Shown here: positions 1 to 64,000 of the stretch, piece by piece
How the letters are laid out: the number at the start of each line of letters is the position of its first letter
How positions within the stretch are numbered: position 1 is the stretch's first letter
Source: an uncultured delta proteobacterium
GTDB taxonomy: Bacteria; Myxococcota_A; Polyangia; Polyangiales; Polyangiaceae
NCBI GenBank assembly: GCA_963731595.1
Contig: CAVSWE010000003.1
Location: 172,948 to 236,947 of the forward strand
DNA: 64,000 nucleotides
Reading direction: 5' to 3'
Notes under the pieces: generated by a model
Told to the model about the DNA's origin: nothing
Databases searched by the model: none
What the model saw: the letters and a program-made list of their open reading frames with translations, nothing else
Translations under genes and position numbers: made by a program

Positions 1-299
1 TCCTCGCGTGCGCGGTCGTCGCGTGCGGCGGCAGCGGAAACGGCTCGAAATGGCCGTCGCGGCCCGATGGTTGTACTGTGCAAGTATTTCAGCGCGCGCC
101 GACGACACAGACCGAAAACATCGGCGCGGTCACGTCGAGCTGCGACGACCAGAGCCCGACGTCCAAGACCGACTGCCTCCGCGAGCTCCAGGATCAAGTG
201 TGCAAGCTCGGCGGCGACGTCGTCTGGGGCGTCGACCCGGAGCCGGAGCACGAGGGCGGGAAGTGGAAGTTCTCCGGCCGCGCCGCGCACACGAAGTAG
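1..299 (+). CDS. Lipoprotein, 5'-truncated at window edge (C-terminal 98 aa).
   Basis: Frame 0 reads LACAVVACGGSGNGS (lipobox-like signal peptide end), then a Cys-containing mature region, to stop TAG at 297-299. It shares a frame with the 78..299 track ORF. The N-terminus lies outside the window. Confidence 0.5.
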   Translation, partial: LACAVVACGGSGNGSKWPSRPDGCTVQVFQRAPTTQTENIGAVTSSCDDQSPTSKTDCLRELQDQVCKLGGDVVWGVDPEPEHEGGKWKFSGRAAHTK

Positions 300-305
300 G
301 CTCGG

Positions 306-593
306 TCATTCCAAGCACTTCTCGAGCGCGTCGGCGCTCGTCGCCTTCATCGCGCAGTCGTAGTCGGCGGGCTGGACCTCCGACGCGCAGTTCTTGAACG
401 CGTCGTCGCCGTGCGCCTCGTTCTTCTCGCGCGCGCGCTCCTTCGCGATCGTCTCGGCCGACGCGTCCGGCATCGACTCCTTCACGACGAGCTCGGCGTA
501 GCGCTCGACGATGGCGTCGCACTGCGCCGTCGTCACCTTCTGCTTGCAGCCGCCGAGCGCGAGCGCGCCGACGGCGACCGCGCCCCACTTCAC
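306..593 (-). CDS. Small secreted lipoprotein (95 aa), paralog of the next gene.
   Basis: C-terminal part of track ORF 306..827. GTG start, then signal/lipobox VKWGAVAVGALALGGC. Shares CDAIVER and KCLE motifs with the upstream paralog. The upstream N-extension is Arg-rich and looks non-coding. The GTG overlaps the upstream stop (GTGA). Confidence 0.55.
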   Translation of the reverse strand: MKWGAVAVGALALGGCKQKVTTAQCDAIVERYAELVVKESMPDASAETIAKERAREKNEAHGDDAFKNCASEVQPADYDCAMKATSADALEKCLE

Positions 594-880
594 CGCAGAC
601 ACTTGATGATGGCTTCCTGCGTCTCGGCCTTCTGGATGCATTTCATCGCCGAGTCCGTGATGCGCTTGCCCACGCAGCCCGGGATGTCCGAGTCCGCGTC
701 CTTGCGGAGCTCGGCCTGCATCTTGGAGACGCTGTCCGGGTCGGTGATGTTTCGCTCCTTGAGCTTCACCACGACCATCCGATCGACGATGGCGTCGCAG
801 TCGGCCTGGGTGGCGCGACGGCCGCACGAAACCGCGCCGAGCGCGGCGAGGACGACCAGTACGAAACGACGCATCGCGAC
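590..880 (-). CDS. Small secreted lipoprotein (96 aa), tandem paralog.
   Basis: C-terminal part of track ORF 590..1675. MRRFVLVVLAALGAVSCG signal peptide and lipobox. Shares CDAIVDR and KCLR motifs with the 306..593 product. Confidence 0.55.
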   Translation of the reverse strand, partial: VAMRRFVLVVLAALGAVSCGRRATQADCDAIVDRMVVVKLKERNITDPDSVSKMQAELRKDADSDIPGCVGKRITDSAMKCIQKAETQEAIIKCLR

Positions 881-904
881 TTCGTCTAGCACGCTAGACT
901 GACG

Positions 905-1648
905 TTGGTGGCCAAAACGAGCCCGGAAGAGCTGCTCCACCGCGCGATGCAGGCGAAAGACGCCTCGTCGCGCGCGCGCCTCGCGCGCCGGGGCCTCGCG
1001 ACGCGCGCCCCGATCGATCGCACGACGCACGCGATGCTCCTTCGCCAGCTCTACGTCGCGCTCTTCGAGCAGCGCCGGTTTCGCGACGCCCTCGTCGTCG
1101 CCGAGTCCGCCGTCGACTTCGGCGTGATGCCGGACGTCATCCACCACGACGCCGCGCGCGCGGCCGCCGCGGCCGGCGACGTCGATTCCGCGATCGCGCA
1201 CCTTCGCAGCGCAGCGCGTCGCGCGCCCGCGTCGCGTCGCTCGTTTCACTGGTGGACGCTCGGCAGCACGCTGTTCCACGCACAGCGATACGGCGAATCT
1301 GCGGCCGCACTGGAACGCGCGGTGCGGTGGGCGGCGAGCGACAGGCCGCTCTACGAGGCGCAGCTCGCGCTCGTTCGCATCGCGGCGGGCGAGCGCGCGT
1401 CGTCGGATCTGCAGCGCACGATCGACGATCTCGCGGCCGCGCCGTGCGGCCAGGGCTACGGGCGCTTCGTCCTCGGCCACCTCGCGTACGCGGCGCGAGA
1501 ATTTCGTGCAGCGCGTCAGTACCTCGACGCGTTCGTCCGGCGCACCGAGTCCTCGCCGAAGCCCACCGCCATTGCGCTCGAGCCGGAGCTGCGAATGGCC
1601 AAGGCGACCCTCGCGAAGATGGCGGCCCCACGGACGGTGATGCAGTGA
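905..1648 (+). CDS. Hypothetical protein (247 aa), helical/TPR-like.
   Basis: Intact ORF with non-Arg-biased composition; no recognisable catalytic motif. Confidence 0.45.
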   Translation: MVAKTSPEELLHRAMQAKDASSRARLARRGLATRAPIDRTTHAMLLRQLYVALFEQRRFRDALVVAESAVDFGVMPDVIHHDAARAAAAAGDVDSAIAHLRSAARRAPASRRSFHWWTLGSTLFHAQRYGESAAALERAVRWAASDRPLYEAQLALVRIAAGERASSDLQRTIDDLAAAPCGQGYGRFVLGHLAYAAREFRAARQYLDAFVRRTESSPKPTAIALEPELRMAKATLAKMAAPRTVMQ

Positions 1649-1759
1649 TCCTGGATCCGGGACCAACCACCTCACTTTTCCCGCGGCTTTCTCGTGCTAG
1701 ACTGCACGCACTTTCGGGCCTGAGCCTTGCAGAAAGTCCAGCTCCAGTAGAGGTCACTG

Positions 1760-3052
1760 ATGATCGCGACACTCGCACTCGCTCTAGTCGGCGGACTGAT
1801 CCTCAACGTGATGCCGTGCGTCTTGCCGGTCCTCGCGCTGAAGGCAATGAGCGTCGTCGACCACGCGCGCCACGACGCGGCCAGGCGCCGCATGCACGGC
1901 ATCGCCTACACGATCGGCACGATGAGCTTGTTCATCGCGCTCGCGATCGTGATCGTCGTCGTGAAGGCGTCGGGCCACAGGCTCGGTTGGGGCATGCAGT
2001 TCCAACACCCGACCTTCGTCGCCGCGATGACCGCGATCGTCTTCGCGTTCGCGCTGAACTCGGTCGGCGTCTTCGAGATCAACATGTCGTCGGGCGCCGA
2101 GGGCGGCGACGACGACAAGTTCCTCGGCTCGGTCGTCAACGGTCTCTTCGCCGCGCTCCTCTCGACGCCGTGCTCGGCGCCCTTCCTCGGCACCGCCGCA
2201 GCCGTCGCGCTCGGCGCCGACGTCCCGGCGTGGAAGACGATCCTCATCTTCGCCGTAATCGGGATCGGCCTCGCGCTGCCGTATCTGATCATCACGTTCA
2301 TCCCGTCCTTCTCGAAGATCCTCCCGCGGCCCGGCCGGTGGATGGAGACGGTGAAGACGGTCATGGGCTTCGCCCTCTTCGGCACCGCGATTTGGCTCTT
2401 CCGCACGCTCCAAGTGCAGGTGACGCCCGCGTCGTCGAACTCGTTCCTCATCTTCTTGCTCGCGCTCGCCGTCGCGCTCTGGTTCGGCAACCGGTACGGC
2501 GGCGTCGCCGCGGAGCCGGCGCGTCGCTGGCTCGTGCGGGGCGTCCAGGTCGGCGGGCTCGTCCTCGTCGGGTACTGGTCGATCTCCTTCGTGAAGCCCA
2601 CGCAAGCCATCGCCGCCGACGCGCAAGTCGCCGCCGCCCCCGGCTCCAAAGATCCGCCGGTCATCGCCGACAACCACATCGTCTGGACGCCGTACGACGC
2701 GGCGCGCGTCAAGACCGAGGCGAAGCGCGGTCGCCCGGTGTTCCTCGACTTCACCGCCGAGTGGTGCGCGACCTGCAAGGCCAACGAGCACGCGTTCATC
2801 GAGACCGACACGGTGCGCGGCGCGTTCCAGCATACGAACATCCTGCCGATGCGCGCCGACATGACGAACGACAACGACGAGCTCTCGGCGCTCCTCGACA
2901 GCCTCGGCCGCACGGGCATCCCCGTCTACGTCATCGTGATGCCGGACGGCACGCGCGATCTGCTGCCGATCACCATCACCGCCGACATGGTCGCGACGCA
3001 CCTCGAAGACGCGTCGCACAAGTTCCCGTCCGAGAAGTTCGCGCGTAACTGA
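1760..3052 (+). CDS. DsbD-family thiol:disulfide interchange protein (CcdA-like transmembrane domain fused to a C-terminal thioredoxin).
   Basis: Multi-TM core with the conserved PCVLPVL and STPCSAPF cysteine motifs of DsbD-beta/CcdA. C-terminal thioredoxin fold with WCATC (CxxC). No N-terminal DsbD-alpha domain. Confidence 0.85.
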   Translation: MIATLALALVGGLILNVMPCVLPVLALKAMSVVDHARHDAARRRMHGIAYTIGTMSLFIALAIVIVVVKASGHRLGWGMQFQHPTFVAAMTAIVFAFALNSVGVFEINMSSGAEGGDDDKFLGSVVNGLFAALLSTPCSAPFLGTAAAVALGADVPAWKTILIFAVIGIGLALPYLIITFIPSFSKILPRPGRWMETVKTVMGFALFGTAIWLFRTLQVQVTPASSNSFLIFLLALAVALWFGNRYGGVAAEPARRWLVRGVQVGGLVLVGYWSISFVKPTQAIAADAQVAAAPGSKDPPVIADNHIVWTPYDAARVKTEAKRGRPVFLDFTAEWCATCKANEHAFIETDTVRGAFQHTNILPMRADMTNDNDELSALLDSLGRTGIPVYVIVMPDGTRDLLPITITADMVATHLEDASHKFPSEKFARN

Positions 3053-3058
3053 TCGCGC

Positions 3059-4315
3059 TCAGCACCCGCCGTCGGCGCCGCCCTCGGGCGCGCCGCCGTC
3101 GTAGCTCGGGTCGGCCGTCGACGCGCCGCACGCCTTCGCGGTCGACCAGCGGAAGTGGTCCATCAAGAGCTGCGAGTCGTAGATCGAGTCGTCGGTGTCG
3201 AAGATCGCGAAGCGGAGCTTGATCGTCTCGCCCGGCGTGACCGGCGCGGTCAGCGTCATCCACCCGGTGCCGCCGCCGGCGAGCTCGTTGCCGTTGCCGA
3301 GGAGCTCCATGCCCGTGCCTTGCAGGCTCTGCGCGTCGTTCAAGACGAGGTACGGGCTGTTGACCGACATGTGCCGGCCGCTCGAGTCCATCAAGAGGTC
3401 GCCGGTGAGCGACTTCGACTCGAGCATCACGAGCGCCTGATCGTCGTAGACCGAGCACTTCCACTCGGGCGCGTCGGTCGTGAGGTAATTCAAATCGATC
3501 GAGAACGAATGCGCGTTCGTCGGCACCTCGAGCTGCACGGCGAGCTCGGTGTAGTCGTTGACCGTCGTCGGGTCGGTCTGGTTTTGCGTCTGCCCCTGGC
3601 CGTCGACGCAGGTGAAGGGCTTGGGCACGAGCGGGTAGGCCGTCCCGGTCTTTCCGAAATTCGTGCCGGTCTGCGGCGCGACGTAGCCGGTGTCGTCTTC
3701 GTCGGCGGCGATGCCGTTCGAGATCGCGGCCATGCTGTCGCCGTACTGCACCTTGAAGGTGCCCCAGTCGGGCGCCACCTCGTGCGCGCGATCGTCGGCG
3801 AGCGTCGGGAAGCTCGCGGAGCCGACCCACGGGTCGCACATGTCCATCGCGTGGGCGAGGTCGGTCGCGTCCTTCGTGTCGCTCGCGATCTTCGCGTCGC
3901 ACGACGCGACGTCGTCGGTCTTCCCGTTGCAGTCGTCGTCCACGTTGTTGCCGGGGACGTCGAACGCGCCCGGGTTCACGTTCGGGTCGTTGTCATTGCA
4001 ATCGACGCACGCGTCGAAGCCGTCCTTGTCGGCGTCGACCTTGTCGCACGAGAGGCAGCTCCCCGCGACGCACTGATCCGTGCCCTTGCACGCGACGCCG
4101 CACGCGCCGCAGTTCTTCGCGTCGGTCGAGAGATCGAAGCACGCGCCCGCGCACATCGTCTGGCCTTGCGTGCAGTCGCCCGGCGCGTCGAGGGGCGTCG
4201 CGTCGGCGTTCGTGGGCGCGCCGTCGCCCGCGTCGAACAGGTCGCTCGGGCTCGCGCCGCTACAACGGACGAAAGCGAGCAGTGGAAAGGCAAGGACGAG
4301 GACGCGCGTCTTCAT
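3059..4315 (-). CDS. Secreted Cys-rich lipoprotein with the myxobacterial 'putative metal-binding motif' repeat.
   Basis: MKTRVLVLAFPLLAFVRCSG signal/lipobox. CxxCxxxxC repeats and DGFDACVDCNDNDPNVNPGAFDVPGNNVDDDCNG (Myxococcales Cys/Asp-rich metal-binding motif). The upstream part of the 1107-aa track ORF is Arg-rich artefact. Confidence 0.7.
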   Translation of the reverse strand: MKTRVLVLAFPLLAFVRCSGASPSDLFDAGDGAPTNADATPLDAPGDCTQGQTMCAGACFDLSTDAKNCGACGVACKGTDQCVAGSCLSCDKVDADKDGFDACVDCNDNDPNVNPGAFDVPGNNVDDDCNGKTDDVASCDAKIASDTKDATDLAHAMDMCDPWVGSASFPTLADDRAHEVAPDWGTFKVQYGDSMAAISNGIAADEDDTGYVAPQTGTNFGKTGTAYPLVPKPFTCVDGQGQTQNQTDPTTVNDYTELAVQLEVPTNAHSFSIDLNYLTTDAPEWKCSVYDDQALVMLESKSLTGDLLMDSSGRHMSVNSPYLVLNDAQSLQGTGMELLGNGNELAGGGTGWMTLTAPVTPGETIKLRFAIFDTDDSIYDSQLLMDHFRWSTAKACGASTADPSYDGGAPEGGADGGC

Positions 4316-4347
4316 GCAAGAACCCCGCGAAGGTGTCGCGCTCCATA

Positions 4348-5160
4348 CTACGGATTGAAGTCGTCGCCACCTCCCCCTTGAGGCTGCGGTTTCGGCTTGG
4401 GCTTCGGTTTCGGCGCGACGACCGCCGCTTCGCCGGTCTGCGCGGGCCTCGGGTGGGCGTGCTGGACGGCCACGGGCGGCGCGGCCTGCACCGTCTCGCC
4501 CGGGCCGTCGTCGACCGCACGCGCGAGATCCGCGATGAAATCCTCCGTCTCGCGGCGCTCGAGGCGCGAGGTCTTCGAGAGCTGCGCCAGCACGTCGAAC
4601 GACGCTTCGATCTCGTCGTGGACGTCGGCCATCATCGTGCCGCCCTGCCGGAAGAAGTCGTCCTTCACGTGCGGCTCGAGATCGCGGCCCGCCTTCGAGA
4701 GCTCGTCGCACTTCTGCGGAACGTCGCGCAGCTCGCGCTTGCGCTTCATCTCGCCGTCGAGCGTCGCTCGCAGCGCGGTGATGAAGTCGCGCGTCGGGCC
4801 GTCGGCGCGGCCCTCGCCTGGGACGACGAGCTTGGCCTCGTCCTCGCGGAGAGCGAGGTGCGTGCCGCCGACCACGTGCGTGGCGGCGACCATGCGCTCG
4901 TGCGTCGCCTCGATGATGGTCACGTCGGCCGCGTCGGTCGCGATCTTCAGGGCGTCGATCAGATTTCGGCGCGTGGCCTTCTTCTCGTCGGACCAGCTCG
5001 CGGCCGCGACTTGGAGCGTGTGCACCTTGCCGAAATAGTCGTCGTACTGCGCTTGGCCGGTCGCGAACGGCTGACCGGCGCGGATCTTCGACTGCGGCTC
5101 GAAGAGCGCGCACCCGGCGGCGAGCAGCGTCACGGCGAGAAAGAAGCGTGTATGTTGCAT
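4348..5160 (-). CDS. Lipoprotein, hypothetical (270 aa).
   Basis: MQHTRFFLAVTLLAAGC signal/lipobox; charged helical body; C-terminal PKPKPKPKPQPQGGGG low-complexity tail. Confidence 0.65.
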   Translation of the reverse strand: MQHTRFFLAVTLLAAGCALFEPQSKIRAGQPFATGQAQYDDYFGKVHTLQVAAASWSDEKKATRRNLIDALKIATDAADVTIIEATHERMVAATHVVGGTHLALREDEAKLVVPGEGRADGPTRDFITALRATLDGEMKRKRELRDVPQKCDELSKAGRDLEPHVKDDFFRQGGTMMADVHDEIEASFDVLAQLSKTSRLERRETEDFIADLARAVDDGPGETVQAAPPVAVQHAHPRPAQTGEAAVVAPKPKPKPKPQPQGGGGDDFNP

Positions 5161-6774
5161 CTATTTCTCCGTGCAGTGGATGGGCGCCGCGTGGACCTCG
5201 AAGACGTGCCTTCCCGCGGCGGCGAGGAACGCGACGACGCCGCGCCCGTCGGGGAGCACGGCCGCTTGGCCTTGTCCCGCGTTGACGCCGTCGGTGGACG
5301 CGGTGAACGGCGCGCTGGTCGAGCCGTCGGCGTCGAAGACCACGCCGCGCACCTGGCAGCCGCCCTCCGGGCACGTGGTCCAGACGAAGAGGAAGCGCCC
5401 GGCGCCGAGCGAGGCGAGCGCCGGCGACATCGCGCGCTCGGGCGCGCCGCCCTCGAGCGAGAACGTCTTCGCCTGCGCGCTCGCGTCGCTCGGGTGAAAG
5501 AACGCGTAGCGCACCGACCACGGATCTTCCTTGCTCGCGCGATCGGCCCACGCGACCATGATGCGATCGCCGCTCGCGGCGATCGCGGGAGAGCCGATCT
5601 TCGGGCCGAGGCCGTCGACGTGGAGGAGCCCGCCGAGCGGCGCGGGAGGCGTGCCGCCGAACGCGCCGAACCAGATCGCGCCGGCGTGCCGAAAGGCGAC
5701 CGCGAAGCCGGCGTCGTTCGGGAGCGGCTCGCCGCGTAGCGCCTCGACGGGCTCGTCCGGAGTGGGCAGCGACCACAGCTTCACCCATTTGTCGCTCGCG
5801 AGCGGCGCCCACGCGAGACCGTCGGCGGTCGCGCCGAGATCGATCGGCGTCGCGGCGCGAAGCGTGCGGCGGCCTTGCAGCGGATCGCCCTTGCGATCGA
5901 GGTCGACCGCCATCTTGTTCGCGTCGAGCCCGACGACGCGACGGACCCTCGCCGGCTCGGGGAGATGCAGCGACCCGAGCGACGCGACCGTCGCGGCGTC
6001 GAGGATCTCGAGCGTCGCTTCCTTCGGAGCCGCGGCGAATCCGAGCGCGATTTTCCCGCCGACGTCGGCGACCTCCACGCCGCTCGCGACGAGCGCCTTG
6101 GGCGCGACGGTCCGCGGAGCGCCCGCGGTCGTGCACTGCATCGGTCGCGCGGGCGCGGGCGCCACGACCGTCGCGCTCGCCGTCGGCTCCGACGAAGGCG
6201 TCGGTCGCGTCGCGGCGCTCGACGCCGACGCGCTCGCGGCGCTCGACCCGCTCGACCCTGCGTTCGCGATCGCGCGGATCCCGGCGGCGAAGAGGATCAG
6301 CACGACGAACGCCGAGGTCCCCGCGACCACCGGCAAGACCCACCGGGGTTTGTCCTTGGTGCGCTCGCGCAGATCCGCCCACGCGCGCTGCGCGCCCGCC
6401 ACGACGCCCTGCGCGCGCGCCGCCGCGAGCGCCCGCAAGTCATGGAGCTTCGCGCCGCTCGCCGACGGAATCGGCGCCGCAGGTCCGGTCGGCTCCGGCT
6501 CGGGCGCCTCCTCCGTCTGCGCGGGCCACTTCGTGGTCGATGCGACGTCGCTCGCCGAGAGCGGCGCCGGCGGCGGCGACTCTTGTTTGCCGGTCGCCTT
6601 TTCGAGCCTCGCGCGATTGTCGGCGAGCGCGTCGGGGCCGATGCCGAGCATCGTCGAGTGCGGGCGCTCGGCGGGCGCGAGCGGCGTCGCCTTCACTACC
6701 TCGAGCCGCCCCTCCGACGTGAGAATCCGACGAGCTGAGCTCCATCGGCCGCGGCGCTTCCGACGGCCGCTCAC
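5161..6774 (-). CDS. Membrane-anchored protein with a C-terminal extracytoplasmic domain. Possibly the 3' portion of the upstream DUF4339 gene, separated by a frame shift.
   Basis: TM segment WVLPVVAGTSAFVVLILFAAGI followed by a ~350 aa Gly/Ala-rich domain. Good coding composition begins near 6774, where the upstream ORF's frame degenerates into Arg-rich sequence. Confidence 0.55.
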   Translation of the reverse strand: MSGRRKRRGRWSSARRILTSEGRLEVVKATPLAPAERPHSTMLGIGPDALADNRARLEKATGKQESPPPAPLSASDVASTTKWPAQTEEAPEPEPTGPAAPIPSASGAKLHDLRALAAARAQGVVAGAQRAWADLRERTKDKPRWVLPVVAGTSAFVVLILFAAGIRAIANAGSSGSSAASASASSAATRPTPSSEPTASATVVAPAPARPMQCTTAGAPRTVAPKALVASGVEVADVGGKIALGFAAAPKEATLEILDAATVASLGSLHLPEPARVRRVVGLDANKMAVDLDRKGDPLQGRRTLRAATPIDLGATADGLAWAPLASDKWVKLWSLPTPDEPVEALRGEPLPNDAGFAVAFRHAGAIWFGAFGGTPPAPLGGLLHVDGLGPKIGSPAIAASGDRIMVAWADRASKEDPWSVRYAFFHPSDASAQAKTFSLEGGAPERAMSPALASLGAGRFLFVWTTCPEGGCQVRGVVFDADGSTSAPFTASTDGVNAGQGQAAVLPDGRGVVAFLAAAGRHVFEVHAAPIHCTEK

Positions 6775-7819
6775 CTCCGACCGCGGGCACGGCCGGCGAC
6801 CGCGGGATGGTCGTGTCCATCTCGACGGCGCCCTCGCCCCAAGGCGGCGGGCGCGTGACCGCGTTGGTGACCGCGCTCGGCTCGGGCGGCGGAACGACGA
6901 TCGGCGGCGCCTCCTCGGTGGCCTCGTCGTTCGTCGGCGGTGGCGGCAGGGCGCTCGGCGCCTCGTCGAACATGACCAGCGTCGGAAACTTGCTGCTCGG
7001 CTCTTTCGGTGGCGGCTCGCGCGCCGGCGGAAGCGGATCGAGCTTCGGCATCGGCGGCGGCGCGGGCGCGACCTGCAGCGTCGTTCGGCCCGACGGCGGC
7101 AGCGACTCGGGCGGCGGCGCGACGCCCGCGGGCGGCCTTTGCGTGTGCTTGAACGCGCTCGGCTGCTGCGCGTGCGGCAGAGGCGCGGTCTTCGTGAGGT
7201 TCGTCTTCGCGACCGCGGGCGGCGCGGGCGTTACCTTCGGCGGCGAGGGCGTCGCCTTCATCGGAGCGGGCGTGGGCTTCTTCGGCGCGCCCGACGACGG
7301 CAGGGTGCGCTTCGCCGCGGCGGGGAGCGGCGGCGGCATGCTGCTCTTCTTCGCGGCGGCGCGCGCGGCGGGCGGAAGCGGCGGCGGCGCCTTCGTCGCG
7401 GGCTTCGCGGGCGGAGGCTTCGGGCTCGGCGCGATCGCGTCGAGCTTCGTGTCGGACCCGGCGGGCGCGGGGATCTGCGGCTGCGTGCTGGGCGCGGCGG
7501 GGACGTACCGCGGCGGAGGCGGCGGCTCGGCGGGCCCGGCGGGCCCGGCGGGCGGCGGCGCAGGCTTCCCTTCGAACGCGTCCTGCGCGGCGACGACGAA
7601 GGTCGGCGGCGGCGGCACGTCTCCGTTCGTCGCCGCGGCGATTTTGCCCGTCAATTCAGGGACTTCGTGCGCCGGCTTCCAACCATTCCAGCCGCGCGTC
7701 CAGACGGGTGCGTTCGCCGGGATCACGCCCGTCTTCAGCGCAGCACGCAGCTCGTCTTCTCGGACGAGACGCTGCTGTCCGGCAGGATCCGCCCACCGCC
7801 ATTCGGTCTGGTTGCTCAC
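6440..7819 (-). CDS. DUF4339 (GYF-like) domain protein with an extreme Pro-rich linker.
   Basis: N-terminal NQTEWRWADPAGQQRLVREDELRAALKTGVIPANAPVWTRGWNGWKPAHEVPEL matches the DUF4339 pattern. About 300 aa of Pro/Ala/Lys-rich PPxP repeats follow. GTG start inferred at 7819. The last ~100 aa of this frame are Arg-rich, so a frame shift into 5161..6774 is suspected. Confidence 0.6.
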   Translation of the reverse strand: MSNQTEWRWADPAGQQRLVREDELRAALKTGVIPANAPVWTRGWNGWKPAHEVPELTGKIAAATNGDVPPPPTFVVAAQDAFEGKPAPPPAGPAGPAEPPPPPRYVPAAPSTQPQIPAPAGSDTKLDAIAPSPKPPPAKPATKAPPPLPPAARAAAKKSSMPPPLPAAAKRTLPSSGAPKKPTPAPMKATPSPPKVTPAPPAVAKTNLTKTAPLPHAQQPSAFKHTQRPPAGVAPPPESLPPSGRTTLQVAPAPPPMPKLDPLPPAREPPPKEPSSKFPTLVMFDEAPSALPPPPTNDEATEEAPPIVVPPPEPSAVTNAVTRPPPWGEGAVEMDTTIPRSPAVPAVGGERPSEAPRPMELSSSDSHVGGAARGSEGDAARARRAPALDDARHRPRRARRQSREARKGDRQTRVAAAGAALGERRRIDHEVARADGGGARAGADRTCGADSVGERREAP

Positions 7820-7835
7820 GGGTCGAGGTGTTGAT

Positions 7836-8447
7836 CTAAGGGTAAGCGATCGCCGGCGCGATGGCGAGAACGAGCCAATCGACCTGCCGCGAGCCCGCCG
7901 CGCGCAGCGCGTCGGCACATGCGTTTTGGGTGGCGCCGGTCGTGCGGACGTCGTCGATCAGGAGCACGCGCTCGAGGAGCGGTTTTCGGGCCCGAAACGC
8001 GCCGGCCACGTTCGCGAGGCGTGCGCTGCGGTCGAGCTCGGCCTGGTGCGGGGTCGGGCGCGTCCGCGCGAGGGCGCGCGCGCGGAGCGGCACCCCGAGC
8101 GCTCGCGCGACCGGCCGCGCGAGCAGCGCCGCTTGGTTGAAGCCGCGCTCGAAGAGCCGGCTCGGGTGGAGCGGAACCGGGACGACGACGTCGACGTCGA
8201 AGCCGCGCCGGCGCGCTTCGCCGGCGAGGAGCTCGCCGAGCGGCCGCGCGAGCTCCGGCACCGGACCGTATTTGAAGCGCGTGATCGCTCGAGACATCGC
8301 CCCGCCGTAGAGAAACGGCGCGCCGGGCTCGCTCGAGCGCTCGACCGTGGCCGCGCAGCTCGGACAAAACACCGCGTCGGGCCGCGCCGGCTCGTCGCAG
8401 GCGGCGCACCGGCTCGGCGCGAGGATCGAGAGGATCACGCAGCCCAT
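7836..8447 (-). CDS. ComF/GntX-family phosphoribosyltransferase-domain protein.
   Basis: N-terminal double zinc ribbon (CAACDEP...CPSCAA) and C-terminal PRTase motif VLLIDDVRTTGAT. Confidence 0.8.
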   Translation of the reverse strand: MGCVILSILAPSRCAACDEPARPDAVFCPSCAATVERSSEPGAPFLYGGAMSRAITRFKYGPVPELARPLGELLAGEARRRGFDVDVVVPVPLHPSRLFERGFNQAALLARPVARALGVPLRARALARTRPTPHQAELDRSARLANVAGAFRARKPLLERVLLIDDVRTTGATQNACADALRAAGSRQVDWLVLAIAPAIAYP

Positions 8448-8460
8448 CGGCCGGGCGCGC

Positions 8461-8943
8461 CTACGGTTGCGCGTTTCGCTCGAGGTTCGCGCTCGCCGCG
8501 CGGCCCGGCGCGGTCCAGTTCCAGCGCAGCGTGCCGTCGTCGATCGGCGCGACGATCACGTGACCGTGGCGCGGGCAGCGGTTGAACGGGTCGACGAGGA
8601 CGTTCTCTTCGCCGGCCCACTGCTGCTGCTCGCCGCGCCGGAGGCGCCACTCGGCGCGACAGTGCTGATCCGGGTAGTGCACGCGCCCGATCACGTCGTT
8701 GCCGCGCGTCTCGAAGGTGACCGTCACCGGAAAAGACGCGTTGCCGGTCTGCCAGGCGCGACCCGTCCACGCGCCGTCGAACCGCGGGGCCGGCGTCTCG
8801 TCGCTCGTCGCGTCGGCGTCGTCGTCGGCGCTCGCGGCGGCCGGCGCGCGCGCGACCGGGACCGACGAGAGCATCGGCGCGGCGACCAGGTTCGGCCCCA
8901 CGACGCACGCGCTGCAAAAGACGGCCGCGAGCGCGCGCCTCAC
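8461..8943 (-). CDS. Secreted hypothetical protein (~160 aa).
   Basis: C-terminal part of track ORF 8461..9714. The likely GTG start gives signal peptide RRALAAVFCSACVVGPNLVAAP. The GTG overlaps the hydrolase stop (GTGA). No recognised domain. Confidence 0.45.
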   Translation of the reverse strand: MRRALAAVFCSACVVGPNLVAAPMLSSVPVARAPAAASADDDADATSDETPAPRFDGAWTGRAWQTGNASFPVTVTFETRGNDVIGRVHYPDQHCRAEWRLRRGEQQQWAGEENVLVDPFNRCPRHGHVIVAPIDDGTLRWNWTAPGRAASANLERNAQP

Positions 8944-9730
8944 GCGGCCTCGAGCTCTCGGAGGGCGTCGGCAATCGCGTCCGGCGCGAGCAGCGAGACG
9001 GCGTGCGCGACGCCCGGGAGCATGACGAGGCGCGCGCGCGGGAGCAGGCGCGCGAGCCGCCGTCCGTTCTCCGGCGGCACCAGGATGTCCTCCGCGCCGT
9101 GAATCACGACGGTCGGCTGCTCGACGCGACCGAGGCCGGCGCCGGTCCAGTTCGTCATCACGGCGAAGAAGTGCCGCCCGAACGTCTGCATCGAGAGCGG
9201 GTCCTGCTCGAGCGCCGCGGGCCAGCGGGCGAGGTGGACGTCGGCGCGATCGAGCTCGGCCTCCGGCAAGAGGAGGCGATTGAAACGACGCGTCGCGGCC
9301 TCGTCGTGACGCGCGCGGGGCGCGGTCAAGAGGAGGCGCAGCGTGCTCGGCGCCGGGAGCTTGGCGTGAGGGTGGCCCGGCGTCGTCGCGAGCAGGACGA
9401 GCGAGCGCACGTCGCGCGGGTGCCGCATCGCGACGTGCTGCGCGATCATGCCGCCCATCGAGATCCCGACGACGATAGCGGGGCCCGCGCCGGCCTCGCG
9501 GATCACGCGCGCGACGTCGTCGGCCATCTGCGGCAGACGGTACGGCCGACGAGGCTTGTCGCTGCGCCCCGTGCCGCGGTTGTCGAGCACGATCACACGC
9601 GGCACGCCGCGCGCGAGGAGCCGCTCCGGCTGGTCGAACCAAAAGCGCGACGAGAGCCCGAGCCCTTGCACGAGCACGACCGCGGGCCCGCTCGACGCGC
9701 CGCGCGACTCCCAATGAATCCCGACCTGCA

Positions 9731-9731
<1 letters not shown>
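8940..9731 (-). CDS. Alpha/beta-hydrolase fold protein (263 aa).
   Basis: MQVGIHWESRG start, HGxG oxyanion region (VVLVQGLGLS), nucleophile elbow GISMGG, C-terminal His region. Its ATG overlaps the stop of the upstream gene. Confidence 0.8.
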
Positions 9732-10990
<1,259 letters not shown>

Positions 10991-11040
10991 GGGGATCGTT
11001 ATAGCACCGGGGCGGCTCCCCCCGCTCGTGGTCGGGCGCC

Positions 11041-12918
11041 TTACGCCGGCGGGTTCTCTTCGCCGCCCTCGGCCGGTCCGTACATCTTCTCCGCGATGGC
11101 GAACACCATCGCCTCGAGCGTCTGGTGCGCCTCGCGGATGTTCGCGACTTCGCCGCCGTTGTCGAGGAGGTTGCGGAGGTGCGCGGCCTGTTTGCGCGCG
11201 CCGTCGAGCACGTCGGCTTCGACGAGGTCCGCGTAGCCGTCGAGCGCGGCGCTCGTCGTGTAGAGGAGCGTCTCGGCCTGGTTCTTCAGCTCGGCGAGCT
11301 CGCGGCGCATGTCGTCCGCCTGGCGGAATTCTTCGCCGTCGGCGACGAGGCGGCTCACGTCGTCTTGCGAGAGACCGCTCGTCGCGGTGATCTTCATCGT
11401 CTGCACGCGGTTGGTGCCGAGGTCCTTGGCCTCGATCGAGACGACGCCGTTGGCGTCGATCTTGAAGGTCACCTGAATCTTCGGGACGCCGCGCGGCGCG
11501 GGCGGGATGCCGGTGAGCTCGAAGTGGGCGAGCGAGCGGTTGTCGGCGGCCATCGTGCGCTCGCCTTGCAGGATGTGGATCGGCACGAACGACTGGTTGT
11601 CGACGCTCGTCGTGAAGATCTCGCTCTTCTCCGTCGGGATGGTCGTGTTGCGTCCGATGAGCGGCGTGAAGACGCCGCCGCCGGTCTCGACGCCGAGCGA
11701 GAGCGGCGTCACGTCGAGGAGGAGCACCTCCACGTTGCCCTCGCCCTGGAGCACCGCGCCTTGGAGCGCTGCGCCCGCCGCGACGACCTCGTCCGGGTTC
11801 ACGCCCTTGTGCGGCTCCTTGCCGAAGAACTCTTTGACCGCCTTCTGCACCGCCGGCATGCGCGTCATGCCGCCGACCAGCACGATGTTGTGGATGTCGG
11901 ACGGCGTGAGCTTCGCGTCGGCGAGCGCGCGCCTGCAGGGCTCGAGCGTCGCGTCGATCAGGTCCTGCGTGAGGAGCTCGAAGTCGGTGCGCGTCAGCGT
12001 CCGCACGACGTGGAGCGGCTCTCCCTTGGTGCTCGTCGCCACGAAAGGCAGATTGATTTCAGTCTCCAGCGACGACGAAAGCTCGTGTTTGGCCTTCTCC
12101 GACGCTTCCTTCAAACGCTGAAGTGCCATGCGGTCTTTGCGCAAATCGACGCCGTTCTCTTTTTCGAACGTCTCGGCGATCGCGTCGATCAGCCGCTGGT
12201 CGAAATCCTCGCCGCCGAGGTGCGTGTCGCCGTTGGTCGCCTTGACCGAGAAGACGCCGCTCTGGATCTCGAGGATCGAGATGTCGAACGTGCCGCCGCC
12301 GAGGTCGTACACCGCGACGCGCTCCGTCTGCTTCTTCTCGAGGCCGTACGCGAGCGCGGCCGCCGTGGGCTCGTTGATGATTCGTTTGACGTCGAGGCCC
12401 GCGATCTTGCCGGCGTCCTTCGTCGCCTGGCGCTGCGCGTCGTCGAAATACGCGGGGACCGTCACGACGGCGTCGGTGACCGGCTCGCCGAGAAACGCCT
12501 CGGCGATCTCCTTCATCTTCGCGAGGATGTACGACGAGACCTCGGGCGGCGACATCTCGCGGCCGCCGAGCGCCACCCACGCATCCCCGTTGGGTGCTTC
12601 GATGATTCGAAAGGGCGCGAGTTTGAGCTGCCGCTGGACCTCCTCGTCGCCGAACTTACGGCCCATGAGACGCTTCACCGCGTAGACGGTGTTGGTCGCG
12701 TTGGTGACCGCCTGACGCTTGGCCGCCTGCCCGACGAGACGCTCGCCGCTCACCGGAAATCCGACGACCGACGGCGTCGTCCGCGCGCCCTCCGCGTTCG
12801 GGATGATGCGCACCTCGAGCTTGGCCGGTTGAGATTTCGCACCCGCCGCGACGTGTGTCTCCACGACCGCGACGCACGAGTTCGTGGTCCCGAGGTCGAT
12901 GCCGATGATCTTCCCCAT
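11041..12918 (-). CDS. dnaK: Molecular chaperone DnaK (Hsp70).
   Basis: [26 protein letters not shown] and [11 protein letters not shown] signatures; 625 aa full length. Confidence 0.98.
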
Positions 12919-12933
12919 CGCGGGCTTACAGTA

Positions 12934-13476
12934 TCAGCTCGACTTGGGCTTTGCGACGACGACCATGGCCGCACGCACCAGGCGCTCGCCCTCCCGATAG
13001 CCGGGCTGCACCTCGGCCACGACGGTGCCGGGCGGGTGCTCGTCGGTCTCGATCTGCTGAATCGCCTCGTGCATCGACGGGTCGAACATCGCGCCCACCG
13101 TCGCGACACGCGCGATTCCCGCGCGGCCGAGCGTGTTGTCGAACTGCTTGAGGACCATCGCGATGCCGTCCGACACGGCCTTCACGTCGGTCGCCTTTTG
13201 CGCGCTCTGGATGGCGCGCTCGAGGTTGTCGAAGACCGGCAGGAGGTCCTTCAAGAGGTCGTCGCGGCCGCCACGGCGCGCGTCGTCGAGCTCGCGCTTG
13301 GTGCGCTTTCGGAAATTGTCGAAGTCGGCCGCCGTGCGGACGAGCATGTCCTTCAGCTTGGCCGCCTCCTCGAGCGCCTTCTCCAGCTCGTTGGGCGCAG
13401 GTAGGTCCGGCGGGGGCTCGCCCGACTCGGCGGCCTCGGCCTCTTGGTCCGTAGTCGTGTCCTGCGGATCGCTCAT
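12934..13476 (-). CDS. grpE: Nucleotide exchange factor GrpE.
   Basis: C-terminal 180 aa of the track ORF. Acidic N-terminus, coiled-coil FDNFRKRTKRE, and a C-terminal beta-domain typical of GrpE. Lies 15 nt upstream of dnaK. Confidence 0.9.
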   Translation of the reverse strand: MSDPQDTTTDQEAEAAESGEPPPDLPAPNELEKALEEAAKLKDMLVRTAADFDNFRKRTKRELDDARRGGRDDLLKDLLPVFDNLERAIQSAQKATDVKAVSDGIAMVLKQFDNTLGRAGIARVATVGAMFDPSMHEAIQQIETDEHPPGTVVAEVQPGYREGERLVRAAMVVVAKPKSS

Positions 13477-14177
13477 GTGTCGGACAGGGTAAGTACGCTC
13501 TCGGCCTTCTGCACAGAAAAATACAACCCGCGGGCGTAGAGGCGCCGGCGATCGCGCTCCGACAAGTCGCCGCGGCGCGCGCGGACGGCGTGGTCGAGGA
13601 GGATCGCTGCCGTGACGCTCACGTTCAGGCTGTCGACGAACCCGCGCATGGGGACGCGCACGCGGTGCGTGCACGCGGCCTCGAGCTCGGCCGTGATTCC
13701 GTCGCGCTCGTTGCCGAGGACGAGCGCAAAGCGCGGGATCGAGGCCAAATCCTCGGGCAAGAGCTCGCCCGCGGGGTGTGCGCCGACGAGCGCCATGCCG
13801 CTCGCGCGGAGCGTCGCGATGGCCTCGGAGGATGACGCGTGGCGGACGACGTCGACCCACTTCTGCGCGCCGCGGGCCACCGAGCTCGCCGCCAAGAACT
13901 GCTCTTTTCGCTCGACGACGTGGACGGTCTGAACGCCGAACGCCTCGCACGATCGCACGACGGCGGCGCCGTTGAACGGGTCGTGGGGGGCGTCGAACAA
14001 GACGGTGACGCTCTCGAGACGCGAGTCGATGACGCCGAGGAGCCGCTCGCGACGCCGGTCGAGGACAAGCGGTTCGAGCACGCGGATCACGCGCTCGGGA
14101 TCGTGCCGTTCGAGGCGCGCGATTCGCAAAGGGACGAGGGCGTCGGCGTCGATGACGCCGGCGGTGCTTCTACGCAT
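13473..14177 (-). CDS. SpoU/TrmH-family RNA 2'-O-methyltransferase.
   Basis: SpoU motifs LVLGNERDGIT and VPMRGFVDSLNVSVTAAILL. Its stop overlaps the grpE start (ATGA). Confidence 0.85.
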   Translation of the reverse strand: MRRSTAGVIDADALVPLRIARLERHDPERVIRVLEPLVLDRRRERLLGVIDSRLESVTVLFDAPHDPFNGAAVVRSCEAFGVQTVHVVERKEQFLAASSVARGAQKWVDVVRHASSSEAIATLRASGMALVGAHPAGELLPEDLASIPRFALVLGNERDGITAELEAACTHRVRVPMRGFVDSLNVSVTAAILLDHAVRARRGDLSERDRRRLYARGLYFSVQKAESVLTLSDT

Positions 14178-14276
14178 GGGGTCGTTCGTAAAGAGATTAC
14201 CAAATCCCTGAAATTGTGGCCTGCTGGGGGTTCGGCGCTACGCTTTTTCGGGCGCCTCCGTCCAACGCTCAGGCCC

Positions 14277-17200
14277 ATGACGCGCGTTTCGCTTGCACCC
14301 TCGTCCAGCCTCCCGGCGCCCCCGCGCCGGCGGCGCCGAGGTCCACGCGTCGGGCGCGCCCTCGCGCGCGCGCTGTCGCTCGTTTTGGCGCTCGCGGGCG
14401 TCCTTCCGCTCGCGGCGATCGGCTTCGTTCGCTCGGCCTACGCGCGCGAGTGGGCGATGCGCGAGACCGCCAAGGCGCTCCGCGAGCAGGGGATCGTGGC
14501 GCGTTTCGACGTCGTGCCGCATTTGTGGCCGCTCTCGCTCGAGCTCGCGAACGTGCGCATCGACTCGTCCGACGGCGGCGGTCCGGCGCTCACGGCGCGC
14601 AAGGCCACGGTGCACCCGCGCTTTTTCGCCCTGATGAGCGGCAAGCTGCTCATCCAGCAGATCGACATCGAGGCGCCCCATGCGCGCATCGTTCTCGCGC
14701 ACGGCGAGCTCCGGAATCTCGCCGTCAAGCTGCCGGAGTCGAAGCAGAAGTCGTCCGGACCTCTGCATCTGCCGTTCGACGGCTTTTCGATCACCGACGG
14801 CGACGTCGACCTGACCATCGACGACGTCCGCGTCCAGGCGCACCAGCTCGATCTCGACGTGCAGAACGAGGACGACGCCGAGCGCGGGTCGTCGCTCGAG
14901 ATTGCGCTGCGCGCCGGCGAGAGCTACGTCGTGCGACACCGCGGCACGGACGGCGCGGGCGCGTTCGACGAGGACGCGATTCTGCTCGCTCGACGCGCGC
15001 GTGCGGCTCACGCCCGACGAGGTCGCGGTGCGCCGCCTCGAGCTCCACGGCGCCGCCGACCTGGACCCGGGCGCGAACACGACGCCCGCGTGCCGCCTCG
15101 CCGCCGACGACCCGCGCCGCGTGGAGCTCGAGCTGAACCACGCGCGCATGCGCCTGCCGAAGGACGGCAACCCGCCGGACGACGCGAGCGGTCACGTACG
15201 CGCGCGCGCGCCGATCGCGATCGCCTCGCGCTTCGCGAAGACTCCGAGCATCGGCGGCTGGGCGGGGATCGACGCCGACGTCCGCCTCGCGCCAGGCATG
15301 CAGCTCCCCGAGGTGACCGGCAAGATCACCGCGGGCGACGTGCGCGTCGAGCAGTTCCACTTCGCCGACTCGGTCGACGCCGAGATCGCGATCGCGAACA
15401 ACGTCGTCCGGAGCTCGAGCACGATCGTCAAGCTCGCCGGCGGCACGGTGCGGCTGAAGGGCGTGCACGTCGAGCCGCTCGCGATGACGCTCGGGGCGTC
15501 GGCGGACATCGACTCGATTGACTTCGCCGAGCTCATGCGCGCGCTCGGCGTCGCCGACCACCCGCACGTCGCCTGGGACGTCGTCGACATCCACATGCCG
15601 AATTTCGGCGGGTCGCTCTCGCCGCTCAAGCTCGACGGCGACTTCACGACGACGACGCGCAACTTCGCGGTGTTCGATCGATGGCTGAAGGACCCCGCGC
15701 GGCAGCGGGTCATCGGGTTCAACGAGGCCAAGCTCTCCGCGCACCTCGCGGTGCGTCCCGACTCGGTGCAGTTCAAGAACGCGCGCGGGGACACGGGCCG
15801 GACGCACGTCGAGGGCGGGTTCGTGCTCCTCGGGTTCCACAACGATCTCCGCGTCGACGTGCCGAAGGCGCACGTCGATCTCGCCGACATCACGCCGCTC
15901 GCGGGCACGTCAATCGCGGGCATCGCGGACGTGAAGGTCGCCGTCGGCCCGAAGATGAACGACCCGAAGGTGACCGGAGAAGGCAGCGTCAACGGGTTCT
16001 CGATCGCCGACATGGCGTTCGGAAACGTCACGCAGCTCAAAGCCGAGGTGACGCGCGCCGGCGAGGCGCAGGTGCTCGCGCTCTCGGACGTGAAGGCGAC
16101 GAAGAACAAGAGCACGTACGAGATGCCGCAGGGGCGCGTGCAGTTCGGCGGCGACGCGAGCATGAAGATGGACGCGTCGGTGCACGCGACCGTGCTGAAC
16201 CTCCGCGACCTGCTCGACGTCTTCAAGCTGAGCGACGACCCGCGCTTCGACGGCATCGACGGCAACCTCTCGGGCGACACGACGCTCCACTTCGTGCTCG
16301 GCGGGCCCGAGGACAAATGCGGCGGCGGCGCGATCTCCGCTGCACGCGAGCCCGCACCTCTCGGCGGTCGATCTCTTCGGCGAGAAATTCGACGACGGCG
16401 ACGCGGACCTCGACTTGCGCTGGCGCGACCGGCTCGCGGGCTTCCAGGGCGCCGATCTCGACGTGCACGCGTTCACGCTCCACAAAGTGCGGCGCGAGCG
16501 CGACGGCACGACGTTCGGCTCGCTCCTCGGGTCGGCGACGATCAAACCGGGCGGGATCCTGCGCGGGAACGTGGTCCTCGAGGGCGTGCCGCTCTCGCGT
16601 CTCCAGACGCTCGGCAAGATCGCCCCGGAGCTCGAGGGCACGGTCTCGGGGCTCGCGCAGGTGAGCGGGACGCTCGACGCGTTCACGGCGGACGCCGACG
16701 TCGACGTCTCGCCCATCCACGTGCGGAGCGCGGACCTCGGCGCGTCGAAGCTCCACCTCACGATGACGCAGCTCCCGTCGAAGGCGCGGATCGTGGGGCA
16801 CACGACGTGCGGCGGGCCGATCGGCGCGCAGTTCGACAAGGACGCGTACGTGAAGGACACGTCGTCGCACGGCGACTACGTCGTGAGCGGCGATCTCTTC
16901 GGCGGGCAGGTGCACCTCGATCGCGTCACGGCGTCGCGCGCCAGGCAAATGGAGATCTCCGGCGCGGTCAAGCTGCGTGACTTCGCGATCGCCTCGATCG
17001 TGAAGGCGCTGGGCAAGAACGAGGGCTCGCTCGCGAAGCTCACCGGGCAGCTCTCCGGCGACGTCACGATCGACCGGTTGCGTCAGGGCGACTACGCGTC
17101 GGCCTCGGCGAGATTCGTCCCGGCGTCGCTCTCGATCGAGCAGGACGGCAAGAAGCTCGTGCTGAAGCCGACGGGCGCGCCGATCGTGCTCGGCGGCGGC

Positions 17201-18703
17201 AAGGTGACCGTGCCGCCGCTCGAGCTCGATCTCTCCGCGGGCGAGGGCGTGACCGGCGCCGTCACGGTGCAGGGCGGCGTGCGCGATCCGTTCGGCGATC
17301 CGACGCTCGATCTCCGCGCCGATCTCGCGCCGGTGGATTTGTCGGTGCTCGCGGGCGTCGTTCCGAAGCTCGATCGCGCGAGCGGCTCGCTCTCGGGCAG
17401 CGTGCGCGTGACCGGGCGCGCGGGAGATCCCCAGGTCGACGGCGCGGCGAGCGTGCGCGCGAGCGAGCTCGCGATTCGCGGCATGCCCTCGCCGGTCAAC
17501 GACGTCGCGGTCGATCTGCGCGCCGACGCGTCCGAGGTGCGGGTGGCGCGCGGCACGGCGAAATTCGCCGGCGGCACGCTGGTGCTCGGCGGGCGCGTGC
17601 CGATCCGCAACCTCGGGCTCGGCAACGTCGAGCTGACGCTCGCGGCGCGCAACGTCCGCCTCGCGCCCGCGCAGGGCATCACCGCGGCGCTCGACGCCGA
17701 TCTCCAGCTCGCCTTCGAGGACAGCGGCCTCGACAAGCGGAAGCTCCCGCACCTCACCGGCGACGTCGTCGTCGCGTCGCTCGAGTACACGAGGCCGATC
17801 AACGTCGTCGGCGATCTCGGGTCGTTCGGCTCCGCGAAGCGCACCGACATCGAGACGTACGATCCGTCGCTCGACGCGATCACGATGGATCTCCGCGTCC
17901 GGGCGAAGACGCCGCTCCGCATCAAGAACAACCTGGTCGAGGCGCAGATCGCGCTCGACAACGCGCTCGTCGTCTCCGGCACGAACCAGCGCTTCGGCTT
18001 GCGCGGCGAGATGCACGCGCTGCCCGGCGGGCGGCTGCGGCTGCCGTTCGGGACGAGCGTGTTCGACATCCAGCAGGCGATCATCCGGCTCGACGACCCG
18101 ACGCGCATCGCGCCGCACGTCGACATCCAGGCGACGACCGAGTACCGCCGCACCTCGGCGCAGAGCTCGAGCGGCTCGAGCTCGACCGGCAGCGCGACGG
18201 GCTCGACGTGGCGCATCGCGCTCCACGCCTACGGCGACACGAACGATCTCAAGATCGATCTCACGAGCGACCCGTCGCTCCAGCAGGAGGACATCGTGCT
18301 CCTCCTGACGGTCGGCATCACGCGCGCCGAGGCGGACCAGATCCAGGCCGGGACGCTCGGCGCCGGCATCGCGCTCGAGGCGCTCTCGACCATCACGAAC
18401 GCGTCGACGGCGGTGAAACAGGCCGTCCCCGTGATCGACGACTTCGGCTTCGGCAGCGCGTACTCGCCGCGCACCGGGCGCAACGAGCCGACGGTCACGG
18501 TCGGCAAACGCATCACGAGGAACGTGAGCGCGAACGTCTCGACGACGGTCTCCGGAACCAACGAGCTCTACGCCAACGTCATGTGGAGGCTCGGGAAGAA
18601 TTTCAGCGTCAACGGCTCATACGACAACGTGAACAATCAAGTAACATCCAGCGCGGTCGGGAACCTCGGCGTCGACTTGCGGTGGAGAGTTGAATTCCAA
18701 TAG
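14277..18703 (+). CDS. TamB-like translocation and assembly module protein (AsmA-like N-terminus, DUF490 C-terminus), with two apparent +1 frame shifts.
   Basis: N-terminal TM anchor (LSLVLALAGVLPLAAIGFV), long beta-rich repetitive body, C-terminal DUF490-like region. The reading frame moves 0 to 1 near 14950-15000 and 1 to 2 near 16320-16340 (a GGCGGCGGCG tract). All three segments have good coding composition. Confidence 0.8.
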
Positions 18704-21700
18704 AGCGCTGCTGATCCTCGCAGTCGCGATCGCGATCCTGATCGACGGGGGACGTGCGCGCGCCGGCGCGCCGATCAGCGTGACGCCGCTCGAGGTCCCG
18801 CCGGTCCCGAGGCTGAACCTGGGCGCGCCGCGGACGCCCCCGGCGCCGCCGGATTTGACCGCGTTCGTGGGCAAGCCGGTGCGTGGCGTCGACGTCGTGC
18901 AAGAGAACGATCCGTGGGACGACATCCCGCCGCCGGCGCTGAAGTCGGTGCGGGTCGGCGAGCCGTTTCGCGTCGATCTCGCGCGGGCGGCGCTCGTCGA
19001 GGCGCTCGCCACCGGGCTCTTCGGCGAGGCGCGGGTGGAGGTGCTCCCCGAGGGCGACGGCGTGCGGGTCCGCGTGCGCGCGGTCCCGCGTCGCATCATC
19101 GACTCGCTCCGCGTGGACGTGCACCGCGCGCCCGTCGACCGCGAGGAGATCCTCCACGAGGCGCAGCTCGAGGAGGGCGGCGAGCTGCTCGGAGACGAGA
19201 TCGTCCTACGAAAGCGACGGATCCGCGCGCTGCTCGCGCGACGCGGCTTCCCCGACTCGCGCGTGGACATCACGACGCGCCAGACCGACAAGCCGACGCG
19301 CGTGCTCGTCTTGCTCGACGTGGGCGCTGGCGAGCCGCGCAAGGTCGGACGGCGCGTCTTCTACGTGTTCGGCGCCAAGCCGGACGACCTCGCGCAGCAC
19401 ACCAAGACGTACGAGGTCGACGCCGGCGATCGCGCCGACGAGACCGCGCTCCAGCAAGCCGACGTCGCGCTCGAGGCGCGCCTCCGCGCGGCCGGCTACT
19501 ACGACGCGGCGGTCAAGCACGACCTCGTCCTCGCGCGCTATGCGGTCGCCGGATTCTTCTGGAGGCGGCGAGTCGGTGGTCACGCTGCGCGTCCGGGTCG
19601 ACAGCGGCCCGCGCTACTTCACGCGCTTCGAAGGCAACGAGCGCTACGACGCCGGCACCTTGCAGACGGCGCTCGGTCTCGACAGCGATCCCGACACCGG
19701 CGAGCAGCACCTCGCGGAGAAGCTCCGTCGCTACTACGTCTCGCGCGGTTTCCTCGACGTGCAGATCGCCTACGAGCTCCGCGGGCGGAGCACCGATCCG
19801 ACGCGCTACCTCGTCTTTCGCGTGCGCGAGGGTCATCGCGTGGTCGTCTCGACGCGCGACTACCCGTGCGTGCACCCGCAAGACATCGCGCACCTGAGCG
19901 CCGGCGGCCCGTCGTCGGCGTCCGCGATCGGGCACGAGATCGACAGCTTCCTCGACGAGGATCTCCCCGGCGCGGATTTCCTCGCCGACCCGGACCCGCG
20001 GATCGTCGACCACGACCTCGGCGGCGGGAGCGGCTCGCGGGCGGTGCCGATCGATCTCGACCCCAACGCGACGTTCGCGCCCGACACGTACGACAAGGGC
20101 GTCGCGCACGTGCAGGATCTCTACCGAAACGAAGGCTTCTTGGGCGCGCTCGTCGGGCCGGTCCAGGTGCTGCGCCGGCGCTGCGATCCGCGCTCGCCGC
20201 CCGGCCGCTGCGTGCCCGTGGCGTTCAGTCAGCCGCTCCCGGACGCGTGCACCTTCGATCACAGCGGGCTGCCGCTCGCCGTCGCGCCGCTGGATCCGAG
20301 CTTCACGTGCGTGCCCGACCCCGCGCGCGGCGTCGAGTGCGAGCCTCGCGTTCGGCTGCGCATCCCCATCAAGCTCGGCCCGCGCACGTCGCTGCGAGAC
20401 ATCGCATTTTTCGGGGCGAAGTCGATCAGCGAGACGGAGCTCGCCGAGGCGGCGGACTTGAAGCCGGGGACGCCGGTGAGCGCGCTCGAGATCGACGAAG
20501 CGCGCCGTCGCATCGCCGACCGCTACCGCGAAGACGGCTTCTTCTACGCCGACGTGAAGTACACGCTCGAGCGCTCGCTCGACAACACGCAAGCGCGCGC
20601 GCGGTTCGACGTGATCGAGGGCGAGCGCGTCCTCGTCGGGCAAATCGTCATCCAGGGAAACGCGATCACCAACGAGTCGGTGATCCGCCGGCGCATCGCG
20701 CTCGAGGTGGGCAAGCCGTACCGCACGAGCGACGTGCGAAAGACGCAAGAGCGCATCGCGACGCTCAACGTCTTCACGAGCGTGAGCGTCGCCCTCCAAG
20801 ACCCGCAAGTGCCGCAGCACGAGAAGACGGTGATCATCACGGTCACCGAGAAGCCGACGCAGTACATCGAGCCGTCGCTCGGCTTCTCGAGCGGCGAAGG
20901 CGCGCGCGGCGCGCTCGAATACGGCTACACGAACCTGTTCGGCAGCGCGATCAGCGCGGTCGTCCGCGCGCGCGTGTCGTACCTGCCGGACTTTCTGATC
21001 TCGGACCCGACGATCCTCGCGAACTTCCAGAAGCTCAGCGTCGGCGAGCGCATCGCCTACCGGCTCACGCTGTCGCTCGGCTTCCCCGACATCGGGCTCG
21101 GGCCGACGGCGCGCGGCAACTTCGACGCGGCGTTCCTGCAGGACGTCGAGCGCTACTTCGTGATCCTGAAGGGCGCGCTCATCCCGACGGTGTACTTCCG
21201 TCCGAGCCGGCAGCACGCCTTCTCCGCGACGGCGAGCTTCGAGTACAACAACCTCAACGTCTTCAACAACCAGACGCCCGCCGAGGTCGTCGCGCTGAAC
21301 AACAACAACCTCGACGTCGTGCGACTGCTCCGCGCGCCCGAGGGCCAGAGCGCCGTCTTCTCGCAGCGCATCTCCTGGACCTGGGACCGCCGCGACAACG
21401 CGTTCAACGCGCACACCGGCACGTTCTTCAGCGTGAGCGCCGAGCACGTGAATTGGTTCCCGCTGGAGCTCCTGCCCAACCAGGCGGTGTGCGCGACCTG
21501 CCTCATGCTCCCGCCACCGAACCAGCCGCCGCCCAACGTGTCGCAGAGCGAGGCGCCGCTCGGCGGGCACTTCCTCAAGCTCGCGACGACGATTTCAGGC
21601 TATTTCCCGCTGCCGTTCCTGAAGAGCGTCACCTTCGCCGCCGAGCTCCGCGTCGGAGCGATCATCCAGCTCCAGTCGAGCTCGACCACGTACCCCGATC

Positions 21701-22092
21701 GTTTCTTCTTCATGGGCGGCATCGACTCGATGCGCAGCTTCCAGCAAGACAGCATGCTGCCGCAGGACGCCGTCGATCTGATCGCCCAGGGAAAGCTCAC
21801 CGCCGCGCAGGTCGCGATCCGCGGCGGCAACCTGCTCGTCAATCCGCGCGCCGAGCTTCGCATCCCGATCTCAGGGCCGTTCGAGACGGTGCTCTTCGTG
21901 GACGCGGGCAACCTCTGGCAGGACGCGACGTATCCGCTCGACCACGGGATCTCGCTGCGCGTCGCCGCGGGGACGGGCGTTCGTCTGCAGACGCCCGTCG
22001 GCCCGCTCGCGCTCGACTGGGGCTTCAACCTGACGCGCCACGATCAGTACGAGGACATCGGCGCGCTGAACTTCGCGATCGGTTTATTCTGA
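18690..22092 (+). CDS. Omp85/BamA-family outer-membrane protein (TamA/BamA-like, multiple POTRA domains plus beta-barrel), with one apparent +1 frame shift near 19550.
   Basis: Signal peptide RALLILAVAIAILIDG. POTRA-like repeats (VTLRVRVDSGPRYFTRFEGNERY). C-terminal barrel ending ...ALNFAIGLF (aromatic terminal residue). The TTG start overlaps the tamB stop region. Confidence 0.85.
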
Positions 22093-22225
22093 CGCTCCAC
22101 GGCCGACGACTCGCGCTGTGTTGTGCAAGCGAGCGGCAGCGTGAAGTCGCGGCCAGGCCGCCGCCGTGCGCCATCGGTCGCCCATTGACGCGAGGCGTCC
22201 GGCGATCTCACGAGTTAGGCCTGTT

Positions 22226-22588
22226 CTAAGCCGGCTGCGCGTGCACGCCGTTGGCGCCGACGGGGCGCGCCTTCTCGCGAATCTGGTAGATGCGCTTCTT
22301 CGTGAGGAGCTCGACCCACTCGACCGTGACCCACACGGGGCCGATCGCGAGGTACTTGAGGTCGCGCGTGAACGACGGCTTCTTGCCCTCGAAGAAGTGA
22401 CCGACGAACTGGAACGTCCAACCGGTGCCGAACATCCCGAGGCCGACGGGAGGCGCGAGCGGAATGACCGGGAGCGACGCGACGATCATCGGAATGCCGA
22501 TCATGTGGCAGACCTTGTTGATCGGGTTCTGGTGGTCCTCGCCGTATTGGCGCATGTAATCGTGGAACGTCATTTTCTCGTCGGGCAT
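22226..22588 (-). CDS. DUF962 (Mpo1-like) membrane protein.
   Basis: YGEDHQNPINKVCHMIGIPMIV motif and TM segments typical of the DUF962 family; 120 aa. Confidence 0.7.
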   Translation of the reverse strand: MPDEKMTFHDYMRQYGEDHQNPINKVCHMIGIPMIVASLPVIPLAPPVGLGMFGTGWTFQFVGHFFEGKKPSFTRDLKYLAIGPVWVTVEWVELLTKKRIYQIREKARPVGANGVHAQPA

Positions 22589-22656
22589 GGCGAGTACGAA
22601 TTTACCACGGGAAAAACCCGCTTGGCACGCGCCATTCGGCCGGCGAAGCTCTCGCC

Positions 22657-24234
22657 GTGCGTTTTCGCCGTCGCTCGTTTCTCGGAGGTGCCGCGTCGGT
22701 CGCGGTCGAGGCGTGCGTGCCCCCGAGGCCGCCGGCGGCTCCGGCCCTTCGCGTCGAGGACGTGCTCGGCGCGGCGCTCGACGCGGCCAAGCGCGCGGGC
22801 GCGGCGTACGCCGACGCGCGGGTCGTCACGCGGCGCGACCAGCACGTCGGGACGCGCGAGGACCACGTCGTGGACGTTGGCGACGACGAGTCGTACGGCG
22901 TCGGCGTCCGCGTGCTCGTCGTCGCGCCCGCGCTCGGCGGCGGGGCGACGCAGTCGTGGGGGTTCGCGGCGTCGGCGCGCGTGGACGAGGCGAGCGCCGC
23001 GCTCGCGGCCGAGCGCGCCGTCGCGATCGCGCGGGCCGACGCCGGGCCGCGCAAGCGTCCGATCGTCCTCGCGCCGGTCGCGCGCTACCGCGACCGCTGG
23101 TCGACGCCGCTCGCGATCGATCCGTTCGACGTCTCGATCGCCGAGAAGGCCGCGCTTTTGCGGGACGCGTGGGCGGCGGCGCGCGCCGTGAAGGGTGTAA
23201 AGTACATGGACGGCGGCGCGCGCGCGCTCGCCGAGGAGAAGACGTTCGCGTCGACCGAGGGCTCGCTGATCGCGCAGCGCATCGTGCGCGTCGAGGCTGG
23301 CTACACGGTGACGGCGACCGACGACGCCGGCGACGCGGTGACACGCGCGCACGAGCTGCCGCCGAGGCAAGCGGGCTGGGAGCACGTGGCGCGCTCGACG
23401 CTCCGGGCGGACGCGCGAAAAATCGCCGAGGACGCGGTCGAGAAGCTTCGCGCCCCGCGCCTCGCGCCGGGCAAGCGCGATCTCGTGCTCGCGCCGAGCA
23501 ACCTCTGGCTCGTCATCCACGAGTCGATCGGGCACTCGACCGAGCTCGATCGCGCGCTCGGCTACGAGGCGAACTTCGCGGGGACGAGCTTCGCGACGCC
23601 CGACCAGATCGGCAAGCTCGAGATCGCGCGGGACACGCTCGACTTCGTCGCCGACAAGACCACGCCGGGCGGGCTCGCGACCTCGGGGTACGACGACGAC
23701 GGCGAAAAGACGCAGCGGTGGAAGCTCGTCGAGCGCGGCAAGCTCGCGGCGTTCCAAACGACGCGCGAGCAGGCGGCTTGGATCGGCGAGAAGCGCTCGC
23801 GCGGCTGCTCGTACGCCGAGGACTGGCGCTCGGTGCCGTTTCAGCGGATGCCGAACGTGTCGCTCGCGCCGGCCGAGCGCGACGTGTCGCTGGAAGACTT
23901 GATCGCGGGAGTCGACGACGGCGTGCTCGTGAGCGGCGACGGGTCGTGGTCGATCGATCACCAGCGCTACAATTTTCAGTTCGGTGGGCAGACGTTTCAT
24001 GCGATCCGCGGCGGCAAGCTCGCGGGCGCGCTGCGCGACGTGGCCTACCAGTCGAACACGATCGACTTCTGGCACGCGTGCGACGCGGTGGGCGGCGCGC
24101 GGCACGTCGAGCTCCACGGGACGATGGTCGACGGGAAAGGCGAGCCCGAGCAGTCGAACCCGGTGAGCCACGGCTGTCCGCCGGCGCGTTTCCGCGGGAT
24201 TCAGGTGCTGGACACGAGCGGGAAGAAGCCGTGA
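22657..24234 (+). CDS. tldD: TldD-family zinc metalloprotease with an N-terminal Tat-type signal.
   Basis: HESIGHSTELD zinc motif. 525 aa. N-terminus MRFRRRSFLGGAASVAV resembles a twin-arginine signal. Confidence 0.9.
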   Translation: MRFRRRSFLGGAASVAVEACVPPRPPAAPALRVEDVLGAALDAAKRAGAAYADARVVTRRDQHVGTREDHVVDVGDDESYGVGVRVLVVAPALGGGATQSWGFAASARVDEASAALAAERAVAIARADAGPRKRPIVLAPVARYRDRWSTPLAIDPFDVSIAEKAALLRDAWAAARAVKGVKYMDGGARALAEEKTFASTEGSLIAQRIVRVEAGYTVTATDDAGDAVTRAHELPPRQAGWEHVARSTLRADARKIAEDAVEKLRAPRLAPGKRDLVLAPSNLWLVIHESIGHSTELDRALGYEANFAGTSFATPDQIGKLEIARDTLDFVADKTTPGGLATSGYDDDGEKTQRWKLVERGKLAAFQTTREQAAWIGEKRSRGCSYAEDWRSVPFQRMPNVSLAPAERDVSLEDLIAGVDDGVLVSGDGSWSIDHQRYNFQFGGQTFHAIRGGKLAGALRDVAYQSNTIDFWHACDAVGGARHVELHGTMVDGKGEPEQSNPVSHGCPPARFRGIQVLDTSGKKP

Positions 24235-25566
24235 GCGCGAAGGGCTTCGCGATCGGCGACGAGCTGCTCGAGCTCGCGGCGCGCGCGGGCGCCGACGCGG
24301 TCGTGTCGGTGCGCGAGGTGCGCGAAGGAAACGTGCGCTTCGCGGCGGGCGAAATCACGACGGCCGGGGAGAGCGCGACGACCGAGATCTCGCTGTCGCT
24401 CGGGTTCGGGCAGCGTCACGCGAGCGCGTCGACCAATCGAGTCGATCGTGAGTCGCTGCGCGCGCTCTCGGACCGCACGGCGCGGATCGCCCGCGGCGCG
24501 CCGGAGGACCCCGAGCACCTGCCGCCGCTCGCGCCGCAGCGCTACCCGCGAAACCCGCGCGCCTGGGACGAAGCGACGAGCGCGCTCGATCCCGCGTGGC
24601 GCGCGGCGGCGGCGCGCGCGGCGATCGCGCGGGCGGAGGAGAAGTCGCTCGTCGCGTCGGGCTTCGTCCACGCTCGCGCCGTCGAGGCGACGCTCGCGAC
24701 GAGCACGGGGCTGCGCGCCGAGCACCGCGCGACGTGGGCGCGCATGACGACGACCGCGCGCACGCCCGACGGAAAAGGCTCGGGATGGGCCGGCGCCGAG
24801 GCGACGCGCGCCTGCGGAGATCGACGCCGGCGCGCTCGCGCGCGTCGCGGCCGATCGCGCCGAACGCTCGCGCGGAGCCACGAAGCTCGACCCGGGCCGC
24901 TACACGGTCGTGCTCGAGCCCGCCGCCGTCGCCGATCTCCTCTCCTTCTTGCTCGACGCGCTCGACGCGCGCGCCGCGGACCAAGGCCGCTCGTTCTTCT
25001 CCGGCGCGCACGGCAACCGCGTCGGCGAGACGCTCTTCGACCCGCGCGTCGTCCTTCGCTCGGACCCGCTCGACCCCGCGACGCCGGGTTGCCCGTGGGA
25101 CGGCGACGGCCTGCCGCTCGACCCTGTCACCTGGATCGACCGCGGCACTCTGACGAGCTTGTATTATGCACGTTACTGGGCGCGCAAAACCGGGCGAAAA
25201 CCGACGGGCGCGCACGCGACCTTCAGCCTCTCGTCGGCTACGCCCGGCGCGGCCACGCCCGCCGCGCTCACGCTCGGTGTCCACCGCGGCCTGCTCGTCA
25301 CGCGCTTCTGGTACACGCGCTGGCTCGACCCGAAGCAGCTCCTCGTGACCGGCCTCACGCGCGACGGCGTCTTTCTCATCGAGGACGGGCGCGTCGGTCG
25401 CCCGGTGAACAACTTCCGCTTCAACGACTCTCCCGCGAAGATGCTCGCGCGCCTCGTGGGCATGAGCGCGCAGACGTTCCGCGCGCCGGTCGGCGGCTCG
25501 ATCGTGCGCGTGCCTGTCGTCGCCTGCGACGACTTCGAGATGGCCAGCGTGAGCGACGCGGTCTGA
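24231..25566 (+). CDS. PmbA/TldE-family protein (TldD partner), with an apparent +1 frame shift near 24810.
   Basis: The GTG start overlaps the tldD stop. N-terminal PmbA-like region in frame 0 and C-terminal region (GRYTVVLEPAAVADLL...FWYTRW...) in frame 1. The switch sits at a CGCGCGCC tract. Confidence 0.75.
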
Positions 25567-25589
25567 CGACCTGCGGTATTCTGGACCTC

Positions 25590-26510
25590 ATGCGACACAC
25601 GGCGATCTTCGCGCTCGCTTGCGCCGCGGCGTGCGCGTCGGGCCGCTCCGAGCACGCGCCGCCGACCGTCGCGATGCTCGTCCCCGCGGGACACACGCGC
25701 TTCGTCGTCGGAGGCGACTCTCGTCAAGACGCGGCGCACGTCCTCCCGTGGGCGTTTCGCGAGGCCAAGGCGCGCGGCGCGAGCGCCTTTCTCTTCCTCG
25801 GCGACATGGAGCTCACGCCGTCGTTCGACGCGCACTTCCGCTCGGAGCTCGGCGAGCTCGGCGGCGTCCCGTTTTATCCGGTGCTCGGCAACCACGAGGT
25901 CCAGCTCTTCGGGTTCTTCGATCTCGGTCACGACGCCGCGGAGCGCAGCTTTCGAGCGCACTTCCTCGGAAACGAGCAGACCCCCATCGAGAGCTCGCTG
26001 CCCGGCAAGATCGTCTACTCGGTGAACCTGCCCGGCCACGTCCACTTCGTCGCGCTCGACAACGTCAGCCAGAAGGGCTTCGGAAAAGACCAGCTCGCCT
26101 GGCTCGCGGCGGATCTCGACCGAGCGCGCAGCGACCCGAACGTTCGCCACGTCTTCGTCGGCATGCACAAGCCTCTCGCGCACAACGGCTACACCACGCA
26201 CGGCATGGAAGAAGACGGCGACGCCGCCGCCGCCGAATCCGACGCGGCGCTCCAGCTCTTCGAGCACGCGCGCGTCGAGCTCATCCTCGCGAGCCACCTC
26301 CACGCGTTCGCTCGCTTCTACCAAGCCGGCATCCGCAGCTACATCACGGGCGGCCTCGGCGCGCCGCTCGTGAAATCCGCGGGCGACCGCGCGTTCCACC
26401 ACTTCCTCGTCGTCGACGTCGCCGGCGACGCGGTCACGGTCGACGTCGTCCCCTTCGACGGGAAACCGGCCCTTGCCTCCGACGACGTCGCCGACGATCC
26501 CGGCGACTGA
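25590..26510 (+). CDS. Exported calcineurin-like metallophosphoesterase (lipoprotein).
   Basis: MRHTAIFALACAAACASG signal/lipobox. Metallophosphatase motifs GDSRQD, FLGDME and GNHE. Confidence 0.75.
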   Translation: MRHTAIFALACAAACASGRSEHAPPTVAMLVPAGHTRFVVGGDSRQDAAHVLPWAFREAKARGASAFLFLGDMELTPSFDAHFRSELGELGGVPFYPVLGNHEVQLFGFFDLGHDAAERSFRAHFLGNEQTPIESSLPGKIVYSVNLPGHVHFVALDNVSQKGFGKDQLAWLAADLDRARSDPNVRHVFVGMHKPLAHNGYTTHGMEEDGDAAAAESDAALQLFEHARVELILASHLHAFARFYQAGIRSYITGGLGAPLVKSAGDRAFHHFLVVDVAGDAVTVDVVPFDGKPALASDDVADDPGD

Positions 26511-26514
26511 AGCC

Positions 26515-27315
26515 TCACTTCGCGCAGCGGACGCCGACGATGACGGTTCGGTCCGTCGTGAGGTTGCCGTTGCGGGTGGCGGCGGTCGTCGTCTTGTCGG
26601 TGTACCAGCCGCCGCCGCGGTACATCCGGTAGCGGCTGCCGCACGTGTGCGACGGGTAATAACAGTAAGGACTCGAGGTCCACTCGTAGACGTTGCCGGC
26701 CATGTCGAGGACGCCGAACGGCGAGGCGCCGTACGGAAACGAGCCGACCGGCGCGGTCTCTTCGTAGCCGTCGCTGCCGTGGTAGAGCGCGGTCTTCGTC
26801 TCGTGGTGCTTGCGCGTCGCGTACGACGCGCACTCGTCGCCGCACTCGTTGAGCAGGTGCCGGTTCGGCGGCTGGTTTCCCCACGGGTATTTGCGACCGT
26901 CGGTGCCGCGCGCCGCGTACTCCCACTCGACCTCGGTCGGCAGGCGCGCGCCGATCGACGCGCAGTAGGCGGTCGCCTGGTTCCAGTCGACGCAGTTGAT
27001 CGGGTGCTGCGCGCGGCCCGCGATCGTCGCGTTGCACATCGCGTCGGTGCCCGCGGGCGTGCACTTGCCGCCCGCGACGCAGCCTTGGTAGTCCGCGACG
27101 GTGACCTCGAGCCGCTGCATGCAGAATCCGGCGACGGTCATCGAGTGCTGCGGGTGCTCGTCGGACGCGCCTTCGGTGTCGGGCGAGCCCATCATGAAGG
27201 TGCCCGACGGGATGCGCACGAACCCCGTGGGGCACGGCAAATCGGCGCGCGTCGTCGAAGTGACCGCCGCGACCCCGGCGACGACGAACCCGACCGCGAA
27301 AATGCGCGCACGCAC
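26515..27315 (-). CDS. Formylglycine-generating-enzyme (FGE/SUMF1)-family protein.
   Basis: Signal peptide; MGSPDTEGASDEHPQHSMTVAGFCMQ...RLPTEVEWEYAARG...GNVYEWT motifs of the FGE-sulfatase domain. Confidence 0.85.
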   Translation of the reverse strand: MRARIFAVGFVVAGVAAVTSTTRADLPCPTGFVRIPSGTFMMGSPDTEGASDEHPQHSMTVAGFCMQRLEVTVADYQGCVAGGKCTPAGTDAMCNATIAGRAQHPINCVDWNQATAYCASIGARLPTEVEWEYAARGTDGRKYPWGNQPPNRHLLNECGDECASYATRKHHETKTALYHGSDGYEETAPVGSFPYGASPFGVLDMAGNVYEWTSSPYCYYPSHTCGSRYRMYRGGGWYTDKTTTAATRNGNLTTDRTVIVGVRCAK

Positions 27316-27372
27316 GAGCTGACGCTACCACGAATCGGGCCGAACGCAGCCCGTCGCGCGCCGCCCGCTCGA

Positions 27373-29415
27373 TCAGAGATTCACGCCGTAGATCGTCGCG
27401 TCCGCCTGGTGCAGCTCGACGAGGTGATCCGCCGGGACGTTCTTCCACGTGTCGACGGCGTGCGCGGCGTTCGCCCAGCGGACCTGGATCTCGTCGACGG
27501 CGCCGCACGCGCCGAGCCCGAAGAAGAGGACGCCGGGATCGTCGCTCTCGGAGCCGATGCCGTGCGCGCCGAGCATCTGCTGCGTCTGCGTGACGCCGTT
27601 CACGGTGACCGTCACGGTCGCGCCGAGCCCCATGCGGTTCGACGTGCCGTCCTCGGCGACGAGGCGAAGCTCGAGCCATCGACCGTGCGTCGAGGCGTCG
27701 TTGGTGAAGACGTGGACCTCGTTCGTCTTGTAGCCGGCGAAGCCCGGGTCCTTCCCCGGGAGCGCCGCCCAGCCCGTCGCGCAGTCGCGGAACAGACTGC
27801 CGCGCACGACGACGTCGAGATCGCCGTCGCAATCGAAATCGGCGACCGCGAGCCCGTCCATGCACGGAAAGCTCATGCCCCAGGCCTGCGCGAGATCTTG
27901 GAACGTGCCGTCGGTTTGCTGGATGAAGAGATGACCGTACTGGTACGCGTAGTCGCTGCCGCCGAGCAGGACGTCGGTGCGCCCGTCGTTGTCCATGTCG
28001 GCGAGCGTCGCCTGCTGGATGCCCTCGTTCCAGCCGAGCGGGTCGAGGTGCGGGAAGGCGATGCCGTCCTTGGCGGGGTCGACGCGCTCGAAATGGATCG
28101 CGCCGCCGGGCTGCGTCTGGTTGAGGAGCAGCTGCGGCGGGTCGGTCGCGTTCCCCGCCCACCAGTGACGGATCGTTCCCTGGAAGAGGTCCGGCTTGCC
28201 GTCGCCGTCGACGTCGCCGCACGCCGCCGAGAAATTGTTCCCGTTCGCCATCGCCGGCGAGTCGCTCACGCCCACTTGCCAGTTCGCCTCGACGGGTTGC
28301 GGGCACTGGATCTTCGGCGTCGCCGCGCCCGCGCAGTACGCGTCGCTCGCGTGCGCGGTGCAGTAACAGAGGTAGTACTGGTTGTCGTGGTAGTCGACGA
28401 CGGCGTCGCCGTCGTAGCCGCCCGGCTGCAGCGTGCGCGTGAAATTGCCGGCGCCGTCGTTGTGCCAGAGCACGTTCGACATTCCGCCGTACGAGCTCAC
28501 GAGGAGCTCCGGGTAGCCGTCGCCGTCGACGTCGCACGCGACCGTGCCGAACGACGGGCGTGAGCTCGTGCCGGCGAGGATGCTCTTCGTCGAGCCGGTG
28601 TTGTCCATCTGCAAGCCCGCGGCCTGCGTGATCGCGCTGAAGGTGCCGTCGCCGTTTCCGCGATAGAGCTGCGCCTGCGAGCCGATCGGGCTCGTCTTCG
28701 TGTTTTTGTACCAATACGTGAGGAGCAGATCGAGCGCGCCGTCGTCGTCCACGTCGGTGAAGACCGCCTGCGTGTCCGACGACTCCAGGTTCGCGCTCGG
28801 GTCCGACTGCGGCGCGAACCCGAAGTGGCCGTGGCCGTCGTTGAGCATGATCTCGTTCCGATCGGCGTTGAACGGCGAGGTCGTGTCGGCGTTGTTCGGG
28901 TCGTAATCGACGCCGCTGAAGACGTCGAGGTTGCCGTCGTTGTCGACGTCGGCGATCGAGACGAGCTGCGCCATGCGGTACTCGGTCGTCGAGCCGTCGC
29001 GCGTCTGGAAGAGGCCGCTCTCGGCGGTCGCGTCGACGAACGTGCGTCCGCCGCCGGGCGCGGGGCGGTTCATCAAGACGAGCACGTCGGGCGTCGCCGA
29101 GCCGACCGTGCCGCGTCTGTCCTGCGCGCCGGAGAGCATCACGAAATCCGGGTAGCCGTCGTGATCGAGGTCGGCCGCGTAGAAGCCGCCCATCGCGACG
29201 TTCGACAAGCCCATGGCGGCGGTCGAGTCGGTGAAGTGCGCCGGCTGCTCGGCGTGGACGTCGCATGCGCCCGCGGTCGCCGGGGCGAGCACCGTGAGCT
29301 TGTAGTTGCCCTCGTCGACGAGCGTGCCGGGCGCCGGCCCCGACGGCGGCGTCGGCGCGCTCGAACAGGCGAAGAGAAGGCAGAGCGCGAGCGCCGACGC
29401 GGCGGTCTTGAGCAT
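27373..29415 (-). CDS. CRTAC1-like lipoprotein (FG-GAP/VCBS repeats plus a C-terminal ASPIC/UnbV domain).
   Basis: MLKTAASALALCLLFACSS lipobox. Repeated DVDxDGxxD FG-GAP-like loops. C-terminal ...RWLELRLVAEDGTSNRMGLGATVTVTVNGVTQTQ... ASPIC/UnbV-like. Confidence 0.8.
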   Translation of the reverse strand: MLKTAASALALCLLFACSSAPTPPSGPAPGTLVDEGNYKLTVLAPATAGACDVHAEQPAHFTDSTAAMGLSNVAMGGFYAADLDHDGYPDFVMLSGAQDRRGTVGSATPDVLVLMNRPAPGGGRTFVDATAESGLFQTRDGSTTEYRMAQLVSIADVDNDGNLDVFSGVDYDPNNADTTSPFNADRNEIMLNDGHGHFGFAPQSDPSANLESSDTQAVFTDVDDDGALDLLLTYWYKNTKTSPIGSQAQLYRGNGDGTFSAITQAAGLQMDNTGSTKSILAGTSSRPSFGTVACDVDGDGYPELLVSSYGGMSNVLWHNDGAGNFTRTLQPGGYDGDAVVDYHDNQYYLCYCTAHASDAYCAGAATPKIQCPQPVEANWQVGVSDSPAMANGNNFSAACGDVDGDGKPDLFQGTIRHWWAGNATDPPQLLLNQTQPGGAIHFERVDPAKDGIAFPHLDPLGWNEGIQQATLADMDNDGRTDVLLGGSDYAYQYGHLFIQQTDGTFQDLAQAWGMSFPCMDGLAVADFDCDGDLDVVVRGSLFRDCATGWAALPGKDPGFAGYKTNEVHVFTNDASTHGRWLELRLVAEDGTSNRMGLGATVTVTVNGVTQTQQMLGAHGIGSESDDPGVLFFGLGACGAVDEIQVRWANAAHAVDTWKNVPADHLVELHQADATIYGVNL

Positions 29416-29449
29416 GACTCAGCGTAGCCTCGAGCCGCGCGCGCGGACG

Positions 29450-32286
29450 TTACTTCGGGTTACTTGCAGCGCACACCAGCGTGAACGGCTCGCCGCCGAG
29501 CGAGTACGCGGCGGGCCCCAGAACGATGCGCTCGGGGCGTTGTGGATCGTCCTCGACGAGAGCCCGGAGCCGATGGAGCGTCACGCGGATTCGGTTCCCG
29601 TCGTGGAGCGGGTGAAACGCGCGACGCTGCCAGACCTCGCGCGCGAGCTCCTCGAACGTGGCGACGCCGTCGTGGCGCGCGAGCACCTCGAGCACGCGCG
29701 CGAGGAGCGCGTGCCGCGCGAACGAGACGCGCCGCCCGTCCGGGAGCCACGCCGTTCCCCGTCGCAGATCGAGACCCCAACCGCGCCGGTGCGGCGCTCC
29801 AGCGCGCACGCGCACGAGGTCGATCGACGCGCGCGCGCGGGCGGCCGCGAGGACGCGCTCGTCGGCGGCGTCGAGCGAGGCGGAGTCGTTCGCGAGCAGC
29901 GCGCGCGCGCGGCGCGAGGCCTGTGGCGCGACGTCTTCCGAGACGGCGAGCTCCTCGAGCGTCGCCGCGTCGATCGGCGGCTCGTCGACGAGCGCGACCA
30001 GCGCGCGCGCCTCGGATTCGAAGCGCGCCGAGGTCATCGTCGACGCTTTGCGTGCGACGTTTCGCGCCTCGACGAGCGCGCGCCGCGGCTCGCCGCCGAC
30101 GAGCAGCGCCTCCGCCAGGAGAAGTCGCGCCTCGCACTCGCGGACGCCCCAGCCGTGCGTCGCGGCGACGTCGACCGCGGCGCGCGCGTCCTCGATCGCG
30201 TCGCGTCCGGCCACGAGCGCGTCGGTCGCGAGCACGAGCGAGCGCACGATGCGTCCCTCGACGTCGAGCGGGTCGGGCAAGTCGTGCGGCTCTCCCCAGC
30301 GCGCGCGCCGGAGCGCCCGGCGAAGGGCGAGCAGGCTGCGCGCGACCGAACCGACCGGCGACCCGTCGAGCTCGAGCGGGAGCTCCTCGCGCGACGCGCG
30401 CAGGATCGCGAGCCGCTCGCGCGTGTCGAGGCACCAGCCGTGAACGAGCGGATTTTCGGCGCGCGTCGTCGCGAGCAGGTCCTCGAGCGCGCGCGGCACG
30501 TCGGCGAGCGCGCCCGCCGCGATGCGTCGCTCGAGGTCGAGGAGCCGCGCGATGATCGCGTACGTGCCGCCCGACGGCGAGCCGCGCAGCAGGCGCCCGA
30601 GCGTCTGCTCCGCTTCGTCGAGCTTCCCCCGCGCGATGGAGAGGTTCGCGATGCCGTCGAGCTGCACGTACGACGCGTGGAGCTGATCGTTGGTGTCGAG
30701 CGTCGCGCGTCCGGCGGTGAGCTCGTCGTGCGCGCGCTCGAGGTGCCGCACTCCATGAACGCGGCCATGCGGTAGTAGCGCACGAAAAAATCGAGCGGTC
30801 CGCCGAGGATCTCGTCGGCGAGCGCGGCCTTCTGCGGCGCCCCGCGCGCCAGGGCCGAGCGCTCGAGCGTTCGGATCGCCTCGTCGACGCGCCCGACCTC
30901 GGCGAGCCAGAAAGAGCGCAGCGCGGCGACGATCGCGCGCGTCGCGGGCTCCGCCGGCGCGGCGTCGTCGAGGAGCTCGAGCCCGCGCTCGGGGCCCGCG
31001 TGGACGCGCGAGGCCATCGCGCGCTCGAGCGCGGCCCAGAACGCGATGGTCTCGTCGCCGCTCCGCTTCGCGGTCTCCCAGAGCGACTCGGCCGCGGCGG
31101 CGGCCTCGGGCAGCTTCGACTCGACGTAGAGCGCGCGAACCCAGAGCAGCCGATCGCGGAGCGCGCCCGGGGGCGGCTCGTCGAGCAGGGCCGTGACCTT
31201 CACGCCGGCGAGCTGCATCGCCGCGCGCAGCTTGAACGCGCTCCACGCGTCGCCCTCGCGGCTCGCGAGGAGCTTCCACAGCGCCGCGGCGTGGCCCGCG
31301 GCGAGCATCGCGTCGAACGAGCGCTCGCACACGGCGAGGGCGCGCGCTTCGTCGCCGCCCTTCAGCGCGAGCCGCAGCGCCTCGAGCGCGTCGGCGTCGC
31401 CGCCCGACGCGAGCGCCGCGATCGTGCGCGTGCTCTCCCGCTCGCCGCCGACGAGCGCCGAGACGGCCGTCCGCGCTTCCTCGTGCAGCCGGTAGCCACC
31501 CGCGACTGCCTCGACGAGCCCGCGACGAACGAGGTCGTCGACCGCGTCTCCGGGGTCGGCGCCGATCGCGCCCGCGAGCGCGCCGGTCGAGATGGGCCGC
31601 TCGACGACCGAGAGCGTCGCGAGCAGCGACTTGCCGGCGTCGCCGACGCGCGCGCTGCTCCGCTCGCTCGCGAGCATTCGCGCCTTCCACGGCGAGCCTG
31701 CCGCCTCGCGCGCGATGCGCGCCGCGTCCGACGCGGGGATCTTCGGGTCGACGATGCGCGCGAGCTTGGCGAGGTGTCTCTCGCCGAGCGGCACGAGTCG
31801 AACGATCTGCCCGGCGAGCTCCGGCGCGTCGGGCTCCACGCGGCTCGTCGCGAGCCAAACCGCGCGCCGCGCGTAGCGCGCGACGGCGGCGAGCACGGGG
31901 GTCGCTTCGGCGAGCGCGTGATGCACGTCGTCGAGCAAGACGAGCGCGCGCCGCGCCTCGGCGAGATCGATCGCGACGAGGCCGAGGTCCGCGTCGGCGC
32001 GCGGCTCGGCGTGCCCCAGCGCGCGGACCACGTCGGCGAGCGCCTGCCGAAACGGCTCGCCGGCGCGCGCGCTCACCATGACCGCGGGTCCCGCGCGCTC
32101 CGCGAAGAGCTCGCGCACCGCGGCCGACGCGAGCGCAGTCTTGCCGAGCCCGCCCGGGCCCGCGAGCACGACCACCGGCCCGCGCGCGTGCGCCCGCGCG
32201 ATCGCGCGCAGCTCGTCGCGCCGCCCGACGAAGGTCGCAGGCGCGTTCGGCACACGCCAGGCGAGCGGCACCGTGGCTCTCCGCAT
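29450..32286 (-). CDS. Large transcriptional regulator (AAA+/NB-ARC-like ATPase, TPR-like helical region, C-terminal OmpR/PhoB-type winged helix), with an apparent frame shift near 30745.
   Basis: Walker A VVVLAGPGGLGKTA near the N-terminus (track ORF 30034..32286). C-terminal ATFEELAREVWQRRAFHPLHDGNRIRVTLHRLRALVEDDPQRPERIV (trans_reg_C-like) in track ORF 29450..32617. The two frames join at about 30745. Confidence 0.7.
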
Positions 32287-32336
32287 GTAACTCAGTGTAA
32301 CGACCTCGGCCGGCCTCTGCGCGATATGTACGCAGC

Positions 32337-32789
32337 GTGGCCTTCCGCAGCTTCGAGCACTGGACGAGCCCCGAGCCGCGCAGCCGGGCGCGGCGCGTCG
32401 TCGTGCGCCTGCGGTGCATCGGCCCGCTCGACCCGTCGGACATCGAGGAGATCCGCGCGATGCAGCACCTCCGTGAGCTCGTGCTCGAGGGCGTCGAAGC
32501 GCTCCCGGAGGCCCTCTGCGATCTCCCGGACCTGCGAGCGCTCACGCTCAACAAGCGCGGAGAGGACGGCCTCGCGCGCGTTCCCGACGCGGTGCGTGGG
32601 CTCGTGTCGCTGCGCACGCTGCGCCTCCGCGCGCGCCGCGCGACGTCGCTCCCCGACGCGCTCCTCGAGCTCGTCGAGTTGGTCGAGCTCGACCTCCGTC
32701 ACAGCGGAGTCCGTCGCTTGCCGGAGCGCATCTTGGAGCTCCCGAAGCTGCGGCGGATTGCGCTGGGATGTCGAGCCGAACCGCTCTGA
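32337..32789 (+). CDS. Small leucine-rich-repeat (LRR) protein.
   Basis: LxxLxLxxN/CxL repeats (LRELVLEGVEALPEALCDLPDLRALTLNK...LVSLRTLRLR...LVELVELDLRHSGVRRLPERILELPKLRRIAL). Confidence 0.6.
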   Translation: MAFRSFEHWTSPEPRSRARRVVVRLRCIGPLDPSDIEEIRAMQHLRELVLEGVEALPEALCDLPDLRALTLNKRGEDGLARVPDAVRGLVSLRTLRLRARRATSLPDALLELVELVELDLRHSGVRRLPERILELPKLRRIALGCRAEPL

Positions 32790-33023
32790 CGCTTGGGGGC
32801 GATCAGGTCGCTTGGGAAACGGCTCGGTCGGGACGAACGTCGCGCGCGCATGGCCGAGCCGCCGCGCGCGCGGAAACGGCGAGAACCGGCGCCTCCGGCG
32901 AATTCGACGTGTACGGCGTACGCACCTCCCGCCAGCCCTCCCGCGGCGGACTCGGCGTCGAGTCGTCGAGCTCGATGCGGATCGTGAGGGGTAGCCCGAT
33001 ACGAGCGGTGTACTTGTGGTGGG

Positions 33024-34666
33024 ATGATGCGTCGCGACGGCATTTGGCGCGCGGGCGGCTGGTTTGCGATTCCGGCCGGCGCCGCGCTCTTCGCAAAGAC
33101 GCTGGCGACGCCGCTCTTCCGCGACGATCTGCTGCAGCGCGCGATGTCGCTCGGAGCGTACCCCGCGCCCCGCGGCGCGTTCGACCTCTACGACTTCGTG
33201 CGCCCCGGCGAGCGCGCGGGCTTCGTCGCGTCAGGCGCGCTGCCTTGGTGGGCCGCAGACGATTTCAGCGTGAGGTTCTTTCGGCCGCTCTCGTCGGCGA
33301 TGCTCTTCGTGGAGCATCGCTTCGTTGGCTCGCCGCTCCTCATGCACCTCCTCTCTCGATTTGGTGGGCGGCCGCGGTCAGCGCCGCGCGGTGGCTCTTT
33401 CGAATGGTGCTCCACGAGCGCGCCGCGACCGTCGCGACATGGATCTTCGCTCTCGCGCCATGTCACGCTTTGTCGCTGGCGATGCTCGCCCAACGCGACG
33501 TACTCGTGGCGACGACCTTCAGCGCGCTCGGCATCGCCTTCACCGTGAGGCCCAAGGGGGCCGCCCGGATCGTGTCGGCTGCATTCTTCGCGGTCGCGCT
33601 TGCTGCGGGCGAGTACGCGCTCTGCTTCGGCGGGTACGTCGTCGTCTGGGCACTCGCGCAGCCGACTGCGGCCGCGCGCGCGCGCGCGGCGCTGCCCTTC
33701 GCCCTCCCCGCGACGATCTACCTCGTACTGCGCACCGCTCTCGGCTACGGAGCCATCGGCACGGGTTTTTATCGCGATCCGTTTCATTCGCCGCGACAGT
33801 TCTTCGTGCACGCGCCACGTTCGCTCCTCGTCCTGTGGGCCGACGCGTGGACATCGTTCGACGCCTCGCTTTGGCCGCTCCTCGGGCTCATCGCCGTCGG
33901 GGCAGCGCTGCTCGGATTGGTGTGGCTCGTTCCTCGACAGGCGCGCTGGCTGGCGGCCGGCTCCCTCGTCGCGGCGCTTCCTCTGGTCGCCTCCACGCCC
34001 GGGCAGAGGCTCACCGCGCCCTTGCTCGTCGGAGTTGCAGGCACGCTCGGGTGGCTCGTCGACGCGGCGATCGCAAAGCCCGTGCGACTGCGCTTCGCGG
34101 CGGCTGCGGCGGCCGGCATCGTGCTGGACGGCGCGTTCGCCGCGCGGTCGTCTCTGCAGGAAAGCGCGACGTATCGAGGGCAGGGCGAGAGAGGCCGGTC
34201 ACGCGCCGCGTCGCTCGAGGAGCAGCTCCGCAAACACGACCCGAGTACCGTCATCGTCGCGCTCGGCAGCTGGGAGTCCGCGTTCTTCGGGCTCGTGCTC
34301 GCCTCGCCGTCGACGCCGCGGCACATCCCGTGGCGAGTGCTCGTGACCGCTCGCCATGCGCTCGTGCTCCGCGTCGACGATCGCACCGCGGACGTCATCG
34401 TCCCGATGGGTCAAGGTTTTTTTCCTCTCGGTGCGGACGATATCTTCCGAAGCGAAGACGACGCGCTGCACGCCGGCGACGTGCGCGAGGTACCCGGAAT
34501 GCGCGCGGAGGTCCTCTCCGACGGTACGACGACGGCCCCGCGGGTTCGCTTCAGCTTCGCGCGCTCGCTCGACGACCCATCTTTCCTTTTGCTCTCCGAA
34601 TCACGCGCCGCCTACCGGCCCTTTCCTGCTCCGGCGCAGGGCTTTGGCAGGCCGCTTTCGCCATAG
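33024..34666 (+). CDS. Polytopic membrane protein (putative glycosyltransferase-like), with an apparent -1 frame shift near 33350.
   Basis: N-terminus in frame 0 (...PWWAADDFSVRFFRPLSSAMLFVEHRF...). The rest is in frame 2, with more than 8 predicted TM helices and a C-terminal soluble domain. Confidence 0.55.
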
Positions 34667-34702
34667 ACGCCTCCCGGGTGAGGCCGCTAGGCTGCCGCGC
34701 GC

Positions 34703-35488
34703 ATGGACGAACCCGCGAAGCTCGCGGAGGCCTTCGCGGAAGCCGTCGCCCACTGGGTGGATCTGCAATGGTCGCTCATGGTCGCACACCTTCGCAAGGT
34801 CGCGCCGCAGGCCCACGGACGCCTGCTGGACGTTGGCTGCGGGCAGAAGCCCTACTACGAGATCTTCGAGCCGCACGTCGAGGAGTACGTCGGCATCGAA
34901 TACGCGTCTGCGTTCGCCGAGACGGCGTCTTCGGCGAAGGGCAAGCGCGGTCCAGACATCGTCTACGAAGGCGATCGCATGCCGCTGCCGGACGAGTCGT
35001 TCGACACGATCATGTGCATTCAGGTTCTCGAGCACACGCCCAAGCCGCAGGCGCTCCTCGACGACATCGCTCGCGTGCTCCGACCGGGAGGGCTCCTCAT
35101 CGTTTCGGTGCCGTTTTCATTCCGACTTCACGAGGAGCCGAACGACTACTTTCGCTACACGCCGCACGGTCTGCGCGCGATGCTGGAGGTCGCTGGCCTC
35201 GAGGTCACGGCGACGATGCAACAAGGTGGCTTCTGGAGCGTGCTCGGCCACAAATTCAACACGTTCCTCGCCTTTCGCGTGGGCCGACTTCAAGGGACCG
35301 CCCAGCGTCTCGGCAAGCTCGGCCACGAGAAGATCGCCGCGCGTGACATCTTCCCGTTGCGCGGAATGCTGGTGAGCCCGTTGCTGCCCGTCGTCGCCGG
35401 CGCGGCGCGCGTGCTCGATCGGGTGGCGCCGGACCCGACCGAGATGCTCAGCGTCTTCATGACGGCCACCAAACGCCCGCAGCGCTGA
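34703..35488 (+). CDS. Class I SAM-dependent methyltransferase.
   Basis: LLDVGCGQKPY (motif I) and LRPGGLLIVSVP (post-II) of Methyltransf_11-type enzymes. Confidence 0.8.
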   Translation: MDEPAKLAEAFAEAVAHWVDLQWSLMVAHLRKVAPQAHGRLLDVGCGQKPYYEIFEPHVEEYVGIEYASAFAETASSAKGKRGPDIVYEGDRMPLPDESFDTIMCIQVLEHTPKPQALLDDIARVLRPGGLLIVSVPFSFRLHEEPNDYFRYTPHGLRAMLEVAGLEVTATMQQGGFWSVLGHKFNTFLAFRVGRLQGTAQRLGKLGHEKIAARDIFPLRGMLVSPLLPVVAGAARVLDRVAPDPTEMLSVFMTATKRPQR

Positions 35489-35507
35489 CCTTCGCGAAGT
35501 TCTGGGG

Positions 35508-35580
35508 TGGGCGAACCGGGACTTGAACCCGGAGCCAACGGATTAAGAGTCCGCTGCTCTACCAATTGAGCTATTCGCCC
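35508..35580 (-). tRNA. tRNA-Lys (anticodon CTT).
   Basis: Reverse complement GGGCGAATAGCTCAATTGGTAGAGCAGCGGACTCTTAATCCGTTGGCTCCGGGTTCAAGTCCCGGTTCGCCCA folds as a cloverleaf. It has a 7-bp acceptor stem, a D-arm GCTC/GAGC, the anticodon loop CTCTTAA, and a T-arm CCGGG/CCCGG with a TTCAAGT loop. Confidence 0.85.
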
Positions 35581-35675
35581 GAGAAGCGTCGCGTAGGTAT
35601 ACGCGGCGTCGGGTGATGTCAAGGAGCGACGGTCACGGAGGCGGTCCCTGACATCGATGTGGTAGACTCGGGTGC

Positions 35676-36377
35676 GTGCGACAGGCAGTGATCCTCGCGG
35701 GCGGGCTCGCGACGCGGATGCGGCCTCGGACGCTCAGCGTGCCCAAATTCCTGCTCGACGTGGCGGGTCGGCCGTTCGCGGATTGGCAGCTCGAGATGCT
35801 TGCAAACTGCAAGTACGACGACGTCGTCGTCTGCATCGCCCACCTCGGGGAGGAGGTGCGCGCCCACGTTGGCGACGGTGCGCGGTTCGGCCTGCGTGTC
35901 CGTTACGCGGAGGAGGGGCCGAAGCTGCTCGGCACGGGCGGCGCGCTCCGCGCCGCGGCGTCGCTACTCGACGAGAGCTTCCTCGTGACCTACGGCGACA
36001 GCTATTTGCCGTTCGATTACGGGGCGCCGCTGGACGAGCTGCGCGCTCACGACGACTGCGACGGCGTGATGAGCGTCTTCAAGAACGACGGCAAGTGGGA
36101 CGCCTCGAACGTGCGGACCGACGGGGTCTGGGTGCTCGCCTACGAGAAGGGTACGCACGAACGGGCGTTCGACCACATCGACTACGGCGCGATCGCCCTG
36201 CGCCGCGCGGCCGTGCTCGAGCTGCCGGAGGCGACGCCGTGCGGGCTCGACCAGCTCCAGACGAAGCTGGCCGCCGCTCGGCGCTTGCGGGCGCACGTCG
36301 CGCGTGAGAGGTTCTACGAGATCGGCTCGCCGGAAGGGCTTGCCGCGCTCGAGCTACGTTTGCAGGAAACGCGATGA
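35676..36377 (+). CDS. hddC: D-glycero-alpha-D-manno-heptose 1-phosphate guanylyltransferase (HddC-like sugar-phosphate nucleotidyltransferase).
   Basis: N-terminal AVILAGGLATRMRP...LLGTGGAL NTP-transferase signature. About 230 aa. First gene of a four-gene string with overlapping stops and starts. Confidence 0.8.
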   Translation: MRQAVILAGGLATRMRPRTLSVPKFLLDVAGRPFADWQLEMLANCKYDDVVVCIAHLGEEVRAHVGDGARFGLRVRYAEEGPKLLGTGGALRAAASLLDESFLVTYGDSYLPFDYGAPLDELRAHDDCDGVMSVFKNDGKWDASNVRTDGVWVLAYEKGTHERAFDHIDYGAIALRRAAVLELPEATPCGLDQLQTKLAAARRLRAHVARERFYEIGSPEGLAALELRLQETR

Positions 36378-37369
36378 TCGTCTCACGTGCGCCGGTGCGC
36401 TTCTCTCTCGGTGGTGGCGGCACCGATTTACCCAGCTACTCGCGGGAGCACGGCGGGTTTCTCGTCGCCGCTGCGATCGACAAGTACGTCAGCTTGTGCG
36501 TCGCCCAGCGATTCCACGAGAACTATCGCCTCGCGTACTCGAAGACCGAGCAGGTCGAGTCCGTCGACGCGATCGAGCACCGCATCTTCCGCGAGGCGAT
36601 CCGCTTCATGAAGCCGGGCCGATTCCTCGAGCTGCACAGCCTCGCGGACATACCCTCCAACACCGGGCTCGGCAGCTCCTCCAGCTTCACGGTGGCGCTC
36701 CTCAACGGCCTGCACGCGTTCAAGCGCGACTACGTGAGCGCGCGGCAGCTCGCCGACGAGGCGTGCGGCATCGAGATCGACGTGCTCAAAGAGCCGATCG
36801 GCAAGCAGGACCAGTACATCGCGGCGTTCGGCGGCATCACGGCGTTCACGTTCGAGAAGGACGGATCGGTCGGCGTCGAGCGTCTGCCGGTGAAGGAGGA
36901 GGTCATCGACGAGCTCGAGGCGCGTCTGCTCGTGTTCTACTCGGGCGTGGAGCGCGCCGCGTCGAAGGTGCTCGCCGAGCAGGCCAAGATGGTCACGACG
37001 AACAAGAACGACGCCGTCGCGAGGATGCACCGCATCAAAGAGATGGGCTACGAGACGAAGAAGCTCCTGCTCGACGGCGACCTCGATCGCTACGGCGATC
37101 TCTTGCACGAGCACTGGATGAACAAGCGCAAGCTTGCGTCGAGCATGACCGACTCGGTCATCGACGAGCACTACGAGACCGCGCGCAGAGCGGGGGCGCT
37201 CGGCGGCAAGCTGATGGGCGCTGGCGGGGGCGGCTTCTTCGTCTTCTACGTGCGGCCGACCGAACGCCGTTCGGTCTACGAGACCATGCTCGGACGCGGC
37301 TTGCGGCCCTTGCGGTTCCGCTTCGACTTCGACGGCGCGCGCATCGTCGCCAACTTCCATCGTTCCTGA
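36374..37369 (+). CDS. hddA: D-glycero-alpha-D-manno-heptose 7-phosphate kinase (HddA, GHMP kinase).
   Basis: MIVSRAPVRFSLGGGGTDLPSY N-terminus and GHMP motif PSNTGLGSSSS. The ATG overlaps the hddC stop (ATGA). Confidence 0.85.
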   Translation: MIVSRAPVRFSLGGGGTDLPSYSREHGGFLVAAAIDKYVSLCVAQRFHENYRLAYSKTEQVESVDAIEHRIFREAIRFMKPGRFLELHSLADIPSNTGLGSSSSFTVALLNGLHAFKRDYVSARQLADEACGIEIDVLKEPIGKQDQYIAAFGGITAFTFEKDGSVGVERLPVKEEVIDELEARLLVFYSGVERAASKVLAEQAKMVTTNKNDAVARMHRIKEMGYETKKLLLDGDLDRYGDLLHEHWMNKRKLASSMTDSVIDEHYETARRAGALGGKLMGAGGGGFFVFYVRPTERRSVYETMLGRGLRPLRFRFDFDGARIVANFHRS

Positions 37370-37376
37370 GGTCGCC

Positions 37377-37976
37377 ATGTCTTCGTTCACTCAAACGTTC
37401 CTCGCGGAGACGGCGCAGATCGTCTCCACCATCGACGCCGACGCGATCGAAGCCGTCGCCGACGGCCTCGCCGCGGTGCGCGCGGGCGGGGGCCGCCTCT
37501 TCATCCTCGGCGTCGGCGGCTCGGCCGGCCACGCGAGCCACGCGGTCAACGACTTCCGGAAGATCTGCGGCTTCGAGGCCTACGCCCCGACGGACAACGT
37601 GTCCGAGCTCACGGCGCGTACGAACGACGAGGGATGGGACACGACGTTCATCGAGTGGCTGAAGACCTCGCGCCTCGGGAGCGAGGACGCGCTCTTCATC
37701 TTCTCCGTCGGCGGCGGCAACAAGGAGAAGAACGTCTCGGTGAACCTCGTGCGCGCGATCGATCTCGCGAAGGAGCGCGGCGCGAAAGTGTTCGGCGTCG
37801 TCGGTCGCGACGGCGGGCACACCAAGCGCAGCGCCGACGCGTGCGTGCTCGTGCCGGTCGTCGCCGACGCGCGTATCACGCCGCACACCGAGGGGTTCGC
37901 CGCGGTCGTCTGGCACCTGCTCGTCAGTCACCCGAAGCTGCAGATCGCGGCGACCAAGTGGGAAAGCACGAAGTGA
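37377..37976 (+). CDS. gmhA: Sedoheptulose 7-phosphate isomerase (GmhA, SIS domain).
   Basis: SIS-domain motifs LFILGVGGSAGHASH and DALFIFSVGG; 199 aa. Confidence 0.9.
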   Translation: MSSFTQTFLAETAQIVSTIDADAIEAVADGLAAVRAGGGRLFILGVGGSAGHASHAVNDFRKICGFEAYAPTDNVSELTARTNDEGWDTTFIEWLKTSRLGSEDALFIFSVGGGNKEKNVSVNLVRAIDLAKERGAKVFGVVGRDGGHTKRSADACVLVPVVADARITPHTEGFAAVVWHLLVSHPKLQIAATKWESTK

Positions 37977-38575
37977 CGAAAGGGGTCATCCTCGACCGCG
38001 ACGGTACGCTCGTGGACGTCGTGCGCGACGAGGAGACCGGCGTCATCACGACGGCGTTTCATCCGTCGCAGCTTCGCCTCCTGCCGGGCGCGCTCGAAGG
38101 ACTGCAGAAGCTCCAATCCGCTGGGTTCGTGCTCGCCATCGCGAGCAATCAACCAGGGCCGGCGAAGGGCCATTTCTCTCGCGACGCCGTGACGAAGACC
38201 AACGCCGCGCTCGTCGCGATGCTCGCGCGCGAAAACGTGCAGATTGCAAAGGTCGTCGTGTGCATGCACCACCCGATCGGCGGCCCGGGCGGCGACGCGT
38301 CGCTCGTGGGGCCGTGCGCGTGCCGCAAGCCCAAGCCCGGCATGCTCCTCGAGATCGCGGAGGCTCTCGAGCTCGACCTCGAGCGTTCGTGGATCGTGGG
38401 CGACACGTCCTCGGACGTCGCGGCGGGTCGCGCCGCCGGGGTCCGCTCTGCGCTCGTGTTCGACCGGAACCGTTGCGAGCTCTGCCCGCTCCGCGGCGGC
38501 CCAGGCGTTTTGCCCGACGCGCAAGGCGCGACGGTGGCGGCGGTCGCGGACGAAATCACTCGTTTGGCGTGCTAG
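37973..38575 (+). CDS. gmhB: D-glycero-D-manno-heptose 1,7-bisphosphate phosphatase (GmhB, HAD family).
   Basis: HAD motif ILDRDGTL, GmhB zinc motif CMHHP...CACRKPKPGML, and WIVGDTSSD. The GTG overlaps the gmhA stop. Confidence 0.85.
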   Translation: MTKGVILDRDGTLVDVVRDEETGVITTAFHPSQLRLLPGALEGLQKLQSAGFVLAIASNQPGPAKGHFSRDAVTKTNAALVAMLARENVQIAKVVVCMHHPIGGPGGDASLVGPCACRKPKPGMLLEIAEALELDLERSWIVGDTSSDVAAGRAAGVRSALVFDRNRCELCPLRGGPGVLPDAQGATVAAVADEITRLAC

Positions 38576-38586
38576 TGTCCGCGCGC

Positions 38587-40767
38587 ATGAGCGGAAAACG
38601 CCGCGTCGAGCGCGTGGCCGATGCCCTCGCGTTTGCGGCGACGGCCTGGTTCGCGTTCACGGCATTTTGGGGAATCAACGCTCAACCCCATGCGGGCCAC
38701 ATCGGCTCCGCGGGCGCCGCGATCGCCATGACCGCGGAGAATTCGATCCGCTGGCACTCGTGGTATCCGCTCTCCGATTATTACGGCACGACCAACCCGT
38801 TTCCTCAGGGTGCGTACTGCCATCACCCGTTCGGCTGTTTCTGGATCAGTGAGATCGCGGTTCGGCTCTTCGGCCACGCCGACTTCGTCGCGAATCTTCC
38901 GTCCGCGATCATGAGCGCGCTCACGCCGCCGCTGCTTTATTGGACCGGCAAGCGCGCGTGGGGCCCGCTCCCCGGCGCCGCCGCGGCGATCGCGTTCGTG
39001 ACGCTGCCCATCACCGTGGGTTTTTCGATCTTCCACAACCTGGAAGTGATGACGATCTTCGGCGCCGTCCTGTTCTTCTGGGGCCACGGCAAGTTCCTCG
39101 AGACGCGGCGCGGGCGCGATCTCGCGTGGTCCCTCGTCGGCGCCTCGATTGCCGTGTCCGGCGACTGGGTCGGGTACGTCATCCTGGCCGGCCTCCTCGG
39201 CTGGGCTTTCCTTCGAGCGTTCGTCCTGCCGGCGTGGATGACGCCGCCTGTTCGCGTGGCGCAGTACCACCGCTGGTGGGCGCTCTCGGTCGCGCTCGCG
39301 GTGGGCTCGCTCGTGCTCTGGATCGCGATGTTCCAGCACGCCGACAAGCTCACCGACTGGATTGCCTCGGCGCAGGGCAGAAGCGGCGGCGCGGACGAGA
39401 AGCTCTCGGCCGTGTTGGAGGCGCGAAAGACCTGGATCGATTTCTCCTTCACGCCGTACGCGATCCTCGTCGGCAAGCTCGCCGCGCCGCTCGCCATCGT
39501 CCGTCTCGTCTACTTTCGCCGCGACGCCGAGATGTACTCGGTGGCGATGCTGTTCGGCGCGACGGTGCAGTATCTCGTCTTCAAGCAGGGCGCGGACATT
39601 CACATTTTCTGGCCGCACTATTTCGGCGCTTATTACGCGTACGCGTGCGCGCAGCTCGTTGCCACGGCCGGTGGGGTGACGCGCTGGGCCGCCCGGCGCT
39701 TCGCGCCGAATGCGGTTCGAAGCCCTGAGGTCGCCGTCTCGCTCTGCGCGCTCTTCCTCGCGACCGCGCCGCAGACACCCGACGCCGTCCGATCCCTGCG
39801 CGTGTGGCGCGAGTCGGCCGGGAGGTACGACGAGAAGGGTGTGCTCTATCGTAGCCACGCCGACCTCCTCTTCGTCGTGAAGAAGGTGCTCCGGCCCGAG
39901 ATCCATCGAGGCGAAAAGCTCGGCGTCGAGCCCGGAGTCAGCTGGGGCTGGGAGCACCAATGGGCGCTCGAAGGCATGGCCGAGACGGCGTCGTCGCCGT
40001 CGAACGCCCATCCCTATTGGCTCGCGCGCGCCAGCGCGTTGGGCGCCGATCAGCTCAAGACGTTGGCGCAGAAATACCATCTTCGCATCTACGGCGACGC
40101 GGTGATCGTGAAGCGCGGAGAACGTCAAGCGCCGGTCGACGCGTACGCGATCGAGGAGCGCGAGCCCGGCTGGATCGGCTGGATGTTCACGTACAACACC
40201 GAGCCGGTTCGCACGATTTCGGAGCAGCCCGACCCATTCGAGACGTGGGAGTGGCGGTATCATCTCGGCCAGCCGGCGGAGCGGCCGACGCAGAAGCCTC
40301 ACACGCTCGAACAGATCCGCATCGGTTACAACGCCGCGGTCGCGAGTCACGACGACCCCGCCGCTGCCAAGCTCCTCGAGGCCCTCCGCGACGGCATCGA
40401 TCGCACTGTCGAGGCTCATTTCGACGAGGGCAACGAGCTGATGGGCGTCCGCTTGGTGCACGGCGTCCGCCCGCGGATCGAGGTTTATTTTCAGGCGGGC
40501 GGCCCCACGGCCTCCGACACCAAGCTCACGATTCGCTCGGACGTCGTAGCCAAAGCCAAGCTCAGCCTGATTCCCCCGAGCCCGGTCGAGTGCGATCTCG
40601 CGTATCCACCCTCGCTGTCGACCAAGCTCTGGCAGCGTGGTTTCGTGTACAAGTTCGTAGCGCCGCTCCACCACCGCATCGGAGAGGAGCGGTATTGGGC
40701 TGCATGGGCCGGCGGACCACGTCGTCTGCACGGAGACCCGAAGATCGATTTGGCTTACGTGGAATGA
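38587..40767 (+). CDS. Large polytopic membrane protein with a C-terminal ~350 aa soluble domain (GT-C-like architecture; putative lipid-linked-sugar glycosyltransferase).
   Basis: About 11 N-terminal TM helices, with acidic/aromatic residues in the first loop, then a hydrophilic domain (726 aa). No exact family assignable by eye. Confidence 0.6.
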   Translation: MSGKRRVERVADALAFAATAWFAFTAFWGINAQPHAGHIGSAGAAIAMTAENSIRWHSWYPLSDYYGTTNPFPQGAYCHHPFGCFWISEIAVRLFGHADFVANLPSAIMSALTPPLLYWTGKRAWGPLPGAAAAIAFVTLPITVGFSIFHNLEVMTIFGAVLFFWGHGKFLETRRGRDLAWSLVGASIAVSGDWVGYVILAGLLGWAFLRAFVLPAWMTPPVRVAQYHRWWALSVALAVGSLVLWIAMFQHADKLTDWIASAQGRSGGADEKLSAVLEARKTWIDFSFTPYAILVGKLAAPLAIVRLVYFRRDAEMYSVAMLFGATVQYLVFKQGADIHIFWPHYFGAYYAYACAQLVATAGGVTRWAARRFAPNAVRSPEVAVSLCALFLATAPQTPDAVRSLRVWRESAGRYDEKGVLYRSHADLLFVVKKVLRPEIHRGEKLGVEPGVSWGWEHQWALEGMAETASSPSNAHPYWLARASALGADQLKTLAQKYHLRIYGDAVIVKRGERQAPVDAYAIEEREPGWIGWMFTYNTEPVRTISEQPDPFETWEWRYHLGQPAERPTQKPHTLEQIRIGYNAAVASHDDPAAAKLLEALRDGIDRTVEAHFDEGNELMGVRLVHGVRPRIEVYFQAGGPTASDTKLTIRSDVVAKAKLSLIPPSPVECDLAYPPSLSTKLWQRGFVYKFVAPLHHRIGEERYWAAWAGGPRRLHGDPKIDLAYVE

Positions 40768-41408
40768 ACCAACACATGGACCGAGAGAAGTCGTTCGGAC
40801 AGTACGCCGAGCCCAACGCCGTCGACCGCTTCGGCATCGCGCTCTCGCGCGCTCGAATTCGCCGCTCCGTCGGCAAGTTCGCTGGCAAGCGCATCGCGGA
40901 CATCGGCTGCGGTTTCCACGCGCTCGTCGTGCGCGGGTTCCTCGGCGAGGTCGAGTCGGCGACGCTGATCGACCTCGCGATCTCCGACGAGCTCAAGGCG
41001 CACACGCGTGTTCACGCCATCGAAGGCGAGCTGCCCGGCGTGCTCGAGCAGATCCCCGACGGGAGCCTCGACGTCGTCGTCTGCAACAACGTGCTCGAGC
41101 ACCTGTGGGACCCCGCCGTTGCCGTACGACATTTCCGCCGCATGCTGCGACCCGAAGGGGTCGCGCTGCTCAATGTCCCCTCGTGGCGCGGGAAGTACTT
41201 CCTCGAGCTCGCTTCATTCAAGTTGAACGTGGTCCCGCGGATCGAGATCGACGACCACAAGCACTATTACTCGCCGCACGAGCTCTGGACGCTGCTCGTG
41301 CAGGGCGGTTTTCGCCCGAGCGAGATCAAGAGCTGCCACACGCACAAGTTCGGCCTGAACACGTACGCCGAGTGCCGGGCGAGCGCGGACGTCGCGGCCA
41401 AGCCGTAG
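40764..41408 (+). CDS. Class I SAM-dependent methyltransferase (214 aa).
   Basis: IADIGCGFHALV (motif I) and VLEHLWDP...LRPEGVALLNVP. The ATG overlaps the upstream stop (ATGA). Confidence 0.75.
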   Translation: MNQHMDREKSFGQYAEPNAVDRFGIALSRARIRRSVGKFAGKRIADIGCGFHALVVRGFLGEVESATLIDLAISDELKAHTRVHAIEGELPGVLEQIPDGSLDVVVCNNVLEHLWDPAVAVRHFRRMLRPEGVALLNVPSWRGKYFLELASFKLNVVPRIEIDDHKHYYSPHELWTLLVQGGFRPSEIKSCHTHKFGLNTYAECRASADVAAKP

Positions 41409-41416
41409 CCCGTGCT

Positions 41417-42550
41417 ATGGAGCGGCCGATGAACGCCTTGACACGCTTGTTGCGCGCGTCGTGGGGACGGCCACGGCACGTGCTCGGCATCGGAAACCTC
41501 GACTGGTCCCAGCTCGACGGCGTCACGGCCGTCGACGACGAGAAGCTCGCCGCGACGAAGGGGAACTTCGACGCTGCGGTCGTCGAGCTGCCTGCGTCCG
41601 ACGAGGGCGCGCTCGAGCGACTGCGCGCGTGCGTCGGCCGTCTCTCGGACGGAGGACACGTGCTTCTTCCGGTCGCGCACCCGGTGTCATTCGCCGAAGG
41701 ACAACGCTTGCGCCGCGCCTTCGACCGCGCGCGCGAGCGAACGGTTCGCCTCGCCGAGGCCGCGGGCCTCGAGGTCTTGCGCGTCGACGTGCGATTGCAC
41801 GCCGCGGTCGTCGTCGCCCGCACCGCGCCGAAGCCCGGCAAGCTCTCGCTCACCGTCGGCATGCTCACGTTGAACGAGCAGCAAAGCGTCGAGCGGATGA
41901 TGGACGAGATCCATCAATACGCGCCCGACGCGAGCATCCTGCTCGTGGACAGCTCGAGCGACGAGACGCCGAACCTCGCGCGCGCCAAAGGCGCCGAGGT
42001 GATTCGGCAACTGCCGGCGCGCGGCCACGGTCCGGCGATGGAGCAGCTCATGTACGCGGCCGCCGATCGCAGCGACGCGCTCGTCTACATCGACTGCGAC
42101 TTCACCTACCCGACCGAATACATCCCGCGCATCCGCGAGCTCCTCGAGCAAGGCGCCGACGTCGTCAACGCGACGCGCACGCACAAATACCCGAAGGCGA
42201 TGCCCGTGCCGAACTTCATCGCGAACCGCGTGTTCGCCGCGACGGCTCAGATCGTCCACGGGATCCCAACGACCGACTTGCACAGCGGCCTGCGCGGGTA
42301 TCGCTCCTCGGTGATCAGAGCGTTTTCGTTCAGCGGGGAACAGGACGCGCTGCCGGTGACGACCTTGATCCTGCCGGCGCGTTCGAGCTACCGCGTCGTC
42401 GACCTTCCCATCCCCTACGCCGAGCGGGAGGGCATCTCCAAGCTGGCGAAGTTTCGGGGCACCGCGTGGACGTTCGCGCGCGTCGCAACGAGCCTCGGTC
42501 ACGGCCGGCGCGTGCGCCGCGGGCGCAACTACTCACACGTTGGACGCTGA
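41417..42550 (+). CDS. GT2-family glycosyltransferase (DPM1/polyprenol-phosphate sugar synthase-like) with a ~130 aa N-terminal extension.
   Basis: LTVGMLTLNEQQSV...ILLVDSSSDETPNLA...DCDFTYP (GT2 DxD region). Confidence 0.75.
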   Translation: MERPMNALTRLLRASWGRPRHVLGIGNLDWSQLDGVTAVDDEKLAATKGNFDAAVVELPASDEGALERLRACVGRLSDGGHVLLPVAHPVSFAEGQRLRRAFDRARERTVRLAEAAGLEVLRVDVRLHAAVVVARTAPKPGKLSLTVGMLTLNEQQSVERMMDEIHQYAPDASILLVDSSSDETPNLARAKGAEVIRQLPARGHGPAMEQLMYAAADRSDALVYIDCDFTYPTEYIPRIRELLEQGADVVNATRTHKYPKAMPVPNFIANRVFAATAQIVHGIPTTDLHSGLRGYRSSVIRAFSFSGEQDALPVTTLILPARSSYRVVDLPIPYAEREGISKLAKFRGTAWTFARVATSLGHGRRVRRGRNYSHVGR

Positions 42551-43489
42551 CCCGAAGATCTCGCCGGCGATTTCACGCACCGCGCGCTCGACGGCTTGAT
42601 CGGAGGTGTTGTGCATCCGAAAGCCGAGGGCCGCCAGCTTGTCGGGTCGCAGTCGCGAGCGGGCGACGTCGCCCGGCCACCCCTGGGCGCTCGTGCCGAA
42701 GGCGATGCGGGCGCCCGGGTTGGGCGAGCTGGCGACGCACAGCTCGGCGATGCGACGCACGGAGGTCGTGTCCGGCGGCGCGAGGTTGTAGATCGCGGGG
42801 TTCTCGCCGCTCGCGTGGTCGAGGACGAAGAGGATCGCCTCGGTGCAGTCGCTGACGTGGAGGTACGGCTTGCTCTGCCGGCCGTCGCCGAGGACGTCGA
42901 GGCAATCGGGCTTCTGCTGGAGCTTCTTGCAGAAGTCGACGATCGCGCCGTGCGTTCCCCGCGCACCCACCACGTTTCCGAATCGGCAGATGTAAGATCC
43001 GAGGCCGAAGCACTCCGAATAGGCCGCGATGAGCGCCTCGCCCGCGAACTTGCTCGCCCCGTAGAGCGAGATCGGCAAATGTCCGAGATCGGCCTCGCCG
43101 CACGGCTGATCGGTGTTGCCGTACACGGTTCCGCTCGAGGAGAAGACGAACTTGCCGACGTGCGTGAGCCGCGCAGCCTCGAGCGAGTTGTACGTCGCGA
43201 TGGTGCCTTGCTCGAGGTCGAGGCGCGTTCGCTCGAGCCCCCAGCGGGCCTCGGGGTTCGCCGCGAGGTGAAATACGACGTCATGGCCGGCCATCGCCGC
43301 CTGGAGCGCGTCGAGCTCGAGCGCGTCGCCGACGACCAACTTGGCCGCGCCGCTCGCGAGGTGTGCCGCTACGAATTCCCTCTTGCCGATCGACAGATTG
43401 TCGAAGATCGTCACCGGGCCGCGGGCGACGAGCCGGTCGACCAAGTGGCTTCCGATGAACCCTGCACCGCCGACGACGAACGACCGCAT
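42533..43489 (-). CDS. NAD-dependent epimerase/dehydratase (extended SDR; nucleotide-sugar epimerase-like).
   Basis: MRSFVVGGAGFIGSHLV Rossmann motif and catalytic YGASK (YxxxK). Confidence 0.8.
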   Translation of the reverse strand: MRSFVVGGAGFIGSHLVDRLVARGPVTIFDNLSIGKREFVAAHLASGAAKLVVGDALELDALQAAMAGHDVVFHLAANPEARWGLERTRLDLEQGTIATYNSLEAARLTHVGKFVFSSSGTVYGNTDQPCGEADLGHLPISLYGASKFAGEALIAAYSECFGLGSYICRFGNVVGARGTHGAIVDFCKKLQQKPDCLDVLGDGRQSKPYLHVSDCTEAILFVLDHASGENPAIYNLAPPDTTSVRRIAELCVASSPNPGARIAFGTSAQGWPGDVARSRLRPDKLAALGFRMHNTSDQAVERAVREIAGEIFGSASNV

Positions 43490-44366
43490 GGATGAGGGAG
43501 CGGAACATAGTGCGAAACCGGGCGCCTTGCGAGCGTTCGTCGCCGGCCTCCGTGAGGTCATGTTGCTGCGTGGGGCGCACGCCGTCGTCGCGGGGTACGG
43601 CCCCGCGACGCTGGCCGCGATCCGCGAGCACAAACGTGCCGCCTCCGCGCGACTGCGCGCGTCGCGCCGACTCTCGAACCCTCGCCTCGCCGTCGAGCTG
43701 CTCGCCGCGGCGCGCACGCACGCGGTGCTCGCGGCGGCCGCGGCAGGGCGCGCGGCGCCGCCGCCGATGGACGCCGTCGGTCTCGACGCGCTGCCCTTCG
43801 CCGATCTCGAGACCCTGCGCGATCGACTCGAGCTCGAGATCGGCGAGATCCTGGCTTCGATCGAGTCGCGCACGCCGACGGAGCTCCGTGGCCTCGTCTA
43901 CGGCCGGTTCGCGGCGATCGCCCTGGCCGTCTGCGCGGCCCTCTGGGCCGAGAGCAAGCCGTACCGAATCCACGACGTCGCGCTCGGCAAGCCGGTGACC
44001 ACGAGCCCGCTGCTCGCTCCTCCGGCGACGCCCGAGGGGATCGTGGACGGCCGCACGCGCGGCACGTTCGGGCTGCAGACGACCCGAGGGCGCGCGCCTT
44101 TCGTGACCATCGACCTCGAGCGCACGTACCTGATTCGTCGCATCGCGATCTACAACCGCGCCGACGGCTGGTACGACGAGATCCTGCCGCTGTCCCTCGA
44201 GGTCTCCGCCGACGGCATCACCTTCGAGCACGTCGCGACGCGGACCGAGCACTTCACCGTGTGGGACTTGCGCTTCGACGCCGGGCTCAACGCGCGCTGG
44301 GTCCGCGTCTCCAAGGACAACGGCTACATCGCCCTGAACGAAATCGAAGTCTATGCCCGCAACTGA
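43488..44366 (+). CDS. Type II membrane-anchored F5/8 type C (discoidin/CBM32-like) domain protein.
   Basis: About 150 aa cytoplasmic N-region, TM RFAAIALAVCAALWA, and a C-terminal discoidin signature ...FVTIDLERTYLIRRIAIYNRADGWYD...SADGITFEHV...WVRVSKDNGYIALNEIEVYA. The ATG forms a CATG overlap with the divergent epimerase start, so the start is uncertain. Confidence 0.65.
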   Translation: MDEGAEHSAKPGALRAFVAGLREVMLLRGAHAVVAGYGPATLAAIREHKRAASARLRASRRLSNPRLAVELLAAARTHAVLAAAAAGRAAPPPMDAVGLDALPFADLETLRDRLELEIGEILASIESRTPTELRGLVYGRFAAIALAVCAALWAESKPYRIHDVALGKPVTTSPLLAPPATPEGIVDGRTRGTFGLQTTRGRAPFVTIDLERTYLIRRIAIYNRADGWYDEILPLSLEVSADGITFEHVATRTEHFTVWDLRFDAGLNARWVRVSKDNGYIALNEIEVYARN

Positions 44367-46194
44367 CGCTCCCAAGCGCGACTGGTCGCGAATCGGCCGT
44401 ATCGCGCTCGAAGTGTTCACCTGGCTCCTCGCGCTCGGGATGCTGGCGCTCGTCGTCGCGCCCGTCTTCATCCACACCGACACGTACGGAGTCCACGACT
44501 GGGACCAGATGGAAGCGCACCGCTACCTCGCGGTGAAGACCATCAAGCGCTACCACCAGTTCCCGTTCTGGAACCCGTATAGCTGCGGCGGCCACACGTG
44601 GTGGGGCGGGCTCGAGAGCGGCACGTCGCTCGTGTCTCCTTGGCTGCCGATCTACCTGCTCGCGCCGTTCACCTGGGCGCTGCGGCTCGAGATCGTCGGC
44701 GCGGCGCTCTTGTCGGTGGTCGGTACGTGGCTCTTCGCCGGTCGCTTCACGCGGAGCCCCGGGCTGCGCCTGCTCGCGATTGCGGCGTTCGCGCTCGACG
44801 GCCGATTCACGCTCCAAACCTCGGTCGGCCACACGTGGCACCTCTATTACGCTTGGACGCCATGGGCGCTCTACTTCCTCGACCGCGCGATCGCGATCGC
44901 GCCCGGCGCGTCGCGCAAGACCGCTTTTCGCGACGTCGTGTTCCTCGGCGCGACGCTCGCGATGATGGTCTACACGGGCGGCATCTACCCGCTGCCCCAG
45001 ACGATCGTCATGATCGCGATCTATTCGATCACGTGCGCCGTCGTGACTCGCTCGACCCGGCCGGTGACGCTGGCGGTCGCCGGCGGGCTCTTGTCGTTCG
45101 CCTTCTCGGCGCCGCGGCTCCTGCCGATCATCGAGATGCTCCGGCACTACCCGCGCCTCGTCGACTCTCCCGAGTCGATGGATCTCGGCGCGCTCATCGG
45201 GGTCTTCACGGCGAAGGAGAGCGAGCCTCGCCCCTCGCTCGGCCCGTGGGGCTGGCACGAGTTCGGGATCTACGTCGGGTGGGTGCCGTTCGCGATGATG
45301 CTGTTCGCGCTCGCGGTCGGCGGCCGCGCGCGGGAGCGCGCGCTGCGTCTCGCAGGCGCCTTCGCGCTCGTCTGCGGGCTCGGGCGCTTCCACAAGTACT
45401 CGCCGTGGGGGCTCATGCATGACCACCTGCCGATCTTCGAGTCGCAGCACGTGCCCTCGCGCTGGCTCTACCCCGCCGCGCTGATGCTCGTCGTCGCGGC
45501 CGTCGCGGTCGTGGAGCGCTGGCTCGCGCACCGGAGGCGGCGAGGCTTGCTCGAGGTCGCGGTGATGTCACTCGCCGCGTACGTCGCGCTCGACGTGGGC
45601 CTCGAGGCGCAGCGGCCGCTGGTCGGCGCGTTCGCCTACCATTTGCGCCCGCTCGTCGACAGCGTCGGCGAATTTCATCAAGAGCGCACGGCGCCGCCCG
45701 AGCTTCGTTACGACGGCTCCGATTGGGCACCCCCGAACATGCCGTCGATGATCGCGAACGTCGGCGTGCTCGCGTGCGGCACCTTTCCCGGCTTCGACTC
45801 CTATTACCGCGACGCTCACGACCACTCGCCGGGCATGGGGGCAAAGGCCCGTGGAGACGCTGACTATCGCGGCGAGGTCTACTTCCCGTCGGGTCACGGC
45901 CGAGCTTCGATCACGTCGTGGTCTCCGAACGCGGTCACCGTCTCGTACAGCGACGCGCAGCCCGGCGATCTGCTCGTCTTGAACGAGAACTGGGACTCCG
46001 GCTGGCATGCGAGCGGAGGCCGCGTCGAGGCGCACGCCGACGCGATCGGCGTACGCGTCGGCGCGAGCGAAGGCGTCGTCCGCTTCCGCTATACGCCGCC
46101 TTTCTTCTGGCTCGGCTGTTGGATCTTCGCCTCGACGGTCGCGGGCCTGGTGCTCTTGAAACGGCGAAACGTGGTAAAACGAGCGGAAACTTAG
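44353..46194 (+). CDS. Polytopic membrane protein (613 aa), GT-C-like; overlaps the stop of the upstream discoidin gene.
   Basis: At least 11 TM helices, a first loop HTDTYGVHDWDQMEAHRY rich in acidic residues, and a C-terminal ~180 aa soluble domain. Confidence 0.6.
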   Translation: MPATDAPKRDWSRIGRIALEVFTWLLALGMLALVVAPVFIHTDTYGVHDWDQMEAHRYLAVKTIKRYHQFPFWNPYSCGGHTWWGGLESGTSLVSPWLPIYLLAPFTWALRLEIVGAALLSVVGTWLFAGRFTRSPGLRLLAIAAFALDGRFTLQTSVGHTWHLYYAWTPWALYFLDRAIAIAPGASRKTAFRDVVFLGATLAMMVYTGGIYPLPQTIVMIAIYSITCAVVTRSTRPVTLAVAGGLLSFAFSAPRLLPIIEMLRHYPRLVDSPESMDLGALIGVFTAKESEPRPSLGPWGWHEFGIYVGWVPFAMMLFALAVGGRARERALRLAGAFALVCGLGRFHKYSPWGLMHDHLPIFESQHVPSRWLYPAALMLVVAAVAVVERWLAHRRRRGLLEVAVMSLAAYVALDVGLEAQRPLVGAFAYHLRPLVDSVGEFHQERTAPPELRYDGSDWAPPNMPSMIANVGVLACGTFPGFDSYYRDAHDHSPGMGAKARGDADYRGEVYFPSGHGRASITSWSPNAVTVSYSDAQPGDLLVLNENWDSGWHASGGRVEAHADAIGVRVGASEGVVRFRYTPPFFWLGCWIFASTVAGLVLLKRRNVVKRAET

Positions 46195-46208
46195 GAGGGA
46201 ACTCCCCA

Positions 46209-46865
46209 ATGGCGATCTTCATCGACAGCTCCGACCCGAAGGAAATCAAAGACCTCTTCGCGTGGGGCGTGCTCTCCGGCGTCACGACGAACCCCCTCAT
46301 CATCTCGAAGGAGAGGCCCGACGCGGACCTCGGCGAGATTGTCCGCGAGATCCTCGCGGTGAGCTGGGGCGACGTTTCGGTCGAGCTCACGACCGAGACC
46401 GAAAGCGAGATGCTCGCGGAAGCGTCCGGGTATCACGCGTGGGATCCGCAGCGCATCACCATCAAGGTGCCGATGAGCGAGGCGGGCCTTCGCGTGCTCC
46501 ACCAGCTCTCGAAGAAGGGCGTGAAGACGAACGTCACGTGCCTCATGTCGATGAACCAGGCTTATCTAGCTGCGCTCGCAGGCGCGACCTACGTCAGCAT
46601 CTTCTCCGGTCGCGTCCGCGACATGGGCTACGACGTGAAGCCGATCATCGCCGCGACCCGCAACGTGCTCGACCGCGAGAATCTGCCGTCGAAGATCATC
46701 GTCGGCTCGATGCGTCACATGATGGACGTGAACGAGGCGCTCGAAGCCGGCGCTCACGTGCCCACGATCACGCCGACCATCTTGCGCAAGATGGTCTGGA
46801 ATCCGCGGACGATCGAGACCATCAACGAGTTCAACACCGCGTGGAGAAACCGCGGCAAAAAGTAG
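46209..46865 (+). CDS. Transaldolase/fructose-6-phosphate aldolase family protein (TalC/FSA-like, 218 aa).
   Basis: GVTTNPLII motif and a KVP Schiff-base lysine region. A strong GGAGGG RBS sits 8-9 nt upstream. Confidence 0.85.
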   Translation: MAIFIDSSDPKEIKDLFAWGVLSGVTTNPLIISKERPDADLGEIVREILAVSWGDVSVELTTETESEMLAEASGYHAWDPQRITIKVPMSEAGLRVLHQLSKKGVKTNVTCLMSMNQAYLAALAGATYVSIFSGRVRDMGYDVKPIIAATRNVLDRENLPSKIIVGSMRHMMDVNEALEAGAHVPTITPTILRKMVWNPRTIETINEFNTAWRNRGKK

Positions 46866-46880
46866 GCTCGCGGTCGAGCG

Positions 46881-47867
46881 ATGTCCAAGCGCGCGCTGAT
46901 CACCGGAATCACGGGTCAAGATGGCTCGTACCTCGCCGAGCTACTGCTCGAGAAAGGCTACGAGGTGCACGGCCTCGTGCGTCGTTCCAGCTCGCTCAAC
47001 CGAAGCCGCATCGACCACATCTTCAACGCCGATCTCTCGCACCGGCGACACTTGCACTATGGCGATCTCACCGACGGCTCCTCCGTAAACCGCTTGCTCC
47101 GCGCGATCCGGCCGGACGAGATCTACAACCTCGGCGCGCAGAGCCACGTCAAGGTGAGCTTCGAGATCCCCGAGTACACCGCCGAGACGGCCGGGCTCGG
47201 CGCGCTTCGTTTCCTCGAGGGCATTCGCGAGACGGATCTCGTCACGCGATTTTACCAGGCGGGCTCGTCCGAGATGTTCGGCTCCGCGGCGGCGCCGCAG
47301 TCCGAGCTCACGCCGTTCCACCCGCGATCGCCCTACGCCGCAGCGAAGGTGTACGCGCACACGATCGCGGTGAACTACCGCGAAGCGTACGGGATGTTCG
47401 TCTGCAACGGCATCCTCTTCAACCACGAGTCCCCGCGGCGCGGGGAGAACTTCGTGACGCGCAAGATCACGCGCGGCGTCGCGGCGATCAAGCTCGGCCA
47501 GCAGAAGCAGCTCGCGCTCGGCAACCTCGACGCGCAGCGCGATTGGGGCTACGCGAAGGACTACGTCGTCGCGATGTGGCAGATGCTCCAGTGCGACCAG
47601 CCCGACGACTACGTCGTCGCTACGGGCGAGACCCACACCGTCCGCGAGTTCTGCGAGGTTGCGTTCGCTCACGCCGGGCTCGACTACCGCAAGCACGTCG
47701 TCATCGACCCGAGCTACTTCCGCCCGACCGAGGTGGACGTGCTGCAGGGCGACGCCCGCAAAGCTCACGCCGCGTTCGGGTGGAAGCCCACCGTGAAGTT
47801 CGAGGAGCTCGCGAAGCTCATGGTCGACGCCGACCTCGACGCTCTCCGCAGCGGGCACGCCCAATGA
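46881..47867 (+). CDS. gmd: GDP-mannose 4,6-dehydratase family (Gmd/DmhA-like).
   Basis: [36 protein letters not shown] catalytic motif, 328 aa. Confidence 0.9.
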
Positions 47868-49105
47868 GCTACCGCGGGATCGCGGAGTGCCGCATCTGCG
47901 GCGGCTCGAACCTCGTCACGGTCCTCGATCTCGGCCAGCAAGCGCTGACGGGCGTCTTCCCGGACGCGAAGAACCCCGAGGTCGAAGTCGCGCCGCTCGA
48001 CCTCGTGAAATGCGACGGGCCTGGCTCGTGCGGGCTCGTGCAGCTGCGGCACACGTGCGAGCCGTCGCAAATGTATGGAGCGAACTACGGCTACCGCTCG
48101 GGGCTCAATCTCTCCATGGTCGAGCACTTGCGCGCCAAGGTCGCGCGCCTCGTCGAGCTCGCGCCGCTGGCCCCTGGCGACGTCGTGCTCGACATCGGCA
48201 GCAACGACGGGACGACGCTCTCGTCGTATCCGAGCACGGCGAAGCTCGTCGGCATCGACCCCACGGCGGCGAAATTCCGCCAGTATTACCCCGAGCACGT
48301 CACCGTCGTGCCGGACTTCTTCTCGTCCGCTCGCTTCCTCGATGCGAGCGGCGGCGCGCGCGCGAAGATCGTCACGTCGATCGCGATGTTCTACGACCTC
48401 GAGCGCCCGATGGACTTCATGCGCGACGTGTTTGCCTCGCTCGCCGACGACGGCGTCTGGCACTTCGAGCAGAGCTATCTCCCGTCGATGCTCGACGCGC
48501 TCTCGTACGACACGATCTGCCACGAGCACCTCGAGTACTACGCGCTCGCGCAGATCCAGTGGATGGCCGAGCGCGTCGGTTTTCGGATCGTCGACGTCGA
48601 GCTCAACGACGTCAACGGCGGCTCGTTCGCGATCACCGCGCGGAAAGGTCGCAACGGCGCCGCTTCGCCGCGCGTCGCGGAGCTCGCGGCCGCGGAGAGG
48701 ATGCGCGCGCTCGACACCCTCGCGCCCTACGAGAAATTCGCGTCCGACGTCGCGCACCACCGCGACGAGCTGCGCGCCCTCCTCGGGCGTCTGCGCGACG
48801 ACGGCAAGCGCGTCTTCGGCCTCGGCGCGTCGACGAAGGGCAACGTCCTCTTGCAGTATTGCGGCTTCGGCGTGCGCGAGCTCGCATGCATCGCCGAGGT
48901 CAACCCCGACAAGTTCGGCCACGTCACCCCCGGCACGAACATCCCGATCGTATCCGAGGCGGACGCGCTCGCGCGCGCCCCGGATTATTTCATGGCGCTC
49001 CCGTGGCATTTTCGGAGCACGCTGCTCCGCGCGCACGCGAGCTTCCTCGAGCGCGGCGGCAAGATGATCTTTCCGTTGCCGCGTCTCGAGATCGTCGGGG
49101 CATGA
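47864..49105 (+). CDS. Sugar C-methyltransferase (TylCIII/NovU-like: zinc ribbon, SAM methyltransferase domain, C-methyltransferase C-terminal domain).
   Basis: N-terminal CRICGG...C...C zinc-binding region. [10 protein letters not shown] (motif I). A C-terminal domain typical of NDP-hexose 3-C-methyltransferases. ATGA overlaps at both ends. Confidence 0.8.
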
Positions 49106-49993
49106 AGCGAGCGGCCGTCATCGGCTGCGCGGGGCAAGACGGACGCCTCCTCCGCGAGCGCCTCTCGAAGGAAGCGGAGGTCGTCGGCGTGGATCTCGGC
49201 GACGTCGACCTCGCGGAATCCGGCGGCGACGACCGCGTGGATCGAGCGCATCGCGCCGGACGAGCTCTACTACCTGGCCGCGCACCATCACTCGGCCGAG
49301 GCTCTTCCGGACGACGCGAGCGAGCTCCGCGCGTGCACCGCCGTACACGTGACGTCCTGGGTGAACGTGCTCGACGCGCTCCGGCGGCACGCGCCCGCGT
49401 GCCGCGCGTTCTACGCCGGCTCGTCGCACATGTTCGGCCGTCCCGCGGTTTCGCCTCAAAACGAGACGACGCCGTTCGCACCACGAAGCCCGTACGCGAT
49501 CACGAAGGTCGCGGGCGCGCACGTCGCCGCGCTCTACCGTGACCGCGGGATGCACGTTTCGGTCGGCATCCTCTACAATCACGAGTCGGCGCTTCGCGGC
49601 CCGCAGTTCGTCTCGCAACGAATCGTCCGCGGTGCGAAGCGCGCGGCAAACGATCGCACCTTCGAGCTCGTGCTCGGCGACCTGTCCGCCGTAGTCGACT
49701 GGGGCTGGGCGCCCGACTATGTCGACGCGATGGTTCGCATTCTCGCGCAGCCGGCTCCGGACGATTACGTCGTCGCCACCGGGACGCCGCACTCCGTCCA
49801 GGACTTCGTGGCGAGCGCGTTCGCCTGCGCGGGCGTCGACTGGCGTTCGCGGGTGGTGGAGGATCCGACCATCGTCAAGACGAAGGCGCTCCCACTCGTC
49901 GGCGACTCGACGAAGCTCCGCGCACGTACCGCCTGGGCGCCTACGGTGACGTTCGAGGAAATGGTGAAGCAGCTCGTGCAAGGTGGGCAGTGA
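49105..49993 (+). CDS. GDP-4-keto-6-deoxy-sugar reductase/dehydratase family (Rmd/DmhB-like), with an apparent +1 frame shift near 49235.
   Basis: N-terminal [17 protein letters not shown] in frame 1. The rest is in frame 2 (...PDELYYLAAHHHSAE...SPYAITKVAG...). Confidence 0.75.
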
Positions 49994-50964
49994 CGTGAAC
50001 CTCGATCGGGTGGCGAGCGTGGCGACCGAGTGGCTCCTCCAGAAGGACGCGGAGACACGTGCGAGGGCGCGCGAGAGCAATCCGGAGCACGCGCGCTTGG
50101 TCCAGCTATGTCTCCGTGGCGCTGACGAACGACTCGACCTCCTCGGCGACGTCACGGAGCCCGTAGTCGCGCTCGCGTCATCCGCCGCGTTGCGCGAGGC
50201 GACGCTGCTGCTGCTCGAAGCGACGGGTTCGCGGAGCGGGCCGCTCGACGCCGTCGCAGAGCTCCGTCGCACCTGCGAAGAGCTCGCCGTTCCCGCGGGG
50301 ACATGCAGCGCAGCAGCGCGCTTGCTCGTCGACGACCCGCTCGCGCTCTCGGGTCTGGCGTCAGCGGATTTCGGTCCGTTCTGCGCTCGCCCTCGAGCAC
50401 GTCGCACGCGCGCTCCGCGCGCACCTCGACGGCCGAACCGCGTCGCGCATCGTGCGTTCGCGGCGCTTGCGCGTGGCGCTCCTCGCGGCGCTGGCCCTGT
50501 ACGGCGTCTTCGCGCTCGGGCTCGCCGTGTTCGGGCGCAAGAACATCGCACGCGGCAAGCCCGTCCTCATGAGCAGCGTCGACGGGGCCAGTGCCCCACC
50601 GCAGATGCTCGTCGACGGCGTTCGGTCCGCCGACACCAAGCCGGGCTCCCCGAAGCCGGACGTCGTCTACACGCGCCACGAGGCGCATCCCTGGGCGCTC
50701 GTCGATCTCGGGCGCGAATACAACATCCGGGAGGTGCGCCTGTACAATCGCGACGACGGAGGCTTCGACGACGGCCTCCCGTACATCGTCGAGTTCTCGT
50801 TCGACGGCCACACGTTCTGGGAAGTCGGCCGCTGCGAGACGCACTTCGGGAGTTGGTGGATCGACCCGCCCTGCCGTGTGCCGTGCGACCGGCGCACCAC
50901 GCGCTTCGTCCGCGTCAGCGCGACGGGTTACCTCGCGCTCAGCGAGATCGAGGTGTTCCCTTGA
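49983..50964 (+). CDS. Second membrane-anchored F5/8 type C (discoidin) domain protein, paralog of 43488..44366, with an apparent +1 frame shift near 50395.
   Basis: GTG start overlapping the upstream stop. N-terminal ~135 aa in frame 0. TM LRVALLAALALYGVFALGLAVFG plus discoidin ...WALVDLGREYNIREVRLYNRDDGG...FSFDGHTFWEV...RFVRVSATGYLALSEIEVFP in frame 1. Confidence 0.55.
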
Positions 50965-52715
50965 ACCGCCTCCGGCTCGCCGAGTGGCAGCGTCCTTTGC
51001 TCGCCATCTTTCTGACGCTGCTCACGCTGCGCATCACGGCCTATTTCTTCGCGATCCTGAACGACAACTTTCTCCACGCCGGCCTCGAGTACGACGAGAG
51101 CTATTTCGTGTGGTGCGGGTGGATGATCAACAAGGGCTTCGCGCCGTACCGCGACTTCCTCGAATTCAAGCCGCCGATGACGTTCATCACGCACGCCATG
51201 GCGCTGAAGCTCTTCGGGTTTCATGAGTTCGGCTACCGGAAGTTCTTCGCCTATTTTCCGCTGGGGTCCCTCCTCGCGCTGCAGCTCGCGATGTTGTCGC
51301 GCCGAATCGACCGGTGGCTCGCGCTCGCCCTCACGATCGCGTTCATCCAGATCTGGCTGAACCCCACCTTTCACGACGTGGCGCTCTCGGACTCGGAGTC
51401 GATCGGGCTCGCGTACTACCTGCTCGGGGTCGCCTGCCTGTTCGCGCGCACGCGCTTTCGAACGACGCTCCAGTGGTTGGGTGGGGCGATGTTCGCCTGC
51501 TCGATCTTTTCGAAGGAGCCGTTCTTGCCGTGCGTGGGCATGACGTGGATCAGCCTTTTCCTGCTGGGGGACGAGCCCGGGACGTTCGCCGTGCGTGCGC
51601 GCCGCTACGCGGGCCGGACGATCGGCGGCGGGCTCGTCGTGCTCGCCCTGCTGTGCGCTTACATGATCCCGAGCGGCGCGATGCGCGCGTACCTCGACGT
51701 CCTGCACCGGTACTTCCACTTCTACCGCGACGTGAAGGAGTCGTATTGCGTCGTCCTCGGGCGCTTTCATCCGACGGTGCCGTTGAACGACCTCCACATG
51801 CAGTGGCGGCAGGCGCGCGCCTCGTTCGCGAACTCGACGAACCTCGGCTTCCTCGCGCCGTTCGCCGCAGCCTCGATCGTGTTCATCTGGAAGCGCTCGC
51901 GCGTCCTGTTCGCGACCGTGCTCATCGGCGTAGGTTCGGCGCTCTGGGCCGTGACGGCGAGCAACTGCCAGTGGGCGCACTACTACACGATGACGATGAG
52001 CGGTCTCTTCTTCGCGCTCGTCGTGGGCCTCGATTCGCTCACGCCGCATTTCCGCGCGATGAGCCGCGCGTCGCGGGTGTTTCTCTCGATCGCCATGCTC
52101 GGCACCGTGCTCCTGCACGACTGGGTTCGCTTCGACGCCGAACGCGACAAGTACGGCACGCGGACGGCGCAGGAGTTCAAATCGAAGGAGCCCGTCCCCG
52201 GCGTGTTCGAGGCCGTGCAGCGGTACACGACGCCGGCGGAACGCATCGTCACGACCGGTGCGCCGAGCCTGTACATGCAAGTCGATCGGATCGACGGCAT
52301 GCGCGAATCCACCACCGACGACGAGGTGCTCGGCTTCTACAGTGGCGCCACGGACGAGGAAAAGCTCAGCAGCGTTAGAGCCGAGCTACTTCGTAGCCGC
52401 CCCAAGCTGATCATCCTCGACTCGTCGCCTTCCGGCGACGGGCGCAAGCGCCGCTGGCGCGCCGCGCTGTGGGACCCCTTCTTGCACGACTTCCATTATC
52501 GCGAGATCAAACCTCGCATTTACGTCCGACCGGATCTGATCAGTCCGGTCGGCGCGCGACGACGACGGCCTGCACGAAGAAATCCTTCGGCCCGAAGTCG
52601 TACGAGACGAGCTCGAGGCCGCCCGAGGCGAGGAGCTTCGAAGCCTCGCTCTTGGAGTGCACCAGCGACGGCTCCGGCGGGTGCAGTCGGACGTTCTTCG
52701 CGAGCACGTCGTTGA
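50961..52715 (+). CDS. GT-C-fold glycosyltransferase (ArnT/PMT-like, GT39/GT83 family); 3' end uncertain.
   Basis: TTG start overlapping the discoidin stop. First periplasmic loop LEYDESYFVWCGWMINKGFAPYRDFLEFKPPMTFI (DE motif and EFKPP, as in ArnT/PMT). More than 10 TM helices. The last ~60 aa are Arg-rich, so the true stop may lie nearer 52530. Confidence 0.7.
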   Translation: MNRLRLAEWQRPLLAIFLTLLTLRITAYFFAILNDNFLHAGLEYDESYFVWCGWMINKGFAPYRDFLEFKPPMTFITHAMALKLFGFHEFGYRKFFAYFPLGSLLALQLAMLSRRIDRWLALALTIAFIQIWLNPTFHDVALSDSESIGLAYYLLGVACLFARTRFRTTLQWLGGAMFACSIFSKEPFLPCVGMTWISLFLLGDEPGTFAVRARRYAGRTIGGGLVVLALLCAYMIPSGAMRAYLDVLHRYFHFYRDVKESYCVVLGRFHPTVPLNDLHMQWRQARASFANSTNLGFLAPFAAASIVFIWKRSRVLFATVLIGVGSALWAVTASNCQWAHYYTMTMSGLFFALVVGLDSLTPHFRAMSRASRVFLSIAMLGTVLLHDWVRFDAERDKYGTRTAQEFKSKEPVPGVFEAVQRYTTPAERIVTTGAPSLYMQVDRIDGMRESTTDDEVLGFYSGATDEEKLSSVRAELLRSRPKLIILDSSPSGDGRKRRWRAALWDPFLHDFHYREIKPRIYVRPDLISPVGARRRRPARRNPSARSRTRRARGRPRRGASKPRSWSAPATAPAGAVGRSSRARR

Positions 52716-54009
52716 GCATCCAGTGAGCGAGGCCGAGCACCTTGACGCTCGTGGCCTGCGCGTGCGGCCAGAAGACGACCATCTTGCCGCCCGGCTTGAG
52801 CACGCGCCGGATCTCGCCGAACGCGCGACCCAGCTCCTCGTGCGTGAAGTGCTCGACCACGCCGAGGTTGTATGCGCCGTCGAAGGTGGCCTCCTCGAAG
52901 GGCAGGTCGAAGATGCTCGCGTGCGTCACCTGCGCCTCCGGGTTCTCGCGCAGATACGTGCGGAGAGCCGACTCGGAGATGTCCACGGCGACGATGTCCG
53001 CGCGATCGTGCAGGTCCACGTCGACCTGCCCGCTGCCGCAGCCCGCGTGGAGAAGGCGCGAGCCCTGGCCAAACTCGCGCTCGATGGTTTCCTGCAGGCG
53101 ACGCTTGATGACCGTGTTGCGGTAGAGCGTGGCGATGACGTCGTACGTGGCCGCGGTCGCGCGCTCTTTCTTGTCCCAGTATTCGTTCCAGTTCTGCACG
53201 TCGACGAGCTCGGAATTTATCTCCGGAGCGCCCGCCAGCCTGAAGCGAGACGGCGACGTCACGTTGGTGAGCCAGAGCGAGCCGAGCGTCTTCACGCTGC
53301 GCGCGACCTCGACCGCGCTCATCTTGGAGCTGCCGTACGTTCGCGCCGGCAGCGCGAGCGGCACCTCGGCGATCGAGAAGCCGTTGTTGTGGAGGATGAA
53401 CAGGCTCTCGAAGAAGAACGCGTACCCGCGCGACCGCACGAGATCGAACACCGCCCGCGGGATCGTCTCGAGGTTGTAGACGCGGAACGCGCCCGTCGCG
53501 TCCTGCGGCATCCCGAGGACGTTCTTCGTGAGTGCGTGGCCGAGCGTCGTCAGTGATTTGCGGAAGAGCGTCCAGCCCGGCAAGCTGTTCTCGGCGAGGT
53601 AACGCGAGCCGACGACGGCGTCCGAGGTCTCTGCGCGCGCGAGAAACATCGGGATGGCGTCGGGCGAGTGCGTGAAGTCGCCGTCGAGCGTGACCAGCCG
53701 ATGGTAACCGTGATCGTACGCGTAAGCGATGCCGGCGACGTGGGCGCTGCCGATGCCGCTCTTCGCCGGGCGATGAATGACCGACAGCCGCGCGTGCTTG
53801 CGCGCGAGCTGGTCGAGGAGCTCCCCGGTCCCGTCCGGCGACGAGTCATCCATGAAGACGATGTCGGCATCGAGGCCGAGCGCGAAGAGCTGATTGCACA
53901 TCGGCTCCACGTTGTTCCGCTCGTTGTAAGTGGGAATGAAGATGAGTGTTTTCTTCGCGCTGACCAAGCCGGACCTCGCCCGAAGGTGGAGCTTACGACG
54001 ACCGCACAA
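52540..54009 (-). CDS. Bifunctional GT2 (DPM1-like polyprenol-phosphate glycosyltransferase) and class I SAM methyltransferase fusion.
   Basis: N-terminus LIFIPTYNERNNV...VFMDDSSPDGT...TLDGDFTHSP (GT2). C-terminus LLHAGCGSGQVDV...VLKPGGKMVVFWP (methyltransferase). Confidence 0.8.
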   Translation of the reverse strand: MCGRRKLHLRARSGLVSAKKTLIFIPTYNERNNVEPMCNQLFALGLDADIVFMDDSSPDGTGELLDQLARKHARLSVIHRPAKSGIGSAHVAGIAYAYDHGYHRLVTLDGDFTHSPDAIPMFLARAETSDAVVGSRYLAENSLPGWTLFRKSLTTLGHALTKNVLGMPQDATGAFRVYNLETIPRAVFDLVRSRGYAFFFESLFILHNNGFSIAEVPLALPARTYGSSKMSAVEVARSVKTLGSLWLTNVTSPSRFRLAGAPEINSELVDVQNWNEYWDKKERATAATYDVIATLYRNTVIKRRLQETIEREFGQGSRLLHAGCGSGQVDVDLHDRADIVAVDISESALRTYLRENPEAQVTHASIFDLPFEEATFDGAYNLGVVEHFTHEELGRAFGEIRRVLKPGGKMVVFWPHAQATSVKVLGLAHWMLNDVLAKNVRLHPPEPSLVHSKSEASKLLASGGLELVSYDFGPKDFFVQAVVVARRPD

Positions 54010-54031
54010 CGCGAGCCAGCGTCAGAATCGA

Positions 54032-54562
54032 TCAGCAAAAGACGTGGATCGTCACCGTGAAATCGCCGCTGTTGTCCCCGAAGGCCTGCCTCTGATCGTT
54101 GAATCCAAGGAAGAGGCGGCCGCTCGTCGACGCAATCTCGTCGTACGACGTCCCCACGAAGCCTGGACCGTCGCCGCTCGTGCCCTCGGCGACCGGAACG
54201 CCCGTGTCGAGGGCTGCCGTGCCGCCGACCTTGCCGATGAGGCTGACGATGACGGCGTCGGGCAGCACCGCCGTCGGGAAGAATCGTTGGCCGTCGAAAT
54301 TGCCCCCGTTCGCGTCGCAGGACTGACTGCCCATGTCGCCGTAACGCACCGTACCGGACGCCGCGAGGACGAGCCGCTCTCCCGCGACCACGTCGAGGCC
54401 GGTGTCGACCCAGGGCGCCTCCGACGACACTTGCAGCGTGATCTCGCGCGTCTCGCACGCGCCGTCGGCGCCAGCCTCCGACGACAGGCGACCGCCGAGC
54501 TCGGTTCGGGCGCCGCACGCCGACGCAGCGGCGAAGAACGCGATGGTCAGTGCGCGCAGCAT
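54032..54562 (-). CDS. Small secreted lipoprotein (176 aa), hypothetical.
   Basis: MLRALTIAFFAAASACGARTEL signal/lipobox; Gly/Asp-rich beta-type composition. Confidence 0.55.
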   Translation of the reverse strand: MLRALTIAFFAAASACGARTELGGRLSSEAGADGACETREITLQVSSEAPWVDTGLDVVAGERLVLAASGTVRYGDMGSQSCDANGGNFDGQRFFPTAVLPDAVIVSLIGKVGGTAALDTGVPVAEGTSGDGPGFVGTSYDEIASTSGRLFLGFNDQRQAFGDNSGDFTVTIHVFC

Positions 54563-54613
54563 GCTCGGAGCTTACCGTGGCGGCGCGTGCTGCCAAGCCA
54601 TACGCTGGACGAC

Positions 54614-55180
54614 GTGCCGCGCTTACGGACCGTCGTCGCGCTGTCGGTGCTCGGATGCGGGGCGAGGACCGAGCTCGATGTGCCGGGCGCCGGCGACGCC
54701 GCGCTCGCCGAGGCCCAGGCCCCACGCGACGCAAGCCAGGACGTGGCGCTCGACGCGCCCGCCGCCTGCGATTTCGGGAACATCACCAGCAATCCCTTCG
54801 GCGCCACCGTCTCTTGGAACGGCGGCGCCCCGCTCCCCGCCGGGCACTACCGCGTGACGTACGTCGACGGGTGCATGAAGTATTCGAACGGCCAGGGTTG
54901 GACCGTGAACGCTTACGCGAACGGGCCCGACACGCTCTGGGTCGTCGGCAGCGGAGCGCGGCTCGCGCCGGCTCCCGGCACCGTCGGCTTTCTCGTCGGG
55001 CAGGGTGGGTTCGCGAGCTTCGACGCGTGCGTCGCGGCGAACGTCTCGCAAGACGCGCCGCTCGAGCTCGACTTCGCCGGCGGGGCGCTGGGCCTCGAGC
55101 TCGCCGACGATCCGTACGCCGACAACGTCGCCGGCGAGAGCGGCCGAAGCCCCACGTATCGCCTCTCGTCGTGCCCCTGA
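54614..55180 (+). CDS. Small secreted lipoprotein, divergent paralog of 54032..54562.
   Basis: Inferred GTG start gives MPRLRTVVALSVLGCGARTEL. It shares the CGARTEL post-lipobox motif with the divergent neighbour. C-terminal part of track ORF 53930..55180. Confidence 0.5.
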   Translation: MPRLRTVVALSVLGCGARTELDVPGAGDAALAEAQAPRDASQDVALDAPAACDFGNITSNPFGATVSWNGGAPLPAGHYRVTYVDGCMKYSNGQGWTVNAYANGPDTLWVVGSGARLAPAPGTVGFLVGQGGFASFDACVAANVSQDAPLELDFAGGALGLELADDPYADNVAGESGRSPTYRLSSCP

Positions 55181-55199
55181 GCGGTGTAACCTCGGCGGC

Positions 55200-56609
55200 A
55201 TGATCCGCATCGAGTTCGTCGGCGCCGCGCAGACCGTCACCGGGAGCAAGCACCTCGTCCACACCAAGCACGCGACCGTGCTCCTCGACTGCGGGCTCTT
55301 CCAGGGGCGGCGGCGCGAGTCGTACGACGTGAACAAGAACCTCGGGTTCCGCGCGAGCGACGTCGACGTCGCGGTGCTCTCGCACGCGCACATCGACCAC
55401 TCGGGCGCGCTGCCGATGCTCTGCAAGAGCGGGTTCGACGGGACGATCTACGCGACGCCCGCGACCCGCGACCTCTGCGCGGTGATGCTCGAGGACGCCG
55501 CGGCCATCCAAGAACAAGATGCAGATTACATCAATCGCGCCATCGAGAAGGAGCACGCCCAGATGGAGCGCGTCGAGCCGCTCTACGAGGCGCAAGACGT
55601 CGTGCGCGTGCTCGAGCGGATGATCTCGGTGCCGTACGCGCGCACCGTGCCCATCGCCGACGGCGTGAAGATCACCTTCCACGACGCGGGCCACGTGCTC
55701 GGGAGCGCCATCACGGTGCTGGACATCGAGGACGAGGGGACGAAGAAGCGGATTCTCTTTACCGGCGATCTCGGGCGAAATCACATCCCGATCCTGCGCG
55801 ATCCGGAGAACGCCGACGGCGTGAGCGTGCTCGTCAGCGAGAGCACGTACGGCGACCGCCTGCACCCGCCGCTCGAGGCGATGGACGAGGCGCTCGTCGA
55901 TCTCATCGGGCGCGTCTCGAAGCGCGGCGGCAAGATCATCATGCCGTCCTTCGCGCTCGAGCGCGCGCAGGAGATCGTCTACGCGATCAAGCGCCTCCGC
56001 GTGAAGGGCCTGATCCCGAACATGCCCGGTCTACGTCGACTCGCCGCTCACGGTGAAGATCACCGACGTCTTCAAGATGCACCCCGAGTGCTTCGACGAG
56101 GAGACGCGCGCGCTCATCGCGAGCCGCGAGTCGCCCTTCGAGTTCGAGAACCTCCGCTACGTCTCGGAGCGAGAGGACAGCAAGGCGATCGACGCGAGCC
56201 ACGAGCCGTGCATCATCATCTCGGCGAGCGGGATGTGCGAGGCGGGGCGCGTCGCTCCATCACCTGAAGGCGAGCGTCGAGGACCCGAAGAACGCCGTCT
56301 GCATCGTCGGCTTCCAGGCGCCGCACACGCTCGGCAGGCGAATCGTCGAGCGGCGGCAGCGCGTGAAGATCTTCGGCGTCGAGCGCGATCTCCGCGCCGA
56401 GGTCGTCGTGATGAACGGCTTCTCCGCGCACGCCGATCAAAAGGACCTGGTCGCGTACGCCGAGCACACGCGCGACACCGGTCAGCTCGAATCAGGTCAT
56501 CTTGGTCCACGGCGAGCCGGGCCCGCAGCGCACGCTGAAAGAGAAGCTCGCCGAGCGCGGAATCAAGAAGGTGAGCAACCCCGCGCCGGGCGACGTCATC
56601 GAGGTGTGA
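55200..56609 (+). CDS. MBL-fold metallo-hydrolase of the RNA-metabolising beta-CASP family (RNase J/CPSF-like), with three apparent +1 frame shifts.
   Basis: HAHIDHSGALP (HxHxDH), DAGHVLGSA, and the beta-CASP C-terminus ...GFSAHADQKDL...VLVHGEP. The frame moves 0 to 1 (~56030), 1 to 2 (~56300) and 2 to 0 (~56490). Confidence 0.75.
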
Positions 56610-57180
56610 GCTCGCGGAGGAGCTCGATCATCCGGTACGTCAGGCCCCAAACGACGCCGCCCTCGACGTCGAACGCGGGCAAATCGAACGTGACGCCGTC
56701 GCGCACGAAGCGGAAGGTCGTCGCGCCGTCGCCGCGCAAAATCGGGTCGAGCGGGGACCACACGGCGGCCGCGACCTCTTCGTTCAGCGCGAGCGTCGCG
56801 TCGCGCTCGAGCGCGAAGAGGAACGCCGTGACGGTCAGCGGATGCGGCATGCGCGAGTAGGGCATCACGTCGGGCAAGCGCGCGACGGGGCGCGCGAGCG
56901 CGTGTAAGTCGAGGCCGACCTCTTCGAGCGTCTCGCGCGCGGCCGTGTCGAGCAGCGTCGCGTCGCTCGCTTCGCGCCGTCCGCCGGGAAACGCCATGTG
57001 CCCCGACCAAGGATCGCCCTCTCGCTCGGCGCGCTTGATGAAGAGGAGCTCGTCGCCCGACGCGCCCGGCCGAACAATCGCGGCGACGGCGGCGCGGAGG
57101 CCGCTCGCGTCGTCGGGCCGCGCCGCGCGCAGCTCCTCGGGCGGGAATCGTCCGGCGAGGCGTTCGACGAGAGAGCCCAT
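56596..57180 (-). CDS. NUDIX hydrolase (CoA pyrophosphatase NudL-like).
   Basis: Nudix box GHMAFPGGRREASDATLLDTAARETLEEVG. The start is chosen at an internal Met and is uncertain. Confidence 0.75.
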   Translation of the reverse strand: MGSLVERLAGRFPPEELRAARPDDASGLRAAVAAIVRPGASGDELLFIKRAEREGDPWSGHMAFPGGRREASDATLLDTAARETLEEVGLDLHALARPVARLPDVMPYSRMPHPLTVTAFLFALERDATLALNEEVAAAVWSPLDPILRGDGATTFRFVRDGVTFDLPAFDVEGGVVWGLTYRMIELLRELTPR

Positions 57181-57235
57181 GACGACTCGATAACACGCGC
57201 GCGGCGTGCTTTCCAAAACGCGGTATGCTCGAGCC

Positions 57236-57724
57236 ATGAAGCGACGGACCCTCGTCACCATCGCAATCTTGTCGGCCGCGTGCAGCAGCACTCCGACGAA
57301 TTTCGCGGGCTCTTACGCCGTGACCGTCGTCGAAGGCGCGAACAACTGCGGCTCGTCGGGCTGGACCGCGGGCAGCTCGACGAACCTGACTGCGCAGATC
57401 ACCCAAGACGGGCAGATCGCGCAATTCACGATTCCGTCGAACACGGTGCCCGGCGCCTATTTGCTGCTCGTCCTCGGCACGAACACATTTTCGGGCACGG
57501 TCACGGCGAACGAGTTCACCGCGACCTACCTCGGGACGAAGCAGAGCACGCAGGGCACGTGCACGGCCACGGTCAACACGACGCTCGACGTGAAGCTCGA
57601 CGCGAACAGCGTGCTGAGCGGGACGCTCACGTTCACCCCGGTCACCAACGGCGACCCTTCGTGCGGCGTGCTCAATCAATGCACGAACACCGACACCATT
57701 TCGGGCTCGCGCACCGGCCCCTGA
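57236..57724 (+). CDS. Small Thr/Gly-rich lipoprotein, hypothetical.
   Basis: MKRRTLVTIAILSAACSS lipobox; Thr/Ser/Gly-rich beta-type body. Confidence 0.55.
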   Translation: MKRRTLVTIAILSAACSSTPTNFAGSYAVTVVEGANNCGSSGWTAGSSTNLTAQITQDGQIAQFTIPSNTVPGAYLLLVLGTNTFSGTVTANEFTATYLGTKQSTQGTCTATVNTTLDVKLDANSVLSGTLTFTPVTNGDPSCGVLNQCTNTDTISGSRTGP

Positions 57725-57733
57725 AAAAATCGA

Positions 57734-57772
57734 CCAACTCACAAGTTTCACACAGGCTTGTGCACAAGTTGG
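57734..57772. promoter_or_regulatory. Hairpin/perfect 12-bp palindrome CTTGTGCACAAG in the lipoprotein-to-hypothetical intergenic region (terminator or operator).
   Basis: CCAACTCACAAG ... CTTGTG(CACA)AGTTGG forms a 12-bp stem. It is locally AT-rich within a 70% GC genome and sits 10 nt after the stop at 57724. Confidence 0.3.
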
Positions 57773-57812
57773 TGTCTTGCGGCCCGCGCGGCGCGTTCGT
57801 AAGAGCGCCGGC

Positions 57813-58448
57813 ATGGTGAAGACCAAGCTGGATGCCGAGCTCGCCGAAGCCGAGCGCGCTCACGGAAACGACCCCGAACGCGCCGAGCTCATCGCGCGCA
57901 CGCGCCGCTTCAAGGCGAGCTGGCTCGAGCTCGCCGAAGCGCTGATGCACGTCCGCAAGAACGACACGTGGAAGGGTTGGGGCTTCGAGTCGTTCGAGCA
58001 ATACGCGTCGCGCGAGCTGCGGCTTCGCCAGGAGACGGTCGACAAGCTGACCGGGTCGTATTCGTTCTTGCAGCGCCGCGCGCCCGCGGTGCTCCAGCGC
58101 GACGGCGTCGTCGACGCGATCCCGAGCTATCAGGCCGTCGATTTCCTGCGGCGCGCCGAGGAGCGAGAGGACGCGCCGCAGGAGGCCGTCGTCGAGATCC
58201 GCAAGAAGGTGCTCGACGAGGGCGTGCCCCTCCCGTCGGTCGCGCGCGAGTACCGCGACGTCGTCTTTCCGATCGACGACGAGACGAAGGACAAGCGCGA
58301 GAAGGCGGCGCTCAAGCTCGCCGCGACGCGGCTCCGCGACATGCTCGCGTCGAGCCGCGCCGTGTCGCAACGCCTCGCGGGCGACGTGACAGAAAAGCTC
58401 GACGAGCTCATCGTCGCGCTCGCCGATTCGAAAAAGCGTGCGGCGTGA
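57813..58448 (+). CDS. Conserved hypothetical protein (helical, charged).
   Basis: ORF with good composition; start chosen at MVKTK. No motif recognised. Confidence 0.45.
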   Translation: MVKTKLDAELAEAERAHGNDPERAELIARTRRFKASWLELAEALMHVRKNDTWKGWGFESFEQYASRELRLRQETVDKLTGSYSFLQRRAPAVLQRDGVVDAIPSYQAVDFLRRAEEREDAPQEAVVEIRKKVLDEGVPLPSVAREYRDVVFPIDDETKDKREKAALKLAATRLRDMLASSRAVSQRLAGDVTEKLDELIVALADSKKRAA

Positions 58449-58472
58449 TTTCGTCGTGATAGTGGGAAGCGC

Positions 58473-59264
58473 GTGAGCCTCTGGATCGCGCTTCTCCTCG
58501 GGGTGGTCGAGGGCCTGACGGAGTACCTGCCGGTCTCGTCGACCGGGCACCTCGTCCTCGTGGCGCACGCGCTCGGGCAGCAGGCCGGCGCGTTCGAGAT
58601 CGTGATCCAGCTCGGCGCGATCCTCGCGGTCGTCGTGCATTACCGCGCGCTCTTCGCCAGGCACGGACGCGGCCTTCTCGCGTGGCAGCCCGAGTCGGTG
58701 CAGCTCGCGAAGGCGCTGGCGCTCGGGTTCGTGCCGGTCGCGATCGTCGGCAAGCTCGTGGGGCACGCGATCAAGGATCGCCTCTTCAAGCCGCTCCCGA
58801 TCGCGATCGCGCTCGCCGTGGGCGGCGTCGTGATGATCGTGGTCGAGCGCGTGCGAGCCGCGCGGAAGGTGAGCGGCGAGGTCGGGCTCGACAAAGTCAC
58901 GCCCGCGCGCGCGCTCGCGATCGGCATCGCCCAGTGCTTCGCGCTCTTCCCCGGCACGTCGCGATCGATGACCACGATCGTCGGCGGGCAGCTCGTCGGT
59001 CTCTCCACGGCGACCGCCGCCGAGTTCGCCTTCTTGCTCGGCGTGCCGACGCTCGGCGCCGCGACGATTTACGAAGGCTTCAAGGAGCGTCACGAGCTCA
59101 TGACCCAGTCCGGCGGCGCGGCCCTCGCGGTGGGGCTCGTGACGTCGTTCTTCGTCGCGTGGGCGGTCGTCGCGAGCTTCCTCCGGTATCTCCAGCGTCG
59201 CGGGCTCGAGCCCTTCGGCTGGTATCGCCTCGCGCTCGCCGCCGCGGTTTGGCGCTGGATGTGA
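58473..59264 (+). CDS. uppP: Undecaprenyl-diphosphate phosphatase (UppP/BacA).
   Basis: GLTEYLPVSSTGHL and FPGTSRSMTTIVGG signatures; 8 TM helices; 263 aa. Confidence 0.9.
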   Translation: MSLWIALLLGVVEGLTEYLPVSSTGHLVLVAHALGQQAGAFEIVIQLGAILAVVVHYRALFARHGRGLLAWQPESVQLAKALALGFVPVAIVGKLVGHAIKDRLFKPLPIAIALAVGGVVMIVVERVRAARKVSGEVGLDKVTPARALAIGIAQCFALFPGTSRSMTTIVGGQLVGLSTATAAEFAFLLGVPTLGAATIYEGFKERHELMTQSGGAALAVGLVTSFFVAWAVVASFLRYLQRRGLEPFGWYRLALAAAVWRWM

Positions 59265-59363
59265 GCGCCGGAACTTACGGTCGCGTCGCGTGTCGATAAC
59301 GCAGAACCCACCTTGCAGCGATCTCGTCTTGCCCCGGCGCGCAAATCTAGAAGCGGCAGCGTA

Positions 59364-59389
59364 GAACGCGCGGCCGGGCCGCCGACGTG
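59364..59389 (+). promoter_or_regulatory. Candidate ECF-type promoter (GAAC-N16-GACGT) upstream of the sigma/anti-sigma pair.
   Basis: GAAC at about 59364, a 16-nt spacer, then GACGT. It resembles AAC-N16-CGT autoregulated ECF promoters but lies ~155 nt from the start, so it is weak. Confidence 0.2.
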
Positions 59390-59542
59390 CGCTCACCAAA
59401 ACGGGGCTGCGGCGAGCTCCTGGCCGCAGATGGCGACGGCGAGCAACGTCGCGCCGGTGGCCGGTTTCGTCCCGCCGCCGCTTGTCGGCGCGGGGGCGCG
59501 GGAGCACCGGCTCGGCTGGGCCCGCGAAGTTGCCGTGATTTC

Positions 59543-60190
59543 GTGATCGACGAGACGCTCGCTTGGCGCGACAGTGGCGAATACGACGTGGAAGGCGCCG
59601 AGCTCGAAGCCAAACTGATCGAGCGGCTCGTCGCCCGCGACGAGCGCGCGTTCAACGAGCTCGTCCGCAATTACGAGCGCCGCGTCTTCGCGCTCGTCTT
59701 TCGCATGCTCTCCTCGCGCGCCGAGGCCGAGGACCTCACGCAGGAGGTCTTCGTCCAGGTCTTCAAGGCCATCGGGACGTTCCGCGGCGAGTCGAAGCTG
59801 TCGACCTGGATTTATCGCATCGCGGTGAACCTCTGTAAGAATCGCGCCAAGTACCTCAAGGTGCGCCACACCGGCGAGCAGGACCACATCGACGACGTCG
59901 CCGAGCGCCTGCCGCCTCGGCAGGCGCGCCACGCGAACGTGGCTCAGGTCGATCGACCAGACGAGGCGATGGCCGGCCGGCAGGTCGAGGAGATCGTCCG
60001 GCAGGCCATCGCCGAGGTCGACGAGAACTTCCGCGAGTGCTTGATCCTCTGCGACGTGGAAGAATTGTCGTACGAGGAAATCGCGGAAATCACGCGGCTG
60101 CCGGCCGGCACGGTGAAGAGCCGTATCTTCCGCGCGCGCGCGCAGCTGCGCGAGATCGTGGAGCGCAAGCTCGGAGAGAAGATTGGATGA
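59543..60190 (+). CDS. ECF (sigma-70 family, group 4) RNA polymerase sigma factor.
   Basis: Region 2 ...DLTQEVFVQVFKAIGTFRGESKLSTWIYRIAVN... and region 4 ...LSYEEIAEITRLPAGTVKSRIFRARAQLRE. GTG start inferred. Confidence 0.8.
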   Translation: MIDETLAWRDSGEYDVEGAELEAKLIERLVARDERAFNELVRNYERRVFALVFRMLSSRAEAEDLTQEVFVQVFKAIGTFRGESKLSTWIYRIAVNLCKNRAKYLKVRHTGEQDHIDDVAERLPPRQARHANVAQVDRPDEAMAGRQVEEIVRQAIAEVDENFRECLILCDVEELSYEEIAEITRLPAGTVKSRIFRARAQLREIVERKLGEKIG

Positions 60191-60438
60191 GCGAGGAGGA
60201 ACGACAAGACGAGGCCATGCGCGCGCTCCTCCGCCGGTCGCTCTCGAGCGGCGCGCCGGCGCCCCCGCCGGTCTTGCGCGAGGTGCAGCGCAAAATTCGT
60301 CAGCGCTCGAAGGGAAAATTTTTCTCCGACGGCTGGAGCACCTCGCAAGCGCGCGTGAGCTATGCGCTCGTCGCCGTCGTCATGCTGCTCGTCGTCGCGA
60401 TCGCGTATTTCGCGTTGGGCCCGACGGGCGTGCGCTGA
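60187..60438 (+). CDS. Putative anti-sigma factor (84 aa, single C-terminal TM).
   Basis: Its ATG overlaps the sigma-factor stop (ATGA). TM segment ALVAVVMLLVVAIAYFAL. Confidence 0.55.
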   Translation: MSEEERQDEAMRALLRRSLSSGAPAPPPVLREVQRKIRQRSKGKFFSDGWSTSQARVSYALVAVVMLLVVAIAYFALGPTGVR

Positions 60439-60444
60439 CGCCCA

Positions 60445-60929
60445 GTGGTCGCTCGAGTGACCACTTTTCGAACCGATCATCGTTGCTATGCTCGTGTCGT
60501 GGCCCTCGGACACCACACCTGCGCCGACTGCAAGACTCTGTCGCCCGAGACGGAGCTGACGTACTCGCTGCTCGGCCTAGCGGGTTGGCGCGAGCAGCGG
60601 AAGACCGACGCGAGCGGCGCCGTCACCGTCGAGTGGCGATGCCCCACGTGCTGGGCCGACCACAAGAAGCGCACGCGCGCCAAGACGCAAATCAACCTGC
60701 CGTCGATCGGCTGCTGCGGGAGCTTCCTAAGCTGGACGCCAAATCGCTACAAGGCGCCGACCTCCTGAGGTGGTGTCAGTCGCACGGGCTCATTCCCGAA
60801 GCAGCCATTTCTGTTGCTGCTTTCAGCAGCGCGATGTGGCGCTACCAGAAGCACTTCCAGCTGTTGCGCGATCACCGACCGGGCACCGTCCATGCCCCTC
60901 TATCGTTGCTGGTGGTCCGGCGGCTCTAG
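60445..60929 (+). CDS. Small zinc-ribbon protein, possibly continuing into a helical C-terminal part through a -1 frame shift near 60700.
   Basis: Frame 1 has CADC...(36)...CPTC. Frame 0 downstream has protein-like ...LLRELPKLDAKSLQGADLLRWCQSHGLIPEAAISVAAFSSAMWRYQKHFQLL. GC falls from here on. Confidence 0.3.
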
Positions 60930-61116
60930 TCCAGGGAGCTATTGGTCGAAGTACACCAAAGGAGATAAGCAGGGATCAGGTGGTTGGAGTGGACGCATTG
61001 CACATGGGCGATTTGACCCCCGCACATCGAGGTGATTGCGGGCGGAATTGCGATCAATGCTTGGATACAATAGAATCGAACGAAAAAACCAGAGGTAGTA
61101 GGGAGACGGACTGCAA

Positions 61117-61383
61117 ATGGAATCCGTTGATCACAACACCAAGCGTGGCGTCGATTTGCGGAACGTTGCCATGGACGCCTGGACCAAGGTCTTGGGGGTC
61201 GAGGCTGGTCCGAGCGACGACTTCTTTGCGCTGGGTGGCGACTCCATCGCCGCGGTTCAAGTGATGTATCCGATCTCTCAACTAGTCGGCACCGAGATTC
61301 CTCCCACGCTGATTTACGCGCATACTACCCTTGAGCAGCTCGCGGTCGAGGTCGAGCGGTTGCTGAAGAGCCGCCAGAAATAG
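61117..61383 (+). CDS. Stand-alone peptidyl/acyl carrier protein (PCP-like).
   Basis: FFALGGDSIAAVQV phosphopantetheine-attachment motif (LGGDS). 88 aa. A GGGAGACGG RBS lies 8 nt upstream. Confidence 0.7.
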   Translation: MESVDHNTKRGVDLRNVAMDAWTKVLGVEAGPSDDFFALGGDSIAAVQVMYPISQLVGTEIPPTLIYAHTTLEQLAVEVERLLKSRQK

Positions 61384-61590
61384 GGATAGTGCCGTCGGGC
61401 TCGTCCTGATCCGGAGTCGTCAGGAGAGAAGATCCGATGCCTGTTTGATACTCCGTAGCTGGAAACGGATCCTCGATCGGCCCCTGGACTGCTTCCATCT
61501 GAGCCCTGAAAACGAAAACGCCCCCACTCCGAGCAATGGACTGAGATTGCGGCGGAGGCGACGCAGAACCGGCACCGCGTAGCCGAGAAT

Positions 61591-62052
61591 GTGCTGCAGA
61601 TGCTGCGCTCGCTCGCATCGCTCACGGAGGGTTTCCCAGTCAACCAGCTCGTGCACTCCTTGCAGGCAGCGGCCCGCGCTGAGTCCGCGGGAGCTGACGA
61701 TGAGATGGTCGTCGCGGCGCTCTGTCACGACCTGGGCAACCTGATCGAACCGAGCAATCATGCGATGATCGCGGCGGAAATCCTAAGGCCGTTTGTACGG
61801 AAAGAAGTCTATTGGGTAGTCCGCGTGCATCAGGAGTTTCAAGGCAGATACTACTTCCACTATTTCAACCTGGACCGAAACATCAGCGACCGGTACAAGG
61901 GCCACCCATCGTACGAGCTAGCGAGGCGCTTCTCCAGCGACTGGGACCAGATGGCCTTCGATCCCGACTACGAGACGCCGCCGCTTGAGCACTACGAGCC
62001 GTTGGTCCGAAAGCTCTTTTCGCGGACGAACGCGTTTACCGGGGGCGGATAA
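61591..62052 (+). CDS. HD-domain phosphohydrolase-like protein.
   Basis: H...HD motif (LVHSLQAA...ALCHDLGNL); 153 aa. Confidence 0.65.
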   Translation: MLQMLRSLASLTEGFPVNQLVHSLQAAARAESAGADDEMVVAALCHDLGNLIEPSNHAMIAAEILRPFVRKEVYWVVRVHQEFQGRYYFHYFNLDRNISDRYKGHPSYELARRFSSDWDQMAFDPDYETPPLEHYEPLVRKLFSRTNAFTGGG

Positions 62053-62074
62053 CGACCGGAACTGCAGCCACCGG

Positions 62075-63478
62075 TCAAAGGACTTTTCCTGGGTTCAGGA
62101 TCCCCAGAGGATCCATCACTCGCTTGAGTGCGCGCATGAGGTCGATCTCGGCCGCGCTGCGGGATTGGGCGAACCAGGCTTTCTTGAGCAGACCGATCCC
62201 GTGCTCGGCGCTGACGCCTCCCTGATGGGCGCGGACTAGATCGAACATCGCCGTGTCGAAGGCATGGCAGCGCGCGAGGAACGTCCGCTTGTCCAGCGCT
62301 TCGGGTTTTATGATCCTGACCTGGAGGGTCCCGTCGCCAACATGAGCGAAGAGGCACAGCTCCCAGTCGGAGTAGCTTTTCGCGTGCAGCGCCTCGAGTT
62401 CGGTGTAGAAAGCGTGAAAGCGCGAGATCGGAAGCGCAATGTTGTGCCCGTGCACGAGGCCGACAGCGTTGAGCGATTCATCGATACGCTGGCGGTAGCC
62501 CCACAACTCTTCGGCTTGTTGCGAGCTCCGGGCATGCGTGGCGGCGGCCACCAGGCCCGGCTCGAACAGCGACTCCAGCCATCCCTCGATGGCGCCGCGA
62601 TCAGCCTGGGTCACCTCGAGGAGCGCATAGTGGTTGGACGCCACGTCGAACGGCGGTTTGAGCTGGCGGTAGCGCATTACATGCGCAAGGCAGCGGTCCG
62701 TGAAGGATTCGAACGCCATCAAAGTGAATGGCGCTCCGCGGGCGCGCTCGAACACTTGGAGCACCGCTTCGAAGGAGGGCACGGCGAGAAGCAGGACGTC
62801 AACCTTGCCGGGGGGCAGGGTGAGCTTGAGCGTGGCTTCGGTAATGACGCCGAGGATTCCTTCGCTGTCGATGAAGAGCTGCCGTAGATCGATGCCCGCG
62901 TTGTTCTTCTCGAGGGCTCCGTTGAGCTGGAGCACTTCGCCGTTGGCGAGCACGACGGTCAAGCCAAGCACCCATTGCCGGGTCAGCCCGTAGCGGACGC
63001 CGCGCATTCCTCCGGCGTTGGTGGCGATACTGCCGCCAATCTGGCTGCCCGTGGAGTACAGCGCAATTGGCCACAACAGGCCCGCTTCCGCGCAGTGCTG
63101 ATGGACTGCTTCGATCACGGCTCCCGCCTGGACACGAAGTGTGCGACTGAGGGAATCGACAGGCTCCATGCGTCGCATCCGTTCGAGCGAGAGGATCAGC
63201 TCGCCACGCGTCGCCAGTGTGCCGCAGGCAAGGCCGGTGCGTCCGCCTGAGGGGATGACGGGGACGCGATGCTGCGTGCATAGCCGCATCAGGCGGGAAA
63301 CTTCGTCGGTGGTGCGTGGGCGGCACAGGATGCTCGCGTGCGGCGGAAACACTCTCGTCCAGTCTCGGCCGTAGGTCTCGAGGTCCGACGGCTCGATGGA
63401 CGCGAAGTGGATCGGAAACTCGCTTCTGATCGATTCGAGAAAGCCCAGAGGGAGCGCCGTCGCGGTTCCGACGCTCAT
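62075..63478 (-). CDS. FAD-linked oxidase (GlcD/D-lactate dehydrogenase family, PCMH-type FAD-binding).
   Basis: FAD-binding region IPSGGRTGLACG...GGSIATNAGG and a C-terminal VAO-type domain; 467 aa. Confidence 0.85.
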   Translation of the reverse strand: MSVGTATALPLGFLESIRSEFPIHFASIEPSDLETYGRDWTRVFPPHASILCRPRTTDEVSRLMRLCTQHRVPVIPSGGRTGLACGTLATRGELILSLERMRRMEPVDSLSRTLRVQAGAVIEAVHQHCAEAGLLWPIALYSTGSQIGGSIATNAGGMRGVRYGLTRQWVLGLTVVLANGEVLQLNGALEKNNAGIDLRQLFIDSEGILGVITEATLKLTLPPGKVDVLLLAVPSFEAVLQVFERARGAPFTLMAFESFTDRCLAHVMRYRQLKPPFDVASNHYALLEVTQADRGAIEGWLESLFEPGLVAAATHARSSQQAEELWGYRQRIDESLNAVGLVHGHNIALPISRFHAFYTELEALHAKSYSDWELCLFAHVGDGTLQVRIIKPEALDKRTFLARCHAFDTAMFDLVRAHQGGVSAEHGIGLLKKAWFAQSRSAAEIDLMRALKRVMDPLGILNPGKVL

Positions 63479-63650
63479 AGGGGAACCACCATGGTGTCGG
63501 CGGGAGGCGTTGGCTCACCCGACGCGGTGTCGCCTTTACCAAAATCCTCGACCCGACTCGGACTCATCGTAAGGCAGAGCGCCACCCGTGCCGCGCCCGG
63601 GGCGCAGTGTACGCCAGACCCCACGACAAATCTTGGTTCGGTCAGCGCGC

Positions 63651-64000
63651 TCACGGATTTGTTCGCCCGAAGACGTTCTGCATCGCGCTACGGATCACCT
63701 GTGCCAGTTCGACGATATGGCGCGTCACAAGCGTCCGGTGGTCGCCAGGAAGATCATGGATCTCCACCGTTGCCGCGAACCGGGACCAGCCTAGGTCGCG
63801 CGGCGGTTCGCTGCGCTCACGTGAACGCAGGAGCACGACGCGGCCGTTGTACGGGCCACCCGCGTACTTGTCCATTGCCTTTACATAGCGCAGTTGGGTC
63901 TCGCTCTCCGAGTCATGCGGCGCGAGGACGTGATATCCGCCGCCACGATCGAGGACAACGTACTCCTCATCCGCCCGCTCGGGCGCACCACGCGGCGCGC
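63651..64000 (-). CDS. Type II thioesterase (alpha/beta hydrolase), C-terminal fragment; the N-terminus is beyond the window edge.
   Basis: C-terminal ...GWSRFAATVEIHDLPGDHRTLV...ELAQVIRSAM matches the GxH region of NRPS/PKS type II thioesterases. The frame stays open to position 64000. Confidence 0.6.
   Translation of the reverse strand, partial: APRGAPERADEEYVVLDRGGGYHVLAPHDSESETQLRYVKAMDKYAGGPYNGRVVLLRSRERSEPPRDLGWSRFAATVEIHDLPGDHRTLVTRHIVELAQVIRSAMQNVFGRTNP

Follow-up and report, generated by a model that had tools for sequence, protein, structure and literature searches.

True frameshift pseudogenes of bacteria, as seen in reductive genome decay, are conserved genes interrupted by single-base indels. 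Methylation-induced errors in ONT R10.4.1 data take the form of an RA/TY ambiguity, with RA/TY also being the minimal motif (Lohde et al. 2024, Genome Res 34:2039, PMC11610573), while the Microflora Danica MAG set, a nanopore-only catalogue built with Flye plus one round of Medaka, was inspected by its authors for nanopore-associated errors, and reduced coding density was tied to low coverage, low GC and homopolymers >6 nt (Sereika et al. 2025, PMC12313526). Here we analysed a 64,000-nucleotide stretch of DNA (the window, in its entirety) in which conserved genes are broken by 13 single-base indels. We put the probability that these indels are long-read consensus errors and not real gene damage at roughly 0.86, and the ten genes concerned are most likely intact in the organism.

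Frame analysis together with alignments to relatives located the 13 indels in ten of the approximately 55 coding segments in the window, with two events in TamB and three in the MBL/beta-CASP nuclease (Table 1); an extra base is present at 11 sites and a base is missing at two, which bears out the view of an earlier note on this DNA that most shifts are +1. Frame switches were sought with a codon-position GC model and stop-codon analysis, which gave same-strand switches with no stop nearby at approximately 14980, 16340, 19563, 24813, 30751, 50386, 56028, 56255 and 56480. The model put the Pro-rich minus-strand gene (approximately 6727) on the plus strand, mis-assigned the short segment 49098-49241 and called 32751-34701 non-coding; the shifts in these three places were recovered by direct frame reading. 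Each indel was placed by nucleotide alignment to relatives, where exactly one base is gained or lost per site; no run at the sites exceeds 3 nt. All 12 frame changes that the earlier note had listed are present, at or no more than approximately 15 nt from where it put them, and its ranges for checking hold apart from three that are slightly off (49225-49245 for an event at 49217/8, 50380-50400 for 50371-50375 and 6740-6780 for 6725); to these we add a 13th event, in the gene of the 525-aa protein, directly ahead of its stop codon. Across tRNA and Rfam scans of the window, in which only a tRNA-Lys was found, no RNA element accounts for any indel site.

Table 1. Genes of the window that carry single-base indels, with the position and context of each event (square brackets, extra base; hyphen within a motif, missing base).
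Gene product	Coordinates	Strand	Corrected length (aa)	Indel and context
GYF/DUF4339 Pro-rich protein	5161..7819	-		extra base at 6725; GAATC on + strand, GATTC on coding strand
TamB	14277..18703	+	1474	extra T 14981 (GATC to GATTC); extra C 16337/8 (GATCTC[C]GC)
Omp85/POTRA outer-membrane protein	18690..22092	+		frame change within 19541-19565
PmbA	24231..25566	+	444	extra base 24814 (GCGCGCCT[G]CGGAGATC)
AAA/STAND-TPR regulator	29450..32286	-		one base missing at 30745/6 (GAGGTG-CCGCAC)
Membrane protein	33024..34666	+	547	one base missing at 33352-33356 (CTCTC-TCGATT)
Rmd-like / GDP-mannose-dehydratase-family reductase	49102..49993	+	296	extra A 49217/8 (GGATCC to GGAATCC)
Discoidin (F5/8 type C) protein 2	49983..50964	+		one extra base within 50371-50375 (GGATTTCGGTCC; G or T)
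525-aa protein	50961..52540	+	525	extra C 52536 (GGAT[C]TGATCA); TGA stop lost, ORF runs to 52715
MBL/beta-CASP nuclease	55200..56609	+	468	extra bases 56024 (CCCG[G]TC), 56253 (GT[C]GCTC) and 56491 (GATC to GAATC)

The orthologues of these genes are intact. Annotated genes and stop-to-stop ORFs taken from relatives are spread over two to four frames of the window, their query coordinates abutting, and at all 13 sites a single frame runs through in six assemblies (L001, L003, L081-L083 and L086), and mostly so in L004; once corrected, the window proteins can be aligned in one frame, from one end to the other, with those of the six assemblies, in which these genes have no shift. Orthologues are likewise intact in a 94.6%-identical relative and form single open frames in all assemblies whose contig names are in the style of a short-read assembler, name style being the basis on which short-read origin was judged. 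Pfam domain matches also become complete across the junctions after correction by one base.

Gene by gene, the 885-aa GYF/DUF4339 orthologue of L086 corresponds to frame -1 (7819-6725, residues 1-370) followed by frame -2 (6723-5164, residues 371-885), and removal of the extra base gives ...MELSSSDLTSEGRLEVVK... TamB occupies three frames in the window and a single ORF in L004 (1681 codons, stop to stop) and L086 (1469 aa); its C-terminal piece gives a TamB domain match above the curated cut-off, and its N-terminal piece gives DUF748 and AsmA matches, both below theirs. PmbA is one ORF in L001, L003, L004 and L005; the uncorrected sequence has Pfam domains 1-2 in one frame, with domain 3 in the following one, and the corrected protein matches the central-domain model over positions 19-108 of 109. 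The AAA/STAND-TPR orthologue of L001 (a 978-codon ORF) reads as frame -2 (32385-30745), switching to frame -1 (30745-29459), with a single gap in an alignment at 89% nucleotide identity; residues 6-943 of the corrected protein align in one frame, and its C-terminal Trans_reg_C match is weak, below the curated cut-off. A 623-codon L001 ORF is spread over two window frames at the membrane protein, residues 1-547 of which align in one frame once corrected.

Downstream, the match to the 297-aa Rmd-like reductase of L082 begins in frame 1 (49102-49218) and passes into frame 2 (49217-49984), and the corrected protein matches the Epimerase model over positions 2-240 of 240 in one stretch. The 276-aa L082 orthologue of discoidin protein 2 follows frame 3 as far as 50372 and continues in frame 1 from 50356; after correction a single frame suffices for the alignment, and the protein matches F5_F8_type_C_2 above the curated cut-off and F5_F8_type_C just below it. 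The 525-aa protein ends in ...CCGGAT-TGA in L081, L082 and L083. In the beta-CASP nuclease, all three extra bases are missing from L081, L082 and L083, and correction yields a protein that shares 98% identity with P0001 (intact, 468 aa), covers the Beta-Casp model over 1-120 of 120 and has a continuous RMMBL match.

At approximately 70% GC, every frame contains long spurious ORFs and overlaps are easily misread, so that the frame assignments might be wrong and the pieces might represent separate adjacent or overlapping genes. This reading deserves almost no weight: each junction is spanned by one orthologous protein with abutting coordinates, correcting one base lets single Pfam models run across the junctions, and the corrected lengths fit those of homologues (TamB, 1474 against 1433-1540 aa among more than 100 single proteins; beta-CASP, 468 against 468; the 525-aa protein, 525 against 525 in the gene calls of L082 and L083; Rmd-like reductase, 296 against 297).

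It is also unlikely, with appreciably more in its favour, that the genome truly carries some or all of the frameshifts, as very recent mutations or as strain polymorphisms, which would make the genes young pseudogenes in the sequenced population. Against real mutations stand the corrected genes themselves, all ten of which show a terminal stop only, with no internal stop, and in none of which were larger lesions or deletions seen; ten of approximately 55 coding segments would be hit and yet display no decay of the substitution type. The beta-CASP dN/dS against L081 is 0.12 upstream of the first shift and still 0.15 downstream, and the proteins show no drop in amino-acid identity to relatives beyond the shifts compared with upstream of them. 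The type of defect is, moreover, shared by nanopore relatives at other places and absent from the assemblies with short-read-style names: L002 and L004, which carry Flye-style contig names and belong to the Microflora Danica MAG set, have five frameshifts and one of their own, respectively, at positions other than those of the window and all at or next to GATC. A TamB frameshift common to the window and L002 was considered and rejected, L002 having a separate extra G approximately 72 nt downstream of 16338.

A second assembly of the same strain, Logan contigs of run ERR11594406 that cover 18258-23528 and 55392-59755, allowed four of the sites to be compared. Contig L084 is 99.75% identical to the window over 4.36 kb and has none of the three beta-CASP insertions, which in the window fall within 470 nt, a further point against real mutations; contig L085 is identical to the window at 19541-19565, Omp85 shift included, so that three of four indels are not reproduced and one is. 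The reads behind L084 and L085 are probably of the same kind as those of the window, making this check not fully independent. For the other nine sites, exact-protein look-ups with seven window ORFs returned no same-strain contig, and a query of five junction-spanning segments returned mostly TamB homologues and no same-strain protein; artefact status at these nine sites is what we infer from the remaining evidence.

Omp85 is where real mutation has most to offer. Its shift occurs in both same-strain assemblies, which means that most reads of that run appear to support it, and the Logan contigs are perhaps not independent of the window's reads. The shift lies in a 22-nt segment (21 nt plus 1) that is lineage-specific and missing from relatives, which shows true indel evolution at this site; an Omp85 N-terminal query gave seven distant matches only, none informative on the segment. 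The segment holds GGATTC at 19551, where deletion of one T gives RYAVAGSSGGGESVVTLRV; Omp85 is one ORF in L003 and L004, and POTRA domains flank the window shift on both sides. That the Omp85 frameshift is genuine, so that the Omp85/TamA-like gene beside TamB would be split or inactivated, or that the A/T duplications in GATC reflect a true mutational process at methylated GATC, seems to us improbable, somewhat more so than recent mutation in general.

The context of the indels also bears on consensus error. Five of 13 are a duplication of A or T inside GATC (GAATC or GATTC) against a null of 4.2% (P = 1.3e-4), an association that was spotted post hoc and that counts Omp85 as a GATC site by assumption (otherwise 4 of 13). 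A GATC lies no more than 3 nt from 7 of 13 indels (P = 5e-5) and no more than 8 nt from 9 of 13 (P = 3e-5); none lies within 40 nt of 30746, 33352, 50374 or 56253. Substitutions between the window and L084/L085 follow suit, with 6 of 10 setting GATC against AATC or GATT, and at the compared positions the outgroups carry GATC throughout, apart from one outgroup at one position. Taken with the miscalls (G/A and C/T) at GATC, this bias suggests that the indels come from the measurement and not from the genome, and it argues against real mutations. A GANTC (CcrM-type) motif was dropped as the context, the relatives and L084 showing GATC with a duplicated A or T, and an error model of homopolymers only was rejected, the runs being just 1-3 nt. 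A phase-variable contingency locus with repeat slippage was set aside in the same way: no long homopolymer or tandem repeat is present, and the events at 16338 and 24814 fall 10 nt after GGCGGCGGCG and 3 nt after CGCGCGCC, respectively. The earlier note's preference for systematic indel error over pseudogenisation thus gains support from intact orthologues, lack of lesions, purifying selection that persists past the shifts, L084, GATC enrichment and the nanopore relatives; its placing of several events at short G/C repeats, including these two, does not survive, the context being GATC and very short runs, and the Omp85 shift recurs in the second assembly.

Programmed recoding, in which ribosomal frameshifting (prfB-type +1 or dnaX-type -1) or transcriptional slippage would still yield full-length products, could draw on the +1 direction of 11 of 13 shifts and on the GAWTC pentamer common to five sites. 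We regard it as exceedingly improbable. None of the 13 positions has a shift in any orthologue, and the same-strain contig L084 is missing all three in beta-CASP. Past the tabulated plus-strand shifts, the zero frame stays open for another 237-2664 nt before its stop, so that neither a stop nor a 'hungry' codon marks the site, and the sites have no slippery heptamer, no shared heptamer and no long homopolymer.

Long-read consensus error would account for these observations as follows. The window would be a long-read consensus, presumably of nanopore type, of a Polyangiaceae-like myxobacterium, with residual single-base errors at approximately 2 per 10 kb. About half of the errors would arise at or next to GATC, five as a duplicated A or T inside it, and the others would add or drop a single base (+1 or -1) in runs of 1-3 nt. 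The G/A and C/T miscalls at GATC would fit the published disturbance of base-calling by methylated adenine, provided that GATC is methylated here, as seems probable from the errors.

The window holds nothing biologically new, and its value is practical only. Gene callers would split TamB into three pieces and beta-CASP into four and give the 525-aa protein a false extension of 59 codons; ten of the approximately 55 coding segments would thus be annotated as fragments, fusions or pseudogenes, inflating pseudogene counts and depressing completeness and pathway calls. For nanopore-only MAGs of this lineage, the association with GATC supplies a concrete flag that can be checked: a lone GAATC or GATTC where a frame breaks, or an AATC or GATT at a position that is GATC in relatives, should count as suspect. 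Before gene loss is claimed, methylation-aware re-calling or frameshift-aware correction is advisable.

Set beside known systems, the window resembles true frameshift pseudogenes in that conserved genes are broken by single-base indels, and it differs from them in having intact orthologues and genes without nonsense mutations, deletions or a rise in dN/dS. As in the R10.4.1 study (PMC11610573), the window and the same-strain contigs differ by A/G miscalls directly 5' of A and C/T miscalls 3' of T, seen here as AATC or GATT in place of GATC and in keeping with the RA/TY motif, and errors vary between consensus methods applied to one organism; that study, however, concerns substitutions, its text being without the word 'indel', whereas the window shows one-base insertions in or beside GATC, and methylation of GATC in the window's organism is presumptive. 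With the Microflora Danica long-read MAGs (PMC12313526) it shares isolated one-base frameshifts, as seen in the catalogue members L002 and L004. Unlike the low-GC, long-homopolymer setting of reduced coding density described there, the window belongs to a genome of approximately 70% GC, and its indels fall in runs of 1-3 nt, often at GATC.

Each frame break in the window is a single-base event. Frame detection combined a seven-state codon-position model with a stop/start analysis applied to each same-strand frame switch, in DNA of about 70% GC whose third-codon-position GC signal is very strong. Ordinary gene boundaries have the upstream stop no more than about 17 nt from the switch; the suspect switches instead leave the upstream frame open over hundreds of nucleotides, and those on the + strand are +1 in every case. 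Nucleotide alignments to relatives resolve each event into one extra or one missing base and, together with the frame model and direct reading of frames, show that all twelve shifts listed in the earlier note are truly present in the given sequence, with three of its coordinate ranges lying 5–15 nt off the true site. The same alignments added a thirteenth event that had been overlooked, an extra C at 52536 (GGAT[C]TGATCA) that abolishes the TGA stop of a 525-aa protein, so that the ORF falsely runs on for about 59 codons and ends at 52715, inside the convergent glycosyltransferase/methyltransferase gene. The indels do not fall inside the short G/C repeats once named as their sites: GGCGGCGGCG stops 10 nt ahead of the event at 16338, and CGCGCGCC stops 3 nt ahead of that at 24814.

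Coordinates of frame shifts and other features of the window, and contigs of related genomes (L numbers) whose ORFs run across its frames
Feature	Position	Strand	Basis or contigs
Suspect frame switches	14980, 16340, 19563, 24813, 30751, 50386, 56028, 56255, 56480		Codon-position model and stop/start analysis
Three further shifts	6725, 33350, 49218		Direct reading of frames
TamB orthologue ORFs			L004, L086
Omp85 orthologue ORFs			L003, L004
PmbA orthologue ORFs			L001, L003, L004, L005
AAA-TPR regulator orthologue ORF			L001
Membrane protein orthologue ORF			L001
Rmd-like reductase, discoidin-2 and 525-aa protein orthologue ORFs			L082
Beta-CASP orthologue ORFs			L081–L083
GYF/DUF4339 protein orthologue ORF			L086
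tRNA-Lys(CTT)	35506–35580	-	ARAGORN and Rfam
HD-domain protein	61591–62052		ORF in low-GC end
FAD-linked oxidase	62075–63478	-	ORF in low-GC end

The intact TldD gene (22657–24231) finds its closest relatives among Polyangiaceae/Polyangiales metagenome-assembled genomes (amino acid identity 83% in L001, 80% in L002, 76% in L003 and 76% in L004), which keep the gene order of 12–35 kb. None of the species-representative genomes matches at 100%. Further along, a sugar-modification gene cluster (44.3–54.0 kb; GDP-mannose-4,6-dehydratase-like, C-methyltransferase, Rmd-like reductase, transaldolase-like, GT2/methyltransferase fusion and discoidin-domain proteins) is syntenic with L082; this synteny ends at about 60.7 kb, and GC falls to 61–64% over 60.7–64.0 kb. 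ARAGORN and Rfam found no RNA gene in the window other than the tRNA.

Each stop-to-stop ORF of the relatives spreads over two to four frames of the window, in pieces whose query coordinates abut, and alignment of the orthologues in a single frame refutes mis-assigned frames. Before correction, Pfam places domain 3 of PmbA in the frame after the one that holds domains 1–2, and POTRA domains on either side of the shift in Omp85; the C-terminal piece of TamB matches the TamB domain and its N-terminal piece matches DUF748/AsmA below curated cut-offs. After one-base correction, every gene translates without internal stops, and one frame suffices to align each over its full length with L001, L003, L081–L083 and L086. 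Pfam models then run across the junctions: Beta-Casp 1–120 of 120 with RMMBL continuous, PmbA_TldD_2nd 19–108 of 109 in PmbA, and Epimerase 2–240 of 240 in the Rmd-like reductase. Corrected TamB measures 1474 aa, against 1433–1540 aa among more than 100 homologues, and corrected beta-CASP 468 aa, with 98% identity to an intact 468-aa protein.

The reading of these breaks as consensus artefacts is supported. Real recent pseudogenes, as a general explanation, are contradicted by the affected genes, which carry no in-frame stops as further decay, and by beta-CASP, where dN/dS against the 94.6%-identical contig L081 is 0.12 upstream of the first shift and still 0.15 downstream. Exact-protein look-up also recovered two same-strain Logan contigs of run ERR11594406, and L084 (4360 nt; window 55392–59755, 99.75% identity) lacks all three beta-CASP insertions, which likewise speaks against pseudogenes. 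L084 has itself lost one base of a GGG run at about position 384 (window 55775), a place at which all relatives match the window; since this splits beta-CASP elsewhere than the window's breaks do, both assemblies are error-prone there. The region 55.4–56.8 kb is error-dense in both (11 differences in 4.4 kb), which suggests locally poor read support. Programmed frameshifting is contradicted by the same missing insertions, by shift sites devoid of conservation, and by the search for slippery sequences and nearby zero-frame stops, which found neither.

The second contig, L085 (5271 nt; window 18258–23528, 99.94% identity), is colinear and includes the Omp85 shift, so that three of four checkable sites are not reproduced in same-strain contigs and one is. 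The Omp85 shift lies within a 22-nt segment (19541–19565) present in L085 and absent from L002, L003, L004 and L086, which looks like seven codons inserted as a Gly/Ser-rich loop, together with a single extra base. Because it is common to both assemblies and sits in a lineage-specific segment, this one site may be a real recent pseudogene; GGATCTTCTGG here would fit an artefact, and GGATTCTTCTGG would mean a real frameshift.

The relatives serve as a control for assembly type. L001, L003, L081–L083 and L086, taken as short-read assemblies from their MEGAHIT-style or JGI-style contig names, show no frameshifts in these genes. L002 and L004, with Flye-style names, are part of the Microflora Danica set, a nanopore-only catalogue assembled with Flye and polished by one Medaka round (PMC12313526); they carry separate frameshifts in TamB, Omp85 and PmbA (five in L002, at 4230, 7779, 7962, 8216 and 11960; one in L004, at 8100), none at a position shared with the window and all six at or adjoining GATC. 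The defect therefore follows assembly type, not lineage. Gene calling also gives L002 a truncated beta-CASP of 396 aa.

In the window, an A or T is duplicated inside GATC at 6725, 14981, 49218, 56491 and probably 19553/4, where relatives or L084 have GATC or a sequence one base shorter. Indels lie inside GATC in 5 of 13 cases (null 4.2%, binomial P 1.3e-4), within 3 nt in 7 (9.1%, 5e-5) and within 8 nt in 9 (16.5%, 3e-5), P values that are indicative only, the hypothesis having been formed post hoc. Across the whole window there are 543 copies of GATC, where base composition predicts about 184; this excess probably reflects codon usage (GAT, ATC and GAG-ATC contexts), and it presents methylation-linked error with many targets. 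TCGA has 851 copies and CTAG just 14. The earlier judgement that systematic indel error is likelier than pseudogenisation finds support in the lack of other decay, L084, the GATC clustering and the relatives.

The likeliest account combines three elements. GATC would be methylated in the organism; the modified adenine would distort the nanopore signal across adjoining bases, and at modest coverage the consensus would at times retain an extra A, T or adjoining base, or wrongly read A for G or T for C; and the events at 24814, 30746, 33352, 50374, 56024 and 56253 would be ordinary +1/-1 errors at runs of one to three bases. Nothing here is new biologically; the useful yield is a corrected list of 13 sites and a GATC-linked error signature.

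Substitutions bear the same mark. All three in L085 are GATC in the window and GATT in L085, and two in L084 are GATC in the window and AATC in L084; at 56740 the window has AATC against GATC in L084 and L081–L083. Outgroups have GATC throughout the compared positions, except one outgroup at one position. Elsewhere the window has A against G in L081–L084 (55941) and A against C in L082–L084 (58856); these two and 56740 are probable substitution errors of the window itself. In ONT R10.4.1 data, purine/pyrimidine ambiguity has been reported beside a modified A, with the minimal motif RA/TY (PMC11610573), and the GATC substitutions between the window and its same-strain contigs show the same signature.

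Follow-up and report, generated by a model that had tools for sequence, protein, structure and literature searches.

A candidate extracytoplasmic glycosylation locus of a soil myxobacterium, with two predicted lipid-linked sugar donors including a heptose

What does a soil myxobacterium of the family Polyangiaceae make with a ~21-kb gene cluster in which genes for a nucleotide-activated heptose lie among DPM1-like glycosyltransferases and large polytopic membrane proteins, and do these genes form one pathway or several? A preliminary description of the window (the whole stretch of 64,000 nucleotides analysed here) had proposed periplasmic glycosylation from a lipid-linked heptose donor. We consider it likely, with a probability of about 0.6, that the locus encodes a three-component system for extracytoplasmic glycosylation with two independent donor modules, one of which supplies a lipid-linked heptose. 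Gene calling, followed by Pfam and NCBIfam profile searches, recovered every class of gene in the earlier list at or near the place where it had been put. The conserved locus, ~33.0–54.0 kb of the window, contains the following genes.

33024–34666, +, fourth GT-C-type polytopic transferase ('memA', ~546 aa), outside the interval described earlier; frame broken at ~33357
34703–35488, +, SAM methyltransferase MT1 (Pfam Methyltransf_11, 4.9e-20; 87% identity in the syntenic locus L009)
35676–36377, +, sugar-1-phosphate nucleotidyltransferase, HddC-like (Pfam NTP_transferase; part of a cassette conserved across phyla)
36374–37369, +, D-glycero-D-manno-heptose 7-phosphate kinase, HddA-like GHMP kinase (NCBIfam HddA best)
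37377–37976, +, sedoheptulose-7-phosphate isomerase, GmhA-like SIS protein (Pfam SIS_2)
37973–38575, +, heptose 1,7-bisphosphate 7-phosphatase, GmhB-like HAD-IIIA protein (NCBIfam PRK08942)
38587–40767, +, GT-C1, PMT_2-family GT-C ending in a soluble domain of ~330 aa (Pfam PMT_2)
40776–41408, +, SAM methyltransferase MT2 (Pfam Methyltransf_23, Methyltransf_11; 65–88% identity in L008 and L010)
41429–42550, +, GT2a, with a DPM1/ArnC-like GT2 catalytic domain C-terminal to a degenerate methyltransferase domain of ~140 aa
42533–43489, −, SDR nucleotide-sugar epimerase or reductase, GalE-like (Pfam Epimerase, 2e-41)
43455–44366, +, single-pass membrane protein with a C-terminal F5/8-type-C (discoidin) domain (Pfam F5_F8_type_C, 7e-9)
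44353–46194, +, YfhO-like GT-C of 613 aa whose C-terminal part is a beta-sandwich plus a final TM helix
46209–46865, +, transaldolase/FSA-type aldolase, 218 aa (Pfam TAL_FSA, 2.7e-35)
46881–47867, +, GDP-mannose 4,6-dehydratase, Gmd (TIGR01472, 510.5 bits, cut-off 415)
47864–49105, +, NDP-4-keto-6-deoxyhexose 3-C-methyltransferase (Pfam Methyltransf_13, _23, _14)
49102–49993, +, Rmd-like 4-ketoreductase, ~296 aa; frame broken at ~49216
49995–50964, +, second single-pass discoidin-domain protein (Pfam F5_F8_type_C(_2)); frame broken at ~50372
50961–52538, +, GT-C#3, 525 aa; stop codon lost in the window's assembly, the ORF extending to 52715
52540–53967, −, GT2-MT, fusion of a DPM1-like GT2 domain with a SAM methyltransferase at the C-terminus (Pfam)

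The 5′ edge of the conserved locus lies at ~33024, upstream of the earlier start at 35676, and the added segment brings in the fourth GT-C and MT1; the 3′ edge lies at ~53967–54009, and the two lipoprotein-like genes beyond it (54032–55180) are absent from a close relative. The gene-neighbourhood comparison that had been suggested as a check found the block conserved: its order is identical, at 64–94% protein identity, in the Polyangiaceae MAG GCA_036488725.1 and in a JGI contig, and it is therefore not a chance arrangement. Several one-base indels in the window's assembly break genes that are intact in other assemblies. The upstream GT-C begins in frame 0 and continues in frame 2, and an intact 546-aa version is found in another assembly; the Rmd-like gene has its N-terminal Rossmann motif in frame 1 and its remainder in frame 2, and its orthologues in L001 and L008 are intact at 296–297 aa. 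The L001 orthologue of the second discoidin gene is split by tblastn between frames 3 and 1, and an extra C at ~52536 accounts for the missing stop codon of GT-C#3. Four methyltransferase genes or domains lie alongside two soluble-looking GT2 enzymes; the three SAM methyltransferases counted earlier correspond to MT2, the GT2-fusion domain and the degenerate N-terminal domain of GT2a, and MT1 falls just outside the interval then considered.

Both GT2 enzymes, described previously as DPM1-like, indeed find their best matches among polyprenyl-phosphate sugar synthases (DPMS, ArnC and archaeal Dol-P-hexose transferase), and no TM helix is predicted in either. The best NCBIfam model for GT2a is dolichyl-phosphate hexose transferase (4.2e-41, 199/213 profile positions), with AglJ at 3e-19 and ArnC at 2e-9; its PDB matches include ArnC (1.7e-7) and DPMS 5mlz (1.3e-4), and it contains the motifs TLNE (41867–41878), DCDF (42092–42103) and EREGISKL (42422–42445). 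Its N-terminal domain aligns with intact-looking methyltransferase domains in the L006 and L010 orthologues. GT2-MT combines Glycos_transf_2 (residues 23–151) with Methyltransf_11 (residues 320–412), carries the motifs TYNE, DDSSPDGT and DGDF, and matches DPMS 5mlz (1.5e-20) and ArnC (2e-9) in the PDB and PpgS, ArnC, PgfS and AglJ in NCBIfam; its orthologues always adjoin a GT-C#3 gene, near Gmd, C-methyltransferase and Rmd genes (L001, L004, L008).

The polytopic proteins had been counted as three GT-C-like proteins, an assignment that was correct in kind and short in number, as all four are GT-C glycosyltransferases by family and fold, as judged by the profile searches and structure prediction that had been proposed. 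GT-C1 passes the PMT_2 cut-off (1.5e-9; 38.7 bits, cut-off 26.1), and has orthologues in L008, L009, L010 and L002 and homologues that lie in between the heptose genes of L113, L120 and L110. In the family of the 33024 protein, 9/32 members match PMT_2 (best 5e-10) and a Labilithrix homologue carries the UniRef name RgtA/B/C/D-like; the gene adjoins MT1 in L009 as well. The 613-aa protein itself has no significant Pfam match; YfhO is matched by 7/40 members of its family (best 4.8e-8), and the top 15 PDB matches that Foldseek returned for its AlphaFold model (pLDDT 86.9) are all GT-C enzymes (STT3, AglB, ArnT, AftD, Pmt4, ALG12). GT-C#3, which belongs to a GT-C family that is not recognised in this protein by any Pfam model, contains YDES (51090–51101) and EFKPP (51162–51176), which bears out the ArnT/PMT-type DE..EFKPP loop noted earlier in one protein. 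The two discoidin-domain membrane proteins are likewise both there. The first has one TM helix (residues 185–203 of the ORF starting at 43341), and its gene overlaps the start of the 613-aa GT-C gene and has a GT-C gene as its partner in L001, L002, L006, L008 and L010; the second gene overlaps that of GT-C#3 by 4 nt. Both proteins are putative acceptor-binding partners of the GT-C enzymes.

The genes read earlier as hddC-hddA-gmhA-gmhB are present, and the PDB matches of the kinase and isomerase are of the heptose type. The kinase matches NCBIfam HddA over its full length (1.3e-48) at 166 bits, below the cut-off of 600, and its best PDB matches are the heptose kinases 3k85 (1e-48), WcbL 4usk (2e-45) and C. 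jejuni 4n3o (5e-34). For the isomerase, four GmhA models score 1e-11 to 1e-14, below cut-off (52 vs 209 bits), and 13/13 PDB matches are phosphoheptose isomerases; the phosphatase matches PRK08942 at 1.5e-33 (116 bits vs 178) and passes the HAD-IIIA and histidinol-phosphatase-domain models. The nucleotidyltransferase matches MurU, mannose-1-P guanylyltransferase and HddC, all below cut-off, with MurU scoring above HddC (56 vs 300 for the latter). Because none of the four enzymes reaches its NCBIfam equivalog cut-off, we infer the identities of the sugar and the nucleotide. The transaldolase, presumably the source of sedoheptulose-7-phosphate, remains in the heptose module of L010 and beside the cassette in many phyla, and the SDR, for which GalE is the best NCBIfam model (below cut-off), also accompanies the cassette across phyla.

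The locus consists of two modules, not one pathway. Module H (33.0–46.9 kb) comprises the heptose cassette, transaldolase, SDR, MT1 and MT2, GT2a and three GT-C genes, and module M (46.9–54.0 kb) comprises Gmd, the 3-C-methyltransferase, the Rmd-like reductase, the GT2-MT fusion and one GT-C. On the 7.0-Mb contig ERZ25039495:contig_8404 the heptose module (L010, ~0.29 Mb) and the Gmd module (L001, ~2.66 Mb) stand 2.3 Mb apart, each with its own GT2 and GT-C, and the 21.7 kb fetched for L004 contain the Gmd module and no heptose gene. The best PDB matches of the C-methyltransferase, all full length, are D-mycarose 3-C-methyltransferase 4rv9 (4e-58), TcaB9 and the sugar 3-C-methyltransferase 5t64; the Rmd-like reductase is 40% identical to Gmd. 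Judged by its sequence, Gmd is a canonical GDP-mannose dehydratase, passing the equivalog cut-off and scoring 360–456 bits against GDP-mannose dehydratases in the PDB but only 114 bits against 7us5, the GDP-heptose 4,6-dehydratase of C. jejuni. Given this and the separation of the modules, the locus most likely makes two separate lipid-linked sugars, both of them unusual, rather than one 6-deoxy-C-methyl-heptose. The earlier wiring of Gmd, C-methyltransferase and Rmd to the heptose, in which GDP-heptose would be dehydrated, C-methylated and reduced to a single donor for all GT-C enzymes, is thus unsupported and very unlikely: in the window the two sets of genes adjoin each other and run mostly in one direction, and known 6-deoxy-heptose pathways do employ Gmd/Rmd homologues (7us5 is a solved example), but the scores of Gmd, the distance between the sets in a relative and the provision of one GT2 per set all count against it.

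Linkage elsewhere bears on what GT2a carries. Among the 32 GT2a-bearing metagenome contigs that reach 6 kb or more, 23 also contain heptose-cassette genes; these often sit right beside GT2a (GT2a-gmhB-TAL) and are intermingled with GT-C1-like and YfhO-like genes, as in L113 and L120. Approached from the heptose side, the Myxococcota loci L016, L018, L023, L027, L029 and L030 contain YfhO-like or GT-C#3-family genes, and L020 and L011 contain a methyltransferase-GT2 fusion with 13–14-TM proteins. GT2a might instead load an ordinary hexose, e.g. mannose from GDP-mannose as Ppm1/DPM1 do, and the NDP-heptose might serve Leloir heptosyltransferases whose genes lie elsewhere and which act on, e.g., LPS core or another glycan. 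We regard this as unlikely, even though hexoses are the substrates of the nearest characterised GT2a relatives, its homologues at 50–66% identity have no heptose gene in reach on 9/32 long contigs and in L004 and L006, and the Ignavibacteria cassette lies beside a phosphoglycosyltransferase and other GT2 genes, so that a lipid-phosphate-heptose donor does not follow from the cassette by itself. Against it stand the position of GT2a as the only cytoplasmic glycosyltransferase in module H, the 23/32 contigs, and the many independent contigs on which heptose genes alternate one by one with GT2a and GT-C genes. Moreover, as GDP-D-glycero-alpha-D-manno-heptose corresponds to GDP-alpha-D-mannose extended at C-6, accepting it should demand little change of a DPM1-type enzyme. 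It is highly improbable that the locus is a conventional O-antigen, EPS or capsule cluster working on cytoplasmic Und-PP, with polymerases, ligases or transporters as its polytopic proteins and Leloir transferases as its GT2 enzymes. Nucleotide-sugar, GT2 and membrane-protein genes are typical of such clusters, and heptose and C-methyl deoxy-sugars are O-antigen constituents, virenose being an example (PMC3539893). However, neither the locus nor the window contains a phosphoglycosyltransferase, Wzx, Wzy, Wzz, ABC exporter or GT-B enzyme; the structure models match GT-C transferases, with transporters only at a probability of ~0.1; and both GT2 enzymes match polyprenyl-phosphate synthases best. 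We give scarcely any credence to the idea that the GT2 enzymes and methyltransferases build a cytoplasmic polymethylated oligosaccharide, like the mycobacterial methylglucose/methylmannose polysaccharides, or a heptosyl-glycerate-type solute beside unrelated GT-C genes. The methyltransferases next to soluble-looking GT2 enzymes would suit it, as would a weak match of GT2a to glucosyl-3-phosphoglycerate synthase (1.8e-6), but that match is far below the one to Dol-P hexose transferase (4e-41), and all the related loci examined keep GT-C genes as partners alongside these GT2 genes.

We therefore return to extracytoplasmic glycosylation from two donors, in which each cytoplasmic GT2 would load one sugar on polyprenyl phosphate, the product would be flipped (the window contains no GtrA-like or other small multi-TM flippase gene), and a GT-C would transfer the sugar on the periplasmic side. 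In module H, sedoheptulose-7-P from the transaldolase would be converted by the GmhA-, HddA-, GmhB- and HddC-like enzymes to NDP (probably GDP) D-glycero-alpha-D-manno-heptose, possibly epimerised by the SDR and O-methylated by MT1/MT2, and placed on polyprenyl phosphate by GT2a; the 33024 PMT_2-like protein, GT-C1 and the YfhO-like protein with its discoidin partner would then pass the heptose to periplasmic acceptors. In module M, Gmd, the 3-C-methyltransferase and the Rmd-like reductase would convert GDP-mannose to a GDP-6-deoxy-3-C-methyl-hexose, which GT2-MT would load on polyprenyl phosphate and probably O-methylate at the cytoplasmic face, for transfer by GT-C#3 with its discoidin partner. 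The protein families and folds, the division into two modules and the conserved linkage are observed directly, whereas we infer which sugar each GT2 uses and when methylation takes place; as acceptor, a glycan of the cell surface is more likely than a protein. Of the original proposal, the lipid-linked heptose donor is thus supported by context, and its single-pathway wiring is not. No lipid-carried heptose donor was found in the literature searched. The logic is that of the known three-component (GT2 plus GT-C) mechanism; what differs here is the pair of predicted donors, a heptose and a C-methylated 6-deoxy-sugar.

The G+C content of the window is about 69%, for which reason raw lists of open reading frames consist mostly of spurious frames; genes were called with a frame plot and the GC content of third codon positions, and were annotated with Pfam and NCBIfam. 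Every item in the gene list of the preliminary description was recovered at the locus, which falls into a heptose module (module H, 33.0-46.9 kb) and a module containing a Gmd-type dehydratase (module M, 46.9-54.0 kb), as follows.

33024-34666, upstream polytopic protein memA
34703-35488, methyltransferase MT1
35676-38575, contiguous cassette of four: nucleotidyltransferase, GHMP kinase, SIS isomerase, HAD phosphatase
38587-40767, PMT_2 GT-C (GT-C1)
40776-41408, methyltransferase (MT2)
41429-42550, GT2 glycosyltransferase (GT2a)
42533-43489, minus strand, SDR
43455-44366, plus strand, single-pass discoidin protein
44353-46194, 613-aa polytopic protein
46209-46865, transaldolase
46881-47867, Gmd
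47864-49105, C-methyltransferase
49102-49993, Rmd-like SDR
49995-50964, second discoidin protein
50961-52538, polytopic protein GT-C#3, with YDES at 51090-51101 and EFKPP at 51162-51176
52540-53967, minus strand, convergent, GT2-methyltransferase fusion (GT2-MT)

The gene order is conserved in a Polyangiaceae metagenome-assembled genome (L008, GCA_036488725.1) as well as in L009, a soil contig from JGI, with 64-94% protein identity. Comparison with L009, in which memA and MT1 are conserved, moves the start of the block from the heptose cassette, where it had been placed, upstream to about 33024, the rest of the gene set standing as described. At the other end the block in L008 stops at GT2-MT, and the segment 54032-55180, formerly included, is not part of the locus. 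This segment carries two divergent lipoprotein-like genes (54032-54562, minus strand, and about 54587-55180, plus strand) that have CGARTEL in common right after the lipobox cysteine, one of them with a weak PA-IL-like lectin match (7.9e-5). Because the pair is missing from the otherwise syntenic L008, it is read as an insertion specific to this lineage, placed between the glycan locus and an MBL gene. Elsewhere the window contains housekeeping genes, e.g. those for DsbD, DnaK, TamB, an Omp85 protein, PmbA/TldD, BacA and an ECF sigma factor. The BacA/UppP undecaprenyl-pyrophosphate phosphatase (Pfam 6.8e-70; 58473-59264) and the ECF sigma factor (59387-60190) are encoded some 4.5 kb beyond the downstream end of the locus and are possibly tied to lipid-carrier supply. 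Immediately upstream, on the opposite strand, is a large STAND/AAA_16 ATPase reading frame (29450-32617, minus strand); a longer open reading frame with a weak C-terminal Trans_reg_C match overlaps it in another frame, and the frame plot suggests a frame change there. Within the locus, the SDR gene and the first discoidin gene are divergent and overlap at their 5' ends (by 2 nt in L008), leaving no intergenic promoter region, so that the promoter of each must lie inside the neighbouring gene.

Several genes are broken by one-base indels in the window's assembly: the frame changes at about 33357 in memA, 49216 in the Rmd-like gene and 50372 in the second discoidin gene, and an extra C at about 52536 abolishes the stop codon of the GT-C#3 gene. 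A cluster look-up returned broken forms in the window's assembly and intact forms in other assemblies. For memA and the GT-C#3 stop, the intact versions are identical or near-identical and come from the same or a very close organism, on which grounds a pseudogene reading of these two is rejected; the Rmd-like and second discoidin genes are intact only as 72-81%-identical orthologues. Because intact forms exist elsewhere, and because the MBL/beta-CASP gene at 55200-56606 alone contains three frame changes (56020-56490), the indels are taken to be assembly errors; the source contig looks like an unpolished long-read assembly.

All four polytopic proteins of the locus are GT-C enzymes. The preliminary description had counted three, with transporters as the alternative; Pfam and family matches together with predicted-structure matches decide for GT-C, the proteins having a polytopic core and a fold like that of solved GT-C enzymes. 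The GT39/GT83 profile check that it had called for succeeded for GT-C1, which scores 38.7 bits against Pfam PMT_2 (gathering score 26.1), and failed for GT-C#3 and the 613-aa protein, neither of which matches PMT (PF02366) or PMT_2 (PF13231) even at E-values up to 10. Sequence searches of the latter two against solved chains were likewise without a match, and nothing was found among solved structures for GT-C#3 and GT-C1, whether with single sequences or a 40-sequence profile. Pfam fails to recognise two of the four GT-Cs, GT-C#3 and the 613-aa protein, in these window proteins.

Because sequence searches against solved structures were empty, the fold of GT-C#3 was settled by structure prediction. 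An AlphaFold model built from a homologue alignment has a mean pLDDT of 92.6, and the first 28 places in a Foldseek search of the PDB are all GT-C enzymes (AglB, STT3, PglB, ArnT, Pmt4, DPY19, Emb, AftB, ALG9). Across 40 homologues D45, E46, P71 and P72 are strictly conserved, and E68, F69 and K70 almost strictly; D45/E46, between helices 10-39 and 72-85 of the model, are conserved acidic residues in the first extracytoplasmic loop of GT-C#3, after TM1. Its homologues form a clear family, all annotated as hypothetical protein, for which an exhaustive profile search returned 371 representatives of 50%-identity clusters at E-values up to 1e-10; only the distant relatives reach PMT_2 (7 of 10). 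The model of the 613-aa protein (pLDDT 86.9) has only GT-C proteins in its first 15 Foldseek places. This protein has 445 homologues, and Pfam YfhO (PF09586) matches 7 of the 40 sampled (best 4.8e-8), the window protein itself having no YfhO score. In the memA family PMT_2 matches 9 of 32 members, and a relative in Labilithrix bears the UniRef name RgtA/B/C/D-like. Profile-profile comparison of the memA, GT-C#3 and YfhO-like families, with GT-C1 left aside, detected no relation (probability below 1%), so these three are not recent paralogues. Related loci encode further proteins of 540-710 aa for which 8-14 TM segments are predicted and Pfam gives no family (L006, 6449-21557; L004, 6081-9995; L010, 14786-16807; L020, 15743-17797; L011, 2504-6652). 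Some are paralogues (L004_650 and L010_673, 64%; L004_651 and L006_649, 34%), there is a weak GT87 match in L006, and they probably represent additional undescribed GT-C-like families.

The description of the two GT2 enzymes as DPM1-like also held, the closest characterised relatives of both being polyprenyl-phosphate sugar synthases. In NCBIfam, GT2a matches the archaeal dolichyl-phosphate hexose transferase over nearly the whole profile (4.2e-41), AglJ (3e-19) and ArnC (2e-9), and among solved structures ArnC (1.7e-7) and DPMS (1.3e-4). GT2-MT matches Pyrococcus DPMS (1.5e-20) and ArnC (2e-9) among solved structures, and PpgS, PgfS and AglJ in NCBIfam. Every match of the two proteins is below the equivalog cut-off; by their best matches both belong to the polyprenyl-phosphate synthase class, and transfer of a sugar to polyprenyl phosphate is the predicted reaction. 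A hydropathy scan predicted in neither protein a TM anchor like those of ArnC, GtrB and archaeal DPMS; such an anchor is not universal, human DPM1 and mycobacterial Ppm1 likewise not being known to have a TM helix. GT2 and GT-C are encoded together in the locus, and the pairing is kept in L001, L004, L006, L008 and L010. Both GT2s are also associated with methyltransferases. The N-terminal 140 residues of GT2a (41429-41850) form a degenerate class-I methyltransferase domain that has lost part of motif I, whereas in its orthologues in L006 (8267-9718, minus strand) and L010 an intact-looking domain is fused to the GT2; in the window the separate methyltransferase gene MT2 lies directly upstream of GT2a. 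In GT2-MT the methyltransferase domain is C-terminal, so that the coupling recurs in two arrangements, and these fusions suggest how the sugars could be methylated before export, in the cytoplasm, where SAM is present.

All four enzyme classes for GDP-D-glycero-alpha-D-manno-heptose are encoded in the contiguous cassette of module H. The kinase matches solved heptose kinases (3k85, 1e-48; Burkholderia WcbL, 2e-45; C. jejuni, 5e-34), the isomerase has 13 PDB matches, phosphoheptose isomerases without exception, and the phosphatase matches GmhB best; the nucleotidyltransferase scores higher against MurU. None of the four reaches the NCBIfam equivalog cut-off (GmhA, HddA, GmhB, HddC), although the best matches are still to the expected families. 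The same cassette, with the SDR and the transaldolase, was found in many bacterial and archaeal phyla in a kinase scan of one genome per species. In an Ignavibacteria locus (L041, Candidatus Tepidiaquacella, 8198-17689) the heptose genes, SDR and transaldolase stand next to a Bac_transf phosphoglycosyltransferase in a non-GT-C context, with a 240-aa GT2 and a GT2-Bac_transf fusion; the GT2s of that locus match generic Pfam GT2 only. Given this context and the spread across phyla, the cassette is a general NDP-heptose module that can feed different pathways.

The locus comprises two separate pathways. The preliminary description had wired the Gmd, C-methyltransferase and Rmd-like enzymes to the heptose pathway, giving a 6-deoxy, C-methylated heptose, a proposal that the sequence of Gmd and the distribution of the two gene sets did not bear out. 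Gmd scores 510.5 bits against TIGR01472, above the equivalog cut-off of 415, and 360-456 bits against solved GDP-mannose dehydratases, as opposed to 114 bits against the C. jejuni GDP-heptose 4,6-dehydratase (7us5); by these bit scores against structures it is not closer to a heptose dehydratase of the DdahA/WcbK type than to Gmd. The modules are also physically separable. On a related 7.0-Mb contig, a PMT_2 GT-C, GT2a, SDR, the heptose cassette, a discoidin protein, a YfhO-like GT-C, a methyltransferase and a transaldolase are found at about 0.29 Mb (L010), and Gmd, C-methyltransferase, Rmd, a discoidin protein, GT-C#3 and GT2-MT at about 2.66 Mb (L001); L004 has the Gmd set, with no heptose gene within the 21.7 kb fetched. 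A 6-deoxy-heptose route is rejected on the strength of the Gmd scores and this separability. Full-length matches of the C-methyltransferase are to the D-mycarose 3-C-methyltransferase 4rv9, to TcaB9 and to the sugar 3-C-methyltransferase 5t64. Because of these matches, the Gmd scores and the separate gene sets, module M is most likely to turn GDP-mannose into a GDP-6-deoxy-3-C-methyl-hexose.

The other part of the earlier proposal, a lipid-linked heptose donor system, is supported by genomic context. GT2a is the sole cytoplasmic glycosyltransferase of the heptose module, and we infer that it loads heptose. In a metagenome scan seeded with GT2a, heptose-cassette genes were present on 23 of the 32 contigs of at least 6 kb; GT2a often adjoins gmhB and the transaldolase gene, and GT-C1-like and YfhO-like genes lie in between the heptose genes, for example in L113 and L120. 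Six Myxococcota heptose loci (L016, L018, L023, L027, L029, L030) contain YfhO-like or GT-C#3-family genes, and two other related loci (L020, L011) a methyltransferase-GT2 fusion and 13-14-TM proteins without a Pfam family. Against this assignment, GT2a relatives on 9 of the 32 long contigs, and those in L004 and L006, have no heptose gene in reach, and Sorangium isolates carry the cassette but not the GT2a and GT-C partners. Matches of a home-made "DPM-like GT2" HMM near heptose cassettes in many phyla were set aside as evidence, because in the Ignavibacteria locus such GT2s are Pfam-generic and stand beside a phosphoglycosyltransferase. The alternative that the locus is a standard O-antigen/EPS cluster, with ordinary Leloir GT2s, is rejected on annotation of the whole window, in which there is no gene for a phosphoglycosyltransferase, Wzx/Wzy or an ABC exporter. 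The preliminary description knew of no heptose-based ArnT/PMT-like system, and full-text literature searches brought up no mention of a lipid-linked or polyprenyl-phosphate heptose. To our knowledge, heptoses enter bacterial glycans only via Leloir heptosyltransferases of the cytoplasm, with ADP- or GDP-heptose as donor, and the searched literature is in accord.

The mechanism proposed for the two modules is as follows. In the cytoplasm two nucleotide sugars would be made, optionally epimerised and methylated, and each would be moved to polyprenyl phosphate by its own DPM1-like GT2. The methyltransferase fusions suggest that O-methylation may occur at or just after the GT2 step, and it is placed in the cytoplasm because SAM is unavailable outside it. 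In the periplasm the four GT-Cs would transfer the sugars. The intergenic gaps of the locus leave no room for a dedicated flippase of the GtrA/SMR type, and in the whole window no open reading frame of 80-260 aa combines at least three TM segments with coding-type GC3. The single-pass discoidin proteins are translationally coupled to two of the four GT-Cs and may serve as their acceptor-binding partners, the model for this role being the lectin-like module at the C-terminus of EmbC (PMC3044687). The number of GT-Cs and these carbohydrate-binding partners lead us to favour a glycan over a protein as acceptor, which is the weakest part of the model. We propose, with a probability of roughly 0.45, that in soil-dwelling Myxococcota of the class Polyangia a soluble DPM1-like GT2, found in company with the heptose cassette, makes polyprenyl-phosphate-heptose as donor for periplasmic heptosyltransferases of the GT-C fold (PMT_2-like and YfhO-like, which present Pfam models recognise weakly or miss); that a second donor, polyprenyl-phosphate-6-deoxy-3-C-methyl-hexose, is methylated when lipid-linked by GT2-MT; and that the four GT-Cs and the discoidin proteins act, for the most part outside the cytoplasm, in assembling or decorating a methylated glycan of the envelope, in the manner of LAM and arabinogalactan in mycobacteria but in a diderm. 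If this is correct, polyprenyl-phosphate-heptose would be a lipid-linked donor not described so far, and, together with its GT-C heptosyltransferases, would extend extracytoplasmic glycosylation to a further class of sugar. The GT-C#3 and YfhO-like families, now "hypothetical protein", gain a testable role.

The proposed scheme has its closest general counterpart in three-component systems, in which polyprenyl phosphate receives a single sugar from a GT2, and a GT-C passes this sugar on outside the cytoplasm (Kelly et al. 2024, PMC11127046). Like GtrA/GtrB/Gtr* of Shigella and Salmonella and the pentofuranose systems, the locus links GT2 and GT-C to sugar-making genes. It differs in having no flippase gene, in combining four GT-C and two GT2 genes, in GT2s with fused methyltransferase domains and without a predicted TM helix, in its predicted sugars (heptose and 6-deoxy-3-C-methyl-hexose) and in the single-pass discoidin partners beside two of its GT-Cs; the word heptose is absent from PMC11127046. 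Both locus GT2s point to the ArnC/ArnT system (Und-P-Ara4FN synthase and lipid A Ara4N transferase), ArnC ranking among their best matches of known structure. ArnC carries C-terminal TM helices, none of which is predicted in these GT2s, and GT-C#3 and the 613-aa protein give neither an ArnT/PMT Pfam match nor a sequence match to a solved GT-C. ArnD acts on Und-P-Ara4FN, and the locus sugar may likewise be modified when lipid-linked; the sugars differ, and nothing points to lipid A as the acceptor. The RgtA/B/C/D-like name within the memA family recalls RgtE with RgtA-D of Rhizobium.

Systems of Ppm1 or DPM1 with PMT, or with the GT-C mannosyl- and arabinosyltransferases of mycobacteria (LM/LAM, arabinogalactan), are approached by GT2-MT, through its likeness to Pyrococcus DPMS, and by GT-C1, which passes PMT_2; a MIR domain is absent from the locus, as is a match to the GT39 Pfam PMT profile. 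In LM/LAM assembly several GT-Cs draw on one lipid-phosphate donor (PMC3485146), as predicted here, and a lectin-type carbohydrate-binding module accompanies the GT-C in EmbC (PMC3044687); in the locus this module is a separate single-pass discoidin protein rather than a fused domain. The host of the locus differs in being a diderm myxobacterium, and the predicted donors are neither mannose nor arabinose. In lipoteichoic acid glycosylation of Firmicutes (CsbB/YfhO, GtlA/GtlB), YfhO is the partner of a GT2 that produces a C55-P-sugar (PMC5836110, PMC7389260). The YfhO matches among relatives of the 613-aa protein may connect the locus with these systems, from which it differs in its sugar, in the window protein's own lack of a YfhO score and in a diderm host without teichoic acid.

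The GDP-D-glycero-alpha-D-manno-heptose pathway of Aneurinibacillus, Campylobacter and Burkholderia has the same four enzyme classes as the cassette, which adds a transaldolase and an SDR and has all four proteins below the equivalog cut-offs. In the known systems the GDP-heptose product is used by cytoplasmic Leloir transferases, whereas module H encodes no such transferase. For module M the nearest precedent is virenose (6-deoxy-3-C-methyl-gulose) of Coxiella burnetii LPS, for which PMC3539893 gives an in-silico-proposed GDP-mannose route, feeding the O-antigen, with a 4,6-dehydratase, a C-3 methyltransferase and a reductase/epimerase on a GDP-mannose-derived 4-keto-6-deoxy intermediate. Module M has enzymes of the same kinds for such an intermediate, and its product is predicted to go to GT2-MT and a GT-C rather than to an O-antigen. 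The overall logic of the locus is known from three-component systems, ArnC/ArnT, Ppm1 with PMT or mycobacterial GT-Cs, and CsbB/YfhO; the locus differs in its predicted donors, the lack of a flippase gene, the soluble-looking GT2-methyltransferase fusions and the set of four GT-Cs with discoidin partners.

Follow-up and report, generated by a model that had tools for sequence, protein, structure and literature searches.

The window, as we call the whole stretch of DNA analysed here, is 64,000 nucleotides long. Both of the gene pairs described below lie in a gene cluster that appears to serve sugar-polymer synthesis in a soil-dwelling myxobacterium. Each pair consists of a gene for a bitopic discoidin protein and a gene for a predicted GT-C glycosyltransferase, and each is considered together with its neighboring sugar genes as module 1 or module 2. 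The features are as follows.

35676..38575, + strand: four GDP-heptose-pathway-like genes (nucleotidyltransferase, GHMP kinase, SIS isomerase, HAD phosphatase) that precede module 1; Pfam assignments made on their orthologues in L001 and L003, synteny by tblastn
38587..40767, + strand: third GT-C of the cluster, PMT_2 type, ~726 amino acids; Pfam PMT_2 1.8e-9, extent from tblastn with the L001 orthologue
41417..42550, + strand: GT2 glycosyltransferase; Pfam Glycos_transf_2
43488..44366, + strand: discoidin protein 1; ~140-residue N-terminal helical region, one transmembrane (TM) helix, C-terminal F5/8 type C domain
44353..46194, + strand: predicted GT-C glycosyltransferase 1 (GT-C-1), 613 amino acids, remotely YfhO-like; periplasmic beta-rich domain (residues 440-580) and C-terminal TM helix
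46881..47867, + strand: GDP-mannose 4,6-dehydratase; Pfam, and TIGR01472 (gmd) at 510 bits (cut-off 415)
47864..49105, + strand: sugar C-methyltransferase; Pfam
49102..49993, + strand: GMD-like reductase; Pfam, reading frame interrupted by an additional base near 49217
49995..50964, + strand: discoidin protein 2; 322 amino acids after removal of the spurious C at 50372, ending in ...ALSEIEVFP*
50372..50372, + strand: extra C that breaks the frame of discoidin protein 2; absent from L004, L001, L002 and L143
50961..52539, + strand: predicted GT-C glycosyltransferase 2 (GT-C-2), 525 amino acids; TTG start, nearest fold ArnT, family without a Pfam model
52540..53967, - strand: GT2-methyltransferase fusion, convergent with and abutting GT-C-2; Pfam Glycos_transf_2 (2.6e-22) and Methyltransf_11
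58473..59264: BacA
59543..60190: ECF sigma factor gene

In the window sequence, the gene for discoidin protein 2 is split between frame 0 (49995..~50371), which encodes the N-terminal part, and frame 1 (~50373..50964), which encodes the TM helix and discoidin domain. The original prediction treated 49983..50964 as one product, but this span of 982 nt occupies two frames owing to the extra C at 50372. An independent contig (L004) that is 99.9% identical lacks this base as well as a second extra C at 52536; its nucleotides 340..1308 encode an intact discoidin protein 2 of 322 amino acids that overlaps a 525-residue GT-C by TTGA. Single-frame orthologues are also present in L002 and L143. The extra C at 52536 falsely prolongs the GT-C-2 reading frame to 52715, whereas the real stop codon is the TGA at 52537..52539. 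At least six frame breaks fall within 49.2-56.6 kb, compared with none within 35.6-49.1 kb. Because L004 lacks the extra bases and indels cluster locally, the C at 50372 is most likely an assembly error and not a biological feature.

A true pseudogene or programmed frameshifting, either of which would leave only pair 1 functional, is highly improbable. The frame break does stand in the window sequence and the L001 gene contains two TAA codons that replace Trp codons; however, L002 has TGG at the first of these positions and ends before the second. In addition to the intact gene in L004, GC by codon position is normal both before and after the break (GC3 of 0.81 and 0.90), the site contains no slippery motif, and at least five more breaks occur nearby, affecting the GMD-like reductase, the GT-C-2 stop codon, and a beta-CASP gene. 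The frameshift was thus rejected on the basis of L004 and the local cluster of indels. In practical terms, local single-base assembly errors corrupt several gene models in the window.

Discoidin protein 1 can begin at ATG 43488 (292 amino acids) or at TTG 43527 (279 amino acids); the source gene call (P0237) is 268 amino acids in length. The TTG is likely the true start, and the alignment of the family begins at M..L.AF.AGLRE. Both proteins score above the Pfam F5_F8_type_C (PF00754) cut-off of 28.2 bits, which upholds their original assignment as discoidin proteins: discoidin protein 1 reaches 36.6 bits (5.8e-9) and the domain encoded by 50452..50961 of discoidin protein 2 reaches 29.7 bits (7.7e-7). 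PF22633 is above its cut-off in both proteins, as is F5_F8_type_C_2 (2.3e-8) in discoidin protein 1. The two lectin domains share 39% identity over 140 amino acids (E=3e-20), which identifies them, by sequence, as paralogous. The proposal that the proteins are paralogues is borne out in pairwise alignment for these domains but not for the N-terminal regions, which lack pairwise similarity and align solely through the family alignment. A search of PDB sequences with the discoidin domains returned weak matches to the CBM32-type modules 2j22, 4lpl, and 2j7m (E=0.015-0.16). The domains are putatively sugar-binding. The conserved cytoplasmic N-terminal domain has no match in Pfam or the PDB.

Across the family, the median distance from the TM helix to the start of the discoidin domain is 8 residues, and the helix is flanked by 4.1 Lys/Arg residues on its N-terminal side versus 2.4 on its C-terminal side, a modest positive-inside signal. 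Because it begins ~8 residues past the TM helix, the domain would sit on the outer surface of the membrane, at its periplasmic face. This short spacing also bears on the proposal that the discoidin proteins are themselves acceptor substrates, that is, membrane glycoproteins glycosylated by the neighboring GT-C in the manner of PMT O-mannosylation or streptococcal Pgf. It is a known pattern for a target gene to lie beside that of its transferase, PMT_2-type enzymes (the protein O-mannosyltransferase family) occur in the clusters, and the GT2-methyltransferase fusion is weakly PgfS-like. We consider this proposal improbable: a long Ser/Thr-rich extracytoplasmic linker is lacking, the folded domain beginning ~8 residues past the TM helix, and conservation is concentrated in motifs of the lectin fold (NRxDGxFD, ALNEIEV), not in any disordered stretch that could serve as acceptor.

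The bitopic layout with its conserved cytoplasmic helical domain also resembles that of anti-sigma factors, raising the idea of a transmembrane sensor whose lectin domain detects a glycan and whose cytoplasmic domain controls a regulator. The window does contain an ECF sigma factor gene. However, this gene lies ~9 kb away from the discoidin genes and already has a small TM partner of its own, the N-terminal domain does not match anti-sigma families, and no sigma factor or other regulator recurs beside family members in the neighborhoods examined. A sensory role therefore seems very doubtful.

In each pair, the discoidin gene runs into the GT-C gene. The stop codon of discoidin protein 1 (ending at 44366) lies 14 nt inside the GT-C-1 reading frame (ATG 44353), as originally described, and the TGA of discoidin protein 2 overlaps the TTG of GT-C-2 at 50961 as TTGA, by 4 nt. 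For pair 2, the predicted overlap at this TTG was correct, while the end given for the downstream frame, 52715, was an artefact of the extra C at 52536 and is replaced by 52539. Overlaps of 4-14 nt recur in the orthologues L001, L003, L004, L006, L010, L084, L085, L087, L139, and L143.

Searches of Pfam, NCBIfam, and PDB sequences and profiles gave no family assignment for the two membrane proteins of the window, whose GT-C identity was resolved by structure prediction only. Their AlphaFold models (pLDDT 90-91) match solely GT-C enzymes (ArnT, STT3/AglB, PglB, Pmt, AftD). For GT-C-1 (pLDDT 90.1, pTM 0.91), all Foldseek matches of probability 1.0 are to GT-C enzymes, namely STT3, AftD, AglB, ArnT, AftA, PglB, and Pmt4. 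Both proteins are thus modeled with a GT-C fold, which supports their original description as GT-C-like. They belong to different GT-C families; pairwise comparison of the two, one of the checks proposed at the outset, ruled out paralogy (BLASTP E=0.09, hhalign probability 0.9%). YfhO (PF09586) is matched by 12 of 46 aligned GT-C-1 homologues (best 4.8e-8) and not by the window protein itself, suggesting that GT-C-1 is a remote relative of YfhO rather than a demonstrated member. GT-C-2 and its homologues P0226, P0135, and P0127 match no Pfam or NCBIfam model, including PMT_2 (PF13231), and a profile search of PDB sequences with GT-C-2 found nothing; its predicted likeness to the PMT_2/ArnT type is in fold only.

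Acidic motifs follow TM1 in both proteins, at the position where catalytic residues of GT-C enzymes are found. In GT-C-1 (TM1 helix 11-39), D49 and W50 are invariant while H48 and D51 are nearly so; in GT-C-2 (TM1 helix 2-39), D45-E46 is invariant within YDESYF. These motifs are candidate catalytic sites. The enzymes may use sugar donors linked to polyprenyl phosphate; as context, each module is flanked by a GT2 gene similar to Dol-P/Und-P sugar synthases, and BacA is encoded further along the window. The top NCBIfam similarities of the GT2 at 41417..42550 are dolichyl-phosphate hexose transferase (4e-41), AglJ, ArnC, and PpgS, every one under the family cut-off; it is probably the polyprenyl-phosphate-sugar synthase of module 1. 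The GT2-methyltransferase fusion, which resembles PpgS, ArnC, and PgfS under the NCBIfam cut-offs and whose position is conserved in L001, L143, and L144, is the probable counterpart in module 2. The genes at 46881..49993 probably act jointly to make a GDP-6-deoxy-C-methyl sugar for module 2, and in L143 the same three genes (GDP-mannose 4,6-dehydratase, C-methyltransferase, GMD-like reductase) precede discoidin protein 2 and GT-C-2. A 398-residue protein with six TM helices (33470..34666) has no family match in Pfam or NCBIfam. In the reading favored below, the region would be part of a Polyangiaceae cluster for periplasmic assembly of a glycan from lipid-linked sugars, composed of two modules of common design.

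Both pairs recur in relatives among the Polyangiales, down to ~49% identity, and are conserved neighbors. Of the two outcomes named at the outset as refuting, loss of this conservation and lack of HMM or structural support for the discoidin similarity, neither arose when checked. In one metagenome-assembled genome, pair 1 and pair 2 are separated by 2.4 Mb and each has sugar genes of its own, which indicates that the modules are independent. The discoidin family comprises 405 representative clusters at E<=1e-30, and its gene clusters, all in soil Polyangiales among the loci examined, contain many genes for GT-C enzymes, for GT2 polyprenyl-phosphate-sugar synthases, and for methyltransferases. 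Discoidin subfamilies group by partner into clades designated A1, A2, PMT_2, and methyltransferase, showing that they have co-diversified with partner type.

Close to the original suggestion of a glycan-binding accessory of the transferase, we favor a model, to which we assign a probability of roughly 0.5, in which the bitopic discoidin protein is a non-catalytic lectin subunit, encoded in trans, of its cognate GT-C in glycosylation from lipid-linked sugars. A cytoplasmic GT2 would load a modified sugar from the GDP-sugar pathway onto polyprenyl phosphate. The lipid-linked sugar would then be flipped and transferred by the GT-C to an acceptor at the periplasmic face, where the discoidin subunit may hold the acceptor or growing product by the active site. 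In this way the subunit would play in trans the part of the fused carbohydrate-binding modules of EmbC and AftD or the MIR domains of PMTs. The data establish the identities of the domains, the GT-C folds, the overlap of the genes, the conservation of each pair, and the co-diversification with partner type; periplasmic location, sugar binding, physical association of the discoidin protein with the GT-C, the lipid-linked donor, and the nature of both sugar and acceptor are what we infer. The model leaves the conserved N-terminal domain in the cytoplasm unexplained. Also weighing against it are the modest positive-inside signal and the adjacency counts and loci without a discoidin neighbor given below; no small flippase of the GtrA/GtcA type is found among the called genes and Pfam matches of the cluster or its relatives, and many discoidin family members adjoin methyltransferases or convergent GT-C genes to which they are not coupled.

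These varied neighbors are better accommodated if the discoidin proteins work in the same glycan pathway without being GT-C subunits. Their target would then be the polymer once finished or exported; they might, for example, keep it at the membrane, govern chain length or export, or organize the machinery through the cytoplasmic domain, and adjacency would simply reflect operon membership. Family neighbors do include a methyltransferase, a GT2-methyltransferase fusion, and a convergent PMT_2-type GT-C. Adjacency is not enriched over cluster background: polytopic proteins account for 22 of 38 genes beside a discoidin gene versus 17 of 39 elsewhere in the same loci (p=0.26), so we make no claim for adjacency as such over the family at large. 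An adjoining discoidin gene is missing from 69 of 76 genome loci with a GT-C-1 homologue, including those of cultured Sorangium, Polyangium, Chondromyces, and Minicystis, which indicates that the GT-C-1 family works without such a neighbor, and from the L144 locus with a GT-C-2 homologue (56% identity). The enzyme to which the domain is found fused is, moreover, an AT3 acyltransferase and not a GT-C. In L096, a TM helix and a discoidin domain of the family are joined to an Acyl_transf_3 membrane acyltransferase, a further class of glycan-modifying enzyme, which also speaks for the subunit model; this was the sole fusion found, no GT-C/discoidin fusion was detected, and a longer homologue (P0226, 723 amino acids) has no discoidin match. 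Against action on a polymer, the stop/start overlap with the GT-C is kept in two subfamilies over 40-60% sequence divergence, subfamilies follow partner type, and a tether of ~8 residues suits lipid-linked substrates and not a distal polymer. On balance we regard this alternative as unlikely, although it is the strongest of those weighed here. The association of discoidin and GT-C genes is firm for individual gene clusters and subfamilies but is not a universal one-to-one pairing.

It is tempting to extend the lectin-subunit model, tentatively and with less than even odds, to the family as a whole: discoidin proteins might be a hitherto unrecognized family of dedicated, trans-acting lectin subunits whose subfamilies evolved together with three or more unrelated GT-C families (YfhO-like, new ArnT-like, and PMT_2), with another copy fused to AT3, and that set the acceptor specificity of periplasmic glycan-modifying membrane enzymes, while the conserved cytoplasmic domain links the enzyme to the lipid-sugar synthase in the cytoplasm. 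To our knowledge, acceptor choice by GT-C enzymes is poorly understood beyond a few model enzymes, and the surface glycans of soil Polyangiales are almost unstudied. If the model is true, a lectin subunit encoded by a gene of its own and open to exchange would explain acceptor choice in a simple, modular way and offer a handle for glyco-engineering. The analysis also delineates two GT-C families without a usable database model, one remotely YfhO-like and one without a Pfam match, together with a family of bitopic discoidin proteins (~405 representative clusters, E<=1e-30) that carry an unmatched cytoplasmic domain.

In the literature searched, no GT-C enzyme with a discoidin partner came to light. 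The closest precedents are the C-terminal domain of mycobacterial EmbC and AftD, in which a GT-C using a lipid-linked sugar carries a lectin module of beta-sandwich fold outside the cytoplasm that is believed to hold the acceptor glycan (PMC3044687; 10.1101/2019.12.22.885152). The structural matches of the GT-C proteins of the window include AftD, AftA, and EmbC. Unlike the mycobacterial modules, the putative lectin described here is a separate polypeptide of discoidin/CBM32 type, which has a TM anchor of its own as well as a conserved domain in the cytoplasm. Co-encoded GT2 polyprenyl-phosphate-sugar synthases and GT-C enzymes also modify glycans outside the cytoplasm in the GtrA/GtrB/GtrC, CsbB/GtcA/YfhO, and Citrobacter GT136 systems (PMC11127046, PMC5836110, PMC8035078). 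The cluster likewise encodes GT2 (41417..42550, 52540..53967) and GT-C enzymes (38587..40767, 44353..46194, 50961..52539) together, the former resembling ArnC, PpgS, and Dol-P-hexose transferases and GT-C-1 being remotely YfhO-like. It differs from the three-component systems, which as described have no discoidin partner, in that a GtrA-type flippase was not found and in its three GT-C enzymes and several methyltransferases, which suggest stepwise assembly rather than a single decoration. GT-C-2 is set apart from ArnT (GT83) and PMT/PMT_2 (GT39) by the lack of a Pfam or NCBIfam match and by a different C-terminal periplasmic alpha/beta domain; its identity to solved GT-C enzymes is 8-13%.

Malectin, a single-pass membrane-anchored lectin, associates with the GT-C-containing oligosaccharyltransferase of eukaryotes. 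It differs from the discoidin proteins in fold family, organism, and role (N-glycan quality control), and the resemblance may be taken as an analogy only. The AT3 fusion is a feature of the L096 relative and not of the window, and its partner is an acyltransferase, not a GT-C. AT3 enzymes of the OafA type carry a periplasmic SGNH domain after the acyltransferase; compared with OafA/OatA-type enzymes, the discoidin domain of L096 follows an extra TM helix after Acyl_transf_3 and takes the place of the OafA SGNH domain.

The two discoidin proteins and their polytopic partners lie among the following genes of the window. GT-C denotes the polytopic glycosyltransferase fold and GT2 a candidate polyprenyl-phosphate-sugar synthase.

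Genes of the cluster, with the minus strand marked
35676..38575, four GDP-heptose-type genes
38587..40767, PMT_2-type GT-C
40764..41408, methyltransferase
41417..42550, GT2, closest to dolichyl-/undecaprenyl-phosphate sugar transferases (4e-41, below cut-off)
42533..43489, minus strand, divergent epimerase/dehydratase
43488..46194, discoidin-1 and GT-C-1 (pair 1)
46209..46865, fructose-6-phosphate aldolase/transaldolase
46881..49993, bona fide GDP-mannose 4,6-dehydratase (GMD), sugar C-methyltransferase and GMD-like reductase
49995..52539, discoidin-2 and GT-C-2 (pair 2)
52540..53967, minus strand, convergent GT2-methyltransferase fusion resembling PpgS, ArnC and PgfS
58473..59264, BacA/UppP undecaprenyl-pyrophosphate phosphatase (6.8e-70)

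The best-supported reading of this cluster is a modular periplasmic glycosylation system that uses lipid-linked sugars. Each module would combine a GT-C transferase with a GT2 enzyme that makes its donor and with a bitopic discoidin protein; we propose that the last of these is a trans-encoded lectin subunit that brings acceptor or product to the active site of the GT-C enzyme. Physical association of the proteins, sugar binding, and the nature of donor and acceptor are what we infer. Lectin subunits of this kind would have parallels in the carbohydrate-binding modules fused to the mycobacterial GT-C enzymes EmbC (PMC3044687) and AftD and in the MIR domains of PMTs (PMC7759382), and three-component glycosylation systems provide the wider framework (PMC11127046, PMC5836110, PMC8035078). 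The literature searched contained no account of a discoidin protein as a partner of GT-C enzymes. Each component is of a familiar type; the novelty is a separate membrane-anchored lectin with a conserved cytoplasmic domain that matches no Pfam or PDB entry.

Neither GT-C-1 nor GT-C-2 matched an entry in Pfam, NCBIfam or PDB sequences, and their assignment comes from structure prediction. AlphaFold models built from alignments of 46 (GT-C-1) and 49 (GT-C-2) homologues reached pLDDT values of 90.1 and 91.3 and pTM values of 0.91 and 0.92, respectively. For both models, Foldseek matches in the PDB with a probability of 1.0 were to GT-C enzymes only: STT3, AftD, AglB, ArnT, AftA, PglB, and Pmt4 for GT-C-1, and AglB, STT3, ArnT, PglB, DPY19, Pmt4, and EmbC for GT-C-2. 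The catalytic residues of GT-C enzymes sit directly after TM1. Acidic residues invariant in each family occupy this position (H48-D49-W50-D51 in GT-C-1 and D45-E46 in GT-C-2) and are putative catalytic residues. Because 12 of the 46 family-1 members match Pfam YfhO (best 4.8e-8), GT-C-1 appears to be remotely YfhO-like; the GT-C-2 family lacks any family model. Paralogy of the two membrane proteins was considered and rejected, because their sequences show no relationship (BLASTP E=0.09; hhalign probability 0.9%). By contrast with the membrane proteins, the discoidin domains share 39% identity across 140 amino acids (E=3e-20). The N-terminal regions of discoidin-1 and discoidin-2 show no pairwise similarity; columns conserved in this region across a 24-member family alignment are E23, A30, L72, A75, R128, and R140. 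Related loci encode additional polytopic proteins of 410–660 amino acids (L144 2039..5995, L012 5762..7579, L140 4417..6018, L141 258..1949, and L124 1238..2473) that matched no Pfam, family-1 or family-2 profile and may represent further unclassified GT-C-like families.

Pair 1 is arranged as originally predicted. The discoidin-1 ORF scores 36.6 bits for the F5/8 type C domain against a Pfam gathering score of 28.2, and its stop at 44366 is overlapped by 14 nt by the GT-C-1 ORF, which starts at ATG 44353 and encodes 613 amino acids with many TM segments. The window has a G+C content of ~69%. A protein on a recorded contig of 345,914 bp is identical to the 44353..46194 product, and the nearest named relatives of this product belong to metagenome-assembled genomes of Polyangiaceae (Myxococcota). 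TTG 43527 is a more likely start for discoidin-1 than the initially proposed ATG 43488, because the family alignment opens at M..L.AF.AGLRE. At 43487..43490, a single palindromic CATG supplies both ATG 43488 and the start codon of the divergent epimerase gene, leaving no intergenic space, and a start at TTG 43527 still leaves just 37 nt. With a gap of 0 or 37 nt, the promoters of both genes must therefore lie within coding sequence.

The architecture proposed for pair 2 also stands, but its coordinates do not. The interval 49983..50964 spans 982 nt and cannot be a single frame. In the window, the N-terminal part of discoidin-2 lies in frame 0, whereas the TM segment and discoidin domain (29.7 bits against 28.2) lie in frame 1, in which the ORF begins only at GTG 50452. 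Frame 0 stays open through 52715, the end of the originally proposed range, and joins the GT-C-2 frame to create a spurious 910-aa ORF. Alignment with the syntenic contig L001 revealed two extra bases in the window, one near 50373 and the other, within the GMD-like reductase gene, near 49217. A separately assembled 3,346-bp contig, L004 (Logan assembly of run ERR11594406), is 99.9% identical to window 49656..53003, differing by one substitution and by the absence of C 50372 and C 52536. In L004, discoidin-2 is an intact protein of 322 amino acids that starts at the equivalent of GTG 49995. Its TGA stop and the TTG start of GT-C-2 overlap in the sequence TTGA, and GT-C-2, at 525 amino acids, ends at a TGA corresponding to 52537..52539, abutting the convergent GT2-methyltransferase gene. 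Searches by tblastn with L001 proteins detected no frame breaks in 35.6–49.1 kb. Breaks were detected at 49217, at 50372 (discoidin-2), and at 52536 (the stop of GT-C-2), and a beta-CASP/metallo-beta-lactamase gene (55200..56606) contains at least three others. These single-base breaks look like local assembly errors in a poorly polished stretch, since those at 50372 and 52536 are absent from L004 and all cluster in 49200..56610, the preceding 13.5 kb having none. That discoidin-2 is instead a pseudogene is less likely.

At two sites where the window encodes Trp (TGG), the discoidin-2 orthologue in L001 (15600..15660) carries TAA, and it shows several other G-to-A differences as well. The corresponding interval of L002 (16447..16487), a contig 99.9% identical to L001, has TGG at the first site, and L002 stops short of the second; the 7 differences that separate these contigs over 7.4 kb are confined to the last 40 nt of L002. 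The TAA codons could mean that the gene is a pseudogene in one of the strains, or they could stem from an error at the end of a contig or from a chimera in the local assembly.

Both pairs proved to be conserved neighbors in relatives. The genes of pair 1 also overlap in L001/L002 (86% identity) and on the 7-Mb contig L003 (59%), and the pair is further present in L006, L007, L010, L011, L015, L084, L085, L086, L087, L092, and L139. Pair 2 is retained in L004, L001, L143 (85%), and L145 (49%) and is not retained in L144 (56%). The two pairs are separated by 2.4 Mb in the metagenome-assembled genome MFD02416.bin.1.98, where pair 1 is accompanied by heptose, PMT_2, and GT2 genes and pair 2 by GMD, C-methyltransferase, reductase, and GT2-methyltransferase genes; thus, they are separable modules. 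The trio of dehydratase, C-methyltransferase (Methyltransf_13/14), and GMD-like reductase that accompanies the discoidin-2 and GT-C-2 genes also occurs in L143 (1911..5028) and L144 (10296..13503). The same trio logic has been proposed for virenose, a 6-deoxy-3-C-methyl hexose (PMC3539893), and this likeness suggests a similar sugar in the window.

Searching 1.84 billion representative proteins with the discoidin profile yielded 405 clusters at E<=1e-30, and most top matches were 280–340 amino acids long and aligned end to end. We surveyed neighbors in 59 metagenome loci seeded by the discoidin profile together with the genome loci of a family-1 scan, using a simple codon-position gene caller and HMMs of three families.

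Genes immediately downstream of discoidin genes
Co-directional family-1 GT-C, 12
Co-directional family-2 GT-C, 4–7
Convergent ~737-aa PMT_2-type GT-C (Pfam 7e-10), 14
Other polytopic protein, 5
Co-directional methyltransferase, 7 loci (L009, L012, L033, L070, L100, L109, L112)
Convergent GT2-methyltransferase fusion, L119 and its duplicates

When only the metagenome loci were counted, polytopic proteins were not significantly enriched next to discoidin genes (22 of 38 sizeable downstream neighbors vs 17 of 39 other genes of these loci, p=0.26). The family-1 scan of GTDB species genomes found 79 loci, all in Polyangiales (including Sorangium, Polyangium, Chondromyces, and Minicystis). A discoidin gene adjoins the family-1 gene in only 7 of 76 of these loci and lies within 4 kb in 17; the loci with the pairing are the closest orthologues. 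The specific traits are membership in GT-C-rich clusters and an arrangement particular to each subfamily, not family-wide adjacency. The variable neighbors of discoidin genes and the many GT-C-1 homologues that lack a discoidin neighbor favor the main rival explanation, in which the discoidin protein serves the same pathway and is not a GT-C subunit. Roles for the discoidin protein as a GT-C substrate or as a sensor are less likely. In a neighbor-joining tree, discoidin proteins group by partner type, a pattern that fits long retention of each arrangement but is not independent of the clusters' shared ancestry.

Among 65 family members, K/R residues within 15 positions of the TM helix average 4.1 before and 2.4 after it, and the conserved G/H-K-x-V that opens the discoidin domain follows the helix at a median distance of 8 residues. 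This modest signal favors a cytoplasmic N-terminus with the lectin domain at the periplasmic membrane surface. L096 encodes a 553-aa protein (5055..6716, minus strand) in which an Acyl_transf_3 membrane acyltransferase (1.6e-23) is followed by an extra TM helix and a C-terminal discoidin domain (3.2e-8). The discoidin domain, with its TM helix, is of the same subfamily as the bitopic proteins, and the fusion gene converges on a discoidin gene of the standard bitopic type (4034..5017). This fusion links the discoidin domain with another class of membrane enzymes, which likewise act on glycans outside the cytoplasm.

Very large proteins of 1,600–5,200 amino acids (P0260, P0323, P0331, P0269, and P0280) carry 9–37 tandem discoidin domains close to the same subfamily; P0260 (2865 amino acids) had the highest score in the whole library search. 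Just past the GT2-methyltransferase gene, 54032..54562 (minus strand) encodes a 176-aa protein with a signal-like N-terminus and a borderline C-terminal match to PA-IL, the LecA-type galactose lectin (7.9e-5; 23.1 bits vs a cut-off of 22.5). The BacA gene is followed by an ECF sigma factor gene (59543..60190) whose stop overlaps an ORF for an 83-aa single-TM protein, probably its anti-sigma partner (region 58473..60438).

Follow-up and report, generated by a model that had tools for sequence, protein, structure and literature searches.

A probable GDP-mannose-dependent cassette for a C-methyl-branched 6-deoxyhexose in an uncultured Polyangiaceae bacterium

In a 64,000-nucleotide stretch of DNA from an uncultured soil bacterium of the Polyangiaceae (the window), three overlapping genes encoding a GDP-mannose 4,6-dehydratase (Gmd), a TylCIII/TcaB9-family sugar C-methyltransferase, and a Gmd paralogue probably constitute a self-contained cassette that would convert GDP-mannose to a GDP-linked, C-methyl-branched 6-deoxyhexose (probability roughly 0.7). 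A previous sequence-only reading had deduced a 6-deoxy, C-methyl-branched GDP-sugar, which we judged to be right, and had taken a GDP-heptose as the precursor, which our analysis did not uphold. The same reading placed the triplet at 46209-49993; genes on the same strand were indeed found there, but the interval contained four of them, and the triplet itself occupied 46881-49993 (Table 1). Position 46209 was the ATG of a separate transaldolase gene, and 15 nt separated the stop of this gene from the start of gmd at 46881. The ATGA overlaps described on both sides of the methyltransferase gene were seen at 47864-47867 and 49102-49105, and the translational coupling of the dehydratase, methyltransferase, and short-chain dehydrogenase/reductase (SDR) genes was borne out. 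The 4-nt overlaps were also present in the relative L003.

Table 1. Genes of the cassette and its surroundings (positions in the window)
Feature	Position	Strand	Details
NDP-heptose module, four genes	35676-38575	+	Pfam
Heptose-module nucleotidyltransferase	35676-36377	+	Pfam NTP_transferase
HddA-like heptose kinase	36374-37369	+	Pfam GHMP kinase
Heptose-module SIS isomerase	37377-37976	+	Pfam
Heptose-module HAD-IIIA phosphatase	37973-38575	+	Pfam
Transaldolase/fructose-6-phosphate aldolase family	46209-46865	+	218 aa; Pfam TAL_FSA, E = 7e-36
GDP-mannose 4,6-dehydratase (Gmd), canonical by homology	46881-47867	+	328 aa; Pfam GDP_Man_Dehyd, E = 2.4e-138
TylCIII/TcaB9-family sugar C-methyltransferase	47864-49105	+	413 aa; Pfam Methyltransf_13, Methyltransf_23, Methyltransf_14
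Gmd paralogue, presumed NAD(P)H 4-ketoreductase	49102-49993	+	~296 aa once repaired; frameshifted
F5/8 type C (galactose-binding-like) domain protein	49995-50964	+	Pfam F5_F8_type_C on 50467-50964
Large polytopic membrane protein	50961-52715	+	584 aa; no Pfam match
GT2 glycosyltransferase + SAM methyltransferase fusion	52540-53967	-	475 aa; Pfam Glycos_transf_2 + Methyltransf_11

The preference of the dehydratase for mannose or heptose was judged by overall similarity together with gene context. The whole protein scored 510.5 bits against the gmd equivalog TIGR01472 of NCBIfam (cut-off, 415 bits), and its scores against solved GDP-mannose dehydratases ranged from 361 to 456 bits; the plant enzyme MUR1 gave 456 bits, human GMD 421 bits, and E. 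coli Gmd 411 bits, and these together with the P. aeruginosa enzyme spanned 380-456 bits. Against the solved GDP-heptose 4,6-dehydratase of C. jejuni (7us5), in contrast, the score was only 114 bits. The N-terminal GxxGxxG motif (GITGQDG), the catalytic Ser-x-Glu (GSSEMFG), and the YxxxK motif (SPYAAAK) were all present. Judged from these similarities, the product of 46881-47867 is a canonical GDP-mannose 4,6-dehydratase, an orthologue of Gmd. The assignment to the Gmd-type 4,6-dehydratase family thus agreed with the earlier one, whereas the identification of the dehydratase and reductase as the DmhA/DmhB pair, with heptose as the substrate, found no support in these scores or in the separability of the triplet from the heptose genes described below. 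A dehydratase specific for GDP-mannose, which the sequence-only reading had itself named as evidence against a heptose substrate, is what the scores favoured. A review of these dehydratases makes no mention of heptose (PMC8987622).

The methyltransferase consisted of an N-terminal Cys4 zinc domain, a class I SAM-binding domain, and a C-terminal C-methyltransferase domain, with Pfam scores of 60.7 (PF08421), 53.4 (PF13489), and 162 bits (PF08484), all over the cut-offs. Its full-length matches among solved structures were all sugar 3-C-methyltransferases (173-200 bits, E = 1e-50 to 4e-58), including the mycarose 3-C-methyltransferase 4rv9 (4e-58), TcaB9, and 5t64; the remaining PDB matches were short, local, and weak. 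In 25 members of the methyltransferase clade, which share 48-85% identity with one another, C9, C12, C50, C56, E221, and H222 were invariant or nearly so, and the VLDIGSNDG and H220-E221-H222 motifs were conserved. The HEH motif aligned opposite the DEH/HEH of TcaB9 and 4rv9, where E224/H225 form the catalytic pair of TcaB9. The architecture and the full-length solved matches confirmed the TylCIII-type assignment. Grouping with O- or N-methyltransferases, which would have spoken against it, was not observed, and such an identity was ruled out by the Methyltransf_13/23/14 architecture and the solved full-length homologues.

The TylCIII family also holds C5-methyltransferases such as NovU, and C3 is therefore an uncertain, albeit the likeliest, site of methylation by analogy with the solved 3-C-methyltransferases. 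A different chemistry for the triplet, namely NovU-like methylation at C5, a sugar linked to a nucleotide other than GDP, or a Gmd paralogue acting as an epimerase or a regulatory subunit, appeared distinctly unlikely. Regiochemistry and nucleotide preference are not readable from sequence, and Cys219 of the window methyltransferase occupies the position of Tyr222 in TcaB9, both of which leave some room for such a chemistry; the uniform 3-C specificity of the solved full-length matches argues against it, as does the prevalence of Gmd-family genes as the dominant neighbours of the clade. It is this gene context that suggests a preference of the methyltransferase for a GDP-sugar. A Gmd-family gene adjoined the methyltransferase gene in nine of the 11 individually fetched loci (L002-L008, L012, and L001, the last counted by its cut-off flanking ORFs).

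The third gene had been taken to encode an Rmd-like reductase. An SDR protein suited to 4-keto reduction was indeed found, but it was a Gmd paralogue: it scored 122-169 bits against Gmd structures in the PDB (137-169 bits for the bacterial and plant enzymes, 122-124 bits for human GMD) and 48-60 bits against the Rmd structures 2pk3 and 6x3b, and an Rmd/DmhB-like identity was ruled out on the difference between the best scores of 169 and 60 bits. Pfam GDP_Man_Dehyd matched 49229-49993 with E = 1.6e-58. The protein had the GxxGxxG motif and the Ser, Tyr, and Lys residues of the SDR triad, but the Glu of the dehydratases was replaced by His (GSSHMFG), and the segment that bears the RR loop in Gmd was missing. 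Across 120 clusters of homologues, the Glu position was His in 64 and Gln in 56, never Glu, and Ser, Tyr, and Lys were invariant; at least 27 of these clusters shared contigs with methyltransferase clusters, as judged by the identical lengths of their longest contigs. From this residue pattern, the third protein is presumed to be a candidate 4-ketoreductase and not a dehydratase. In some loci of the clade a different SDR (~25-35% identical) lay downstream in place of the Gmd paralogue, which would be compatible with an epimerase or regulatory role of the latter; the retention of the full SDR triad and GxxGxxG, with loss of the dehydration residue only, speaks instead for reduction.

In this assembly, the third gene was split between two frames: its N-terminus is read from 49102, and the remainder lies in the next frame. 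An additional A at 49217 (GGAATCC instead of GGATCC) caused the break. The F5/8-domain gene was broken by a second frameshift near 50373; a tblastn search with the 324-aa orthologue from L003 matched 49995-50372 and 50374-50961 as separate segments that did not share a frame. That two single-base frameshifts fall in a 1.2-kb span raises the possibility that the cassette is decaying in this genome, so that at most the 4-keto intermediate, or nothing, would be made, and the other 12 genes of 37973-53967 aligned to L002 unbroken over 96-100% of their length. We nevertheless regard decay as unlikely. The insertion at 49217 was absent from the near-identical Logan contig L001 (two SNPs in 2.2 kb), which derives from an independent read set, the third gene was intact in L002 and L003, and codon-position GC remained gene-like through both breaks. 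At 49217 the added base breaks up a GATC, and the other frameshift falls where L002 has GATC, a pattern that would fit basecalling errors at methylated sites if the assembly was made from long reads.

About 8 kb upstream of the triplet, the window carries an NDP-heptose module in which all four enzyme types (NTP_transferase, GHMP kinase, SIS, and HAD-IIIA) are encoded together. The best PDB matches of the kinase were heptose kinases (121-170 bits), namely 3k85 (170 bits), WcbL, and 4n3o. The best NCBIfam families for the module were HddA (140 bits against a cut-off of 600, the scanned ORF being N-terminally truncated), GmhA (52 against 209), and GmhB (118 against 178), all under cut-off. The nucleotidyltransferase matched MurU best and HddC weakly (52 against 300 bits), and activation of the heptose with GDP is therefore unproven. 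The transaldolase scored 158 bits against TIGR00875, under the cut-off. We rejected it as a functional part of the triplet, since a 90%-identical orthologue directly followed the heptose kinase gene in L009, with neither a Gmd-family homologue nor a C-methyltransferase within 10 kb, and since it was absent from L003. It belongs with the heptose module and could provide it with sedoheptulose 7-phosphate.

The triplet and the heptose module are separable. In L003, the genes for Gmd, the methyltransferase, the reductase, the F5/8 protein, the membrane protein, and the GT2-methyltransferase fusion occurred without heptose genes and were flanked by TetR, aaRS-like, and GNAT genes; L006 carried the triplet, and L007 the Gmd-methyltransferase pair alone, again without them. 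No heptose genes were found within 10 kb of the Gmd-methyltransferase units of these three loci. On the 7.0-Mb contig of L003, an HddA orthologue was not found among the best 120 HddA matches listed, which is no more than suggestive, as the metagenome-assembled genome (MAG) may have other contigs. L012 had the methyltransferase, reductase, and fusion genes, without Gmd or heptose genes. Conversely, L009 carried the heptose module and transaldolase without a C-methyltransferase or close Gmd homologue, and L010 the module without these or a recognised transaldolase. A scan of genome contigs yielded four loci. In a metagenomic survey of 80 loci of the methyltransferase clade (655 kb of flanking DNA), a Gmd-family gene was present in 47 and adjacent in 35, and neither an HddA-like kinase nor a transaldolase occurred in any of the 80.

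A heptose substrate is conceivable because the cassette, the transaldolase, and the heptose module lie in one co-directional gene string in the window, an arrangement kept in L002, and because heptose-like genes lie 5-10 kb away in L008 (Gemmatimonadales), where the methyltransferase and a reductase-like gene stand alongside SIS, HAD, and GHMP genes. It is nonetheless very improbable that the triplet makes a methyl-branched heptose from GDP-heptose, as first proposed. The dehydratase is an orthologue of GDP-mannose dehydratases and only distantly similar to the sole solved heptose dehydratase, the reductase is unrelated to the DmhB/Rmd type, the triplet and the module were found apart in relatives, no clade locus of the survey held a heptose kinase, and the nucleotidyltransferase of the module is nearer MurU than HddC. 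Production of 6-deoxy-3-C-methyl-heptose by this cell, a sugar of which we know of no description, is correspondingly improbable. The heptose module and the transaldolase probably supply the same glycan locus with another sugar, made independently.

In the preferred pathway from GDP-mannose, the methyltransferase would deprotonate the carbon beside the 4-keto group left by Gmd and add a methyl group from SAM, as expected for a TylCIII/TcaB9-type enzyme, and the Gmd paralogue would use NAD(P)H to reduce the 4-keto group, yielding a GDP-6-deoxy-3-C-methyl-hexose whose stereochemistry at C3 and C4 is not predictable. The same logic and the same first two enzyme families appear in the proposed GDP-virenose pathway of Coxiella burnetii, in which Gmd is followed by the TylCIII homologue CBU_0691, for C3 methylation of GDP-4-keto-6-deoxymannose, and then by a reductase for C4 (PMC3539893; PMC3204966). 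That pathway is in silico beyond GDP-mannose synthesis (PMC3539893; PMC3204966). Its reductase candidates are of the GMER/Fcl or Rmd type or a bifunctional Gmd, whereas the window has a dedicated Gmd paralogue with the Glu-to-His replacement.

TylCIII, EryBIII, TcaB9, KijD1, and 4rv9 share their architecture, Cys4 zinc site, SAM motif, and Glu-His pair with the window methyltransferase, which differs from TcaB9 in the Cys/Tyr position noted above. The TylCIII/TcaB9-type enzymes act on dTDP-4-keto-6-deoxy or 2,6-dideoxy hexoses, the characterised members being all dTDP-dependent, and their genes adjoin RmlA/RmlB-type genes, whereas the clade of the window adjoins Gmd-family genes. The DmhA/DmhB (WcbK/WcaG) systems of Yersinia pseudotuberculosis, Campylobacter jejuni, and Burkholderia pseudomallei likewise apply an SDR dehydratase and then an SDR 4-reductase to a GDP-sugar, and their loci resemble the window in having heptose-synthesis genes nearby; they differ in that the window dehydratase is of the true Gmd type, that its reductase is a Gmd paralogue and not Rmd- or Fcl-like, and that the triplet of relatives occurs without heptose genes. 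Synthesis of GDP-D-rhamnose by Gmd and Rmd in Pseudomonas aeruginosa and Aneurinibacillus thermoaerophilus also proceeds from Gmd to a stereospecific 4-keto reduction, but the window adds a C-methyltransferase between these steps, and the similarity of its reductase to Rmd is low.

We found no characterised GDP-dependent member of the TylCIII family in the literature, and the clade of the window offers many candidates. If the preferred reading is true, GDP-linked 3-C-methyl-6-deoxyhexoses, relatives of virenose and evalose, are not an oddity of Coxiella; they would be products of the cassette seen in MAGs labelled Polyangiaceae, Myxococcaceae, Actinomycetota, and Gemmatimonadales and in one archaeon. 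The current understanding of deoxysugar biosynthesis is not overturned by it. Wherever a source names the Gmd paralogues in which Glu has given way to His or Gln, they are called "GDP-mannose 4,6-dehydratase"; they are probably not dehydratases, and this label would therefore be a systematic annotation error worth correcting.

Downstream of the triplet, the F5/8-domain gene has kept its place behind the reductase gene in both L002 and L003 and is always followed there by the gene for the 584-aa membrane protein. In L002, L003, L012, and a number of metagenomic loci, the methyltransferase and reductase genes were accompanied by the gene for the GT2-methyltransferase fusion. Pfam searches at E ≤ 5 gave no match for the membrane proteins encoded at 44353-46194 and 50961-52715; the latter may be a glycosyltransferase using a lipid-linked sugar donor, and the former is a putative glycosyltransferase. 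Together with the fusion protein, the F5/8-domain protein and the membrane protein of 50961-52715 would probably load the sugar on polyprenyl phosphate and, beyond the cytoplasmic membrane, pass it to an acceptor in the envelope. The best PDB matches of the fusion protein were dolichol-phosphate mannose synthase (5mlz, 1.5e-20) and ArnC, and its GT2 half resembled polyprenyl-phosphate glycosyltransferases.

Gene calls in the window (GC ~69%) were made from third-position GC and resolved the interval 46209-49993 into four plus-strand genes. The sequence-only reading had described this interval as a dehydratase, a C-methyltransferase, and a reductase coupled by ATGA overlaps; these three genes and both overlaps (47864-47867 and 49102-49105) were present, but the first 657 bases were filled by a transaldolase/FSA gene, and the third gene of the triplet, encoding a paralogue of GDP-mannose 4,6-dehydratase (Gmd), was frameshifted. 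The same 4-nt overlaps were retained in L003, a comparison locus on a 7.0-Mb contig with an 85% identical methyltransferase.

Features of the window, with coordinates, strand, and principal matches
Feature	Position	Strand	Matches
TamB, BamA-like Omp85/POTRA protein, PmbA/TldD peptidase, FG-GAP/ASPIC protein, AAA_16 protein	16415-32271		
Methyltransferase gene	34703-35488		
tRNA-Lys (CTT)	35506-35580	-	
Nucleotidyltransferase (heptose module)	35676-36377		MurU, HddC
GHMP kinase (heptose module)	36374-37369		heptose kinases 3k85, WcbL, 4n3o (best solved relatives, 121-170 bits)
SIS isomerase (heptose module)	37377-37976		
HAD-IIIA phosphatase (heptose module)	37973-38575		
PMT_2-type GT-C membrane protein (heptose module)	38590-40767		PMT_2
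GalE-like SDR	42533-43444	-	3ehe (best PDB match, 199 bits)
F5/8 type C protein	43527-44366		
Membrane protein	44353-46194		no Pfam match
Transaldolase/fructose-6-phosphate aldolase family, 218 aa	46209-46865	+	TAL_FSA, E = 7e-36
GDP-mannose 4,6-dehydratase, 328 aa	46881-47867	+	GDP_Man_Dehyd, E = 2.4e-138
C-methyltransferase, 413 aa	47864-49105	+	Methyltransf_13, Methyltransf_23, Methyltransf_14
Second Gmd-family SDR	49102-49993	+	GDP_Man_Dehyd, E = 1.6e-58 on 49229-49993
F5/8 type C protein	49995-50964		
Membrane protein	50961-52715		no Pfam match
GT2-methyltransferase fusion	52540-53967	-	GT2 and class I SAM methyltransferase domains
BacA/UppP undecaprenyl-diphosphate phosphatase	58473-59264		

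In the window, residues 1 to ~39 of the Gmd paralogue were encoded from 49102 and the remainder in the next frame. L001, a 2.2-kb Logan contig differing from the window by only two substitutions, was shorter by a single A at position 49217 (window, GGAATCC; L001, GGATCC), and the gene there read through; it was also unbroken in L003 and in L002, a Polyangiaceae MAG locus that keeps synteny with the window throughout. Comparison with the L003 orthologue revealed a second frameshift near 50373, in the F5/8 type C domain gene. The other 12 genes in 37973-53967 aligned in one piece to L002 over 96-100% of their length. The insertion at 49217 breaks a GATC, and the frameshift near 50373 corresponds to a GATC site in L002. 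For both frameshifts we consider assembly error more likely than gene decay, and they may be basecalling errors at methylated sites of a long-read assembly.

The dehydratase passed the NCBIfam gmd equivalog (510 bits; cut-off, 415), retained GSSEMFG and SPYAAAK, and matched Arabidopsis MUR1 (456 bits), human GMD (421), E. coli Gmd (411), and P. aeruginosa Gmd (380) in the PDB; its score against 7us5, the solved C. jejuni GDP-heptose 4,6-dehydratase, was 114 bits. The methyltransferase could be aligned along its entire length to sugar 3-C-methyltransferases of solved structure, best with 4rv9 (4e-58), followed by TcaB9 and 5t64, and four cysteines, the VLDIGSNDG motif, and a Glu-His pair aligned to E224/H225 of TcaB9 were kept in 25 members of its clade; these matches and conserved residues therefore excluded an O- or N-methyltransferase. 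The third protein scored 169 bits against Gmd versus 60 bits against the 4-keto reductase Rmd, lacked the Gmd segment bearing the RR loop, and had GSSHMFG, in which His replaces the dehydratase Glu. It belongs to a large family of ~296-320 aa proteins. In 120 homologue clusters (P0241-P0360; at least 54% identity), Ser, Tyr, and Lys were invariant and the Glu position was occupied by His in 64, Gln in 56, and Glu in none; those named in their source were all called GDP-mannose 4,6-dehydratase. At least 27 clusters lay on the same contig as a C-methyltransferase of the window clade. Such a residue pattern would be expected of an SDR that reduces ketones without dehydrating, and from the sequence we infer that the Gmd paralogue is a candidate 4-ketoreductase.

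In the proposed pathway, Gmd would dehydrate GDP-mannose to GDP-4-keto-6-deoxymannose, the methyltransferase would methylate this product on a carbon adjoining the keto group, C3 being the likeliest position, and the Gmd paralogue would reduce C4. The closest precedent of the cassette is the GDP-virenose pathway of Coxiella burnetii, assigned in silico to Gmd, the TylCIII homologue CBU_0691, and a reductase (PMC3539893; PMC3204966); the logic is alike, whereas the reductase of the window cassette is of a different lineage. We found no characterised member of a cassette of this type in the literature, and the term 'C-methyl' occurs nowhere in a review of Campylobacter heptose pathways (PMC10680097).

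Heptose genes do lie near the triplet, in a four-gene module at 35676-38575. Its nucleotidyltransferase matched MurU more strongly than HddC, so it is uncertain by which nucleotide the heptose is activated. The transaldolase looks like a dedicated supply of sedoheptulose-7-phosphate for this module; a 90% identical orthologue lay directly 3' of the heptose kinase in L009, a locus on a 3.65-Mb contig. The module occurred in L009 and in L010 (809-kb contig), and neither locus had a C-methyltransferase or a close homologue of Gmd within 10 kb. Conversely, L003 contained only Gmd, the methyltransferase, the reductase, the F5/8 protein, the membrane protein, and the GT2-methyltransferase fusion, with TetR, class II aaRS-like, and GNAT genes on its 5' side, and none of the clusters among the best 120 kinase homologues was on its contig. 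L012 had the methyltransferase, reductase, and fusion without Gmd or heptose genes. Canonical Gmd overlapped the methyltransferase in L006 and L007, with a reductase homologue just 3' in L006 (tblastn) and absent in L007.

When an alignment of the methyltransferase clade was used to search metagenome contigs, 80 loci were recovered, together with 655 kb of flanking sequence. In 47 of them a gene shared at least 40% identity with the Gmd of the window or with its paralogue, and in 35 that gene adjoined the methyltransferase (27 of the 49 loci whose flanks reached at least 1 kb on each side). By tblastn of the flanks, neither an HddA-like heptose kinase nor a transaldolase was found in any of the 80 loci; in L008, a locus of Gemmatimonadales, the same settings picked up a kinase with 42% identity, and sensitivity was therefore adequate. 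This comparative gene context argues that module and triplet are independent. That the cassette makes a C-methyl-branched heptose, as first proposed, agrees with their proximity in the window and with L008, the sole other co-occurrence of the methyltransferase clade with heptose-like genes, a large multi-sugar polysaccharide cluster with additional genes for homologues of Wzy, Wzz, and MurJ; given their separation in relatives and the kinase-free metagenomic loci, we consider it very improbable. The earlier interpretation was right in its enzyme families and in predicting a C-methyl 6-deoxy product, and probably wrong in its heptose substrate.

In five loci (L004 and L005 of Actinomycetota; L027, L046, and L081), a canonical Gmd was followed by a second Gmd-like gene directly 5' of the methyltransferase; the canonical Gmd was 4.5-5.4 kb upstream in the latter three. 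The second protein of L005 still had the catalytic Glu (SSSEVFG), and these proteins may be either second dehydratases or reductases.

The triplet was followed by the F5/8 protein and a 584-aa membrane protein in L002 and L003. The GT2-methyltransferase fusion, whose GT2 half most resembled dolichol-phosphate mannose synthase and ArnC, was found again next to the methyltransferase and reductase genes of L003, L012, and several metagenomic loci; in the window and L002 it overlapped the convergent gene of the membrane protein by ~175 nt. The Pfam match of the module's PMT_2-type protein appeared after N-terminal extension. From these conserved neighbours and the module's own PMT_2-type protein, we infer two parallel routes, each of which would lead from nucleotide sugar through polyprenyl-phosphate sugar to an envelope acceptor. 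The window encodes three large polytopic membrane proteins, the second and third of them (44353-46194 and 50961-52715) each preceded and overlapped by an F5/8 type C gene.

The GalE-like SDR within the module, apparently ~15 residues short at the N-terminus as called, had homologues in L009 and L010 (40-69% identical) and may epimerise the NDP-heptose. The surrounding genes of 16415-32271 fit a diderm, and the BacA/UppP gene lies downstream. The tRNA-Lys gene lies between a methyltransferase gene and the start of the module. An FG-GAP/ASPIC gene also flanked the module in L009 and L010, with an AAA-ATPase gene additionally in L010, and the module therefore seems to occupy a conserved chromosomal site.
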